Origin: a virus | Taxonomy: Duplodnaviria > Caudoviricetes | Length of the DNA: 48,466 bases | Strand: one strand, 5' to 3' | IMG/VR virus record: IMGVR_UViG_3300020045_003608 | Location: 1 to 48,466 of that record | Part shown: positions 1 to 48,466 of the stretch, in pieces | Layout: each line of letters begins with the position of its first letter | Position numbering within the stretch: the stretch's first letter is position 1 | Position numbers and translations under genes: made by a program | Notes under the pieces: generated by a model | What the model was told of the DNA's origin: nothing | Database searches by the model: none | Seen by the model: only the letters and a program-made list of their open reading frames with translations

Positions 1-7
1 AAGTGGT

Positions 8-271
8 TTAATAAGGGTCATGTAAATCATCACATTTTCTAGTGCAATTTTCAGAAATATAATTCTCAAAAGCTGATTCGTAAAGAGATTCCGATTTAGA
101 TTTAACTTCTTCACTTGATACTTTACCTTTAGCTAGTTTTAAGAGCGTTTCTTGGAATTCGTCGTCTTGAAATAATACTTCACATACGAAGTCTTCGTCA
201 AATTCGTCTCTGAGTAAGTCAATCACATAATTGTTGTGTTCATTGGGTTCTGGTTCATCAAGTAAATACAT
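8..271 (-). CDS. acidic hypothetical phage protein
   Basis: 87-aa ORF, GGAG RBS upstream, collinear with neighbours. Confidence 0.6.
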   Translation of the reverse strand: MYLLDEPEPNEHNNYVIDLLRDEFDEDFVCEVLFQDDEFQETLLKLAKGKVSSEEVKSKSESLYESAFENYISENCTRKCDDLHDPY

Positions 272-400
272 TTTATATTACTCCAAAAAGTTTCATAATC
301 CCAGCCATCAAGGCTAGTGCGGTGGTAAAGCCTAACGCGAAAGACATTTCGTTGTCAGGAAGTGTCAAATTTTTAAAATCTTTACGCAAAGTAGACATCT

Positions 401-586
401 CTAAACTCCCAATTCAGCAGGTTGATTATTGCATTTGATTGCCTGTCTGAGCTGATACATAAACTGCGTGGTACCTACTCCCATACCATTGTACTCACTA
501 TTGGCTATATACTCGCATAGTAGTTCAGCATCTCGCTCGGTTAATTCTAGTGTGAATGATTTGGTTACTTTAGTTGATACTTTCAT
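401..586 (-). CDS. hypothetical protein
   Basis: 61-aa ORF with GGAG RBS (CCGGAGAACCACAATG). Confidence 0.6.
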   Translation of the reverse strand: MKVSTKVTKSFTLELTERDAELLCEYIANSEYNGMGVGTTQFMYQLRQAIKCNNQPAELGV

Positions 587-599
587 TGTGGTTCTCCGG

Positions 600-734
600 T
601 TAGTTGTTAATTTCAGATTCTATCAGCTTAATAATGAATGCTGATAGTGTTAGGTTGTAAGACTTTGCTATTTTTGCGTAGCGTTCGTGTTGTTGCTGTG
701 TGACTCTGATGGTAAGCATTTTCGATTTCAGCAT
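600..734 (-). CDS. ribbon-helix-helix DNA-binding protein (44 aa, not in ORF track)
   Basis: Hand translation MLKSKMLTIRVTQQQHERYAKIAKSYNLTLSAFIIKLIESEINN fits the RHH strand-helix-helix pattern; AGGA RBS and promoter at 769-797. Confidence 0.65.
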   Translation of the reverse strand: MLKSKMLTIRVTQQQHERYAKIAKSYNLTLSAFIIKLIESEINN

Positions 735-768
735 TGGTTGTTTCCTGTTTGTTTGTTATGATAGAGTT

Positions 769-797
769 AGTGTACTACGTTTTATTACCCATCGCAA
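769..797 (-). promoter_or_regulatory. sigma70-like promoter with AAAACGTAG spacer motif
   Basis: TTGCGA-17 bp-TACACT on the minus strand; motif shared with 8560-8589, 21028-21056 and 37328-37356. Confidence 0.55.
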
Positions 798-804
798 GCG
801 TTAT

Positions 805-1656
805 TCACAAAATCACCATCTCGGGCGTTCTGTCCTCCCATTTTACACACTTATCCCATTTAATCTTACCTTCTAAAGTAGCAGTATACGACGTTTTGCC
901 ATCATCAAATACAATTGCTTTACCGTTGTCAGAAACCTTACAGAAATAAGATTTTAACCATACATCACCGTTGTTGCTAACTAATACAACATCGTCAATT
1001 TTAAAATCTGTATAATTACTGACTTCGATTAAATCAAAACAAGATTCCGTACATTCTGACAAAAATCGACCGCTTGTAAACCATTTTAGCAAATTGGTTT
1101 CTTGCATTAACCCATAAACAACACCGTCTTTAATTTTAAAGATTTCCACTGGCAGGTTGTTTCGCGTACGATACTTTTTATCTAAGCTGACTTGATGCAT
1201 AACTCTACCTTTCTTAAACTCATTCATAATAACCTCAGATTCGTCAACCTTAAAATCTTCATACGGGTTAATTTCTACTAACCTGCAATCTATTTCTTCA
1301 GAACATGACCAAGATTTACCATCCAAAGACCATTGAACAAATCTGTCAATACCTTTTACAAGACCTACCGCTTGCATTAATCTTAATTCAGGGTTAATCG
1401 CAATAATCTTAACATCTCGACCACATATCGTACGATATTTCTTGTCAATACATAATTCTTGTTTCATATAACTTCCTTCTAAATCATTTTTAGGATTCCA
1501 GATTTGTAAATGATAATCTGCATAAGCATTCCCATTACTAAGATGGTAAATGTAAAATAAACTACCGTCTATTATTGTTTTAACAGCTTCAATTCGAGTA
1601 ACGACACAAACTTCACCCATAACAATTACTTTGTCACCGATAATAAATTTACTCAT
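805..1656 (-). CDS. modular hypothetical protein with repeated KKYRT..G..V.I domain
   Basis: Two internal repeats (DKKYRTICGRDVKI / DKKYRTRNNLPVEI); likely start MSKFII after GGAGG. Confidence 0.6.
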   Translation of the reverse strand: MSKFIIGDKVIVMGEVCVVTRIEAVKTIIDGSLFYIYHLSNGNAYADYHLQIWNPKNDLEGSYMKQELCIDKKYRTICGRDVKIIAINPELRLMQAVGLVKGIDRFVQWSLDGKSWSCSEEIDCRLVEINPYEDFKVDESEVIMNEFKKGRVMHQVSLDKKYRTRNNLPVEIFKIKDGVVYGLMQETNLLKWFTSGRFLSECTESCFDLIEVSNYTDFKIDDVVLVSNNGDVWLKSYFCKVSDNGKAIVFDDGKTSYTATLEGKIKWDKCVKWEDRTPEMVIL

Positions 1657-1898
1657 CATCTTCCTCCAAAACAAACCGTTCGATTTCGTACTCGTTGTTT
1701 TCATCTAATTCAAAATTATATATTTCAATGTCTAAATGAGTATTTCCTACAAATCTAATGTGGGCTGATTCATCATCAAACATTCTTGCGTTAATTACTA
1801 AATAACTATCTATCTATACATAACGAATAACCTTCGCTAATATAACCGTCCGCATCTGTACGCGCTCGCAACTTACACTTAAACTCTTCAAATGTCAT
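1649..1898 (-). pseudogene. small gene broken by a 4-bp (GATA) duplication
   Basis: MTFEEFKCKL...LCID continues as SYLVINARMFDD... only if one GATA unit at about 1806-1815 is removed. Confidence 0.45.
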
Positions 1899-2305
1899 AA
1901 AACACCTCTCAAAAACACCATACTTAATTCATTATCCAATTTTGAAACACTCATCGTCCTAACTGGATTATCTCGCATCATTTGTATCACTACTGACGCA
2001 TCATACAGATATGCACCATCGTTTGCAATCTTAGTATATACCACATTACATTTATTCAACCTAACCTGTACTGATTTGCGACTGATAGCGAATTCCTCAG
2101 CTACGTCAGAAATGGACATAAATCCTTTAGGTGATTTTCTTTCGTAATTCGCTGGTAATCTGGCAATCCTAAGAATATCCTTTTTAGCGTAATAAGTAGT
2201 CCTATTAAACCTACTTACAGGCTGTAGGTTGAGCTTTCTCACTCTAAACGCTAATGTGCGCCGTGAGATGTCTGCTTGTGTAGAGGCTTCGTTTAATGAT
2301 AGCAT
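1895..2305 (-). CDS. tandem HTH DNA-binding protein (MerR/excisionase-like)
   Basis: Two HTH-like repeats: LSLNEASTQADISRRTL and MSISDVAEEFAISRKSV. Confidence 0.7.
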   Translation of the reverse strand: MLSLNEASTQADISRRTLAFRVRKLNLQPVSRFNRTTYYAKKDILRIARLPANYERKSPKGFMSISDVAEEFAISRKSVQVRLNKCNVVYTKIANDGAYLYDASVVIQMMRDNPVRTMSVSKLDNELSMVFLRGVL

Positions 2306-2325
2306 TTTGTTTACCTAATCGTTAC

Positions 2326-2353
2326 TCACTGACTAGAAATTAGCCAGTGAGTA
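2326..2353. terminator. intergenic hairpin
   Basis: TTACTCACTGACTA / TAGCCAGTGAGTAA inverted repeat downstream of the ligase. Confidence 0.45.
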
Positions 2354-2387
2354 AAGTTTAAATCTTTTGTAGTGCGGTTGTCAATGG

Positions 2388-3290
2388 TTAATTTGCACTA
2401 TCCATATCTTCAGGAATTCTGAAGCATTGAAACTGTGGGAATCGCTTTTTGTTGAGAACTCCCTTAGGAAAATGCTTGTACTTAGCTAATCTGCCAATAA
2501 TATCGCTTGGATTATCAAAATAATACTTGCGTTCCTCATGTGTCAATTTACCCGCCCCAATAGTGTCTAATTCACCCGCAGAAAGCGATTTAATAATCAT
2601 TGACCCTATCATCCCGTTCGGTATCATATTTTCTTTATGTGTACTGCGAGAAGTACCTCCTAATTCATTCACAGAGGAACAATTTCCATTATGCTGACCT
2701 TCAATCAATTCCACAATAACCCCTTCCGCATCGCAAAATCTTTTTAATCGCAAAATTTCCTGTGACTTTGTAGTAGCTCGCCCTTGCTTATATTTGCCAT
2801 TAGGGTCTCTAGTAATGATACCTTCTGCGCCTAATTCTAGGTAGTAGTTTTCCCAGTAGAGTAATTGTTCCTCATTATTCACAATATGGTATGGAACAAT
2901 TAAAATATTGTCAGGAAGATTTAATTTTTCTAAGTGAGAAATACGCTCCACATACGGTAAATCAATCGTAGTATCGGTGACGTAGTCGAAAATGTACCAT
3001 GTGTAAACTGGATCACCATCAAGCGAATTTACAGCAGAAGTAGTAGCGCGACATAAATCGTCAGCGTACGGATTAGTGCCAGCGATAACTTCCCCTTCAA
3101 ATCCACTATTTGCAGGTTTACCAAACGTAGCATTAAGATGCTTATTTCTAAAAGATTTAAAACTCCTGCCGGACAAATTTTCGTTAAAATGCAGCAATTT
3201 TACACCATCGTATTTAGGTGATACCAAGCATGGATAGCGAAGTTTTGTTAAGTCAACATCACACGGTTGGAGCGATTTAATTATTTTCAT
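2388..3290 (-). CDS. lig: ATP-dependent DNA ligase
   Basis: Motif I SPKYDG, FEGE, YIFD, AEGII, LRLKRF and C-terminal OB fold ending RFPQF. Confidence 0.92.
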   Translation of the reverse strand: MKIIKSLQPCDVDLTKLRYPCLVSPKYDGVKLLHFNENLSGRSFKSFRNKHLNATFGKPANSGFEGEVIAGTNPYADDLCRATTSAVNSLDGDPVYTWYIFDYVTDTTIDLPYVERISHLEKLNLPDNILIVPYHIVNNEEQLLYWENYYLELGAEGIITRDPNGKYKQGRATTKSQEILRLKRFCDAEGVIVELIEGQHNGNCSSVNELGGTSRSTHKENMIPNGMIGSMIIKSLSAGELDTIGAGKLTHEERKYYFDNPSDIIGRLAKYKHFPKGVLNKKRFPQFQCFRIPEDMDSAN

Positions 3291-3486
3291 CGGTAAATTC
3301 CTCGTAGTTACTTTCTGTAATTTTCAAAATTTGAGTTGTGGATAAATTCAATTCGTCAATAAGATTTGCCAGTATTCTTATAACATCTTTATTATTATCA
3401 ACAGCTTCTGTAATAATTCTCTCTGTTGTCACGTCGTAGTTTCGATACCCATTATATGAGTATATTTGTACACGGTGCAGTTTCAT
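3277..3486 (-). CDS. hypothetical protein
   Basis: 69-aa ORF overlapping the ligase start. Confidence 0.55.
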   Translation of the reverse strand: MKLHRVQIYSYNGYRNYDVTTERIITEAVDNNKDVIRILANLIDELNLSTTQILKITESNYEEFTDENN

Positions 3487-3704
3487 TTCAACCCTTTTAA
3501 CAATTTAAGTTCTGTGTATTCGTTCATTCTGAATCTCCCACACGCTCTAATTTAGCGAGTCCCATACAGACGATATAATATGTTGCGCCTTGGCGACTAA
3601 AATCAACAGCAACATTTACCATTCGATGACCTTTTTTGATTTATCATTTGCGAAATCCTCTGCCGAATGCTGTGAATCAAACCTAGCAATAATCATAGGC
3701 TTCA

Positions 3705-4409
3705 TCATGACACACGCTCAAATTTAGCAAGGAAATCGAATAGTATGCGGGTGTAAATTTCATCATCATCCAAGCTACGATAAGTTACGCAGCTAAACCA
3801 TGCGTCCCCTCCGTTTTCATAATTTTTTAATCTTCCAACTGTTTCAATCACATATTCACGGTCGTTTGCATACTTCCAAACCTGTCCGACTTCAACTTTC
3901 GGCGTTGGTTGTGGGCGTTTGACCTGCGATAATGTTTTCCAACCAATATTTGTGTCTTCTAAATCAAAATAATGTACTTTCACGGTTGCACATGTCGTGT
4001 TAGGCGGTGCATCATCCCAGTTCGGCTCAAACTGATTTGGCTGTGGGAAGGTTTTGGTTTCTAGGTAATTTTTGAAATATCTAGCATAATGCCCGTTTAA
4101 CGGTTTATTAAATACTATTAAAATTTCATCAACCTGCTCATCACTAAGCCCCACAACCGTTTCTTTTACTTCTGGTTGTGTGAAGTTTTGGGTTTCTGCC
4201 CATTCGTTGTAAGAATATACAAAATGATTAGTATTAGCGAAAGTTCTACTACTAACAAAAAAATCCCGTAACTGCTCATCACTAAGCCCCACAACAATCG
4301 GCGCAGGCTGGTTTTGCTCAAGCCACTCCATGGTTATTTCAACACGGTCATCCGTACTTCTAAACATTAAATCTTTGACTAACTCAATCACTTTTTCTTT
4401 ATCAATCAT
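3705..4409 (-). CDS. hypothetical protein with C-terminal DUF1653-like domain
   Basis: Internal repeat VVGLSDEQ x2; C-terminus VGQVWKY...VTYRS...YTR..DFLAKFERV. Confidence 0.6.
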   Translation of the reverse strand: MIDKEKVIELVKDLMFRSTDDRVEITMEWLEQNQPAPIVVGLSDEQLRDFFVSSRTFANTNHFVYSYNEWAETQNFTQPEVKETVVGLSDEQVDEILIVFNKPLNGHYARYFKNYLETKTFPQPNQFEPNWDDAPPNTTCATVKVHYFDLEDTNIGWKTLSQVKRPQPTPKVEVGQVWKYANDREYVIETVGRLKNYENGGDAWFSCVTYRSLDDDEIYTRILFDFLAKFERVS

Positions 4410-4678
4410 TTCAAATTCCTCTCAAATAATACGTCAACGCCTGACATGGCGTGTTTGTTTTTGCTTAAAGCAGACAAGAAGCGTTTAATTTTTCCCGAAT
4501 GCAACTTACTGCTAGATTTTAACTCTTGCTGAATCGTGGTATTGCGTAATAACCGAGCAATATCACAGGTCTTGATAATTCCAGCTACCTGTAATTTCTC
4601 ATCAGCAGTCATTGTGCATACCATTGCTTGCAAATGCAATGATTGTCGCAATGTTGAGATAGACTTAGCTACTTGCAT
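4406..4678 (-). CDS. hypothetical protein
   Basis: 90-aa ORF overlapping both neighbours. Confidence 0.5.
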   Translation of the reverse strand: MQVAKSISTLRQSLHLQAMVCTMTADEKLQVAGIIKTCDIARLLRNTTIQQELKSSSKLHSGKIKRFLSALSKNKHAMSGVDVLFERNLK

Positions 4679-4953
4679 AATAATTTCCTAGCCAAATGTT
4701 GTTCAGCAAACTTAGCGCGATTCTTATCGCGCCAAGCAGCACGGGTAGCTTTCGCTTTCGCAGTTTTAGCATAAGCCTCAGTATAAGGTACTTGTCTCGC
4801 GTATACTTCGGTTTTGTTACTAGTCACATATTCGCGTTGCCTTTGGTTTTTACGTTCGCTCGGTAGTGTTAGTTTACCATTAAGTCCATCTTGAGACGCT
4901 ATTGTGCGTAGAAATACATCTATCGCTTCGGGTTCGTCGTTTAGTATTATCAT
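4669..4953 (-). CDS. basic hypothetical protein
   Basis: Likely start MIILND after GGAG; R/K-rich C-terminus. Confidence 0.55.
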   Translation of the reverse strand: MIILNDEPEAIDVFLRTIASQDGLNGKLTLPSERKNQRQREYVTSNKTEVYARQVPYTEAYAKTAKAKATRAAWRDKNRAKFAEQHLARKLLCK

Positions 4954-5046
4954 TTTTCTCTCCAAAAAGTACACTGATAGAATAATTCAGCATATTACAT
5001 AAGTCAACCTAATTTCCTAAAATTTTCCAGATGTCTACATAGAGGG

Positions 5047-5748
5047 TTAATTTAACGGCATGACAGGCTGTTTCAGCGAGTTATCGGACTGTCCAGATAA
5101 CTCTTCCGTTGCGGATTCTTTATTCTTTAAGTATCTTAATTTTACAGCTTCTGATATTTTAGATTTATGTTCTTCAGATTTAGGTACACCTTTACCTTTT
5201 CCTTTACCAGAAGCTGATATTTTAGCCTTTGATTCTTCTGTGTGAGTTCTACCTTTAGACGATTCTGATATTTTAGCTTTGGTTTCTTCTGTATGTTTCA
5301 TACCTTTTCCAGCCGCTCCGATTTTAACTCTTGTTTCTTCAGATACAACTCTACCCCTATTAGCATTTCCAATCTTAGCTTTAGTTTCATCTGAGCGCGG
5401 CGTTCCAATCTTAGCCTCTGACATTTTAGCTCGCGCCTCGTCAGTGTGTACATATCCTGATACACCATCACCACCGTCTGTCATATTAGCTAACTTAACT
5501 CCACCATTGCGTAAAGCGGCTATTAACTTGACCTCTAATTCAAATGCGTGTTTCTCATTTCGACACAATATACTTCTGACGATTATATTTTCTTTTCCGT
5601 ATTTGTTTACTATATTGCAATGATGAGGATTATTTTTTCGGTGAATTTCTTTAATTCTTTTTTCATCACCCTTACCGATGTAAAACGGAGGTTGCTCTGC
5701 TAGAGAATGTGAGTAAACGTAGTAATCTTTTGGTTTATCTTTTGACAT
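5047..5748 (-). CDS. GIY-YIG homing endonuclease with NUMOD3 repeats
   Basis: YVYSH...FYIGKG..R, LANMTDGG, followed by repeated (H/S)xEETKAKIS motifs. Confidence 0.85.
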   Translation of the reverse strand: MSKDKPKDYYVYSHSLAEQPPFYIGKGDEKRIKEIHRKNNPHHCNIVNKYGKENIIVRSILCRNEKHAFELEVKLIAALRNGGVKLANMTDGGDGVSGYVHTDEARAKMSEAKIGTPRSDETKAKIGNANRGRVVSEETRVKIGAAGKGMKHTEETKAKISESSKGRTHTEESKAKISASGKGKGKGVPKSEEHKSKISEAVKLRYLKNKESATEELSGQSDNSLKQPVMPLN

Positions 5749-5885
5749 AATTTTGTAGTTCCTTAGTTAATGGATTTGTATGATAGTTAAAATACTAAAT
5801 GCAGAAACCGTTAACTAAGCGGCTTGTCGAGTTCGATGCCCTATCTGCATTTGAGTATTAAATCATACTTTAACTGAAAAGTCAA
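5749..5885 (-). promoter_or_regulatory. promoter plus class I structured leader
   Basis: TTGACT-17-TTTAAT; outer stem 5791-5805/5844-5859; loop CUUAGUUAA complementary to UUAACUAAG overlapping the RBS. Confidence 0.7.
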
Positions 5886-6029
5886 ATTTAATTATATGTC
5901 GGTGTAATTTAAAATATAAAGTTATTAAAACTATCAATTATGTTAATTGATAGTTTTAATATTCTACTATTCTACTTCGATAACTAAGATAAGCAATTAT
6001 ACTTGTTTTGCAGTACGTTTGCCAATAGC

Positions 6030-6311
6030 TTATTTATCATATAATTCGTCTAATAATACAATCTTCATAATTTCTCCTTTAGAATTAGCGTATACAGTTT
6101 TCCACAATTTTAGGAATATGTCTTCTGCGTAGATAAATTGTTGTACACAACCATCGTCTATTGAAAATTTTATTCCGTTCATAAAATCATCTTCGATAGT
6201 ATATTTTATACCTTCGTGTCTTGCAATGTAGCATAACTCGCCCATATACGACCACTCTAAATCTAACGCTAATAGCTTCTCAGCTAGGTTTCCCGCGCTA
6301 CCGCTAGGCAT
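6030..6311 (-). CDS. hypothetical protein, paralog of 6527-6817
   Basis: LAEKLLALDLEWSYMGE vs LAEKLLTLNLEWSCVGE; LWKTVY vs LWQTVH. Confidence 0.65.
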   Translation of the reverse strand: MPSGSAGNLAEKLLALDLEWSYMGELCYIARHEGIKYTIEDDFMNGIKFSIDDGCVQQFIYAEDIFLKLWKTVYANSKGEIMKIVLLDELYDK

Positions 6312-6526
6312 CTTGTCGCATGATTATCAACCTTTGCCAAAAACAATCATCAATTTCCGCATTTCCTCAGCATAATCGTCGTCCTCATCGGCACACAATG
6401 GGCTTCAAATTTAATTTGATATTCAGATTCAGTCAAGAATACTTGGTTGTCGATTGCGACGAATACGGTTTGTGTGGATTTTTGCATTTTGTTTCTCCAG
6501 TTTGGTTAGGTTTATTGCAATTAAGT

Positions 6527-6817
6527 TTACTCATCCAACAAATCCCGCAATAACATTGTTTTAGATACCTCGCCAGTAGACCTACCATGTACAGTTTGCC
6601 ACAATTCTAGTATTGGGTCGCTAAATCCAGAAGCATGAGTGTAAATTGTAATACCATCTTCGGTTACAACAGAGAGTTTCACGCCATTTCTATGGGTATC
6701 TTCAATATGACAGTCCACAGTCTTATAAGTCTTTCTATACCAGCGTTCACCGACACATGACCACTCTAAATTTAATGTTAATAGCTTCTCAGCTAGTTTT
6801 CGCATATCTTGTTGCAT
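6527..6817 (-). CDS. hypothetical protein, paralog of 6030-6311
   Basis: Same shared motifs; TTGACA...GATAAT promoter at about 6858-6887. Confidence 0.65.
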   Translation of the reverse strand: MQQDMRKLAEKLLTLNLEWSCVGERWYRKTYKTVDCHIEDTHRNGVKLSVVTEDGITIYTHASGFSDPILELWQTVHGRSTGEVSKTMLLRDLLDE

Positions 6818-6961
6818 TTTGTTGACTCTCTGGTTGGGTTAGTTAAAGTACGAGCATATTATCTACCGCTCGTACTACGTTTGTCAACAGTTATACACCT
6901 AATAATTTAAAAATGTCTACTGCGAGGGCGAGTTTTACCGCGTGGCAAGCTGAGTTGATAG

Positions 6962-7948
6962 CTAGTCATCTAAATCTTCTAATGACTCTTCCGTTGAGTT
7001 TTCTTTAGCTAACCTACGTTTCTCCCAAGCCAAAACTTGCCTAGCTCTAGTCTCCTCTGATACAGGAGGTTTATTCTTTTGAGCTACTGACATATTAGCT
7101 TTAGCTTCGGCTGATTTAGGTTTTCCTTTTTGAGCAGCTCCAATTTTAGCTTTGGTTTCTTCAGTTACTGGAGGTTTATTTTTCTGAGATTCTGACATTT
7201 TAGCGCGAGTTTCTTCTGAGCGTGTTCTACCAGTATTAGCCTCTGAAATTTTAATCCTAGTTTCTTCTGATACAACTCTGCCCATATTTGAAGCAGATAT
7301 TTTAGCACGAGTTTCCTCACTGATAGTTTTACCAATGTTTAACACTGATAGTTTAGCTTTTGTTTCTTCTGACATTGTTTTTCCTGACATCTTAGCTCTA
7401 GTTTCGTCAGATATATTTTTCCCAATCTCAGATAACTTAGCTCTTGTTTCTTCTGATACAACCTTTCCTTTATGTCCTGCTGAAATTTTAGCGCGAACTT
7501 CTTCTGAATGAGTGCGTCCTTTAGAAGCCTCCGATAACTTAGCTTTAGTTTCATCTGAAGTTACTCTAGCAGACATCTTTGCTCTCGTTTCATCAGATAT
7601 ATTTCCCGCAGCCTCAGATATTTTAGCTTTTGCTTCGTCAGAATGTTTCCAACCGCTAATACCCTCTCCTCCATCTGTAGCATTAACTAATTTCACTCCG
7701 CCATTTCTTAAAGCCTTAATCATCCTGACTTCTAAATCTAAAGCGTGCTGTTCAGAACGACAAAGCATACTTCTTACGATGATGTTTTCTTTACCATATT
7801 TATTAACGATTCGGGTGTGGTATTGATTGTGTTTTCGGTGAATTAACTTTAATCTATCTTGAGTCGCTTTTCCAACATAGAATATGCCGTGTTTTTCTGT
7901 AGAATGTGTATAAACATAAAAATCGTTTTGCTTTTTTACTTTTGACAT
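6962..7948 (-). CDS. GIY-YIG homing endonuclease with long NUMOD3 repeat tract
   Basis: Start MSKVKK after TAAGGA; YVYTH...FYVGKA, LVNATDGG; more than 10 SxETRAKxS repeats; close paralog of 5047-5748. Confidence 0.85.
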   Translation of the reverse strand: MSKVKKQNDFYVYTHSTEKHGIFYVGKATQDRLKLIHRKHNQYHTRIVNKYGKENIIVRSMLCRSEQHALDLEVRMIKALRNGGVKLVNATDGGEGISGWKHSDEAKAKISEAAGNISDETRAKMSARVTSDETKAKLSEASKGRTHSEEVRAKISAGHKGKVVSEETRAKLSEIGKNISDETRAKMSGKTMSEETKAKLSVLNIGKTISEETRAKISASNMGRVVSEETRIKISEANTGRTRSEETRAKMSESQKNKPPVTEETKAKIGAAQKGKPKSAEAKANMSVAQKNKPPVSEETRARQVLAWEKRRLAKENSTEESLEDLDD

Positions 7949-8083
7949 CTTTTTTGATTCCTTATAGTGAATAGGTAATTTGATAGTGAATGTACTAAAT
8001 GCGAGCAACCTTCACTAAAGGGCTTTCGGGAGCAAACCTAGCTCGCATTTAGATATTAAATCACATAATCACTGGAATGTCAA
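7949..8083 (-). promoter_or_regulatory. promoter plus class I structured leader
   Basis: TTGACA-17-TTTAAT; perfect 12-bp stem 7995-8006/8041-8052; loop UAGUGAA complementary to two downstream UUCACUA sites. Confidence 0.75.
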
Positions 8084-8559
8084 GATGTAATACCTAAATA
8101 AGTTAGCGATATGAATTCTCAGTCATTAGCCGCTCTGCCGAATAATTTGTTAAATAGGTTCATTTGTGTCTCCAGATAATTTAATTAACCCATCAGTAAA
8201 TTCTGACAAGCGTTCTTTATTTATGCAAAATTTAGACGTTTTCATCTTGAAACAATCTGATAAACATAAACATATTCCACCCATCAGCTACTGTAAAGGA
8301 ATACATCTCGCAGGTGTTGTTTTCAGAAAACGGATTTTTAGATTCCAAAGTATTCATTATTTATTAGACTCCATTTTTTCACCGACAAGCACAACAAATC
8401 CTTGTTTAGACGAGGCTATTTCAGAAACACCAACTGTCCATTTTAACTCAGGTTGTGTCAAACCAACTTCAGCTTCTTGGTTTAATTTCAATAATTGTTC
8501 GATAAGGTCTTTTACTTTCATGACGTTCTTCCTATGTAGTTTTATTTGTACTGCGGAAT

Positions 8560-8589
8560 AGTGTACTACGTTTTTATGCGTAGTACACT
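8560..8589. promoter_or_regulatory. palindromic copy of the CGTAGTACACT motif
   Basis: AGTGTACTACG-8 bp-CGTAGTACACT perfect 11-bp inverted repeat. Confidence 0.5.
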
Positions 8590-8767
8590 TGTTATTTAAA
8601 TAATTTTCATCTTCACAGTGGGTGCATTCATCTCAATCTAATTTGAGACCGTTGCGTGATGCCCATGAAGTTACTTTATCATCAATACCTGCAAATGATA
8701 TTTATAATCTTCGGCGTTACCACTCTTCACAACACCTTTCGACAACCCATTCATAACACTCTCCTTT

Positions 8768-8800
8768 AAAACCCACGCGGAGTTATTCTGCGTGGGTTTT
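8768..8800. terminator. bidirectional intrinsic terminator
   Basis: AAAACCCACGCGGA-GTTA-TTCTGCGTGGGTTTT. Confidence 0.65.
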
Positions 8801-8968
8801 AAGTAATTCTACATTTTTAGCTCTAAGTATACAAATCTATCACTTAATTCGATATTTCCACCTGTCTCTGAAGTATCACCAAGGAAGCTGTAAGTAGCTT
8901 CACTAATATCAACAGTTTTAATTTCAAAATCTTCTAAATATCCCATGTTCACATCCTCTTAGTTTAAA

Positions 8969-10245
8969 TTATTGAATTACAATCAGATTTGTACTTGCCC
9001 TAGACGCAGCAACGTATAAACATTTAAAAGCCACATCTTTGTCATAATTACGCAAAACATCATCAATGTCAATTAAAACATTTTTATACTGCTACCTTGA
9101 CTACTGTGAGCTGTACCAGCATAGACACATTTTACCACCGGGAAATATGCCTGCATTGTGTAGTATTCATCCCACGACTTAGCGTCGGCTAATAATTTCT
9201 TGTGGGTGTTTACAATAGCATCATCAACAGCTACATTGCAACTTAGTTTATCGCCTTCCTCAGTGATAATGTCAATGGTCACACGAGGTATCATTCCAAA
9301 CCTAGACCTGTATTCGGTAACATCACTAATGCTAGTCACAGTACCTTCATAATCAGTGTGAAGCACCACCTCATCAAAATTAGGCGATACTTCTTCCTCA
9401 AAAGAATATCTAGGTGAAGTGGCTAACGCACACAACGGTTTTCTAAACACAATCCTTTCGCCGATAGCGAACTTGGTAGTCAAGTTTGGATACAGTAGCG
9501 ATTGCACCAGAGAATTATACCGGTCAACAGTGGCATTACGATACGCAATAATCTTGGTGTTATTCACATCAGTAAACGCCTTAGCAAACATAGTAGCAGC
9601 TTGCGTCTTGGTCACAAGGTACAGATTATCGCGTAAGGGTAATGCTGGCACGGTGTAGTTTTTAGTTGCAATGCAATCTCTAATCAAATTACACCATTCT
9701 TTTACTGGAGATAACTCAGCTTGACGCATGATAGTGGTCAATTCTGCGTAATCGTCAATCAGAAACGTCTTTGAAATTACCTCACCGACGGGCGGTAACT
9801 GTCTCGAATCACCCAAATAGATAATTTGCGTGTAGGGAGCAGACTTTAATGCCTTAGCAATAAAATCATGTAACGCCGAGCCAATCATTGAACTTTCGTC
9901 AATTACAACAAGTCTATAGTCTGATAATCGACTCTTGGATGATTTAGACGCTTTGATTAGCGTATCGATACCACCTTGCGACTTTACTCGCAAGCCTAAT
10001 AAAGTGTAAATAGTACAAAACTCAATCGCATCATCAGTAATGCCCATTGACGATATGATTTTTACAGCTTTATTTGTAGTAGCTGTGAACACGATTTCAT
10101 GAGTCTCATAGTTATTAAGTAGTCGCTTGATAATGGTACTTTTTCCAGTACCAGCGGCTCCCGTAAGGGCGAATTCACGTTTGTTGGAATTGGTAAAGGC
10201 TATGATTTTATCAAGCGCGGATTGTTGTTCGGTAGTTAGTTGCAT
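8969..10245 (-). CDS. dda: Dda/RecD-like SF1B DNA helicase (frameshifted near the 3' end)
   Basis: Walker A GAAGTGKS, VIDESSM, GDSRQLPPV, AHSSQGS; motif VI (LYVAASRA) lies in the -1 frame after the T5 run at 9081-9085. Confidence 0.85.
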
Positions 10246-10297
10246 TTTCAGATTCTCCGAAAAGCGCGGTGTATTAACCGCGCTGTGTTGTTAAGGT

Positions 10298-11395
10298 TTA
10301 GATTGGATTACGCATAAATTGACCGTGATGTATTTTAGCAGCTTCGGTGTAGGCGTTGTGGGCGGAGAGTTCGTCATGGTAAGAACCGATGTAAATTACT
10401 TTGCTGTTTACTGCTATTTGAGAAATCCAACGTTTATTAACATTATGCCAATGGACACCTTTGTATTTTGATGAACCATCATCTCGGTTTTTACAATTCA
10501 TCATGTTTTGACCTTGAGTAACCTCTCTAAGATTACACCAACGATTATCATGTTTTATACCGTTAATGTGGTCGATTACCATAGGGTTGTTGTTTCCAGT
10601 GATTATTGTCCAAATTATTCTATGTGCTCGAACACATCCATGACCTAATAAACCCAACGTTACATATCCGCTATTTGAGTTTAAACACCCTGCTATTTTA
10701 CTAGCATATTTAGAATTAAAGGTGGCGCAACTCCTATCATTATTGTATTCATCAGGAGTCCTAATCTTCCAAGTTAATACTCCAGTTTCATGGTCGTACT
10801 GTAAATATCTATTTAGTATTTCTTGAGTTAATTCTACTTTAACCTTGGGTTTCTTTGGCGAATTCCAAACAAGCAAATGCTTATTATTTTCAGCAGATAA
10901 CCTTGCTTCAATTGCAGCCTCCTTTGTTTCAAACACTCCCAAATGATAAATTGTATTTTTAGTTGTTATAGTAGCCTTCCATTTATCGCAATTTTTAGCG
11001 TAACTAACTCCTGTTATCCCTGACAAATTATTTCTAACCAATCCCTTATTCTCAGAATTATCTCCGAGTGAAACATCTCGTAAATTATCAAATTTATTAT
11101 TAAAGCCATTTCTGTCAATATGGTCAATCACACTAATCGGGTCATTACCAGTTACTAATTTCCATATTATGCGGTGAGATAAGTAAGAGAATCCGTTAAT
11201 TTTTACCTTGCAGTATGATATAGAATTTCCACCTGCTATTTTTCCTGAACATCTTGAGTTAAAATGTGACTGACCTGCAACATTCTTAAAATGTTCTCTT
11301 GGTCGTTCTTTCCAAATTAAATCTCCAGTTTCTTTATCATAGTCAAAACACTCTAATAAAAATTCTTGTGAAGGTAACTCTTTTGCTTTAGCCAT
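10298..11395 (-). CDS. tandem HNH-AP2 homing endonuclease
   Basis: Two HNH units (HRIIW..IDHIDRNGFNNKFDNLR; HRIIW..IDHINGIKHDNRWCNLR), each followed by an AP2-like domain; start MAKAKE. Confidence 0.85.
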   Translation of the reverse strand: MAKAKELPSQEFLLECFDYDKETGDLIWKERPREHFKNVAGQSHFNSRCSGKIAGGNSISYCKVKINGFSYLSHRIIWKLVTGNDPISVIDHIDRNGFNNKFDNLRDVSLGDNSENKGLVRNNLSGITGVSYAKNCDKWKATITTKNTIYHLGVFETKEAAIEARLSAENNKHLLVWNSPKKPKVKVELTQEILNRYLQYDHETGVLTWKIRTPDEYNNDRSCATFNSKYASKIAGCLNSNSGYVTLGLLGHGCVRAHRIIWTIITGNNNPMVIDHINGIKHDNRWCNLREVTQGQNMMNCKNRDDGSSKYKGVHWHNVNKRWISQIAVNSKVIYIGSYHDELSAHNAYTEAAKIHHGQFMRNPI

Positions 11396-11577
11396 AAACG
11401 TAAAAATCCTCAATAAAATTGTAAAAAATTAGAAGGTCGAATCACCGTATAGTAGGCGTGTTGGTATTCAATTTATTCCCAACATTCTAATTTTTACAAC
11501 CTCATTGAGGATTTGTAACTATAACTCGAATTCGACCTCGATTGCAAGTATTATTTCATACTTTTACGTTTTGTCAA
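11396..11577 (-). promoter_or_regulatory. promoter plus class II structured leader
   Basis: TTGACA...AATAAT; crossing helices 11530-11538/11434-11442 versus 11504-11514/11404-11414 (RBS) and 11485-11499/11419-11434. Confidence 0.7.
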
Positions 11578-11587
11578 TGGAAATTTA

Positions 11588-11618
11588 AGATACGAGCGTA
11601 TAATACGCTCGTATCTTT
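11588..11618. terminator. hairpin downstream of terminase small subunit
   Basis: AAGATACGAGCGTA / TACGCTCGTATCTT inverted repeat. Confidence 0.55.
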
Positions 11619-11624
11619 CAAAAA

Positions 11625-12191
11625 TCAATCTTCTTCGGTTGTTACGCTTTCCAAAACTTTCTGACGTAGTTCCTGTTGCTGTTTTTGTGCAATTTTTGAG
11701 AATGTATCAATATCGATTACGTTACCATCTTCCCCAACATACACGTTGCTTTTTAAAATTCCGCCCGTGAAATCCATAGAAACCTTCGACTCCTGAACTT
11801 TATTTAACCCTTTTAATTCCGCTAATTTTGCGGCAGCTCCTGTGCGTTCGGAAGGTTTAGCTTGTTTATCGTTCATAACATCTCTGTATACATTTACAAT
11901 CTCAGCAATGTAAACCTCATCAGTATTATCTACCGACTCTAACCTATGCTTATGCGTACGAATCATATCCTGCACAAATGGTTCGGCGAGCATTTTTTTA
12001 TGATGTAATTGACTGTATGAGTAAATAAAACCGCATCTAATCAACGCCTTATAAGAATCGTTATCCTTAACGTATTCCTCAACAAATTGCTCACGGAGTT
12101 TTATTTCACGTTTTGTCAATTGACCCGGTTGCATGATAAAACTTAATTCATCATCTTCTTCTTTGTAACTATCTTCAACATAATCATTCAT
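11625..12191 (-). CDS. terS: terminase small subunit
   Basis: REQFVEEYVKDNDSYKALIRCGF...MLAEPFVQDMI...SERTGAAAKLAELKGL matches the Terminase_2 (SF6/SPP1 G1P-like) pattern; likely start MNDYVE. Confidence 0.7.
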   Translation of the reverse strand: MNDYVEDSYKEEDDELSFIMQPGQLTKREIKLREQFVEEYVKDNDSYKALIRCGFIYSYSQLHHKKMLAEPFVQDMIRTHKHRLESVDNTDEVYIAEIVNVYRDVMNDKQAKPSERTGAAAKLAELKGLNKVQESKVSMDFTGGILKSNVYVGEDGNVIDIDTFSKIAQKQQQELRQKVLESVTTEED

Positions 12192-12195
12192 ATTC

Positions 12196-14778
12196 TTAAC
12201 CCCTGGCGTATTTTTTATTAACCGCATGAGACAACTCTAAATGATTAGTTATCGCATACCCTTCACATTTCAATCCATATTTTGATTGCATTTCTTCTGC
12301 TGACATAATTCTTAAAAACCCCTCTCGTTCTAATAGTTTAAGTGATACTGAAATAAGTGTCGCTGCTGGTAACTTATTGGCTTTATTATCCGCTTTAAAC
12401 ATCGCAGTACCTCTAAGTTTAGCATTTAATGTTGTAAATACCACCGTCCCATCTAGTAAAGCAGGGTTATATCGCTGCAACGATTTATCTTTATAAATAC
12501 CTGCTTTAAGATACTCAAGTATTGCCTTTCTTACAGCGTCCATTCTATCAAAATCGTCAGCATTAGCTCCAATTTCGTGGTTATCAATTTTATCAATTAG
12601 TCGTTTTGAATCACGATTGATTAAACCGATTGCCCACAATAATTGTTCCGCTGTGATTATCGGGTCGTTTGGGTTTTCAAATGCCGCCAATGCTCCAGCA
12701 ACTCGCCATACTTTAAGTTTGCTTCTTGAGAAAGCCACTCGTTTAGCAGTGTCCACATCAGCAGTTAATCCGTGTAATACCGTCATTACAGATTTATTAT
12801 AACCGGTTAAAATTTCCTCAGCCTCAGGAGTAATCTGAATATAAGTTCTAGTATCTAAATCTTCGCACACGCGGTTAAGCATCGCGTTTAAATTATCAAT
12901 GATGCCTTGCGGTAATGGGTCTTGATGCGGTACATGATTAGATGGGCAGTAAGTACCTAATACACAGATTGTACGAGATAATGATCCATCTTCAATCATT
13001 CCCGTGTTGAATACTTTATTTAAGTCACCCTCTGTGGTATCGCCCATTGTTGAATATGAAGGTTCTATCACACCAGCAATAGACTTCTCTTCTTGGTTTT
13101 TTGAGTGTCCTGCTCGTAGATAATCACCATACAATCTACCTACATGAGTAGAGTTATATAAATCGAGATATTCTTCAATAATACCTTGAGCATTCTTATC
13201 ACCTGTCACTGCCGCGTTTAATTTCTTTGAAAACTCAGGTACATAATGAATTACACTCAGATACTTAGAACTGATAATCATCTCTCTAAGTGCATTCACA
13301 GAGGCAATTTTATGACCAATGCGTAAGAAATCTTCAATCCGCTTGTCTATTGCTGCGTTAGTACGCAAGAATCCAAATCCATCAGAAATAACGTCTTTTC
13401 CGATACCAGATAATCCCATTAGAATGTATTGCTGGTTTATACCAGTCGGAGCAAGCGCGTTGATTTTATAATGTCTGCCTGCAATACCAGCAACTAAACC
13501 TAACGCATGGACAATAGATCCTTCGACTAATGGTAAGGTGCATTTGTAGCACACCCATTTAGCATATTCACCAATTAACCCAGGTGGAAAATCCAATAGA
13601 TTTTCAGTACCTATGTCAAATAAATTAGGATTGCATCCGAGAATGTGCGTCAAATCAGGCGGGGTTAAATCCTCAATTGAACCTGTAGCAACTCTGGTTT
13701 TTATTAAGCCTACGGGTTTTTTAGATTTAGCAGATTCTGCGTCAGCCGCGTTTCCTTTTCGCATCATAGTTAACGCAGATGTCATCAATTCAGATTCTTT
13801 GGTTTCATAATCGATAGTACCGCGTATCTCTTCCAATGTAGTGCGTAAGTAAGAATTACGCTTTGCTTTTGGGCGTTTACCTAAATTAGATTCTCTAAAT
13901 AGCCGAATCACCTGTTCATTATTCGGAGTCAATTTACACAGTTGCATAAGCAACGCATAATCTGCTTCGGATTGTGAAAAGTAGGTGTTAGACGACCATT
14001 GTTTAGCTGAGTTATTAAATTTTGCACCAGATGGTGCGTATTTATAATCCCAAAGTTGCTTACAAAAAGTAATTTTAGAAAGATTACTTATCACAGTAGC
14101 ATCTTCATCAACCTGTGGTCTATCAACTAATTGTGATTTAGTGCTATCTGACGATATGTCTTTGTCAATTAGTCTTTCTACAATTGAGTTTTTATACGAG
14201 CAAATTTGCACATTAGTATCAATGGAGTCGCCTGTACACACGATGTAGTGATTCGCACTGTATAGTTCAATTCCGTCAATCAACACCTCATTGTCATCAC
14301 GCAACTTTAGTTTTTTAGAGGCTCCTGCCGTAGCTTTGCACCAAATGTGCATATCGATACCACTAGCAGAAATCTCAGCGTAAGTAGGTGAATTATCTAA
14401 TAATGTCTTTTTTACTAACTGATGGAAATTCCACTTTGCTTGTTTATAAGCGTCGTTGTCGATTTCATCTTCTGTGAATCGTGTATCGATGTCAATGCAG
14501 CAGAACGGGTCGGTATACCACAGGAAGAATACGATATTTCCGTTGTTAGTGATGGCGTTGTTCACAGCTTCTTTATAAGACATCCATGTGTATGGATTAT
14601 TTGATTCTGCATATTGCGTGTTACCTTGTTGATTCACAAATAGAGCTATTTTACTGTTAGTTTTTGTGAATCCCCACTGGGGTAATTCTCGCATATCGTG
14701 CGGGAGGTTATCGAATTTACTTCTGCGCTCTGCTTCAGAAGGTGTTTTTTTAACACTTAGGTAGTCATTTAGCTTCAT
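12196..14778 (-). CDS. primase-polymerase fused to helicase-like domain (NrS-1-like N-terminus, DUF3987-like C-terminus)
   Basis: CIDID, YAEISASG..MHIW, IELYS..HYIVCTG; helix-bundle SQSEADYAL..EQVIRLFRES; P-loop-like GLSGIGKD; likely start MKLNDY. Confidence 0.82.
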   Translation of the reverse strand: MKLNDYLSVKKTPSEAERRSKFDNLPHDMRELPQWGFTKTNSKIALFVNQQGNTQYAESNNPYTWMSYKEAVNNAITNNGNIVFFLWYTDPFCCIDIDTRFTEDEIDNDAYKQAKWNFHQLVKKTLLDNSPTYAEISASGIDMHIWCKATAGASKKLKLRDDNEVLIDGIELYSANHYIVCTGDSIDTNVQICSYKNSIVERLIDKDISSDSTKSQLVDRPQVDEDATVISNLSKITFCKQLWDYKYAPSGAKFNNSAKQWSSNTYFSQSEADYALLMQLCKLTPNNEQVIRLFRESNLGKRPKAKRNSYLRTTLEEIRGTIDYETKESELMTSALTMMRKGNAADAESAKSKKPVGLIKTRVATGSIEDLTPPDLTHILGCNPNLFDIGTENLLDFPPGLIGEYAKWVCYKCTLPLVEGSIVHALGLVAGIAGRHYKINALAPTGINQQYILMGLSGIGKDVISDGFGFLRTNAAIDKRIEDFLRIGHKIASVNALREMIISSKYLSVIHYVPEFSKKLNAAVTGDKNAQGIIEEYLDLYNSTHVGRLYGDYLRAGHSKNQEEKSIAGVIEPSYSTMGDTTEGDLNKVFNTGMIEDGSLSRTICVLGTYCPSNHVPHQDPLPQGIIDNLNAMLNRVCEDLDTRTYIQITPEAEEILTGYNKSVMTVLHGLTADVDTAKRVAFSRSKLKVWRVAGALAAFENPNDPIITAEQLLWAIGLINRDSKRLIDKIDNHEIGANADDFDRMDAVRKAILEYLKAGIYKDKSLQRYNPALLDGTVVFTTLNAKLRGTAMFKADNKANKLPAATLISVSLKLLEREGFLRIMSAEEMQSKYGLKCEGYAITNHLELSHAVNKKYARG

Positions 14779-15061
14779 GTGAGTCCTCTTTGTCAAGTTG
14801 GCTTGTGGTTGTTTCATCAGGATGATTGGTGATATTAGGCTCATCGGTATCTGATGCTACATCATTGGATACTTGGGAATTTTCAATTAAACCTAAGCCA
14901 TTAGTCACAGTGCCTAATTCAGCTAGGTATGCTTGTAGGTCGATCATTGATAAACCTAAGTGTTTACGAATTAAGGTAAATTTATCGTAATCGGACAATC
15001 TTATTCTTACGTTAGCATACAAAGTTGGCGGTGCTTTTTTAAATTTGGAAGGGTCAATCAC
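14765..15061 (-). CDS. small putative DNA-binding protein (RHH-like)
   Basis: YANVRIRLSDYDKFTLIRKHLGLSMIDL; first gene after the TTGCAA...TATAAT promoter at about 15095-15123. Confidence 0.45.
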   Translation of the reverse strand: MIDPSKFKKAPPTLYANVRIRLSDYDKFTLIRKHLGLSMIDLQAYLAELGTVTNGLGLIENSQVSNDVASDTDEPNITNHPDETTTSQLDKEDSHEAK

Positions 15062-15129
15062 AATTTGTTACTCCGAGTTATTTAAAGAAACCAAATTATA
15101 TCACAGTGGATTTGATATTGCAACCAGAA

Positions 15130-15850
15130 ATAGTAAATAATTTACATATATTAACCACAGATAGTGAATACAGCTTATCTATGTGATTTACAGTTACTGC
15201 ATACACCTATTGCAGATGGTTACATATTGTTATTACAGTTTATGTGGAATGTTTACAGATAATTATTACACATTATGTATATGCTTACATATAGTGTTTA
15301 CAGATTAGGTATATGTATTCATATTTAATTCACATATTATGTATACTGCTTGCTTTTATTGATAATTACAAGTTGTTCCAACTTATATTTTGTCGTTACA
15401 CCTCATGACACCAGTGACTACGCGGTCTGAGGTCACATTTATAGCGTTACTTATGATGTTGTAAGACCCCTAAGAGAAAATGAAAGGGTATGTATACAAA
15501 TACTGTATACATAAATAATCGTTACAAGCATTACTGAAATGGAAGAGTGTTATTACGGGCTGGAGACCAGGTAGTTTCGCGGGCTGAGGGCATATTTATA
15601 GTGTTACTTGTGTAGGTGTAAGACCCCCTAAGGGAGGAAGAAAGAGGGTGTATACAAAACCTGTATACATAGGTGATTTTAGGTTTATAAGTCATTGATA
15701 AATAAGGGAATTAAAAAAAAACTCCTTATAAATCAATAGGTTACAAAATAGAGGTATTCACTAGGTATTATACAAATATATATATTATTATTATATATAT
15801 TATTGTTTTATATAGAGATTTTAGGTGTAATGACCATGATTACAAATTAT
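15130..15850. other. putative replication origin
   Basis: Non-coding, beside the primase operon; many TTACA pentamers, two ~93-bp direct repeats, an inverted repeat at 15688-15744 and a near-pure A/T tract at 15774-15804. Confidence 0.55.
15421..15671 (+). repeat. two imperfect ~93-bp direct repeats
   Basis: 15421-15513 vs 15578-15671: CGCGG.CTGAGG.CA..TTTATAG.GTTACTT...TGTAAGACCCC.TAAG...TGTATACAAA..CTGTATACATA. Confidence 0.85.
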
Positions 15851-16062
15851 CCCGATTATGACCTGTAGCCTAGAAAAATCGATTTTTTTTGAAGTGCCTC
15901 AAAGCCACGAAGTTACCTGGGCTTGGTGCCAAAAAAACTCAACTTGCAACAATTTTCGTTACAAGCTATGACACCGAGCCTTACAGGAGACTTTGTTGCC
16001 AAAACGTACTACATCAGCTACAATTCATCTCGCAATCTTGCAAATCTTCAGGAGTCATTACT

Positions 16063-16236
16063 GTGAATACTCAAAATCTAAGCAAACACTCAGCCGCAAT
16101 CCTGTTAGGCGGTACCACCTGGAGTCACCTAATGCGTGAGATTAACGAAGCTAAGTTATGTGATGAATCCTATATGCGCTTAACTGTGCGTCCTACCGGA
16201 GCCGGGTTTGGTTATCGTGTGTATTTACCACTGTGA
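16063..16236 (+). CDS. possible small hypothetical protein
   Basis: GTG start 8 nt after AGGAG, inside ORF 15889-16236. Confidence 0.35.
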   Translation: MNTQNLSKHSAAILLGGTTWSHLMREINEAKLCDESYMRLTVRPTGAGFGYRVYLPL

Positions 16237-16295
16237 CGCAACTAGGCTATGTGGCTATCTGTGATTGGGAGGTTGAGTATTGTGTTTGAATAGGC

Positions 16296-16836
16296 AAAAT
16301 ATGCGATTTAAGGCACCTTAGCAGCACGAAAACACCGTGATCTATACGATTGCATTACCTGTGCAATCAGCGTGGCTTAAATCGCGAGTTTGTTTCTAGG
16401 TAGCAGTATTAGTTGTGTGGATAAATTCTTAGGTTATTACCAAACCTATACCAACACATAGGTTTTAGATTCAATGTGACGAAACCACATAGAACTATTG
16501 AACGAAACGCTTGATATTTTGATTCTTAGGCGGTATTCCTGAGCAGAAGCTAAAGTTATAGGTAAATATAGCTCAAATATGCGTTTTAAGGCACTTCTAA
16601 GGCTCGGAAACTAAAAACCTATGCGTTGGTATCACTCTGGTAGAATAATCGCTTAGAAACTCACCCTAGTGTTGCAATCCTGAAAATGCACAAGTGGTCA
16701 TTGCAGAATCCACCTAGGATTTGAAATCTACTCTATGGCAACTGTGATAATGCCTAAAATTCGCGTTTTAAGGGTATTCTAAGGCTGCCAAATGACATTA
16801 CCTAGGTGTGAGTATCGGTTAGGTTATTTGCGTGGT
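16296..16836 (+). repeat. three degenerate ~85-90 bp repeats (fourth copy at about 18930-19015)
   Basis: AAATATGCGATTTAAGGCAC / AAATATGCGTTTTAAGGCAC / AAAATTCGCGTTTTAAGGGTA starts at about 16296, 16575, 16756. Confidence 0.6.
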
Positions 16837-16868
16837 ATAGTGAGCTTAGTTTTAATTATATTATTTAC

Positions 16869-17070
16869 TTGACAATCGACAGTGTTTGTGTATAATACGC
16901 AACTGTCAGCAATGTTTTGTTGACGCCTGAGTGGTATCAGGTATACTAATCATAACAATCACAGTTTCCTTAGAAATAAGGGTTTATAGAGACGCTGAAA
17001 GGCGCAGATTTTGTTATGATTAGTCTGATACCACACTCCGTAAACCCTTAATTTTAAGGAAATTTTTATT
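16869..17070 (+). promoter_or_regulatory. promoter plus class II structured leader
   Basis: TTGACA...TGTGTATAAT; helices 16929-16958/17011-17038 cross 16965-16986/17041-17062, which covers the TAAGGA RBS. Confidence 0.78.
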
Positions 17071-17825
17071 ATGTCTAATTTACAAGTTTTTAATTTTGAT
17101 TCAGCAACAGTTGTCCGCACCTCGTTAGTAGATGGTGATGTTTAGTTTTTAGCCTCTGATATATCCGATTCTTTAGGTTATTCTGAAACATCTAAGGCTT
17201 TAGCATGGTGTAAACGAGCGACCTCTCAGGGCGATGTTAATAAAATCAATGATTTACATCCATCGTTGAAATGGATTCCTGAATCTGATATGTTCCGATT
17301 GATTATGAAGTCTACGAAACCAGAAGCTGAGAAGTTCCAGGACTGGATTTGTGAATCAGTTTTACCCTCAATCCGCAAAACAGGCTCATATTCTATCAAC
17401 AAAAACCAGACATTGAGGAAACAATTAAAGAAATGAATCTCCAGATGCGATTACTAACCTCACTTGGAAAAGCCAAAGATTACGAATTGGGTATGTTGAT
17501 GTTCGAGGAAGAAATGGGCTATCACCCAACTATTTTCTTACCTAGTCAGAAAACAATGACTTTCGATGAAAAACGTACCAAGATTCTCAACGCAGTGTCG
17601 CATATTTTAACCAACGGTAACTCTAGGGATTGTGATAAATTTAACGTATTGGCAATTGATGGCATTGTGACATTCACCGCTTTAAATTCGAGACTTAGAG
17701 GAATTGCTATTTTCAAAGGCGTTGATTTTAAATACCACGTTGAACGATTAGTAAATTCAGGAGATTTAATCAAAGTTGATTTAACTGAGTATGGTTTTAA
17801 GGCTGAAGGTTATCGATTAGGCTGA
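17071..17825 (+). pseudogene. BRO-N protein fused to a primase C-terminal-like domain; in-frame TAG and 1-nt frameshift
   Basis: Hand translation MSNLQVFNFD...DGDV*FLASDI...IPESDMFRLIMKSTKPEAEKFQDWICESVLPSIRKTGSYS; TAG at 17143 where BRO-N has Trp; joins ORF 17433 by a -1 shift at A5 17401-17405. Confidence 0.8.
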
Positions 17826-17871
17826 TCTCCCAAAAGAAGGTCAGTCAATCCCTAGCCTTCTAATTAAAACC

Positions 17872-18022
17872 TTGACTCACGCACTAAACTGTGATTTAAT
17901 ACCCACAGATGTTTTAAGTATGTGAGTACCAGTCATGATAGCTTAAAACATTTTATTTAACTCAATGGATAACGTACTGGTACTACGCTTGAAGTTGGGT
18001 TTTTTAATTTAAGGAGATTACA
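17872..18022 (+). promoter_or_regulatory. promoter plus class III (loop-loop/terminator) leader
   Basis: TTGACT-17-TTTAAT; AGTACCAGT (17925-17933) complementary to ACTGGTACT (17976-17984); U-tract at 18000-18005. Confidence 0.65.
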
Positions 18023-18799
18023 ATGCAACAGTTAGACATTTTACAGTTCAACAACAACGAAATTCGCAAAGTTATCGATAATGATAACAACACATGGTTT
18101 GTAGCTAAAGATATTTGCGAAGGATTATTTATCAGCAACGTTAGTGATGCACTTACTAAACTTGATGAGGATGAAAAGAGCGATATAGTTTTAACCGATA
18201 CCGCAGGTAGACCTAATAAATTCACCATTGTGAATGAATCTGGGATGTATGGGTTAACTATGTCATCGAGAAAGAAAGAAGCCCGTGAGTTTAAGAAATG
18301 GCTACGTTCCGAAGTTTTACCGAGTATTCGTAAAACAGGTAGTTACTCATTACCTAATGTAATTACCGCAGTAGATAACCTACCAACACCTCGCTCACAG
18401 GCTATTACTGTGATTAAAGAATGTTTGGAATTGACAAGTTTGTTTAATATCCCTGAGCATATTTCACAGGTAGAAGCTGTTAAGCAAGCTCAAGATGAAA
18501 CTGGGTATGATGCGTCACCGATGTTAAAATTAGCTCCTGCTCAACAGAACGTGGCTAAAGAAGTTATCATGTTAGAGCCTACTCCGCTTAGTAAGCATTT
18601 CGGTTTATCCGCCATTACTATGAATAAATATCTTGAGGAGTTAGGGTTGCAGCACAAGGTATTAGACAACTGGCATCCAATGGCAGAAGGTATCGCAATG
18701 TCGGCTATCAACCATTGGAAAAATAATTACGGTTCTAAAGACGGATACAATTATCGCTGGAATTTGACGATGTTGAAAGAATTTATTGCTAATAGGTAA
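18023..18799 (+). CDS. BRO-N antirepressor-like protein with KilA-C/ANT-like C-terminus
   Basis: TWFVAKDIC, VNESGMYGL..SRKKEAREFKKWLRSEVLPSIRKTGSY. Confidence 0.88.
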   Translation: MQQLDILQFNNNEIRKVIDNDNNTWFVAKDICEGLFISNVSDALTKLDEDEKSDIVLTDTAGRPNKFTIVNESGMYGLTMSSRKKEAREFKKWLRSEVLPSIRKTGSYSLPNVITAVDNLPTPRSQAITVIKECLELTSLFNIPEHISQVEAVKQAQDETGYDASPMLKLAPAQQNVAKEVIMLEPTPLSKHFGLSAITMNKYLEELGLQHKVLDNWHPMAEGIAMSAINHWKNNYGSKDGYNYRWNLTMLKEFIANR

Positions 18800-19137
18800 T
18801 TGGGTAGTTTACGAACCGACCTTCCAACTTAACTGTGACAAAGCTGCGTACGAGTATCTTGCACCACCACCACTGTGAATTTGTTTAGGGTAGTTTAATC
18901 GCTACCCTAAATATCACTAGCATTATACCAAATAACACGTTTTACAGCCCCATAGTTAAACGCAATCATGTTAAGCTATACGATTGCGTTGCCTGTTAAA
19001 CTAAACGCCTTGAATGAGGAGAATTGACATGATTAAGCATTACTCAACAACACAGACAATTAAAACTTGACTTAGGCTGTACAACAATTTAAAATATTTC
19101 CGAGTTAGGAAGACCTAGCTTACTTTTGGAGAATAGT

Positions 19138-19993
19138 ATGAAAATCAAAATGAAACACAAGTACATGTCGCGCGGTGGGTTGAAAGTCACGCTGGATTGC
19201 ATTGAAGTCGATTCGTCAAGTGACTATGTGGTTAAAGGGACTTTAAATGGCATGCAACGGGCTAGTTGGGACATTCGAGGTAGGTGGTCAACTACCGCCA
19301 CGTCTGACTTTGACCTTGTGAGAATCATCACGCTAGATAACAAATATGCTAAGGCATTCAGCGAGTTACCTAGTGGGTACGATTGGCTTGCGATGGATAA
19401 GAATGACGATTGGTTTGCATATATAAGAAAACCCGACGCTAGTCAATGTAGCTGGGTAACTGGTAGCATTGGTATGCCTGAATATATCAACCTACCACCT
19501 GTCAAAAACTGGAAGTGGTCATTGAGAAAGCGCGAGGATTACATTGTGAATTCTGGTGAGGCTATATCAGAGTCGCACTCTTGCGATGACATTAAACTGG
19601 AAGTTGGTAAGAATACATCAGAAACGATGGCGAGGTAATTAGTATCGTGAGGAGCAGACCAACAGCTGATAGCAACAAGATTGTTTATACAGACGATACT
19701 CCACATAAGTGGTGTTATTGGGAAAATGGTAGGTTCTGCGGACGTGAAGGTGTTAATGCACCTTATCACATTAAAAGTGAGTATGTTGGAGCTACTGACA
19801 AATCAACCTGACCGACACATACAAAACACGCAGTGGTCTAACTGTGCGTATAGTATCGATTAGTGAAGGTGGTGATTTTCCAGTGTTAGTTGCGATTAAG
19901 GAGGATTACGGTTGGGTGCTAGTTAGTTACTGTGCGAATGGGGACTATTCCTGTACTGTGGTTAGTAGTGAATATGATTTGGTGAAGGTGTAG
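19138..19993 (+). pseudogene. modular repeat-domain protein split by two 1-nt frameshifts
   Basis: After LEVGK the frame resumes YIRNDGEVISI..., then INLTDTYKTRSGLTVRIV...YDLVKV; same domain type as 805-1656. Confidence 0.6.
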
Positions 19994-20025
19994 GTAAGCT
20001 AAGAGCTGGTAAACAGATATTTATC

Positions 20026-20193
20026 TTGACAAATCACCTATTCTGTGAAACAATACTCTGGTAGTTAGAGATATTTAATTTTCACGGACAGGTGGTATAA
20101 ATTAAACCTTTCTTTCTACATCTTATCCTTGTGTATAGACCCTGTCCGGTTTGTATGCAGGGATTTTTTGTTTTATTTTAGAAAGGAAAGGTT
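20026..20193 (+). promoter_or_regulatory. promoter plus class III leader with intrinsic terminator
   Basis: TTGACA-17-AACAAT; CGGACAGG (20085-20092) complementary to terminator loop CCTGTCCG (20141-20148); 16-bp stem with G-U pairs plus U-tract. Confidence 0.78.
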
Positions 20194-20970
20194 ATGCAAC
20201 AGTTATTTTCAGCAGTAAGCTCAGCAAGCGTTAAAACTATGTCATCAATCGAAATCGTTAAGCTAATTAACGATATGCGCGAAGAAGGTTCTGCTATTTT
20301 GAGACATAGTGATTTTACAAATAAAGTTCTGAAAGTTTTAGGTGAGGAACCTGCGAAAAGATTCGTAGGTCAATATAAAGCAGGGAATGGTCAAATGCAA
20401 CCCTGTTATCATTTACCAAAACGCGAAACTAACCTAATGGTTATGTCTGAAAATCCTAGAGTTCAGGCGGCTGTTTATGACAGAATGGAAGTATTGGAGA
20501 AAGCTATTATCGCTACATCATCAAACCTTTCATTTGCAGATAGTCTCGCTGGAGCAGAAGTCATGGCTAGAATGCTCAATATGTCAGAATCATCAAAATT
20601 AACCCTAGTATCAGGAGTGATGAAAGTAAAAGCTCCTGAGTTGTTACACCTAGTACCTGTGTATGCTATTGACGCGCCTAATGCAACTGACGTTTCGTCA
20701 CGGTTGACATTCTCAGCGACAGTGTTGCTTGCGGAACACGGTAAACCAATGACGGCACAGAAGTTTAACATTATTGCAGTTGAGCGTGGTTATTTAACTG
20801 AAGAATCTCGTCCGTCAACTACGAAAGGTATTAAATTATTCAAATGTTTGACTGACAAAGGTTTAGCTTACGGTAAGAATATGACTTCGCCTAATAACCA
20901 AAGAGAAACTGCTCCGCATTATTACGCGGATAAATTTGATGAGTTATTAGTGTTGTTGGGGAGTAAGTAA
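20194..20970 (+). CDS. Rha-like antirepressor family protein
   Basis: KTMSSIEIV..LRHSDF..PCYHLPKRETNLMVMSE; C-terminal LTDKGLAYGKN..NQRETAPHYY. Confidence 0.8.
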   Translation: MQQLFSAVSSASVKTMSSIEIVKLINDMREEGSAILRHSDFTNKVLKVLGEEPAKRFVGQYKAGNGQMQPCYHLPKRETNLMVMSENPRVQAAVYDRMEVLEKAIIATSSNLSFADSLAGAEVMARMLNMSESSKLTLVSGVMKVKAPELLHLVPVYAIDAPNATDVSSRLTFSATVLLAEHGKPMTAQKFNIIAVERGYLTEESRPSTTKGIKLFKCLTDKGLAYGKNMTSPNNQRETAPHYYADKFDELLVLLGSK

Positions 20971-21027
20971 AGATTTACTATCGGCGCAGGTTCAACAATA
21001 ACTGCGACTTATTCCTTGCGATTTAAC

Positions 21028-21056
21028 TTGCAATTAGTTTAAAAACGTAGTACAAT
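21028..21056 (+). promoter_or_regulatory. sigma70-like promoter with AAAAACGTAG spacer motif
   Basis: TTGCAA-17-TACAAT. Confidence 0.6.
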
Positions 21057-21065
21057 AAGTATTAC

Positions 21066-21219
21066 TTGACAAATCAAACTATTTATGAAACAATACCGTC
21101 TGAATCTTTAGATTTGGTCGGGAAGGACTTATAAATCTAAACGTTTTCATCTAGCCTGCTTATAATCATACTTCCCTATGGTTATTCGGAGGCTTTTTTG
21201 TTTTAACGAGGAATGGAAT
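21066..21219 (+). promoter_or_regulatory. promoter plus class III leader with intrinsic terminator
   Basis: TTGACA-17-AACAAT; loop GGGAAG (21120-21125) complementary to loop CTTCCC (21171-21176) of a hairpin ending in TTTTTTG. Confidence 0.75.
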
Positions 21220-21920
21220 ATGACAGATTTAGTAGTATTTGAAACACCAATTTCAATGGATTCAGAAGGTAGATTTCGCTTAAATGATTTACATAAAGCG
21301 TCAGGTGGTGAACAACGTAATCGTCCAAATTATTGGCTTGAAAACGATAAAACAAAAGAATTTATAGAAGTCGTAAAATCGGCATCGGGCGAATTTACTG
21401 GTGTAGAGTCTGTTGTTACAGTAAAAGGCGGTGCGAAACAAGGAACCTTCGTGGTCAAAAGCCTCGTATACGCATACGTGATGTGGTTATCTCCTGCTTT
21501 TCAGCTCCATGTGATTGAAGCATTTGATAAACTCGTATCAGATAAAATCACTGAATTAGAATGGGTAGGTGTTAGAACTATTGTGAAGCAAGAATTCAAA
21601 ATATGAATTTTGCTAAGAAGAGTTTTCTTGAGGATAATAACAAGCCAATTACGCCTAAGGACTTTATAGACGAAGCCGATTTGATTAACTGTGTGGTATT
21701 AGGTATGCGAGCGAATAAGTATCGTGAAGCTAATAATATGACTAAGAAAGAGTCAATTCGAGATAGGTTATCGAAAGAAACTCTCGATATTATTGAAACG
21801 TTAGAGGTCATGAATACCCAACTTATAAACTGTGGTTTAATTCTAAGCGAAAGGTATTATCGAATATTGGATTTCTACAATAGACGGTATGGTGATGTGT
21901 CTAAGCTGCTTAGTAAGTAA
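21220..21920 (+). pseudogene. KilA-N protein split by a 1-nt frameshift
   Basis: RFRLNDLHKASG..RPNYWL..QGTFV..YVMWLSPAF; ORF 21603-21920 is in frame if the A4 at 21598-21601 were A5. Confidence 0.75.
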
Positions 21921-22258
21921 ATAACAAAACCAAAACAAGCTATCTCATCACGATTTAGCTTGTTGGGTAGTTTAGCTGAAATTGAGAAGTCGGTTTCTAT
22001 TTTCATTTTCAGTACAATACCCTTGAGGACTAACGGAAGATAACAAATTAGCCATCTTTTCGAAGTCACCTGTAATTTTCATTTTCACCTCGATAGTCCA
22101 GAAAGTTAATTAAGCTTTCCAAAACACCCCAACGTCCACACTTCACTTCCAACACCCAAACCTCACTATTCCGCGCCACCTAATCCCAAAACGCATTGTG
22201 CGACCTCGGCGAGTAGTTCTAGTTAGTACAATAGCGAATCGCTATTATCCGAAATCTA

Positions 22259-22277
22259 TTTGAGAATCATTCGCATT
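22259..22277. promoter_or_regulatory. Fur-box-like site
   Basis: TTTGAGAATCATTCGCATT resembles the 7-1-7 Fur consensus TGATAAT-N-ATTATCA. Confidence 0.5.
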
Positions 22278-22289
22278 TAAAATCTAATT

Positions 22290-22386
22290 CATACTTTTCT
22301 AGGTTTGTCAATAACGCAATTTTCGCGCCAACTAATTAAAGCGCATACTTTTCGCATTTTGTCAATAACGCAATTTTAATGCCAAC
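22290..22386 (-). repeat. tandem ~43-bp repeat, each with a sigma54-like site next to TTGACA
   Basis: CATACTTTTC....TTTGTCAATAACGCAATTTT...GCCAAC twice; minus strand reads TTGGCGCGAAAATTGC and TTGGCATTAAAATTGC. Confidence 0.7.
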
Positions 22387-22990
22387 CCCTGTATTATCGC
22401 GCCAATTTGCGTAAAATATAAATTTGCAATTCGCGCGTTTATAGAGTAGACACGCACGGGCGGGCGGTTCAATATAGCAGATTGTGAAAGAGCATTTTCG
22501 CCACTGGAGGCGATATTATCACGCAGTGGGGGTTAGTTATAGGCGGATTGCCACCGCACTCATTACCGTGGGCATATAGTAAACCGCAATGAATGCGGCG
22601 ACTAATGCGGTAAATTGTCGCACCCTAAAACCTAGCATTTATGCGGGTTACGGGTGTTTTTGTGGTTGTCATTGTGCTGCAATAGTTAAATTATTTTGCG
22701 AAAGTATTAGGTGATTTTTTAATTTTCGACTATCTTATCTGCAACGAAACGGAAACAGCCGATAAGTTGAAAAGCTCTTTAAAAATATGGGATCAATTTT
22801 AATTTAATGCGCTCTATTGATAGAGTTGAAAACGTAGTTTAGTGGTAACACTAACAGGGCAGCGTGTCGGGGCGCATTGTGACAAGTTAAAATTAAATTA
22901 CACTAGGCGCGAATTATAAAACCTTCATGATATTGGGTAAGACCTTCTAGTGTGATTTACTTTTAATTTAACAATTACACGGGGTAACAA

Positions 22991-23173
22991 ATGAAAATAG
23001 ATAACGAATTTATTGAAGGGCTAAAGGCTCTCGATGCTGAAGTAAAACAGGGTGATTTTACATTCACGCAATTTTGCGATTATTGCAGGGTCACATCGGA
23101 GCCACATTTATGCACGGCGCAAGAGTATAAGAAGATGCTGTCGATGGGGCTTGACAATTGGCTTTTGGATTGA
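22991..23173 (+). CDS. early hypothetical protein
   Basis: 60 aa, GGGGT RBS. Confidence 0.55.
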   Translation: MKIDNEFIEGLKALDAEVKQGDFTFTQFCDYCRVTSEPHLCTAQEYKKMLSMGLDNWLLD

Positions 23174-23563
23174 CAACAACTTACTAGGACTTATATTTAT
23201 GAAAAAATTAACACGTTTTGGAATTGTCCATTATCGATGGAATGACGTATTAGGTTTATATGAGGTATATTATGACCGCGAATTGTTCTTTTTTAATTCG
23301 TTCATTGCTGTTTGTAATTTTAAACTGAAGGTGGCTAAATGATTTATAAAACAACATTGCAGGACGGACTGTTGATTGTACAATTTGCGGACGGTTTGAC
23401 AACGTGGCGGGTTTTTTATTCTGCTAATAATTATTTTAATTTGTGCGGGGGTTGATATGGGCGGTTTAATCGCGGTTTTATTATTAGTCGGTATCATGTC
23501 TGGGTTGTATTACATTTCACGCGGTATAGTTGCCGCAAGTTATCCGAAAATTTAGGGTTTAAA

Positions 23564-23761
23564 ATGACACGAAAAAAGAAAAATTATGCCAGAGTGTGTC
23601 GAATTGCGTCGCGTATGTGTTCGAATGATAATTTAATGTCATTAGCTGATTATTTTCACATTCAGCATGGGATATACGTTAACACAAATCACGTCACACA
23701 ATACACGGCACGCGAGTTGATTGCGTTAAAATTAAAAGAAGGGGGTTGTTATGCGAATTAA
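23564..23761 (+). CDS. early hypothetical protein
   Basis: 65 aa, AGGGT RBS. Confidence 0.5.
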   Translation: MTRKKKNYARVCRIASRMCSNDNLMSLADYFHIQHGIYVNTNHVTQYTARELIALKLKEGGCYAN

Positions 23762-23922
23762 CAAAAGTAAATTATCAGACGGTAACACAATCAACACGAA
23801 TACCGGCATCGTGTGTTTTTATAAGCACGGTAATAACTATGCACTAAGTCACGGGCTAACAGTGCAAACGTTTAAAACATACCGCACGGCGCGGGTTTAT
23901 TTGAAAAGTTTAGGGGTTTAAA

Positions 23923-24138
23923 ATGAGCTATCAAGAGACACTACAGTGCCGCCGTGAATCGACTAACATCGTCACCTCGAGTTATACAATTAAATATCGC
24001 AGCTTTTACATTCACGGGGCGAATTACAATGGGCAGCATATTTGCTATGTATCCCAAGGGTTTTTACACTATTATTCTAAGTCGCTGGAAAGTGTAAAAC
24101 GTAAAATCCGAGCTTATCATAAAACTTTTAATTTGTAG
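23923..24138 (+). CDS. early hypothetical protein
   Basis: 71 aa, AGGGGT RBS. Confidence 0.55.
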   Translation: MSYQETLQCRRESTNIVTSSYTIKYRSFYIHGANYNGQHICYVSQGFLHYYSKSLESVKRKIRAYHKTFNL

Positions 24139-24338
24139 GTAATTACAATGACAAAATCAGATTTAAAAACCGCGTTATTATACGATTGTATCATTGTAAA
24201 GCGCGATAAGTTCACGGGTGAAGTGGTGGTTATTGAATCGCGGGAACAAGTATCGGAATTAACGCGACGCGAGTTGGCAAGCGTTGAAGTTTATCAGAAT
24301 ATCACACACAATTTTAATTTATAACAAGAGGTTACAAA

Positions 24339-24782
24339 ATGAAAACTTTTTTAAAATGGTATAATTTACAAAACAATACAGCGTTTACAATTGACGACAT
24401 TACAGAAAATGGCGCACAGTATGAGCTAAAATGCGTTGGGATTGACGGTAAGGAGTATTTAATTGGCGACGGTTATGGTGAAGTAGAAGCGGCGTGTAAG
24501 GAGTATGTAAAAGAAACCGTGTGGGCGTTCAATGCTGATTTTATCGCGGATCAATGTTCGAGTAATGATAATAGTTTGCATAGTTTTATAGTTGGCGGAT
24601 GCGCGGCTTTGCAGGGATTATGCGAGAGTGCAAATGCCCCAATTTTAGCGTTGATTGAGTCACAATGTGGGCTTGATGACTTTGTAAGGGAAGCGATTGA
24701 TGCGGATGGGGAGGGTCATTTTTTAGCAGGATATGATGGAATAATGCTAGAATTTGAAGGTATTTATATTTTTAGAGTTTAA
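24339..24782 (+). CDS. acidic early hypothetical protein
   Basis: 147 aa, GAGGT RBS. Confidence 0.7.
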   Translation: MKTFLKWYNLQNNTAFTIDDITENGAQYELKCVGIDGKEYLIGDGYGEVEAACKEYVKETVWAFNADFIADQCSSNDNSLHSFIVGGCAALQGLCESANAPILALIESQCGLDDFVREAIDADGEGHFLAGYDGIMLEFEGIYIFRV

Positions 24783-24858
24783 AGCGTCAAACGTGCTGGC
24801 TAATAGCACGTTTCGCGGTTTGAATTGGTCAAGCCTTAATTTTACTGGAGTGTTTAAA

Positions 24859-25143
24859 ATGTTTATAAATGTTAATTTTAGTTTGTTCCGTGACGCTTTC
24901 AAAAACGCAAACCGTGACAATAACTTTAGTTATTCGGGGTTACGCGCTCTTTTTGATTATTTAGAATCAATTGAATCGGATGGTGATCAAATCGAATTAG
25001 ACGTGATTGCGTTATGTTGTGAATATAGCGAAATGCAATTGAGCGACGCGCTTGATGATTACGACTGCGATAACTTAGACGAATTACAAGATAATTATTG
25101 CGTCATCGTAGTAGATGACGAAACGATTATTATTGCGGGGTAA
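24859..25143 (+). CDS. highly acidic early hypothetical protein
   Basis: Likely start MFINVN after GGAG; FSYSGLRALFDYLE..IELDVIALCCEYSE. Confidence 0.7.
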   Translation: MFINVNFSLFRDAFKNANRDNNFSYSGLRALFDYLESIESDGDQIELDVIALCCEYSEMQLSDALDDYDCDNLDELQDNYCVIVVDDETIIIAG

Positions 25144-25146
25144 TTT

Positions 25147-25335
25147 ATGACTGTTAAAAGATTAAAAATTTCGCAAAAACAAGTGGATGACGGAGCGCAT
25201 TATATTGTTAACGGGTTCGAATTTACGTTGACGTGTGATGGTTACACGATTTACAGCCCACGAAAGCAAAAGATATTCCAGTGTCTGAATTATCGGGTAG
25301 CTCGTCAGGCGTTTGGGCATTGTGTGAAAGGGTAG
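25147..25335 (+). CDS. early hypothetical protein
   Basis: 62 aa, directly follows the previous gene. Confidence 0.5.
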   Translation: MTVKRLKISQKQVDDGAHYIVNGFEFTLTCDGYTIYSPRKQKIFQCLNYRVARQAFGHCVKG

Positions 25336-25603
25336 GGATTAAGGCGGTTTGAAATATAGCCGCCAATTTTTGTAAGGTTTACCCACTCTACGGGGTGCAA
25401 AAAATAATTTGCCGGAGGGCTGATACCTCACCGGTCGAAAGTAACTCAATTTCACACCTTTCGTACTACATTAACCCACCCTACTATAAAACGCTTGACA
25501 TTTCTGAAATGGGTTTTACAAACTAGAATTTAAGAATATCTTGACATTCCAACCTTTATGTGATAAATATACGCACATAAATTAACCTTAACAAATTAAC
25601 ACT

Positions 25604-26641
25604 ATGCGCGAAAAACTAATCTTACAGTTACAATCTTTAGAAAAACCCACCCGTGCTAAGTTGCGAGATATTATGCCTGATAAGGATTGGGTGGGAGTGT
25701 TTGGAAGTTTCAGCCAGTATAAACTAGCTGCTGGGTTGGGCGAGACTAAATTAGAAAAGGATTACTACAAGCAGATTGCAAAAAATTCAGCAGCTACAAA
25801 CCCAACATTATTAAATTTTAATACTACCTTAAACTCTTATTGTGAAAAATATGTACGAAAAGATAATCCAAGATTTAAAACAGTTATGGTCATTAGTGAT
25901 GTGCATGCCTCAATGGCGGATACCTTCACAATCAATGTATTCCTTGATGCTACGACTAGAGTTAAGCCAACACACATCGTAATCGCAGGTGATTTGTGGG
26001 ACTTTCCTCATTTCTCAAGTTATTCACATGACCCACGCAAACATTCGGCGGTAGATGAAATGTTATGGGTACATGAATTTTTAACAAAATTACGAGCATT
26101 AAATCCAACAGCTCAAATCACAATCACGCAAGGAAATCACGATCTGAGAATTTTTAAGCATATTGTTGAGCAATCACCTTATGTGGCTGATGTACTTGAT
26201 AGGTTTTCAAATATCACACCATCAAAATTACTAAAGTTGGATGAGTTACAAATAAATTATGTTGCCAGAACTAATTTAGCTGTGTATAAAGAAACTGAAA
26301 TTAAGAAGGAAGTTGCAAAAAACTTTATTATTATCGGAGACACGATGCTTGTGGGTCATTATCCATCAATCAAGAAACATGGACTAGTGTCTTATTTTGG
26401 TCACCACCACTCTTATAAATTAACTCCTGATTATAACTATGTCCACGGTTCATTTAATCATACTCAGCTTGGTTGCAGTTGCGCTATTGACGCATCTTAC
26501 ACTGACGATTTCGATAAATGGACACAAGGTTTTGCTATTGTGACGGTTGATAGTGAAAAGAAACGTACTATTGATGAATATGTGAATACCACACACGATA
26601 TTGCTATTTGTGGAGGAAAGTATCATTATCGCAATGAGTAA
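25604..26641 (+). CDS. calcineurin-like metallophosphoesterase
   Basis: SDVH, GDLWD, GNHD and GHHH metal-binding motifs. Confidence 0.85.
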   Translation: MREKLILQLQSLEKPTRAKLRDIMPDKDWVGVFGSFSQYKLAAGLGETKLEKDYYKQIAKNSAATNPTLLNFNTTLNSYCEKYVRKDNPRFKTVMVISDVHASMADTFTINVFLDATTRVKPTHIVIAGDLWDFPHFSSYSHDPRKHSAVDEMLWVHEFLTKLRALNPTAQITITQGNHDLRIFKHIVEQSPYVADVLDRFSNITPSKLLKLDELQINYVARTNLAVYKETEIKKEVAKNFIIIGDTMLVGHYPSIKKHGLVSYFGHHHSYKLTPDYNYVHGSFNHTQLGCSCAIDASYTDDFDKWTQGFAIVTVDSEKKRTIDEYVNTTHDIAICGGKYHYRNE

Positions 26642-26650
26642 AAATAAGTA

Positions 26651-26786
26651 TTGACTTTATAGTAAATTCATGTTAGCATTTAACAGTGAGATAGGACTGT
26701 ACATCCGACAAACCCTTTAGTAAGGCTTCTCACTTTAACAATACTAATCATATCATCCTAAATTACTATAAAGGAATCAAAAATAA
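26651..26786 (+). promoter_or_regulatory. promoter plus class I structured leader
   Basis: TTGACT-17-TAGCAT; stem AGTGAGA/TCTCACT; TAGTAA loop complementary to TTACTA (26763-26768) beside the RBS. Confidence 0.7.
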
Positions 26787-27815
26787 ATGTCAAAAGTTAA
26801 ATATAAACAGCTCCCATCTCAGCAGTACCTTAAAGAATGCTTCGATTACAACACTGAATCAGGTAAATTAGTTTGGAAAGAAAGACCTTTATCGCATTTT
26901 AAGAATACGCACGGGACATCTCACTTTAATTCACGCTATAAAGGATGTGTTGCAGGCACGCTATATGATACTGGATATGTTGAGGTATCTATAAATAAAA
27001 AAAGATTTAAGCTACATAGGTTAATCTGGAAATATCACATGGGAGACGACCCTATAGGACTTATCGACCATATCGATAGAGATAAATCTAACAACAGAAT
27101 TGAAAATTTACGAGATGTATCGCATATTGAAAATTCAAATAATAAATCAAATTCAAATGACTGCATCGGAGTTTATTTTATTCTAAATAGGTGGGAAGGT
27201 AGATTGACAATAAAAGGGAATTTAGTGTTGCTAGGTAGGTTTAAAAATAAGAATGATGCAATTGACGCTGTAAATTCAGCCAGAGTAAAAGATTGGTCTC
27301 ATTTAGAGACTAAGGTTAAAGTTAAGGGTACTTTGACATTAGAATATCTAAACGATAATTATGTGTATGAAAATGGGCATTTAGTTAGAAATAATAGGCG
27401 CGTAGGTAGTATTTCGGCAACTGGATATTCTATAGTTACTATTTTAAACGTATCGTATCAAGTCCATAGAGTGATTTATTGGTTATGCACTGGGATAAAA
27501 CCTGAGAATGGTGATGTAATTGACCATATTAACGGTGATAAATTAGATAATAGGATTGAAAATCTGAGATTAGTAACTGTGAGTCAAAATGGAATGAATA
27601 GAAAGGTATCACGTAGTAATACGTCAGGGTATGTAGGGGTGACATTTTGTAAAGACTCTCAAAAATGGAATGCTTCATTATATGAAGATAACAATCATGT
27701 TTACCTCGGCACATTCCAAACCAAAGAAGAAGCCGTCTCAGCCAGAAAAGCCGCCGAAGAACTCTATCACGGTGAATTCGCTAGAGTAACCACTACACAA
27801 GGAGAAATAAAATGA
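26787..27815 (+). CDS. tandem HNH-AP2 homing endonuclease
   Basis: Two HNH motifs (IDHIDRDKSNNRIENLR; IDHINGDKLDNRIENLR) plus AP2 domains; paralog of 10298-11395. Confidence 0.85.
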   Translation: MSKVKYKQLPSQQYLKECFDYNTESGKLVWKERPLSHFKNTHGTSHFNSRYKGCVAGTLYDTGYVEVSINKKRFKLHRLIWKYHMGDDPIGLIDHIDRDKSNNRIENLRDVSHIENSNNKSNSNDCIGVYFILNRWEGRLTIKGNLVLLGRFKNKNDAIDAVNSARVKDWSHLETKVKVKGTLTLEYLNDNYVYENGHLVRNNRRVGSISATGYSIVTILNVSYQVHRVIYWLCTGIKPENGDVIDHINGDKLDNRIENLRLVTVSQNGMNRKVSRSNTSGYVGVTFCKDSQKWNASLYEDNNHVYLGTFQTKEEAVSARKAAEELYHGEFARVTTTQGEIK

Positions 27816-27990
27816 GCGTCACAATCTACGACGGCAACACACTCTATACAGATTCTGGTACAAGCAACTACTTTAGAAAGGCGATTGAAGCAGCTTGTGC
27901 GATTACGAATAGTTGTGCTTTACCGGTGGTTGAATTAAAAATACTTTAACACTTGACAATCACAACAATCTGTGATTTAATATACAAAAT

Positions 27991-28065
27991 TGGCTAGTAG
28001 CAGATGGGTAATGCAATTGACTGTTAATCAATGAAATGTTGGTTCGAATCCAACCTAGCCAGCCA
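27991..28065 (+). tRNA. tRNA-Asn(GTT)
   Basis: Acceptor TGGCTAG/CTAGCCA, anticodon arm ATTGA-CTGTTAA-TCAAT, T arm GTTGG-TTCGAAT-CCAAC, encoded CCA; promoter TTGACA-17-TTTAAT at 27953-27981. Confidence 0.93.
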
Positions 28066-28074
28066 AAGATTTAT

Positions 28075-28148
28075 TGCTCCTTAGTGTAGAGATAACACAG
28101 GTGATTTTGATTCATCTATCATACGTTTGATTCGTATAGGAGCTGCCA
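28075..28148 (+). tRNA. tRNA-Gln(TTG), atypical
   Basis: Acceptor TGCTCCT/AGGAGCT, D arm GTGT/ACAC, anticodon arm GGTGA-TTTTGAT-TCATC, T arm ATACG-TTTGATT-CGTAT, encoded CCA. Confidence 0.8.
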
Positions 28149-28203
28149 TTTTACCAGCAGTAGATTCACCCAATAGTAACTAACCCAACCTCAAGGAAAC
28201 ACA

Positions 28204-28482
28204 ATGTCTTTACAATCAGAATTAACAAACGCATTAGATTTAAACGTAACCCAACAAGCTATCCTGAATGACATTTTTCCTGAAACAGTCGTCCCTTGTG
28301 ATGAATGTACCTGTCACATCGAAGTAGGTGATGTAGTCGTATTAAACTCCGATTTTGAATTCGACAATTTGATGACAGTAGTAGGTGTCAATGATGAAGA
28401 TGACACGGCATTTGTGACATGGTTCTCTGGTACAGATATGTACGATGCGGAGTTGCCGTTGGTCGCATTGTCGCTCATTTAA
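28204..28482 (+). CDS. DUF2158/YodC-like protein
   Basis: IEVGDVVVLNSD...LMTV...VTWF pattern. Confidence 0.65.
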   Translation: MSLQSELTNALDLNVTQQAILNDIFPETVVPCDECTCHIEVGDVVVLNSDFEFDNLMTVVGVNDEDDTAFVTWFSGTDMYDAELPLVALSLI

Positions 28483-28507
28483 CCAATTTAACATTCTCCA
28501 GTGTTGG

Positions 28508-28539
28508 AAGCTCAACTTAGAAATAGGTTGAGCTTTTTT
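28508..28539 (+). terminator. intrinsic terminator
   Basis: AAGCTCAACTT-loop-AGGTTGAGCTT-TTTT. Confidence 0.75.
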
Positions 28540-28544
28540 ATTGC

Positions 28545-28677
28545 TTGCGTTTTAGGTGAGAGTGTGGTAGGATGATATAAATAAAGTGAGATAGGTGGAT
28601 ACATCGAAAAGCCTTGAGTAAGCAATTCTCACTTTAACTTTAAATACTCGCAGAATCTCATAACTCAGGAGTTTAAG
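28545..28677 (+). promoter_or_regulatory. promoter plus class I structured leader
   Basis: TTGCGT-17-TAGGAT; stem AAAGTGAGA/TCTCACTTT; TGAGTA loop complementary to TACTC (28645) and ACTCA (28663) at the RBS. Confidence 0.6.
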
Positions 28678-29514
28678 ATGGAAGAAAAGATTTACTGTAT
28701 TTACAAACACACTGCACCTAATGGTAAATCTTATATTGGGCAAAGTTGTAGATACAAAGAAAGATGTAACAGTCACAAAAATTCAAAAGAGGATATTCCG
28801 TTCCCAAGAGCAATTAGAAAATATGGTTGGGATAACTTTAAGCACGAAATACTATTAAGTAATCTCACATTAGATAAAGCAAATAAATACGAAGAATTTT
28901 ATATCAGTGAACATAATACAATGACTCCTAATGGGTATAATGCTCAGACAGGAGGAAAGAATTGTAAAGTAAGTGATGAAACTAGAATGAAACATTCTAA
29001 GGCTCATAAAGGTGTTCCAAAAACGCAGGAGCATAAAGACAAAATAGGTCTTGCTCATAAAGGTAGAAAATTAAGTCCTGAACATATACAGAAACTTATA
29101 GACATCAATACTGGTAGAAAACTATCCCCAGAACATATTGCTAAAGTTGTAGCTTTTAAATTAGGAAAACCTTTATCAGAAGAAACAAAATCGAAAATAA
29201 GTCAAAGTAATACAGGTAAATCTAAGTCAAAATCGCACGTTGAAAATATGGTAAAGACAAAAGCTGAATTAAAATTCAAATCAGAATATGTATTATATAA
29301 GGAAAATATAGAATTGCTTTCAAATTATCAGGTAATTGGTGCATTACAATTATCCACATTAGTAGGTGTTGATAGAATGACGATTAAAAATAGAATTTAT
29401 GATAATTTATTTCCAAATGTCACAAGGGGTTTGACAGGAAGTAAACCTTGGATAATTCCAATCCACGACGTACACAATTACTACAACGACGGATTTTTAA
29501 AATATGGAGAATAG
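28678..29514 (+). CDS. GIY-YIG homing endonuclease with NUMOD3 repeats and C-terminal HTH
   Basis: CIYKHT..NGKSYIGQ, RAIRKYGWDNF, PNGYN..GG; overlaps the terminase start. Confidence 0.87.
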   Translation: MEEKIYCIYKHTAPNGKSYIGQSCRYKERCNSHKNSKEDIPFPRAIRKYGWDNFKHEILLSNLTLDKANKYEEFYISEHNTMTPNGYNAQTGGKNCKVSDETRMKHSKAHKGVPKTQEHKDKIGLAHKGRKLSPEHIQKLIDINTGRKLSPEHIAKVVAFKLGKPLSEETKSKISQSNTGKSKSKSHVENMVKTKAELKFKSEYVLYKENIELLSNYQVIGALQLSTLVGVDRMTIKNRIYDNLFPNVTRGLTGSKPWIIPIHDVHNYYNDGFLKYGE

Positions 29515-31486
29515 AAAAGTAATTTGGACACCTAATCCTGGTAGTCAATCATTAGCATTACAAGTACCTGCTGATATTGTCTGTGTACATGGGGGTAGAG
29601 GCGGAGGGAAGAGCGACACTCAGTTGTTTCGATACCGCCAAACAGTACACCAAGGGTACGGTAGGCACTGGAGGGGCTTAATCGTGGACAGAACCTACTC
29701 CGCTCTTGAAGATTTAATCAATAAAACTAAAAAATACTTTCCGTTATTTAACGACGGAGCGAGATTCCTCGAGAGTCGGGGCGCGTACAAATGGGTTTGG
29801 AAGGACGGAGCAGAGCTATTATTCCGTGCCGTCGCTGACGAAGATGATTATTCAAAATTGCATGGTCACGAATTTTGTCTACATATCAATGAGTTAATAG
29901 ATATTGAAGGTAAGGGTTTAGTTGAAATAAAAGACGTTATTGTAGGTGACAAAATTTTAACACCCGTTGGTTACAAGTCAATAACAAAAGTTTTTCCGAT
30001 ACAAGATAAAGAATGTAACACTGTTTATGTGTTTGATAAACAAAATAACATTATCGGACACCAGATTCAATCGACAGACCATAAACTTCTTACCAGTAAA
30101 ATTAGAGGTTTTCAGAAGGCTAAAAACAGACAATCCGTTGCGTTAATGAGCGATGTTGTTGGTGACGATTGGTTTCCGCATCCATATAAAACACATGAAT
30201 CAGTTTTCACTAAATTTAAGTTTGAAAGTGGCACGATTCAAGTTGCACCTTGCGGAATAAAACCAACAATTGACATTACAGTAGAAGACGTGAATTGTTA
30301 CGTCAGTCCAGTCACGCGATTGATTTCTCGTAACTGTTTTATTGGAATTAACGAGGCTACAAAATACCCAGATACTAAAGTGTTAGACTTACTAATGAGT
30401 TTAAACAGAACATCATTCGTACCCGAAGAAAACCCTCTACCAGACGGAACTGTTCTACCACCTATACCAATGTGTGTATTCATCACCACGAACCCTAGCG
30501 GCAGCGGACGATTACCATTCAAGCAGCGTTTCATTGATAAATCTGCGCCAGGAGAAATTCTGAAAACTGAAGTTGAAGTATTTAATCCTCGCACACAAGA
30601 AAAAGAAATTATCACAAAAACACAAGTACATATTTTTTCTAGTTGTTTAGAAAATCTACAATTAGACCCTTCCTATATAGCTGATTTACAATCAATATCT
30701 GACCCAATAAAACGCGCACAGTGGTATTTAGGCGACTGGGGTTCATGTGACGATACTGAAAATATGTTTGCTGATATATGGCAGCCCAATGTCCATGTGA
30801 TGAAACCGTTTGCAATACCTGAATCATGGAAAATCTATCGCTCTTACGACCACGGAGAAGCAAAGCCGTTTAGTGTTGGCTGGCACGCTATTTCTGACGG
30901 CTGCGATGTTGAATTACATGATAATAGAACTATCAGCACGGTGAAGGGTGATATTTTCAGAATTGCTGAGTGGTATGGTTGTGAAGTAGGAAAGCGTAAT
31001 ACAGGTCTTAGGATGCTTGCTACAGACATCGCAAAAGGCATCATAGAAAAAGAAATATCATTAGGGATTTACGGTAAAGTTATCCCAGGTGCAGCAGACA
31101 ATGCTATCTGGACAGTTGAAAATGGCAACAGTATCGCAGCATCAATGATGCGTCCAGTTAGATTAGATAGTGGACGTACCGTCTCAGGTGTAACATGGGC
31201 AAGGTCTGATAAAGGTTCTGGGAGTAGAGTAGTAGGTTGGTCTAATATGCGAAAGCATTTAGCTGGTGCAATTAAGCCCCTATCTGGAGTAAGAGAATAT
31301 GCGGGGTTATTTATCTTTGATACCTGTCATGATTTTATTAAATTAGTAGATACTATTCCAAGGGATAAAAATAACCCCGATGACATCGATACTAAGGCAG
31401 AGGATCACATTTTCGACGAAGCACGTTATTTTATCCTCTCCACCGCCACTGGCGCACGCTCAGGTAAAACAGTAGGTCTATCATGA
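29504..31486 (+). CDS. terL: terminase large subunit (contains an intein)
   Basis: Walker A GGRGGGKS, Walker B-like FIGINE, motif C TTNPSG, nuclease SYDHG...PDDIDTKAEDHIFDEARY. Confidence 0.93.
   Translation: MENRKVIWTPNPGSQSLALQVPADIVCVHGGRGGGKSDTQLFRYRQTVHQGYGRHWRGLIVDRTYSALEDLINKTKKYFPLFNDGARFLESRGAYKWVWKDGAELLFRAVADEDDYSKLHGHEFCLHINELIDIEGKGLVEIKDVIVGDKILTPVGYKSITKVFPIQDKECNTVYVFDKQNNIIGHQIQSTDHKLLTSKIRGFQKAKNRQSVALMSDVVGDDWFPHPYKTHESVFTKFKFESGTIQVAPCGIKPTIDITVEDVNCYVSPVTRLISRNCFIGINEATKYPDTKVLDLLMSLNRTSFVPEENPLPDGTVLPPIPMCVFITTNPSGSGRLPFKQRFIDKSAPGEILKTEVEVFNPRTQEKEIITKTQVHIFSSCLENLQLDPSYIADLQSISDPIKRAQWYLGDWGSCDDTENMFADIWQPNVHVMKPFAIPESWKIYRSYDHGEAKPFSVGWHAISDGCDVELHDNRTISTVKGDIFRIAEWYGCEVGKRNTGLRMLATDIAKGIIEKEISLGIYGKVIPGAADNAIWTVENGNSIAASMMRPVRLDSGRTVSGVTWARSDKGSGSRVVGWSNMRKHLAGAIKPLSGVREYAGLFIFDTCHDFIKLVDTIPRDKNNPDDIDTKAEDHIFDEARYFILSTATGARSGKTVGLS
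29876..30334 (+). mobile_element. mini-intein (153 aa, no endonuclease domain)
   Basis: Begins CLH, block B STDH, block F TIDITVE, ends SRN followed by Cys+1; removal restores LHGHEF-CFIGINE. Confidence 0.88.
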
Positions 31487-31740
31487 GTAGGACATTCCGT
31501 AACCGTGAACGCACTTACATCCAAGATATGCGTACATTTTTAGAATGGGAAATGTTATTCAACGCTAAATATAATTTGTTGAGTAAATATACAGAATCCT
31601 ACCTAAATAAAAAATTATCTAAATACTACACTGACTCCGCACATTTACATAAATCCGATTTGTGGGAATTTGCAGTACGATATAAGAAATTAAAACAACA
31701 ACCTTTAAGGGAAATTGATGGAAAACTTCAAAGACTATAA
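31483..31740 (+). CDS. hypothetical protein
   Basis: 85 aa, ATGA overlap with terL. Confidence 0.5.
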   Translation: MSRTFRNRERTYIQDMRTFLEWEMLFNAKYNLLSKYTESYLNKKLSKYYTDSAHLHKSDLWEFAVRYKKLKQQPLREIDGKLQRL

Positions 31741-31859
31741 ACCTCAGAAACAAGACAAACGCTCTAAGCCTGTGCGAGGTAAGCATAGGGAGGAATGATT
31801 AGGTGGATGTCAATAAGTATGTTATAGTAATCACTTAACTTAACCAAGGAGTATCAAAA

Positions 31860-32615
31860 ATGCAATACAAATTTGCACAAGATTTCAAACCTCATCATGT
31901 AGTTAAACCTTTCCAAATTCCTAGCAATTGGAAAATCATCAAGTCATTCGCTCACGGTTATAATGTGCCATTTATCGTAGCTTGGTTTGCTGTATCAGAT
32001 GAAGGTAAAGTGTACCTAATCAACCATGTAACAGGTACGCAAAAGTCAGTTAAAGAAATTGCAGATATTATCAAATCTACTCAAGATAACAATTTTATTT
32101 CATGTAATTACAATATCGCAGATAACGCTATCTTTTTTAAAGACGGTGAAACTAGCATTTACAAAGCATTAAGCAATAACGGCATCGAATTTAAACCAGC
32201 TAATAGCGCATTGGGTAGTCGTAGTACGGGCTGGAATAAACTTCACGAATTGTTGCAAAACAACAAATTCTTTATTTTTGCTGGTAATAGTGTGTTTACA
32301 GGAGAACTGTTTGCCGCTGAAGTTGATAGAAATGACCCTGATGATGTAGATTCGCGTTATACGAGACATTTAGATGTGATTCGGTATGCGTTGCAGGTTG
32401 TGGATGAGGTTACTATAAGCAGATTAACACCTACTGATGCTAAAAAAATTCAGAATGTGTTGTTACAATTGAAAACTGAAAATAAATCGCTAAATGGTAG
32501 AAATGAGTATTTGGAGGATGCTGTACAAGCTATTCTTGATAGAGAGTCGTTGCTGATAGATGAAGTAAAACGATTAGAAACTATACTTGCAAAACATTAT
32601 CTTTTAAGAAAATAA
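31860..32615 (+). CDS. degenerate duplicate of the TerL nuclease domain plus coiled coil
   Basis: Aligns by eye with the TerL C-terminal third; AGGAG RBS. Confidence 0.8.
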   Translation: MQYKFAQDFKPHHVVKPFQIPSNWKIIKSFAHGYNVPFIVAWFAVSDEGKVYLINHVTGTQKSVKEIADIIKSTQDNNFISCNYNIADNAIFFKDGETSIYKALSNNGIEFKPANSALGSRSTGWNKLHELLQNNKFFIFAGNSVFTGELFAAEVDRNDPDDVDSRYTRHLDVIRYALQVVDEVTISRLTPTDAKKIQNVLLQLKTENKSLNGRNEYLEDAVQAILDRESLLIDEVKRLETILAKHYLLRK

Positions 32616-32626
32616 AATTATTTCTA

Positions 32627-32652
32627 AGGAGAGGTAAAATCTCTCCTTTTTT
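32627..32652 (+). terminator. intrinsic terminator
   Basis: AAGGAGAG-loop-CTCTCCTT-TTTT. Confidence 0.6.
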
Positions 32653-32672
32653 AACACTCGGAGAATTATAAA

Positions 32673-32992
32673 ATGCGCCCTTTAGAATCATTGGTACAAG
32701 TATCACACAAACTACAACCTTACTTTAAAAGTAAATTATTTGAAGTAACTGCTGAAAATGAAAAGAACATGAGTTATATTTAAAACAAGATAGAATACTA
32801 TTTCTATGTGAGTGCGGTGGATTAAATACTTGCCCTCATGTGATTAGAGAAAAGGAATGGTATGAAGAAAGTAAACGTCGGAGAGCATTGGAATCACTAG
32901 AAAAAATTGCTAATAACAGTAGCAAATCTGACGATTCATTGATATACGGTATCACTGGAGTAATAGTAGGATTAGGATGCGCGTATGCGTAG
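32673..32992 (+). pseudogene. small gene split by a 1-nt frameshift
   Basis: MRPLESL...AENE continues KEHELYLKQ...CECGGLNTCPH...GVIVGLGCAYA if the A4 at 32761-32764 were A5. Confidence 0.5.
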
Positions 32993-33176
32993 AAACTACC
33001 ACATCAAATTGATTTCCAACGGTGAAGTTATCGATACAATCGCGTTATGCGCCTTCACTAACTATCAAGCGAAGAAAGAAGTTATCTACGATATTAAGAA
33101 TGATGAATATTGGCATATAAATGATATTGAATTGTACCGTAATGACGGTAAGATTATTAAGAAATTCGCACTTTAA
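32985..33176 (+). CDS. hypothetical protein
   Basis: 63 aa, AGGA RBS. Confidence 0.5.
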   Translation: MRRNYHIKLISNGEVIDTIALCAFTNYQAKKEVIYDIKNDEYWHINDIELYRNDGKIIKKFAL

Positions 33177-33382
33177 TTATACTCGGAGGAATCAAAATGA
33201 CACTATCTAACTCAAGAAGTAAAACCAAATCCATCCTACTAAGACACAAATTTAAAATTTATACCGGTTGCGTATGTCGAAGTTTCTTCAATAAAATGAT
33301 ACCTCACGATTGGTATTATCTAAAGTAGCTACTTATAAAACTTGACAAAAACCTTCCATTGTGATATAAGTAGTTATTAACA

Positions 33383-33607
33383 ATGGAGGGTTTAGTGCAT
33401 TTAAAATTAGGGAATAAGTTATGTAATTCATCTTTTTGGAAGTTATTACAAATTTTCATTAACCTACTGACAATTGGATTGCCTATTTTAACAATGATTT
33501 CACCGGAGTTTAACATTGACGCTAGTAAATTAGCAACTATTATCACAACTGTCGCTGCGATGAATTTATACTTAACAACCGCTACTACTGAGGACATTGG
33601 TTTATGA
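33383..33607 (+). CDS. small membrane protein, possible holin
   Basis: Two hydrophobic segments; start uncertain. Confidence 0.4.
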   Translation: MEGLVHLKLGNKLCNSSFWKLLQIFINLLTIGLPILTMISPEFNIDASKLATIITTVAAMNLYLTTATTEDIGL

Positions 33608-33649
33608 TTAAACTAACAATACCTACTAATCTAAGAAGGTTTATATCGT

Positions 33650-33856
33650 ATGAATAAACTAAAATTAACAATGACTACCGACCTAGCTAAACGCTATCAT
33701 ACAAAGAAATTCAAACGCTCGTTATCAGCCCTATACCAAAAGAAACTACTCCACGAGTTTAGAATATGCTTACAGTACGACGCGCTTCACAAAATACCTG
33801 TGATAATCACACTGTGGGAAATGTCTAAAGAATCTACTAAAGGAACTACTAAATGA
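33650..33856 (+). CDS. basic hypothetical protein
   Basis: 68 aa, overlaps the portal start. Confidence 0.45.
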   Translation: MNKLKLTMTTDLAKRYHTKKFKRSLSALYQKKLLHEFRICLQYDALHKIPVIITLWEMSKESTKGTTK

Positions 33857-35376
33857 TTAACGCAGCACACCCATTATATTCCGAGCAAATTGCAGACTGG
33901 CAACTACTCAGAGACAGCTACAAAGGCGAAGACGCTATCAAACGAAAAGGTGTAGCGTATCTACCCCCTACCGGTGGACAAACGTTAGACGGTATGACTT
34001 CTACACAAGATGTAGGCTTCCAAAACTATACTTCATACAAAACTCGCGCTATCTACCCCGATTACATCCACACAGCTATTGAATCTTATGTGGGTTTATT
34101 ACACAACAAACCTACAGCCATCACATTACCTCCTGAAATGGAATTCATGCGTGACAAGGCTACTATTACAGGAGATTCTCTTGATAACCTTCTACGTCGA
34201 ATTCATGTCCAACAACTTATTACTGGGCGTGTCGGTCTACTTTTAGATATTGAATCGAAAGCATCTACAGGTACGCCACAACCCTATATAGCAATGTATC
34301 ATGCTGAGAATATCTTAAATTGGGACGATGGGGATGTGATTGATGGCAAAAACGCATTGAATCTAGTCATGCTTGACGAGTCTAATTATTTTAGGTCATC
34401 AGACTTCACATGGTATTATCGCAATAAGTACCGTATCTTAACATTAGGCGACGTACTTCTGTTTGAAGATGAAAACGAAAACGCCGTTTACAAACAATCA
34501 GTATCAGAATCACAATCTTTAAATAGCGCAATTACAATTACTCCACAAGTTTATAGTCAACCATTAGAAGAAATCCCATTCGTATTTATCAATTCAAAAG
34601 ACATCCTCACTACACCTGATGTACCGCCGTTATTGGGACTTGCTCGAGCTTGTTTATCAATCTACCGAGCAGAAGCTGATTACCGTCACACGTTGTATAT
34701 GCAAGGTCAAGAAACACTTGTTGTGATTGGCGGTAATAACAACCCTGACGAAGAAACTCGCGTAGGTGCAGGTAGCAAAATTGAAGTTCACCCTGGCGGA
34801 GATGCTAAATTCATTGGTGTGTCATCAGCAGGTTTATCTGAGATGCGTCAGTCGCTTGAAAATGACCGTAGCGCAGCACAAGCTAAAGCAGGGCAGTTGC
34901 TTAACTCTAAATCTACACAAGAGTCAGGTGACGCTCTACGTCTTAGAATGGTTGCTCAAACAGCTAATCTTACGCAAATTGCAATCACTGCTGCGTATGG
35001 TGTAGAAAAACTACTCAAGATTTGTGCAGTATGGATGAAATGCGACCCTGAAATGGTTTCTGTGACCCCTAACCTAGACTTTGTGAATACGTCTATGCAC
35101 GGTCAAGATTATGTGCAGTTGATGCAAGCTATTGCGATGGGACTACCTTTGCAAGAAGAGTCAATCCATGACATCTTGCGTACGCAGAAGCTAACTACTA
35201 AGTCTTATGCTGAGGAATCTAAGGCTGCTAATAAGGAGCGTGAGGTTAGATTAGCTGCAACTATGACACAAGGTGAGCAAACTACTGCAACAAACGCTGA
35301 TGGTAACCCTGTAGGTACAGCTAAACCTGTGAGTAATCCTAGTAAAACTTTGAAACTAGGTGTCTCTAATAAGTAA
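33853..35376 (+). CDS. portal protein (DUF4055 type)
   Basis: HPLY..WQLLRD..GE..IK..G..YLP, YKTRA, GRVGLLLD, YHAENILNW, IPFVF, PPLLGLA; position after terL. Confidence 0.9.
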   Translation: MINAAHPLYSEQIADWQLLRDSYKGEDAIKRKGVAYLPPTGGQTLDGMTSTQDVGFQNYTSYKTRAIYPDYIHTAIESYVGLLHNKPTAITLPPEMEFMRDKATITGDSLDNLLRRIHVQQLITGRVGLLLDIESKASTGTPQPYIAMYHAENILNWDDGDVIDGKNALNLVMLDESNYFRSSDFTWYYRNKYRILTLGDVLLFEDENENAVYKQSVSESQSLNSAITITPQVYSQPLEEIPFVFINSKDILTTPDVPPLLGLARACLSIYRAEADYRHTLYMQGQETLVVIGGNNNPDEETRVGAGSKIEVHPGGDAKFIGVSSAGLSEMRQSLENDRSAAQAKAGQLLNSKSTQESGDALRLRMVAQTANLTQIAITAAYGVEKLLKICAVWMKCDPEMVSVTPNLDFVNTSMHGQDYVQLMQAIAMGLPLQEESIHDILRTQKLTTKSYAEESKAANKEREVRLAATMTQGEQTTATNADGNPVGTAKPVSNPSKTLKLGVSNK

Positions 35377-35408
35377 TATCCAAATAACCAACAAGTAGCA
35401 CATAAATC

Positions 35409-35437
35409 TTGACAAATCAACATCTATGTGCTAATAT
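35409..35437 (+). promoter_or_regulatory. sigma70-like promoter (CTTGACAAATCA family)
   Basis: TTGACA-17-TAATAT with TG extension. Confidence 0.65.
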
Positions 35438-35467
35438 CAATTTTTATTTTTAATTAAGGAGTATAAC

Positions 35468-35539
35468 ATGGCTAAAGCGAAAAAAGCAACACCTAAGAAA
35501 GCAACAGGTAAAATGCCAATGAAAGGTAAAGGCTGCTAA
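35468..35539 (+). CDS. 23-aa lysine-rich peptide
   Basis: MAKAKKATPKKATGKMPMKGKGC with TAAGGAG RBS, own promoter and a downstream hairpin (35548-35574). Confidence 0.6.
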   Translation: MAKAKKATPKKATGKMPMKGKGC

Positions 35540-35619
35540 TATCTTTTAAGTAGCTGCTTCACGGTAGCTACTTTTGTAACCATTAAACAAAACTAACTAA
35601 CCAACCTATTAGAGAAAAC

Positions 35620-36429
35620 ATGACTATTCAATTAAACGTACAAGAAGACAACTTAGATTCTGTACCAGCACAATTCCACGAATTATACACACAAGACGGT
35701 GATAAATTCAAACTATCTGGCATCAACGGCTTAAAGACATCTGAAGATGTCGCTAAATTAAGCGAGGCTATCCGTAAGGAACGTGAGAATCACGCATTAG
35801 CTAAAGTAGAATTGGCTGCGTATAAAGAAATCAATCTTGAGCCAGCGTTCATCATGGAGCAGTTGTCCTTAGTTGAGGAGCTTAAAGCTGCTAAAGAAGC
35901 CAAACAAGATGATGGTAAATTTGACCAAGCGGTTGCTTCTGTGGCAGACGCTAAAGCGAAAGCTGTCATTCGCCCACTCGAAGCTAAGTTGCAACAATTA
36001 GAGCAAGAATACTCTACAGCCACTGTGCGATTACAACAGTTTGAGCAAGAAAAGAAAGCTCGTATTATCACAGATAGCGTGCAGTCAGCAATTACCAAAC
36101 ACAAAATCTCACCTGAGTTTCATGAGCATATTCACTTGGTAGCTGAGCGTGAATTTGAAGTTGATGATAACACAAACCCAGTAACTCGTGATGGCTTACG
36201 CGGCGTGCCAGGTTACTTAAATCCTGAGTTATGGATTTCTGAATGTCAATCTCGTTACCCACATTGGTTTGGTACTCATGTAGGTGGTGGCGCAATGGGG
36301 TCTGGTAGTACAGCAGGCACTGTGAATCCATTTGCTGAAAAATCGTTTAATGCTACTGCACAAGCAAGAATGATTCGTGATAACCCTGCGTTAGCAGAAC
36401 GTATGAAACAGGCAGCTGGAGTTAGATGA
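35620..36429 (+). CDS. head scaffolding protein
   Basis: LDSVPAQFHELY, long coiled coil, PHWF..GGGA.G, NPF..FNAT.Q. Confidence 0.82.
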   Translation: MTIQLNVQEDNLDSVPAQFHELYTQDGDKFKLSGINGLKTSEDVAKLSEAIRKERENHALAKVELAAYKEINLEPAFIMEQLSLVEELKAAKEAKQDDGKFDQAVASVADAKAKAVIRPLEAKLQQLEQEYSTATVRLQQFEQEKKARIITDSVQSAITKHKISPEFHEHIHLVAEREFEVDDNTNPVTRDGLRGVPGYLNPELWISECQSRYPHWFGTHVGGGAMGSGSTAGTVNPFAEKSFNATAQARMIRDNPALAERMKQAAGVR

Positions 36430-36881
36430 TCATGCAAAGATATATCGGAGTAATCTTGATTAAAGCTATCGCTATGAAATTACTTGACGCTGAAAAACAA
36501 ATGCGATGCCAAATTTCATATAAAGTTGGTATTCCCGACAATGATAGGGATACGAATGGATATATTGTAACGTTACAAGAAGATTCATGTCCATATGATA
36601 TATGGATGACTAAAGAACAATTCGATAAAGAATATCGTCCAATTGACGGTATGACATTCGGTCTTGCAATTGAAGCGTTAAAACAAGGCAAAAAAGTTGC
36701 GCGTGCTGGTTGGAATGGAAATGGTATGTACCTTGAAGCTCAGTTTCCTGACGAGCGAAGCAAAATGACTCACCTATATCTTTTTATGACGATACCAGAA
36801 TGCAAAGAAGGTACACGAAGAATTCCTTGGCAACCAGCACAAGTAGATTTGTTCGGCGAAGATTGGAGTATCGTCGAATAA
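36426..36881 (+). CDS. DUF2829 / Tad2-like protein
   Basis: MTFGLAIEALKQGKKVARAGWNG..MYL...PWQPAQVDLFGEDW. Confidence 0.8.
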   Translation: MIMQRYIGVILIKAIAMKLLDAEKQMRCQISYKVGIPDNDRDTNGYIVTLQEDSCPYDIWMTKEQFDKEYRPIDGMTFGLAIEALKQGKKVARAGWNGNGMYLEAQFPDERSKMTHLYLFMTIPECKEGTRRIPWQPAQVDLFGEDWSIVE

Positions 36882-36907
36882 AAAACAAATTAACTTTCTC
36901 CAAGGTT

Positions 36908-36941
36908 GACCCAATCTGCTAATTTAGAGGTTGGGTTTTTT
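36908..36941 (+). terminator. intrinsic terminator
   Basis: GACCCAATCT...AGGTTGGGTT-TTTTT. Confidence 0.65.
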
Positions 36942-36963
36942 ATTATTAAACGAGGATTAAAAA

Positions 36964-37296
36964 ATGCGAATTGATATGAGCGAAACAAGCGAGACATCGG
37001 AATGCTTAAAATTTTTAGCGGTTGGAAGTCACGCTGAAGTTTATTTAGACGGTAACGATATTACTGATTCAGCGGTATTTGTAGCAGATGAAGAATTGGG
37101 TTATGTTGAAAGATATGCCTCCGACTATATGAAAAGCAGTCGTGCAAATCCATACCCTGACGATTTGCCAAAAACTGAAAAGGTATTTGGCAAAGTGGAA
37201 ATCAAGTTTATTAAACCGACAGGTGACGATGAGAATTCTCAGAATATCAGGTTGCTGATTGACGATATTGTTGATGTAGATAGAATTATTGAATAA
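36964..37296 (+). CDS. acidic hypothetical protein
   Basis: 110 aa, GAGGA RBS. Confidence 0.65.
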   Translation: MRIDMSETSETSECLKFLAVGSHAEVYLDGNDITDSAVFVADEELGYVERYASDYMKSSRANPYPDDLPKTEKVFGKVEIKFIKPTGDDENSQNIRLLIDDIVDVDRIIE

Positions 37297-37364
37297 CAAT
37301 TTGAAGATTTTGTGATAGCGGTTTTTATTTACTTTAAAATAAAAACGTAGTACACTATTAGAGC

Positions 37365-37498
37365 TTGACATTTGCATGAATCTATGATTTAATATGCACA
37401 GTGTCTCAGCACGAAAACAATTATCAAATATCCTTATATGTAACGGCTGTTGGGTTTTTATTGTACCCTCTGAGAGCAGCCACCATAAAGGACTCAAA
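37365..37498 (+). promoter_or_regulatory. promoter plus class II structured leader
   Basis: TTGACA-17-TTTAAT; TCTCAG (37404) / CTGAGA (37470) crossing TCCTTATATG..GGCTGT / GCAGCC..CATAAAGGA (RBS). Confidence 0.65.
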
Positions 37499-38260
37499 AT
37501 GACAAAGTTAGTAACTCTCCAATACAACGAAATTCCTGTAATCTTCCAATCTGATGATGCTTATATCAATGCTACGCAAATTGCGAAAGTATTTGGTAAA
37601 AAGCCCGAAACTTATCTAAAAACAGACCGCACTCAAGAATATATAGCTGAATTATCATATTCACTTTTTAGTGCAGTTGACGAAAAGCAATTAGTCATTG
37701 TTAAAAATGGCTCTAGTGCTAATGGTGGTGGCACATGGTTACATCCAAAGTTAGCGGTAGATTTTGCAAGATGGTTAGATACAAAATTCGCAGTATGGTG
37801 TGACAAGCAAATCGAATCTCTCCTAAAAGGTGAATCAGTTATCGTCAAAAAATCAGACTTATCTGTAATTGTCAATGAAACAGAAGCCGCGATTAAATTA
37901 GCAAATCTATTCGGCTTATCAGGTAATCAAGCATTACTATCTGCCGACAAAGCGATTACTCGACGTTTAGGCGAATCGCCAATGGCTATCATGGATATTC
38001 AAATGCTCATCTGTGAAGTACCTAAAGATACTTTCACTGTGACTAAATTAGGAGAATCTTTCGGTATCAAAGCGCGCGCGTTTAACTTACTGTTGCAAAC
38101 TCATGGTTTCCAAGAAAGTATCTTAGGTAAGTGGGAAGCGACTGAAAAAGGAAAACCTTACTCTGAAATGGTTGACGTTGACAAAGCTAACGGCGGTACT
38201 CCCGTAAAACAACTTCGTTGGTATCAAGATGTTGTTGATGCGATTCCTAATTTGAAATAA
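37499..38260 (+). CDS. KilA-N antirepressor-like protein with ANT-like C-terminus
   Basis: Start MTKLV after AAGGA; YINATQIAK.FGK, GTWLHPKLAVDFARWL; C-terminus resembles that of 18023-18799. Confidence 0.87.
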   Translation: MTKLVTLQYNEIPVIFQSDDAYINATQIAKVFGKKPETYLKTDRTQEYIAELSYSLFSAVDEKQLVIVKNGSSANGGGTWLHPKLAVDFARWLDTKFAVWCDKQIESLLKGESVIVKKSDLSVIVNETEAAIKLANLFGLSGNQALLSADKAITRRLGESPMAIMDIQMLICEVPKDTFTVTKLGESFGIKARAFNLLLQTHGFQESILGKWEATEKGKPYSEMVDVDKANGGTPVKQLRWYQDVVDAIPNLK

Positions 38261-38504
38261 ATTTAAACTTAGCTGAGATTATAAACTAATCTCAGCTTTT
38301 ACTGGAGATATACCATGACACCAATCGAGTTAAACTGTGACTTTGAATTTATCAATACTGATGAATCTTTAAAGTTTTTAGAAATTAAAAATGAAATCTT
38401 ATTGTTACTAGCTGCTGAAAATCCAATTCCACTTTGCTACATAAGCGAATATAACAAGTTGCTTGATTCTACACCTTTGCAATAAACCTAACCGAGAAAT
38501 AAAA

Positions 38505-38870
38505 ATGAACACAATGATTGAAGACTTCAAAGACTCTGAAATTGAAAGACTGAAAGCTGAATTATCACAAAAACAAACCCAAGAAATGTTTGACTTGAAA
38601 AAGATGGCTTCTAATATGGGGAGATTACTTAGTGATATGTCAAATCAATACCGTGATGTAAACTATAAATTATACCTAGCCAATAAAACTATTGACTCAT
38701 TAGTAAATGGAATTGAAACGTCGAATGGTAAGTATTATGCGCTAAAAGACGCTTCTACAATAGCAACACTAGGTTATCAAAATGAAAAGTTAGAGAAGGC
38801 GTTAGCGGTAAAAGAAGCTGAAATAAACGGGCTTCACATGATTATTGAAAGTCAGGTTTTGAATAAATAA
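38505..38870 (+). CDS. coiled-coil hypothetical protein
   Basis: Likely start MNTMIE. Confidence 0.55.
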   Translation: MNTMIEDFKDSEIERLKAELSQKQTQEMFDLKKMASNMGRLLSDMSNQYRDVNYKLYLANKTIDSLVNGIETSNGKYYALKDASTIATLGYQNEKLEKALAVKEAEINGLHMIIESQVLNK

Positions 38871-38877
38871 AACCATC

Positions 38878-38910
38878 ATCCCGCTAGACTAAACCTCTAG
38901 CGGGATTTTT
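38878..38910 (+). terminator. intrinsic terminator
   Basis: CCCGCTAGA-loop-TCTAGCGGG-ATTTTT. Confidence 0.7.
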
Positions 38911-38931
38911 AAACCTTAACTGAGAAAGATT

Positions 38932-39567
38932 ATGAAAAGAGAAGATTTAACACTTGAATACTTACACGAATGTTTTACTTATGATAAAGAAAATGGTGAG
39001 TTGTATTGGAAAGAACGTCCTAGAAGTCATTTTAGTAGTGATAGAGGGATGAAGACTGCGAATTCTTCTTGTGGTTGGAAAATTGTTGGAAGCATCCAAA
39101 AAAGTAGAGATAATGGTGACTATAAAGTAGTCAGATTAAATCGGGTTGGATTTTATATAAGTAATTTAGTATGGATGTTCGAAACTGGAGAATTGCCATC
39201 AGGGCGTATTTTCTATTCAAATAATAATGCTTTAGATACTCGATTTGAAAATTTAAAATTATCAAATAAATTTTATATTCAAAAGTCTCGTGAAGGGAGA
39301 TTTATAGCAATGGTTGACTATTGCGATAAATATATTAGTGTTGGAACATTTGAAAACAAATCATCAGCGATAACAACTTGTAAAAAAGCACTTTCTGAAA
39401 TTGAAAATGGAACATTCGTTCATAATGAAGTAGTTTCTGATGCTGGTTTCAAAGGGGTTTCATGCGTAGGCGATAAGTTTAAAGCTAGATTCAAAGGTAT
39501 TCATTTAGGACTTTTCAACACCGCCGAAGAAGCCCACGAAACCTACCTAGCTGCTAAATCCAAATAA
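38932..39567 (+). CDS. degenerate HNH-AP2 family protein
   Basis: HNH-type N-terminus (LHECFTYDKENGELYWKERP) but active-site His/Asn residues missing; two AP2-like domains. Confidence 0.7.
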   Translation: MKREDLTLEYLHECFTYDKENGELYWKERPRSHFSSDRGMKTANSSCGWKIVGSIQKSRDNGDYKVVRLNRVGFYISNLVWMFETGELPSGRIFYSNNNALDTRFENLKLSNKFYIQKSREGRFIAMVDYCDKYISVGTFENKSSAITTCKKALSEIENGTFVHNEVVSDAGFKGVSCVGDKFKARFKGIHLGLFNTAEEAHETYLAAKSK

Positions 39568-39591
39568 TCTTTACCTAATAGCACAAAACAC

Positions 39592-39620
39592 TTGACAAAT
39601 CAAATCTTTTGTGCTAACCT
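39592..39620 (+). promoter_or_regulatory. sigma70-like promoter for the capsid gene
   Basis: TTGACAAATCA...TGTGC-TAACCT, 17-bp spacer. Confidence 0.6.
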
Positions 39621-39770
39621 ACACAACATAAGACTATTTATGTAAATAGTCTTCCTATAAAAACCAAACATTATTCTGAACATGGGGGATGGATATGTTA
39701 TTTAACTTAATCAGTTATGTGACATTCATATTCCGAAGTCGCATAGCAAAACTATATGAGGCTTTAAAAC

Positions 39771-40793
39771 ATGGCAGATTTATCAAGTACAATCATTTCC
39801 GACATCGTAATTCCTACCCACTTTACTCCGTATGTACAACAACTCACTGAGCAAAAATCAGACTTAATCAAATCAGGCGCAGTTATTCGTGACCCTTTGT
39901 TAGACCAATTTTTAGCTGGCGGCGGTATCACAACTAATATCCCTTCATTCAAAGACTTAGCTAACGTTGCTGACCGTGTGTCAGATGACCAAGATACTGT
40001 CGCGGCTGCAAATAAAATCGGCTCTGCAACTGAAGTCCAAGTACGTTTATCGCGTAACCAATCTTGGGGCGCAGCGGATTTGGCAGGTGATTTGGCAGGT
40101 GAAGACCCCTTGATGGCTATTGCTAGTCGTGTAGCTGATTACCGCGCTCGAATGTTACAAGCAGCTTTCGTCGGCACTGTGAAAGGTGTATTTGCAGATA
40201 ACGCAGCAGCTCCTGATGCAACAGAACACGTTGCTAACGATATGACACTCGACGTTTCAGCAACTACTTATGCTAAAGGCGTAACAGATTTCACAACTGA
40301 ATCATTCATCGATGCAGCATTCACAATGGGCGACAGTTTCAGCTCATTGAAAACTCTTTTCGTACACAGTATTGTGTTCGCAGGTATGCGTAAGAACGAT
40401 TTAATTAGCTTTGTACCTGATTCTACCGGTACGTTGCAAATGCCTTATTTCCAAGACTTGCGCGTAATCGTTGATGATTCTATGCCGTACAACTCTACTA
40501 CGAAAGTAGCTGAATCATGGATTTTTGGTGACGGCGCAGTACGTTTAGGTTTCGGTAATCCAAAAACACCAACTGAAGTATATCGTGACCCACGCAGCGG
40601 TAACGGTGGTGGTGCAGAAGAATTGTTCTCACGTTGGGAATGGTCAATTGCCCCATCTGGTATTGCTTATGTTGGTACTGCTTCAAAAGGGGGTCCATCA
40701 AATGCAACTTTGGCGACTGCTACAAGTTGGAAACGTGTATTCAGTGAACGTAAACAAATTAAAATTGCACGTTTAATTACTCGTCAAGCGTAA
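39771..40793 (+). CDS. major capsid protein
   Basis: ISDIVIP..FTPYV, KSGAV, IPSFKDL, DLAGEDP..AIA, VHSIV, VIVDDSMP, WKRV..RKQI. Confidence 0.9.
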   Translation: MADLSSTIISDIVIPTHFTPYVQQLTEQKSDLIKSGAVIRDPLLDQFLAGGGITTNIPSFKDLANVADRVSDDQDTVAAANKIGSATEVQVRLSRNQSWGAADLAGDLAGEDPLMAIASRVADYRARMLQAAFVGTVKGVFADNAAAPDATEHVANDMTLDVSATTYAKGVTDFTTESFIDAAFTMGDSFSSLKTLFVHSIVFAGMRKNDLISFVPDSTGTLQMPYFQDLRVIVDDSMPYNSTTKVAESWIFGDGAVRLGFGNPKTPTEVYRDPRSGNGGGAEELFSRWEWSIAPSGIAYVGTASKGGPSNATLATATSWKRVFSERKQIKIARLITRQA

Positions 40794-40893
40794 TAAATAT
40801 AGGGTGGATTTATCGGACAAGGATGTCCGTTTGGTTAGTACGGACAACTCGATATTTTCACCCGCTTTTTAATTAACCATTTTAAGGAAAACA

Positions 40894-41430
40894 ATGTTAG
40901 ATAAACTTAAACTATTAGACCCATTAGACGATAAGTCATGGACAGCCGATGGTTTACCGGCTATTTCAGCAGTAAAAACAATCATGTCAGATGAAACAAT
41001 CACTCGTGCTGATATTAACAAAGTTGCATTCGGCTTAACTCGTGATAATGTGACTACTTGGCAATCTCCTGTAGCCGCTGTTGTAGAAGTTGCTGTAGTG
41101 GCTACTGCCGCAGTAGTAATCACCCCAACGGAAGATGACTTAGAACCACAACGAGCGGCTATTCAAGCTCTACGCGATAAATCTTCAAGATTACAAGGTG
41201 AAATTAACGCTGCAACATTAGCGTTACATGAAACGGACGCTAAATTAAAAGCGTTAGAAGCGAAGTTACCTGAGAATTCAGACCCGAATCATCATGCTAA
41301 TGCGTATGCTGAATATATGCAATCAGTACAAGCTCACAAATTAGCATTAGCTGAGCAAGGTTTGTTAAGACCTGCGCCAATCGACTTAGCTAGACGTAGA
41401 CACGACTCAGATGGTCGGAGATTCAGATAA
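40894..41430 (+). CDS. head-region hypothetical protein
   Basis: LDP.DDKSWTADGLP..ITRADI N-terminus and coiled coil, directly after the capsid gene. Confidence 0.65.
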   Translation: MLDKLKLLDPLDDKSWTADGLPAISAVKTIMSDETITRADINKVAFGLTRDNVTTWQSPVAAVVEVAVVATAAVVITPTEDDLEPQRAAIQALRDKSSRLQGEINAATLALHETDAKLKALEAKLPENSDPNHHANAYAEYMQSVQAHKLALAEQGLLRPAPIDLARRRHDSDGRRFR

Positions 41431-41765
41431 TGCAAGTAGGGTATGTTTTTCAACCGTTAGATACGTTGATTGAAGGTAGCACCTCATCATACCGGCAAAC
41501 AAAAACACTCGCTGTGACAGTTCCTACGCGCTCAGGTGGTATTTATTGTCCTGCACTAAGCACTGTGAATATCAATATCGTCGGTACCGCATCTGTTTCG
41601 ATTATTACTAATCCATTTGGCGTATCCGCAATGGACACTGTGTTGTCCACAATCACCGCATCAGGTACTTATGCTGTAGCTACCGCAGCGATTATTGTGA
41701 TTGATGTGACGGCTGTTACAGGTACTGTTTCGGCATTAGTTGTACATAATGGTGAAGTAGAATAA
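41430..41765 (+). CDS. putative virion protein
   Basis: T/S/V-rich, beta-like 111 aa. Confidence 0.55.
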   Translation: MQVGYVFQPLDTLIEGSTSSYRQTKTLAVTVPTRSGGIYCPALSTVNINIVGTASVSIITNPFGVSAMDTVLSTITASGTYAVATAAIIVIDVTAVTGTVSALVVHNGEVE

Positions 41766-41928
41766 TCATGCGAAGGTTGAATCGAAAATTCCCACCACCG
41801 AAGATTAGATGATCAAAAATAGCAAACCTAGTCCATAAAACTAGGTTTTATTTTGCTTGACTTTACAACCTATATATGCTACCATTTAGTTAATAACACA
41901 TCTAGTTTTAAATTGCAAGGAAAAAATA

Positions 41929-42078
41929 ATGCCGTTAATTAAAGGATATAGTCGCAAATCTATCAGCAAGAATATTTCAACTGAAATGAAAGCTCACCCA
42001 AAAATGACACAACGCCAAGCAATTGCCATCAGCCTATCTGTAGCTAAGAAAGCAAAAGCTAAGAAAAAAGGCAAATAG
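41929..42078 (+). CDS. small basic protein (49 aa, not in ORF track)
   Basis: MPLIKGYSRKSISKNISTEMKAHPKMTQRQAIAISLSVAKKAKAKKKGK; AAGGA RBS, promoter at 41857-41885. Confidence 0.75.
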   Translation: MPLIKGYSRKSISKNISTEMKAHPKMTQRQAIAISLSVAKKAKAKKKGK

Positions 42079-42079
42079 C

Positions 42080-42451
42080 ATGTTTATTTCAGATTTAGTA
42101 GTTAAAGAATTATTAGATGGTAAAAAGCAACTAATTAAACCTTTAGTTTATATCAGCTCACGCGACATTACTTACATTGCGAAAGTAGGTTTTATCACAG
42201 ATTACGCAAGTATACCTAGATTGCCAATTGTATTTTTATTATTTGCAGAATTAGACAATCGAGCAGCTACATTACATGATTCATTATACTCCAACGGTAG
42301 AATTTCTCGTAAATTGGCGGATGGTTTATTCTTAGAAGCTCTATTAACAGATGACGTAACGCCGATGTGGAAAGCTAAATTAGCTTATTATGCAGTAAGA
42401 CTGTGTGGCAAGAAAGTGCGATTTGATGCTTATGGTATTACAAATGAATAA
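42080..42451 (+). CDS. DUF1353 family protein
   Basis: GFITDYASIPR, AATLHDSLY, RKLADGLFLEAL, YYAVR. Confidence 0.85.
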   Translation: MFISDLVVKELLDGKKQLIKPLVYISSRDITYIAKVGFITDYASIPRLPIVFLLFAELDNRAATLHDSLYSNGRISRKLADGLFLEALLTDDVTPMWKAKLAYYAVRLCGKKVRFDAYGITNE

Positions 42452-42501
42452 TTTTAAAATGGCTATTAAATCAGAATTAACTAGAAAAGGAAATTATCTA
42501 A

Positions 42502-42906
42502 ATGGCTAAAAATACACAATTATCATTAACCGTAATTAACTCACAAGCATCTGATATTGCGGCTAGATGTAATAACGCAATCATTAGTCTATATGACGGT
42601 ACGCAACCAATTACGGCAGACACTGCGATTGTGGCACAAGTTAAGGGTGTTGACTTAACTATGTCAGCAACGGCGTTTGGTAATCCAGTAAACGGAGTTG
42701 TCACAGCCAATACAATTACATCAGGTGTTGCGGTAGCAGGTATTACACCAACATGGGCAAGAATTTCAGCTAATGGAATTACTATTATGGATGTCTCAGT
42801 AGGAACCACCAATAGTAACATTATTCAAGCCGCTTTTGTTTTAGGTGATACCGTTACAATTACCAGTTTTACTCACACTGTATTGCTATCAGTAAGCGGA
42901 TTATAA
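42502..42906 (+). CDS. putative virion structural protein
   Basis: LYDGTQP..AD...TWARI...MDVSVGT pattern. Confidence 0.65.
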   Translation: MAKNTQLSLTVINSQASDIAARCNNAIISLYDGTQPITADTAIVAQVKGVDLTMSATAFGNPVNGVVTANTITSGVAVAGITPTWARISANGITIMDVSVGTTNSNIIQAAFVLGDTVTITSFTHTVLLSVSGL

Positions 42907-42907
42907 G

Positions 42908-43249
42908 ATGGATAGCTCACAGGGTCAATCATCAAGCGGTACAGGTAATGTAATTACAGAATTTGCAGATAATGCTGCTTATACTGTGACAACTAATACG
43001 ACGTTGAAAATTGATAAAGATTGGGTTACTGATGTGACGTTTGACTTCTCAAGTCAGTTCACTACTGTGATTAGTCATACGGTACTCACAGCGTCAAATG
43101 CTATTTTGTTAGGAAGTAAATTATCTGTGAATAAGGTAGTTACTAGAGTTACTGGCAATAGCACAAAGCAAAACGTAATTATCAATTGTAAAGTCACTTC
43201 ATCATTAGGTGAAGTCCGCGACATTGATTTATCATTGCAGTTTATTTAA
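42908..43249 (+). CDS. putative virion/adaptor protein
   Basis: 113 aa in the head-tail cluster. Confidence 0.5.
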   Translation: MDSSQGQSSSGTGNVITEFADNAAYTVTTNTTLKIDKDWVTDVTFDFSSQFTTVISHTVLTASNAILLGSKLSVNKVVTRVTGNSTKQNVIINCKVTSSLGEVRDIDLSLQFI

Positions 43250-43251
43250 TT

Positions 43252-43758
43252 ATGGCATTTACACCTGAAGATGGTACTGGATTATCTACCGCTAATGCAA
43301 ACACAACTGTTGAATATGCAGATGCTTATTTTGCTGAAAGAAACGTCACATTATGGTCAGATTTATTTTTATCTGCGAAACAAGCTGCTTTAATTAAGGG
43401 TACCGATTACATTGAAATGCGTTGGTCAAGTAAATTTAAAGATAACGAATTATTCCCAGACATTCAAGCATTGTCATTTCCTCGTAATGGTAAAGTTGCG
43501 ATACCGGTTAATGTGTTAAAAGCCACTTGTGAATACGCATTACGCGCCGCTACTGGTGAATTGACTACTGATATTGTAAATACTAACCCTGTGAATTTAA
43601 GAGTATTAAAACGCATCGAGGGTGCTATCACTACTGAAACCGAAACGAGTTATCCATCGAATTATCAAGGGCAATCACAATATCCTAAGATTCCAGCAGC
43701 AGACGGATTGATATTACCACTGTTAAGAAACTCCCAAGGAGGTCTGATTCGCACATGA
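43252..43758 (+). CDS. head-tail adaptor (DnaT-like family)
   Basis: EDGTGL..AN....ADAYF..R, ALIKGTDYIE, QALSFPR, IP..V.KATCE.AL. Confidence 0.82.
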   Translation: MAFTPEDGTGLSTANANTTVEYADAYFAERNVTLWSDLFLSAKQAALIKGTDYIEMRWSSKFKDNELFPDIQALSFPRNGKVAIPVNVLKATCEYALRAATGELTTDIVNTNPVNLRVLKRIEGAITTETETSYPSNYQGQSQYPKIPAADGLILPLLRNSQGGLIRT

Positions 43759-44120
43759 TGAATTATCAAGAATTACTTATTTCAGTAGATGAAATTATTA
43801 AAGAATTCGGTCAACCTGTAGTTATTACGAACGGTACGTCTACAATGTATAACCCTGATACAGGGTTGGTGACTACCACTGTGAATACAATACAAGCTAA
43901 TGGTGTAACAGTCAATTACAATTTAAACGCGATTGACGGTACCATGATTCAACAAGGTGATGTTAAGTTGATATTGTCGCCAATTGGCATCACAGACATC
44001 ACTACAGCGCAGTCAGCAACCGTACAAGGTAAAGAATATACAATCGTACCGCCAATTAAAACAAATAGCCCTGCTGGGATTCCTGTTAGCTATGAAGTGA
44101 ATCTTAGAGGCGTGCAATGA
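43755..44120 (+). CDS. head closure protein
   Basis: IIKEFGQ.V, YNPDTG, IDGTMIQQGDVK, PAG..V.Y...LRG. Confidence 0.75.
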   Translation: MMNYQELLISVDEIIKEFGQPVVITNGTSTMYNPDTGLVTTTVNTIQANGVTVNYNLNAIDGTMIQQGDVKLILSPIGITDITTAQSATVQGKEYTIVPPIKTNSPAGIPVSYEVNLRGVQ

Positions 44121-44632
44121 GCAGTTTAAGCATTTCAGCCACAGTAGATGCGATGCTCGCTAAGGCGAAAGGTAATATGTCGTCTGTTGTTAAGAAAGCT
44201 CTTGAGTACCAATTAGAGGAAATTATTGATAGGTCTCCAGTAGGTGATCCTAGTTTATGGAAATATAAACCTAAAGAAGGTACTTATTTTAAAGGACATT
44301 TCAAACGTAATTGGCAAATTGGTGTTAATAATAAGCCGACAGGTGAGCTAGAAGGTGAAGATATTTCAGGTGACCAAGTGTTTAGTGAATGTGTCGATAC
44401 TGTGAAGTCAAGCGACCCTTTGACAACTAAGACTTATCACATTGTGAACAATACACCTTACGCATTTGCAGTTGAGACGGGTGTTCATCCATTGAAACCG
44501 GAAGATCGTGATACTTGGGTGATTAACGGTAACAAGCGACCTGACCCAGAAAGACCTTATGGTGTACTATCGTTATCATTGCAAAACTGGGATAAACATT
44601 TGCATAAGGCGTTTAAGGATGGGTGGAAGTGA
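44117..44632 (+). CDS. tail completion protein (HK97 gp10-like)
   Basis: RSPVG...GHFKRNWQIG, NNTPYA..VE.G. Confidence 0.75.
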   Translation: MSSLSISATVDAMLAKAKGNMSSVVKKALEYQLEEIIDRSPVGDPSLWKYKPKEGTYFKGHFKRNWQIGVNNKPTGELEGEDISGDQVFSECVDTVKSSDPLTTKTYHIVNNTPYAFAVETGVHPLKPEDRDTWVINGNKRPDPERPYGVLSLSLQNWDKHLHKAFKDGWK

Positions 44633-45036
44633 GTATAGTAAAAATACGCCAAGCATTAGAAACAGGATTATCAACTATCACTCCCGTGATACCTACGGCG
44701 TATGAAAACGTATCGTATACGCCAGTCACAAATGTACCATATCAATCAGTATTTGTGCTATTTAATTCACCCGATAACCCAACATTAGGCGATGGGTTTT
44801 ATCGTGAGAAGGGTTATATGCAAATATCGCTCAAATATCCATTAGGCATCGGATCACAAACCTGTGCAACTCGTGCTGAGTTAGTGCGACAAAAATTTAA
44901 ACGTGGGGCAACCTTTACGAAAGACGGTATTACAGTAATGGTCGAGAAATCACCTAGTGTGAGTTTTGTGACTGAGATTGACCGTTATACAGCGGTTGTA
45001 AAAATATATTTTTATAGTAACATTTTTAACACTTAA
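44629..45036 (+). CDS. tail terminator (DUF4128-like)
   Basis: IRQALE, AYENV.Y.P, G.MQI...YP.G.G, FKRG; likely GTG start at 44629. Confidence 0.75.
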   Translation: MSIVKIRQALETGLSTITPVIPTAYENVSYTPVTNVPYQSVFVLFNSPDNPTLGDGFYREKGYMQISLKYPLGIGSQTCATRAELVRQKFKRGATFTKDGITVMVEKSPSVSFVTEIDRYTAVVKIYFYSNIFNT

Positions 45037-45053
45037 ATTTAAGGAAACAAATT

Positions 45054-46886
45054 ATGGCAATTGCAAGTAATATTTTTAAACAGTTGATTTATGTACCTGA
45101 GGGTGCAACAATTGGTAAAATTGACGCTAACCCAACACCATCAAACCCAACATTTACAGGTAACATGACTGTTGGTACTGCCACATTGGTAGGTGACGAT
45201 GAGGTTTCGGCTTCTGCAACAATAACTGTTACAGGTTCATATCTAAAAGGTACTAAAATCACCTTTGCTGGAGATTTGACTGAGTATTTCTTAGCTGCAA
45301 ATACAGCAACTATCGCAACTGGTACACCTACAACTTTTACATTATTGTTGGACAAACCTGTAACGAAAGCGATTACAGCAACAACAGTGATTACTATTAC
45401 CGCAGCATCGCCGAATAATGCAAATCAACCAAGAGCCTTGCGTCGAGTTTCATCAAACTTAGCTCCAAAAGTAGAGTCTTATTCATCAAATGAAATACGT
45501 CAGGATCAGCAGACATCAGATTATCGTTTAGGATCTCAAACAGTAGACGGTACCCTAGCTTGTGAGATGTCATCACGCACTTATGAGGATTTTTTCGCCG
45601 CTTTATTAAGAAAAGATTTTTACTCTCCTGTAATTCAAACTTTTACCGCCGTATCAACAAAAGCTCCGACAATTACATTAGGTACTTTGTCTGGAACTAC
45701 AGTAACTATGCCTTCTGGTTTAGCAAACGTGGTATCTAGTGATTTGACAAGTGCAAATATCGCAGCGTTGAAATTTGATGTTGTCGATGCAGGCTCTGTA
45801 GCACTGGGAGTTGATGCCGGTAGTGCGACCGGTCAATTGTTTGCTAGTTTACGAGTGGGTGATGTTATTCTAATTAACCCTGCTGCAACAACAGCGTCTC
45901 ATGTCAGTATTGCTGTTGACGGAGCTGCTTCGGCTGCTACTGTTGCCACATGGGAAAAAGTACCATTTTTAATTCTTGATAAAGACATTACTAATTACCA
46001 AATTACAATTGTTGCGGCAATCAATCCTTCACAGGTAGCATTTACCATAGTTGGTGCAGGTAGCACGACAGTTAATATGGGAGCGAGCTTAAAAATTCAA
46101 GTCTTAGGAAGAAAATCATTCATACCATTAACAGGTCATGTAAATAAATCATTCCAATTTGAGCATTACTACGATGATATTTCACCATCATCAGGTACAC
46201 CTATTGCAGAATTATTTACAGGTTGCCGTATCACACAAGGGGCAATTAAGTTACCTACATCTGGTATTACAACCTGCGATTTTAGTGTGATGGGTATTGG
46301 TGCAAAAACACCCGCTGATTCTCATTTAGCATGGGACACTGGATTACCGATTTCATCATGGACTTCTAAAAAACCAATGATGTATACATTATCTGGTTCA
46401 GAAGCTGTTAAAACTAGCGGTATTGATTCTGTATATTCGTCTGCGGTAGGTAACATTTATTTTAGAGATAAGAAAACTGGTTACACCATTTACAAAGCTG
46501 ATGCCATCACGTCGTTTGACATGACAATTCAGGGCAATGGTGCCTCCTTGAAGGTGGTTGGTTCGACAACTTCACCTGACGTTACTCTAGGAAAAATCGG
46601 AGTTAGCGGCGGACTTTCTTTCTACTTTAAGGATAATACTGTTTATAATTCATTTAAAAATGGTGATGAATTATCTTTAATTTCACTTTTCTCTGAGTCA
46701 AGTTCAAATAGTGTTAATTCAGCATTTATGAATTTCTCAATGCCTCGTGTTAAATTAGGTAGCGCGTCTAAAGATGACGCTCAATCTATTGTATTAACAA
46801 CACAATACCAAGCATTAGTATCTGATGGTACCAATGGGTTTGAAGCTACCACAATCGTTATGCAAGATTATGCGCAGTTAGCATAA
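45054..46886 (+). CDS. major tail tube protein with inserted domains
   Basis: LRRVSSNL....Y.SNEIRQD.Q..D.RLG...VDG, F..EHYY.D, FTGCRI, MPRVKL; 610 aa with T/A/S-rich inserts. Confidence 0.8.
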   Translation: MAIASNIFKQLIYVPEGATIGKIDANPTPSNPTFTGNMTVGTATLVGDDEVSASATITVTGSYLKGTKITFAGDLTEYFLAANTATIATGTPTTFTLLLDKPVTKAITATTVITITAASPNNANQPRALRRVSSNLAPKVESYSSNEIRQDQQTSDYRLGSQTVDGTLACEMSSRTYEDFFAALLRKDFYSPVIQTFTAVSTKAPTITLGTLSGTTVTMPSGLANVVSSDLTSANIAALKFDVVDAGSVALGVDAGSATGQLFASLRVGDVILINPAATTASHVSIAVDGAASAATVATWEKVPFLILDKDITNYQITIVAAINPSQVAFTIVGAGSTTVNMGASLKIQVLGRKSFIPLTGHVNKSFQFEHYYDDISPSSGTPIAELFTGCRITQGAIKLPTSGITTCDFSVMGIGAKTPADSHLAWDTGLPISSWTSKKPMMYTLSGSEAVKTSGIDSVYSSAVGNIYFRDKKTGYTIYKADAITSFDMTIQGNGASLKVVGSTTSPDVTLGKIGVSGGLSFYFKDNTVYNSFKNGDELSLISLFSESSSNSVNSAFMNFSMPRVKLGSASKDDAQSIVLTTQYQALVSDGTNGFEATTIVMQDYAQLA

Positions 46887-46908
46887 CCTCGCGTTAGATT
46901 TACTACAC

Positions 46909-46934
46909 AAAGCCTCGTTTATTCGGGGCTTTGT
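46909..46934. terminator. bidirectional terminator between convergent genes
   Basis: AAAGCCTCG-TTTATT-CGGGGCTTT. Confidence 0.6.
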
Positions 46935-47926
46935 TTTATGTAGTAATCGTGAACGTCTTGTATAGGTATTAACCAAGGTTGTCGTCCTTGATAACCAGTC
47001 CCAACATACGCATTAGGATAATCTTTATTTTTAATTCTTTTTATAACTGTCATTTTGGTAACACCTATCATTTTACAAATGTCATCCGTTCTTAAAATAA
47101 CTCCTTCGTCAAACATATCAATGTTGTCGCTATAAATTGGAAATTCTTTGCTCAATTGATTGTTTTTATTTGCAATAGTAACTTTCTCAACCCATTCGTC
47201 AGTTAACTCTCTACCTTTAAATCGTTCAGATTGTGACAATTTAAATTCGTCAGTGCGTTTAGTACCTAAACTAGCAACCCTACTTTTTGCTGCCCATTCG
47301 GGATGTTGAGGTACTCCAGTCCTAGCTAATGCTGATTTGGCTATATTTTCAGGAGTCTGAAATCTACCGTCATAACGCAATCTACATACTTCAATAAATT
47401 CTTCTGTTGCAGGAGGTCTATTCTTCTGAGCTTCCGACATCTTCGCACGAGTTTCTTCGGAATGAGTATAACCTATCATTCTTTCAGCTCTTTTACGAAT
47501 AGCTAGAGGTGAGAATTTCTTACCTTTCATTCTAGCTTTTAATTTTTCAACCCATTCAGGTGACATCTTTCTACCTTTTCCCGCCGCACTGATTTTAGCT
47601 CTTGTTTCTTGAGAAGTTGCAAATTTATTACCACCCTCTCTAAGATTGTACCCGTTTGGAGTTATCGTATTTCTTTTTAAAATTTCTTCAGCTTCTAGCA
47701 AATTAGCTTCTGCTAGTGTTAGATTGTCATGTAGAGTCTCTTTTATTAGATTGTCCCAACCATATTTATTCACAAATACCCAAACTAAAGACTTTTTACA
47801 ATGACCTCTTTTATGCTCCTGCATCCTACGTTTAAAATCATTAGTTTGCCCAATATAACTCTTACCACTAGGTGACGTAATCATATAAATGCAATGTTTT
47901 CTTTCTTCTACCGCAACCACACTCAT
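46919..47926 (-). CDS. GIY-YIG homing endonuclease with NUMOD3 repeats and C-terminal HTH, inverted in the tail operon
   Basis: CIYMITSPSGKSYIGQT, KYGWDN, PNGYNLREGG; likely start MSVVAV after GGAGG; paralog of 28678-29514. Confidence 0.87.
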   Translation of the reverse strand: MSVVAVEERKHCIYMITSPSGKSYIGQTNDFKRRMQEHKRGHCKKSLVWVFVNKYGWDNLIKETLHDNLTLAEANLLEAEEILKRNTITPNGYNLREGGNKFATSQETRAKISAAGKGRKMSPEWVEKLKARMKGKKFSPLAIRKRAERMIGYTHSEETRAKMSEAQKNRPPATEEFIEVCRLRYDGRFQTPENIAKSALARTGVPQHPEWAAKSRVASLGTKRTDEFKLSQSERFKGRELTDEWVEKVTIANKNNQLSKEFPIYSDNIDMFDEGVILRTDDICKMIGVTKMTVIKRIKNKDYPNAYVGTGYQGRQPWLIPIQDVHDYYIKQSPE

Positions 47927-47968
47927 AATAACCTCCAAACCAACCACTTCATTCATACTATAAACTCC

Positions 47969-47997
47969 TTGACAAATCAATAAAATTGTGCAATACT
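47969..47997 (+). promoter_or_regulatory. sigma70-like promoter restarting the tail operon
   Basis: TTGACAAATCA...TGTGC-AATACT, 17-bp spacer. Confidence 0.6.
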
Positions 47998-48045
47998 ACT
48001 CTTTTTTAAAAACTAACTAACTAACCGTTAAAGGATTTACATATT

Positions 48046-48453
48046 ATGTCACAAGTATTATCATTTGCAAGTTTAAATTTAGTAGCTGCATCAGAAACAC
48101 CTTTTGAATTCGCATACCAAGACCCTGAGTCATTGGAAGACACCGCATTCATGATCAAAATTATCGGTGCAAATTCTAAAAAAATCGAAGATTTAGTCAA
48201 GTCAAACTACGATGCTAAAAATCGCATGGATGATTTGCAACGTAAAAAAGGCAAAACAGTTGACTCTGAGCCTGTTGATAAAGTCATTGAATTTGGTAAC
48301 AAAGTAGCAGCCGCTCGCGTTGTAGGTTGGTCTGGTTTAGACATTGAATTTACTCCTGAGAAAGCTCTTGAATTAGTTAAAATCAACCCTGCGTTTAAAG
48401 AACAGGTTTTAAAACAATCTGACAATATCGCTAACTTTATTCCTAAAGCATAA
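48046..48453 (+). CDS. tail assembly chaperone
   Basis: IKIIGANS, ARVVGWSG, FTPEKA..L...P...EQV...SD..ANF; follows the tail tube gene. Confidence 0.78.
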   Translation: MSQVLSFASLNLVAASETPFEFAYQDPESLEDTAFMIKIIGANSKKIEDLVKSNYDAKNRMDDLQRKKGKTVDSEPVDKVIEFGNKVAAARVVGWSGLDIEFTPEKALELVKINPAFKEQVLKQSDNIANFIPKA

Positions 48454-48466
48454 AGTCTTAATGTGA

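Follow-up and report, generated by a model that had tools for sequence, protein, structure and literature searches.

Ten phage promoter-leader cassettes as candidate RNA feedback circuits on homing endonuclease and Bro-network genes

In the P4 CI and P1/P7 C4 systems, as described in PMC4825925 and PMC8201110, the regulator RNA is located within the leader of the transcript that it controls and acts through short complementary sites. CI RNA is presented as pairing with seqA and seqC, which leads to termination (PMC4825925), and immunity RNAs have been located among Bro-network genes (PMC10111431). IsrK of Gifsy-1, a short isoform of a leader, is described as acting in trans on the longer form of its mRNA and as controlling an antirepressor gene (PMC4825925). 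Homing endonuclease genes of T-even phages (I-TevI/II/III, segB and mobE) are reported to carry RBS hairpins that act in cis (PMC2988022). In the guanidine-IV riboswitch, for which a kissing-loop antiterminator has been proposed (PMC11611296), and in the zipper-type attenuator of pLS20 (PMC13401043), an upstream hairpin pairs in the terminator region to give read-through.

Here we describe ten promoter-leader cassettes in a 48,466-nucleotide stretch of viral DNA, hereafter the window. Their arrangement is that of CI and C4, with short complementary sites inside the leader and, in five of the ten, Bro-network or ant-like genes downstream as in those systems (PMC10111431, PMC8201110). The initial annotation had drawn this likeness in logic and homologs uphold it. 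However, the window leaders lack a cloverleaf, most have one guide loop rather than two, and they differ further in a palindromic dimer loop, in homing endonuclease targets and in belonging to a phage apparently without an integrase. None matched Rfam C4 (RF01695) or isrK. Whereas IsrK activates, the geometry of the window leaders predicts repression (PMC4825925). As in T-even phages, RNA structure would limit translation of homing endonucleases, but in T-even phages the element is a lone hairpin, with relief coming from a late promoter inside it, whereas the window promoters lie upstream of the fold and the leaders match a variable loop to one or two sites (PMC2988022). Our class 2 leaders and the terminator versions of class 3 resemble guanidine-IV and pLS20 (PMC11611296, PMC13401043). 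No window leader matched an Rfam riboswitch or has a conserved ligand core, and the loop pairs with a site enclosed by the terminator, unlike the pLS20 hairpin, which pairs with the terminator itself (PMC13401043).

Ten genes with long leaders

All ten start codons are where the initial annotation had placed them, and the products are endonuclease-like and antirepressor-like as it had proposed: three GIY-YIG, two HNH, two Bro-N, one Rha-like and two KilA-N, the last three kinds making up 5/10.

5047..5748, minus strand: GIY-YIG/NUMOD3 homing-endonuclease-like gene, 233 aa
6962..7948, minus strand: GIY-YIG/NUMOD3 gene, 328 aa
10298..11395, minus strand: double HNH-AP2 endonuclease gene, 365 aa
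17071..17436, plus strand: Bro-N antirepressor-like gene, stop codon TAG in frame at codon 25 (17143-17145)
18023..18799, plus strand: Bro-N antirepressor-like gene, 258 aa
20194..20970, plus strand: Rha/Ant-like regulator gene, 258 aa
21220..21606, plus strand: KilA-N gene, 128 aa; together with ORF 21603-21920 it matches one 248-aa ORF of relatives
26787..27815, plus strand: double HNH-AP2 endonuclease gene, 342 aa
28678..29514, plus strand: GIY-YIG/NUMOD3 gene, 278 aa
37499..38260, plus strand: KilA-N gene, 253 aa

We refer to each gene by its start position. Gene 28678 overlaps the start of terL. Two further endonuclease genes (38932, plus strand; 47926, minus strand) have no leader of the classes described below, and the capsid gene has a structured leader of another kind.

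A TTGAC-type promoter, attributed initially to all ten genes, is present at nine; the likely promoter of 28678 is TTGCGT-17-TAGGAT, which is retained in a related contig. Leader length was close to the 100-170 nt first estimated, at 99-168 nt from the predicted start site for the nine and about 98 nt for 28678. A TTGAC/extended -10 promoter also precedes at least eight other genes, where leaders are only 3-42 nt, and thus it is the long leader and not the promoter that is specific. All ten promoters are upstream of the whole leader fold.

Every one of the ten complementary words was found at its element, although that of 17071 pairs perfectly over 10 nt, with a 2-nt bulge in addition, and not over 12. 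Tested against dinucleotide-shuffled DNA, complementarity exceeded expectation for seven leaders (p 0.001-0.05) but not for 7948 (0.07), 26787 (0.22) or 28678 (0.52). We nevertheless take all ten to be real because the homologs settle the question: they retain the three leader architectures and compensate code changes between loop and target, with G-U pairs tolerated. The codes are largely orthogonal, the cognate partner being best in 9/10 rows by run length and in 8/10 by duplex energy. They also cross-react, and the proposal that each RNA silences only its own gene is too strong. Overall, the observation of ten promoter-leader cassettes is confirmed and its interpretation partly supported.

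Class 1 leaders and the int-alpA motif

Four leaders share a three-way junction with a variable guide loop complementary to two sites, T1 and T2, the second over the RBS.

5749..5885, minus strand: class 1 head of gene 5748; promoter -35 at 5885; covariance-model E 5e-12; three-way junction 5781-5852 with palindromic P2 loop; guide loop 5810-5820; T1 5784-5790; T2 5762-5770 over the RBS
7949..8083, minus strand: class 1 head of gene 7948; promoter -35 at 8083; E 2e-7; junction 7982-8049; guide loop 8010-8020; T1 7982-7990; T2 7960-7971
26651..26786, plus strand: class 1 head of gene 26787; promoter -35 at 26651; E 6e-8; junction 26683-26752 with 6-nt palindromic P2 loop; guide loop 26715-26724; T1 26742-26748; T2 26763-26774
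28545..28677, plus strand: degenerate class 1 head of gene 28678; likely promoter from 28545; E 0.07; junction 28583-28651; guide loop 28613-28622; T1 28645-28651; T2 28662-28669

A covariance model of relatives built without the window (R1) recovers exactly these four leaders from it. Among 40 unique guide loops, two separate sites of at least 5 Watson-Crick pairs were present in 24/40 cognate leaders as against 3.6% of non-cognate combinations, and no permutation in 20000 reached the observed loop-site pairing. The distance from the junction to T1 is 15+/-2 nt, and in 36/37 leaders no more than 13 nt separate the end of T2 from the start codon. The two sites draw on common loop bases (overlap of at least 3 nt in 34/37), so one guide loop cannot cover both at once. 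In the ortholog of 26787 at the same site of another genome (G002), the loop and both target sites have changed together. The junction alignment, from a set selected for P1 pairing, has 94% of cells paired and 161 double changes, and twelve of its columns are invariant, part of them imposed by the search pattern.

The P2 loop follows a different rule. A palindrome of at least 4 nt is present in 16/22 unique P2 loops (5.5 expected), at a near-fixed register, whereas guide loops are depleted in palindromes (5/40 versus 12 expected). This pattern, seen in the sequences, points to two RNA copies pairing with each other. In the window itself only 2/4 class 1 leaders have such a palindrome, 28678 being judged from its sequence, and that of 7948 is just 2 nt (GC). 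At 40/52 class 1 loci, compared to 6/52 control windows, a -10-like hexamer is no more than 15 nt away from P1, and therefore the class 1 RNA likely starts with its fold.

Relatives of class 1 head endonuclease genes of three families in 26/39 cases, and also a polymerase, an integrase and Rha-like genes. A clean copy precedes a GIY-YIG gene in the cultured Curvibacter phage P26059A.

Judged by sequence and predicted fold, the class 1 leaders are divergent relatives of int-alpA, an orphan Rfam motif (RF02996, typed 'Gene; sRNA') reportedly due to Weinberg et al. 2017. The two share the three-way junction (P1-UA-P2-GAMAA-P3), a pyrimidine tail and the first target. The window copies are AT-rich and are not scored by the int-alpA model: none reaches its gathering cut-off of 35.8 bits or any Rfam score. 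Among relatives, however, the cut-off was passed at 7/20 loci, in one of which (L081) the passing copy is a second one, and a class 1 relative (L107) scored 42.7 bits. Conversely, R1 finds 4/4 bacterial int-alpA hits, all with palindromic P2 loops and two loop-matching sites each. The Rfam model stops at T1, includes no loop pairing and does not cover classes 2 and 3. To go by its name, int-alpA should lie between integrase and alpA genes; the window copies instead precede GIY-YIG or HNH genes. The initial view that such leaders are undescribed thus fails for class 1 as a motif but stands for its role, since we found no function of int-alpA in print.

Class 2 and class 3 leaders

In the other six leaders, which had no Rfam match, a 5' hairpin loop (the key) is complementary to an unpaired site inside a terminator or an RBS-sequestering helix.

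17872..18022, plus strand: class 2 head of gene 18023; promoter -35 at 17872; hairpin key 17924-17934; weak terminator-like hairpin from 17959 with loop target 17976-17984
20026..20193, plus strand: class 2 head of gene 20194; promoter -35 at 20026; key 20084-20093; terminator 20125-20164 with loop target 20141-20148, plus anti-SD segment
21066..21219, plus strand: class 2 head of gene 21220; promoter -35 at 21066; key 21119-21126; terminator-like hairpin from 21153 with loop target 21171-21176
11396..11577, minus strand: class 3 head of gene 11395; promoter -35 at 11577; 5' hairpin key 11529-11538; long outer helix over RBS plus terminal U run, two inner hairpins, target 11434-11442
16869..17070, plus strand: class 3 head of gene 17071; promoter -35 at 16869; key 16929-16938; target 17025-17034; second complementary segment behind the key; anti-SD:SD helix; alternative fold a zipper of about 28 bp
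37365..37498, plus strand: class 3 head of gene 37499; promoter -35 at 37365; 5' hairpin key 37403-37410; anti-SD:SD helix with inner hairpin; bulged target 37470-37475

These leaders have little conserved sequence, and class 2 loops are wholly different from each other. Including relatives, recognised in part by eye, matches of at least 6 nt were present in 14/16 cognate pairs and 11% of non-cognate ones (permutation test, 0/20000), a result that holds for the 10 relatives alone. In several relatives the outer helix is a terminator. The 18023 terminator is absent from the minimum free energy (MFE) fold and was missed by a terminator scan; the homolog of this leader in the complete relative G003 carries an identical code.

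Folding of nascent prefixes gave key:target pairing in 10/11 class-3-type leaders, and the full-length MFE of class 3 is the OFF helix with key and target exposed. For the class 2 window leaders such prefixes were 0/3, though nested folding cannot model a kiss. When cofolded, the cognate 5' fragment captured the nascent target in 2/3 leaders and non-cognate fragments in 0/6; at 17071 the cis zipper beat the trans fragment. The SD helix remained paired in 9/9 combinations.

Proposed feedback by leader RNA and its alternatives

The reading we favour, at about an even chance, is C4/CI-like, RNA-only negative feedback on each gene by its own leader RNA. Action between two RNA molecules is supported indirectly by the palindromic P2 loop of class 1 and by the class 3 folds, ON when nascent and OFF at full length. 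A second leader copy, a terminated or trimmed short form, would likely pair in trans with the site and turn the gene off. In class 1, the guide loop may first pair in cis with the near site T1, leaving the RBS free; contact between the palindromic loops of two leaders would then bring the second guide loop onto T2 at the RBS. In class 2, a cis kiss between the hairpin loop and the terminator loop would block zipping of the terminator, whereas a free copy occupying the loop would let termination proceed. In class 3, folding predicts that nascent zipping of key and target prevents the terminator or anti-SD:SD helix (ON) and that this helix forms in the full-length minimum, with key and target exposed (OFF). 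Nucleases and Bro-network proteins would as a result be made in a short burst followed by damping, and co-infecting copies with a shared code would be cross-silenced. The terminator used as outer helix in several relatives also favours this reading, as an attenuator that is ON by default needs a signal from outside. The immunity first suggested is doubtful in the lysogen sense, since no integrase was found among 56 window proteins (the record is 79% complete) or among 39/61 larger ORFs of G003.

Counted against feedback are the covariation, which on sequence grounds would arise equally from cis pairing; an invariant junction core more conserved than an antisense RNA needs; T2 pairing stronger than T1, in all three window class 1 leaders scored, which suits plain cis repression; the palindrome of at least 4 nt in just two of the four window class 1 leaders; the cross-reaction of codes; the recognition of class 2 and 3 relatives partly by eye; and, in the folding models, the cis zipper of 17071, the class 2 nascent folds and the weak 18023 terminator.

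A more elaborate version, which taken as a whole we hold only tentatively, sees these leaders as a portable toolkit with which phage RNAs count themselves: at least three architectures would act as RNA-only copy-number sensors on genes for selfish nucleases and the Bro network. Two RNAs of the int-alpA type would be joined by the palindromic loop, and a guide loop otherwise absorbed by its decoy would block the RBS only with a second copy. Two code layers would let ten circuits coexist and decide mutual silencing of co-infecting alleles.

Somewhat less probable again is a cis-only dosage limiter, in which each mRNA is translated briefly while a kinetic trap keeps it in the ON fold, with the loop on T1 or the zipper formed, and then passes into an RBS-blocked fold with no second RNA; terminators give fixed read-through. 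It fits all the loop-site covariation, the ON nascent and OFF full-length folds and the excess of T2 over T1 pairing, and cis RBS hairpins are described as controlling T-even endonuclease genes (PMC2988022). Yet it leaves unexplained the palindromic P2 loop at its fixed register and the key exposed in a hairpin loop of the OFF fold, and default-ON terminator versions would have nothing to sense.

A switch operated by protein or ligand, as in guanidine-IV, is unlikely; here the junction or kissing complex would be bound, and tipped ON or OFF, by the DNA-binding product of the gene itself, by a host factor or by a small molecule. The invariant junction columns, imposed in part by the search, and the class 2 layout, like the guanidine-IV antiterminator as proposed in PMC11611296, would suit such a switch, but the same leader heads genes for unrelated proteins, loops vary freely and classes 2 and 3 conserve little sequence. 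Still less likely is IsrK-like trans activation, in which the default state of the mRNA is OFF and a short form of the leader turns it on to give delayed, threshold-type expression. Full-length folds are OFF with the target exposed, and IsrK is reported to act in this way on an antirepressor gene (PMC4825925); however, T2 of class 1 is on the RBS, where binding would block it, and the cofolds keep the SD helix paired. It is very improbable that the complementarity is due to chance in AT-rich intergenic DNA or to repeats or operators acting at the DNA level: three leaders are not significant singly and class 1 MFE z-scores are only -0.2 to -1.9, but the paired junction cells with their double changes, the compensated codes and the recovery of exactly four leaders stand against it, and for class 1 the cognate/non-cognate loop test and the window-free model rule it out.

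If feedback by leader RNA is correct, the orphan family int-alpA would gain a function, and it would be explained how homing endonucleases that stand free and have a strong promoter of their own escape over-expression. The logic of C4 and CI would no longer be confined to a few temperate phages but would reach many unrelated ones, cultured phages included. An RNA switch gated by dimers and buffered by a decoy, with code variants supplied by nature, would offer compact orthogonal feedback parts.

Ten leaders in one phage record

The window is an entire virus record of 48,466 bases, of an estimated 79% completeness, from a tailed phage. It encodes a ligase, helicase, primase, portal, capsid and tail proteins, and a terminase that carries an intein-like insert; the Rha-like protein has its named relatives in Methylococcales, no more than a hint of the host. 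The phage has seven genes for endonucleases and five of the Bro-N/Rha/KilA-N kind. The ten leader-bearing genes, named here by their starts, comprise five of the former and all of the latter; endonuclease genes 38932 and 47926 have no leader of the class 1-3 kind.

Leader classes and the genes they precede
Class 1: 5748, 7948, 26787 and 28678; three-way junction P1-UA-P2-GAMAA-P3
Class 2: 18023, 20194 and 21220; the loop of one hairpin is complementary over 9, 8 and 6 nt, respectively, to that of a terminator-like hairpin
Class 3: 11395, 17071 and 37499; a site beside inner hairpins, within a long outer helix, is complementary to a small 5' hairpin

All ten starts, promoters and complementary words described in the initial annotation were present in the sequence. 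Its TTGAC-type promoter held for nine genes but not for 28678, for which the likely promoter is TTGCGT-17-TAGGAT, conserved in the related contig G002. Using a promoter matrix, in whose training set the 28678 promoter stood out of register, we obtained leader lengths of 99-168 nt for nine of the ten genes and found at least eight further genes behind the same TTGAC-17-extended -10 promoter, with leaders of 3-42 nt. The first helix starts at, or just past, the predicted start site. The codes (complementary words of loop and site) had been called orthogonal, and a 10 x 10 cross-test bore this out in part: the cognate partner, from the same leader, was best in 9/10 rows by run length and 8/10 by duplex energy, and for the 26787 loop the 5748 leader was a better partner than the loop's own leader.

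The complete relative G003, which encodes its own polymerase and reductase, holds at least seven leaders of these kinds; many cassettes per genome is therefore a trait of the phage group.

Other features of the window
15100-16800: extended non-coding point of divergence that contains a 33-nt triplet and ~50-nt direct repeats, paired at a distance of 157 nt; possibly an origin or packaging region
17143-17145: in-frame stop (TAG, codon 25) in Bro-N 17071, which looks broken; leader intact
21603-21606: KilA-N 21220 looks broken here, split from ORF 21603 (the two correspond to one 248-aa ORF in G003 and the relative G004); leader intact
27991-28145 (+): two tRNA genes, immediately 3' of a TTGAC-17-extended -10 type promoter
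~29875-30335 (+): intein-like insert in the terminase large subunit; G003 and the related contig G005 align on both sides
36426-36881 (+): protein with a Tad2-like (Thoeris anti-defence) domain
39592-39770 (+): major capsid gene with a promoter to itself and a structured leader of ~145 nt (z -5.2) that is well conserved in G002 and whose last hairpin loop may pair with a purine-rich segment
46919-47926 (-): GIY-YIG gene with a short leader, antisense to the tail operon and placed likewise in G003 and G004

The three-way junction leader

In class 1, a guide loop matches a near site, T1, and a second site, T2. Pattern scans returned 20 + 86 viral loci and 22 genome loci (95 unique matches overall); the 22, from a strict pattern in GTDB genomes, included no convincing copy. 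Filtering on P1 pairing alone gave 59 rows, two of them hand-added and with the doubtful rows L125, L151 and L199 retained, of which 57 could be parsed to yield 40 unique guide loops; the window 28678 leader and its G002 copy dropped out. Two separate sites of at least 5 Watson-Crick pairs were found in 24/40 cognate combinations compared to 3.6% of non-cognate ones, although kinship of the sequences overstates their independence, and with the same reservation none of 20000 permutations matched the cognate sum. In the 40-sequence alignment, itself selected for P1 pairing, 94% of cells were paired and 161 double changes were seen. A model made from this alignment, which excluded window sequences and took in one close relative (L092), picked exactly the four class-1 leaders in the window and nothing else there (E 5e-12, 6e-8, 2e-7 and 0.07).

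The distance from the junction to T1 is 15+/-2 nt, T2 falls on the RBS, and in 34/37 cases the loop bases that pair with one site also serve the other. The P2 loops carry a palindrome of at least 4 nt in 16/22 unique instances (5.5 expected; 0/20000 shuffles) at a near-fixed register, whereas guide loops are poor in such palindromes (5/40; 12 expected). A -10-like hexamer precedes P1 at 40/52 loci, compared to 6/52 control windows.

Among 39 ORFs downstream of these leaders, 26 encode nucleases (HNH, GIY-YIG or EndoVII-type); one polymerase, one integrase and eight unknowns are among the rest. The leader precedes 5/80 Rha-like loci, and a protein-guided search found it at 0/80 loci of 7948-like GIY-YIG relatives, so class 1 does not track nuclease family. 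At the 28678 site of G002, an HNH gene replaces GIY-YIG with promoter and code unchanged; at the 26787 site the HNH gene is orthologous, and loop and both sites have altered together. We confirmed the leader in all five cultured-phage matches examined: in KY981271 (Curvibacter phage P26059A) and MH179474 it precedes nucleases, and in the remaining three the gene that follows is structural or unknown. In two cultured phages (L539 897-967 and L542 895-965), where the second site is weak, the gene that the leader faces is structural or hypothetical, and the leader is oriented away from the adjacent EndoVII/HNH gene.

Class 1 extends a catalogued orphan motif, Rfam int-alpA (RF02996). L107, L300 and 7/20 loci scored over the int-alpA cut-off, and the four bacterial int-alpA matches (in 3/151 genomes) were all recovered by the class-1 model and share two loop-matching sites and palindromic loops. 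The window copies gave no score with the int-alpA model; they are divergent relatives and, by score, not members. PMC12370729 and PMC13612085 name int-alpA, neither in connection with function, and the supplement of PMC5737381 may describe its pairings. A literature search without most subscription journals turned up no account of what these leaders do.

Hairpin leaders with matching keys and locks

Classes 2 and 3 are uncatalogued in Rfam, where we found no match for either. They may be among candidate RNAs that the PMC10690425 supplement places before genes of the HNH, GIY-YIG, Bro-N and KilA kinds. A 5' hairpin loop (key) matches a target (lock). Cognate matches of at least 6 nt were found in 14/16 leaders compared to 11% of non-cognate pairings, and 0/20000 permutations did as well as the cognate set, a result that also holds for the ten relatives alone; the relatives were partly chosen by eye and the keys automatically, the finder failing on those of 37499 and G003-71256.

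Independent class-2 examples are L259, with a different code, and a G003 leader that has the 18023 code and heads an unrelated gene. The terminator descriptor matched 1/60 unique Bro-N upstream regions at 6 nt or more, 0/57 unique KilA-N regions and none among Rha-like regions, and no confirmed viral relative of the Bro-N 18023 protein was found. An antiterminator at the 5' end was rejected because its bases precede the predicted start site.

The outer helix of class 3 is either of the anti-SD:SD type or a terminator. For 37499 there is a single ortholog, in which the code is kept and the stems are compensated. The architecture is present in the five best KilA-N matches (four unique), where the codes are new, and in the best Rha-like match; more distant KilA-N/Bro-N loci mostly lack it, by the terminator descriptor and by eye in nine KilA-N regions. 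The 11395-type leader precedes KilA-N genes in other genomes, and the 17071-type hairpin precedes Ant, Rha and HNH genes. A 17071-type pattern search gave 67 loci, mostly chance; four that appeared real by eye were kept out of the covariation test because they had been selected on the code. In 11395-type leaders (window 11396-11543 (-), L450 and G005 near 4228), a 14-nt AU-rich loop is retained on the first inner hairpin; no complement to it turned up in the vicinity, and it is possibly a nuclease or protein site. A fourth layout lies upstream of a Rha-like gene at G003:C1 ~26675-26795 (+): pairing of a 20-nt segment with a downstream site gives a terminator, and the alternative is a long hairpin that would enclose the segment.

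Possible modes of action

We regard the ten leaders as a real, covarying regulatory set, and chance as scarcely credible. Class-3-type RNA up to the target folds the key onto it in 10/11 leaders, excluding the outer helix; in full-length folds the outer helix prevails, with the target for the most part unpaired. These folds predict that expression is first ON and subsequently OFF, a state in which key as well as lock would lie exposed. In cofolds, the nascent target was captured by the cognate 5' fragment in 2/3 window leaders and by non-cognate fragments in 0/6, and the SD helix was closed in all nine leader/fragment complexes, so trans action would repress. Class-2 linkers between hairpins are 6, 18 and 11 nt, by our estimate too short for a cis kiss beside two full-length stems, so a cis kiss would be antiterminating, as proposed for the guanidine-IV kissing loop in PMC11611296. 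The class-1 combination of a dimer loop with one guide loop and two sites in overlapping register is consistent with a decoy-plus-second-copy switch.

We put trans negative feedback by the leader RNA at about an even chance. A timer working only in cis is a lesser possibility, perhaps half as probable. Control by a protein or ligand seems improbable, and IsrK-like activation is more doubtful still. Rfam riboswitch and ribozyme models gave no match at E<=10 in the window, nor in 17 relatives. The initial annotation had likened the leaders to C4 and CI RNAs, and the Rfam C4 and isrK models likewise found nothing in the window at E<=10 or in the 17 relatives. C4 is processed by RNase P; the window leaders share with C4/CI a way of working at the level of architecture and are not members. 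Likenesses to hammerhead and c-di-GMP-I RNAs were considered and dropped, as neither had an Rfam match. Were trans feedback to operate, it would more likely act within one infection or between co-infecting genomes than as lysogen immunity, because no integrase was found among window proteins or in 39 of the 61 larger ORFs of G003.

What the window newly provides is the link of three architectures by one logic, ten times in one genome, with exchange between nuclease and Bro-network genes.

Follow-up and report, generated by a model that had tools for sequence, protein, structure and literature searches.

A 251-aa protein (P0001) with the nuclease fold of the phage large terminase (TerL) is encoded as a separate gene between terL and the portal gene of a virus sequence that also carries an intact terL. 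Judged from its sequence, P0001 is a stand-alone variant of a known domain; it is real and rare, and it is probably under selection. The window, meaning the whole stretch of DNA analysed, is a linear virus record of 48,466 bp with an estimated completeness of 79% and a GC content of 37%, and it encodes the head and tail module of a tailed phage. The features on which the analysis rests are these:

29504..31486, + strand: resident full-length TerL, 660 aa, all nuclease Asp residues intact, with an intein-like insert at 29876-30334
31483..33852, + strand: variable accessory slot from terL to portal, with ORFs of 85 aa, 26 aa, P0001, 50 aa, 63 aa, 74 aa and 68 aa
31846..31851, + strand: Shine-Dalgarno-like AAGGAG, 8 nt 5' of the P0001 ATG (sequence)
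31860..32615, + strand: P0001 ORF, 251 aa, a TerL nuclease-fold protein that stands alone and ends in a helical tail (sequence, alignments, profile match, predicted model)
31860..32399, + strand: P0001 residues 1-180, RNase H/RuvC-like terminase nuclease domain, beginning at the linker that joins ATPase and nuclease, with loops of the compact type (14/32/33/15)
31950..31952, + strand: Ala31 at the first catalytic Asp position (D449 of TerL; Thr in the homolog P0003)
32121..32123, + strand: Asp88, second catalytic position, retained (D532 of TerL)
32364..32375, + strand: R169-H170-L171-D172, a D-H-x-x-D motif with its first Asp gone and one residue missing; third catalytic Asp retained (D638 of TerL)
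32400..32612, + strand: P0001 residues 181-251, helical tail carrying a heptad of leucine-zipper type (codons 32448-32588), for which no homolog was found and which P0003 does not share
33853..35376, + strand: portal protein (phrog_145), which closes the slot on the right

The reading frame and its active site

The ORF starts at a position equivalent to the interdomain linker of TerL and has no N-terminal packaging ATPase (Walker A/B). The in-frame stretch upstream, which brings the open frame to 258 aa in total, does not contain ATPase sequence either. The codon use of P0001 is phage-like, with a CAI of 0.72 against 0.67 for terL, 0.69 for portal and 0.76 for capsid, the shifted frames scoring 0.49 and 0.64. 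The ORF is intact, in agreement with the initial annotation, which had described an intact ORF with a strong ribosome binding site. Promoter-like sites were near background (16, with 11.0 +/- 3.7 expected by chance), and no informative repeats were found flanking the gene.

The relationship to a terminase nuclease domain, also proposed in the initial annotation, is borne out by alignment, profile and structure prediction. P0001 and the nuclease half of the resident TerL are identical at 58 of 221 positions (26%; pairwise alignment E 3e-17), a profile built from true TerLs only scores P0001 at E 3e-17, and PHROG 5653 matches it. The AlphaFold2 model, based on a 105-row alignment, has a pLDDT of 89, and its residues 1-180 are modelled as strands and helices of RNase H type. 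Its best structural match in the PDB by Foldseek is the P22 nuclease 4dkw (E 2.6e-9), with the Avs3-bound PhiV-1 terminase 8dgc among the further matches (E 6e-4). Terminase nucleases rank first in BFVD as well, and the Atlas search was concordant; sequence searches of the PDB found nothing significant. Taken together, the sequence profiles, the model and the Foldseek matches place P0001 in the C-terminal RNase H/RuvC-like fold of TerL. With the large-terminase nucleases (P22 gp2 4dkw, D6E 5oe8-5oee, G20c 5m1k, SPP1 G2P; Pfam Terminase_6C, PHROG 5653) it has in common the fold and strand order, the R-Y motif and two of the catalytic Asp residues, the second and the third. Unlike them, it has no ATPase domain, has lost the first Asp, has a damaged D-H-x-x-D motif and a replaced native C-terminal tail, and is a second gene alongside an intact TerL.

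Residues D449, D532, H635 and D638 of the resident TerL align with A31, D88, H170 and D172 of P0001; correspondence to D266/D321/D403 of SPP1 was set by motif and secondary-structure position and not by residue-level superposition. The first catalytic position is Asp in all 148 of the other aligned domains, Ala in P0001 and Thr in P0003, which confirms the substitution noted in the initial annotation. Of the three acidic residues expected of a TerL, P0001 therefore keeps only the second and third. The loss of an EDH motif, which had also been claimed, is partly correct: the E and D are replaced, but His170 remains, one residue nearer the third Asp, and both Asp88 and Asp172 are retained. Conservation in at least 70% of 132 diverse TerL domains defines 36 columns. 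Both P0001 and P0003 retain 25 of these, and both have lost nine, including the acidic D31 (100% conserved), E56 (97%) and D169 (95%). The G-S-R-x-x-G-W motif, D88, D172 and R175 are among those retained in P0001. As far as the sequences can tell, this is the pattern of a fold that is maintained while catalysis has been dropped. The short TerL-like proteins among 147 representatives, many of which resemble fragments, retain the first Asp.

In SPP1 the equivalent residue, D266, is reported to bind both metals and D266N to abolish cleavage (PMC3592435), and in G20c D294N is reported among the least active mutants (PMC5389553). By comparison with these two mutants the P0001 nuclease is likely to be inactive, and the earlier description of a catalytically dead domain is supported as that of a likely nuclease-dead, maintained TerL-fold protein. 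An enzyme acting on nucleic acids through a rebuilt site could be imagined, since two of the three core Asp are retained in both copies and E56 has become His in both, so that D88 and D172 might work with a new His at position 32, 56 or 170. H32 and H170 are Tyr in P0003, however, and the lost Asp is the one that bridges both metals, its mutation abolishing cleavage in SPP1 and strongly lowering it in G20c, which makes such an enzyme very improbable.

The initial annotation also described a fused coiled coil. A heptad repeat is present in the P0001 tail (I197, L204, L211, L218, I225, L232 and L239, in the region 197-243; P=0.004 against shuffles), and helices are modelled at residues 191-209 and 216-250. 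The tail of P0003 is unrelated to it and has no heptad signal (3/6, P=0.78). The coiled coil is therefore not a family feature, since the sole close homolog is without it. Nothing that matches the tail of P0001 came up in phage records, in the loci or among the features of the Atlas, and the zipper is probably a lineage-specific addition outside the core mechanism.

Relatives, selection and lineage

Only one close homolog of P0001 was identified. P0003, found by word-based searches among 260 and 1,611 candidates, has 244 aa and is encoded on a contig of 2,116 bp. Its identity to P0001 is 71% across 203 aligned columns, and it too lacks the first Asp. A scan of 1.84 billion representatives gave 656 matches at E <=0.001, and P0003 alone was below 1e-30 (507 bits, the next match having 77.6). 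A total of 327 records of deposited phages were matched, each at one place; among the 30 of these matches listed, 27 are on annotated terminase genes, two are in unannotated records and one is on hypothetical proteins. Of 68 related virus records chosen, 50 were searched in full (12 of them at least 90% complete), and no second nuclease copy was found in them. A TerL nuclease is present in 166 of 167 loci, and none of these 166 showed a second copy either; 133 of them have at least 1.5 kb downstream, and many loci are near-copies. Viral, metagenome and genome contigs did not yield the DNA of P0003. With the portal or the 85-aa neighbour as query, no relatives came up in viral contigs, and a scan of bacterial genomes for the TerL clade found no relatives and indicated no host. 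Deposited phages whose TerL nucleases resemble the resident one include 9g, JenP1 and Acinetobacter phage HD01, with identity reaching about 55%. On this sequence evidence, the gene type is rare.

Several candidates were set aside. The matches at L001-L004 in the first viral scan arose by chance within an unrelated gene, and P0004 is an ordinary TerL. L121 and L147, which had appeared to hold two nucleases, each have one TerL interrupted by a stop. In both, one in-frame stop within the nuclease domain breaks the frame (near 2110 in L121 and near 1308 in L147), through either recoding or sequencing error.

The P0001-P0003 pair was compared with a neutral simulation of divergence (one protein pair, 41 differences in 178 columns). 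The probability of no stop was 0.06-0.07 and that of substitutions this conservative 0.001-0.013, with a joint probability <=0.00075. Core columns bearing the consensus differ in the pair at 2 of 27, where about 6.5 would be expected (P about 0.015). Overall depletion of changes at family-conserved columns was not significant (17/77 against 25/89, p=0.47; 6/36 against 31/125, p=0.22; the tests span p=0.22-0.51). An intact homolog exists and its divergence is non-neutral in the simulation, in place of the neutral decay that would have spoken against the initial annotation. P0001 is likely to be maintained by purifying selection, as judged from this one pair.

It is also conceivable that P0001 is a recombination relic, the 3' half of the terL of another phage left in the slot and decaying slowly, with chance tails read into the downstream DNA. 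There are two members only, their tails are unrelated and the slot is variable; there is also the lack of overall depletion, and the greatest divergence lies around the active-site hairpin, with 15 of 37 pair differences in residues 136-180. Such a relic would not readily account for a frame still free of stops after a divergence of about 60% (P(no stop) 0.0003, although part of this distance may predate the loss of function), for a clean start at the domain linker with its own ribosome binding site, for codon use that fits the phage or for the conservative substitutions. Residues 1-30 are moreover identical in the pair, an identity that could have come from recent exchange. A relic is accordingly improbable.

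The initial annotation took P0001 to be a duplicate of the resident terminase domain, which is probably incorrect. The P0001 gene has no similarity to terL at the DNA level, and many other TerLs outscore the resident one against P0001 (best 77.6 against 48.3 bits). The lengths between anchor residues are 14/32/33/15 in P0001 and P0003 and 29/43/43/26 in the resident TerL clade. All 140 relatives of the resident TerL lack the short first segment, and the smallest summed length difference among them is 43 residues. The short segment is present in 71 of 132 diverse TerLs, 11 of which are within 6 residues in total and one of which (P0151) is identical in all four segments, although these 132 were chosen by similarity to the query and are biased toward loop-length agreement. 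Duplication fits less well because four deletions restoring the compact lengths would be needed. The conserved C-terminal peptide that follows the last helix in the resident TerL clade is missing from P0001.

In the best trees the P0001/P0003 pair lies among compact TerLs, outside a 20-row insert-bearing clade (support 100/100, 100/99). AU tests of grouping with the resident clade were at most borderline, with p=0.21 for all 46 rows, 0.043-0.044 with four long rows dropped and 0.18 for a wider 11-row group. The P0001 branch is long (1.3-2.0 changes per site among the matches from the representatives), and identity to the 191 TerL domains compared is about 30-36%. A first tree, in which long branches joined, was not relied on. 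The nearest rows are compact Terminase_3/Terminase_6-type TerLs (P0151, P0149, P0150 and P0152), full-length or nearly so, which share the loop lengths of P0001. They differ from it in retaining the first catalytic Asp and the ATPase half, identity is low and the donor itself was not found among them. From the loop lengths and trees, the P0001 domain has probably been captured from another TerL lineage.

The compact loop lengths could point to a weapon against other phages. A co-infecting phage of the donor (compact-TerL) lineage would have its packaging blocked by P0001 docked on its portal, TerS or TerL ring, and the resident motor would be spared. The nuclease domains of HK97 are reported to form a ring directly under the portal (PMC10359639), unlike the arrangement in a T4 review, which puts the ATPase ring there (PMC9958956), and P0001, being without an ATPase, would be unable to translocate DNA. 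At its low identity and on its long branch, however, a lineage-specific interface would probably have eroded, the native C-terminal tail is replaced and no donor phage or shared host was found. This use of the domain is unlikely.

A possible decoy for terminase sensors

Tentatively, P0001 may be a captured pseudo-nuclease that binds but does not cut, and most plausibly a competitive decoy for a host sensor of the terminase nuclease fold. The TerL nuclease fold is retained and the first catalytic Asp is lost, as seen in the alignment and the predicted model, and nuclease activity would have gone with that Asp, as in the SPP1 and G20c mutants. By its loop lengths and trees the domain would be of foreign origin, by the one homolog pair it would be under selection, and by its position and strand it would be co-expressed with the resident TerL. 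P0001, free of an ATPase, would then fill the nuclease-binding pocket of an Avs3/Avs1-type sensor such that activation is incomplete, and the real TerL would escape detection.

Avs sensors are reported to recognise homologs or folds across low sequence similarity (PMC13601566, PMC13728456, PMC13581612, PMC11564622), so a foreign, disabled domain can plausibly compete at such a sensor. SeAvs3 is described as binding the nuclease domain in its native fold (PMC13601566, PMC13728456). Counted in favour of a decoy are also the variable slot in relatives, a C-5 methylase in the equivalent slot of one of them and a Tad2-like gene in the window. Counted against it, a sibling phage manages without P0001 and only two sequences are known. 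SeAvs3 also reads active-site residues, the central one of which is absent from P0001.

The initial annotation had linked P0001 to defence by giving TerL as an established trigger of Avs systems. The link is weaker than given there: EcAvs2 and Upx are reported to read the TerL ATPase domain, and KpAvs2 to be switched on by the nuclease domain alone for three of five terminases (PMC13601566). A nuclease-only decoy would not shield against EcAvs2 or Upx, since both sense the ATPase domain, and a protein like P0001 could instead trigger defence, given the response of KpAvs2. The likelihood given to a decoy is kept low because a recognised active-site residue is lost, because of this trigger risk and because the host was not identified.

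The same principle is proposed for P0001 as is described for DSAD1, an inhibitor of DSR2 that competes with the tail tube, a structural phage trigger, on its sensor (PMC11087589). The sensor of DSAD1 differs, and nothing in the analysis links P0001 to DSAD1. The anti-Avs proteins ORF55 (a ligase) and ORF83 (DprA-like), as described in their source, are not terminase look-alikes (10.1101/2025.06.06.658234). No description of a stand-alone dead terminase domain or of a terminase decoy was found in the literature covered, which for the most part did not extend to subscription journals.

Motor interfaces are expected to be lineage-specific. It could be, though this is doubtful, that phages repeatedly capture and disable single terminase domains, foreign ones included, as decoys against fold-reading sensors, and that P0001 is one of an undescribed 'pseudo-PAMP' class of anti-defence proteins, in which a foreign domain would be favoured for blocking the sensor without jamming the phage's own motor. 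Avs1-3 and Upx sense terminase through its fold, which is hard for a phage to change. A free, disabled and probably foreign terminase domain beside terL is a direct and cheap test case for the decoy route.

The slot between terL and the portal gene

The position of P0001 between terL and portal, on the same strand, could also suggest an accessory of the phage itself in packaging or DNA metabolism. A vestigial nuclease of this kind would bind DNA ends, TerS or the resident TerL and tune cutting, and the retained G-S-R-x-x-G-W motif, D88, D172 and R175 would fit such a role. The C-terminal vestigial nuclease of phi29 gp16, which has the terminase-nuclease fold, has lost catalysis and has been retained, as P0001 has, is reported to keep DNA binding (PMC7672431). 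The phi29 domain is described there as fused to the packaging ATPase and essential; P0001 is free-standing, optional and probably foreign. To judge by the 166 related terL loci and the 50 fully searched records that lack P0001, the motor does not need it, and the nuclease domain of P0001 is not basic (pI 7.0). Of the three functions put forward in the initial annotation (a decoy, a packaging regulator or a dominant-negative against competing phages), that of regulating the phage's own motor loses further weight through the likely foreign lineage and the loss of the conserved C-terminal TerL peptide. By comparison with phi29 and on these points, such an accessory is rather improbable.

Among 131 loci with terL and a downstream portal gene, the gap is under 100 bp in 95 and at least 500 bp, with varied small genes, in 29. 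In the three deposited records examined, the portal gene or an unnamed equivalent directly follows terL. The closest sibling (L010, TerL nuclease 70% identical) has no P0001-type gene, and its terL-portal gap is only 454 bp. The slot of L017 holds a C-5 cytosine methylase gene at 10234-10677, preceded by a homolog of the 85-aa neighbour.

Other small ORFs in the slot have relatives. The 85-aa gene is overlapped at its end by a basic 26-aa ORF (31718-31798, + strand). This ORF is conserved in L010 (6795-6866; 71% over 24 aa), with a stop there after nine codons of the frame. The hydrophobic 74-aa ORF (33383-33607, + strand), which might at a guess encode a holin, is matched by a homolog in the corresponding slot of L038, L039 (9870-10127) and L094. 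Several relatives have a 90-93-aa protein in their terL-portal slot (L019 3527-3796, L041 10212-10490 and related loci), which presumably resembles HU/IHF.

Beyond the portal, the Tad2-like gene (36426-36881, + strand; PF11195 E 1e-20) directly follows the scaffold gene, and a similar ORF is in the same place in L010 (9620-9997). The only TerS-like matches in the window are in the replication arm, at 11625-12227 and 1895-2305, both on the - strand (phrog_5334 / phrog_141), and directly 5' of terL, in place of TerS, is a GIY-YIG endonuclease gene. At least seven genes like those of homing endonucleases (HNH, GIY-YIG, NUMOD3) are present in the 48 kb, at 5047-5748, 6962-8008, 10298-11413, 26787-27815, 28678-29514, 38932-39567 and 46919-47980. 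Bro-N, KilA-N, Rha and antirepressor-like genes cluster at 17266-21920 and 37394-38260. The intein-like insert of the resident TerL (29876-30334, + strand) runs from Cys125 to Asn277, just before the Walker B region; the label is based on motifs, an NCBIfam search having given no match. The insert is absent from P0005 and common to P0006, P0007 and P0014.
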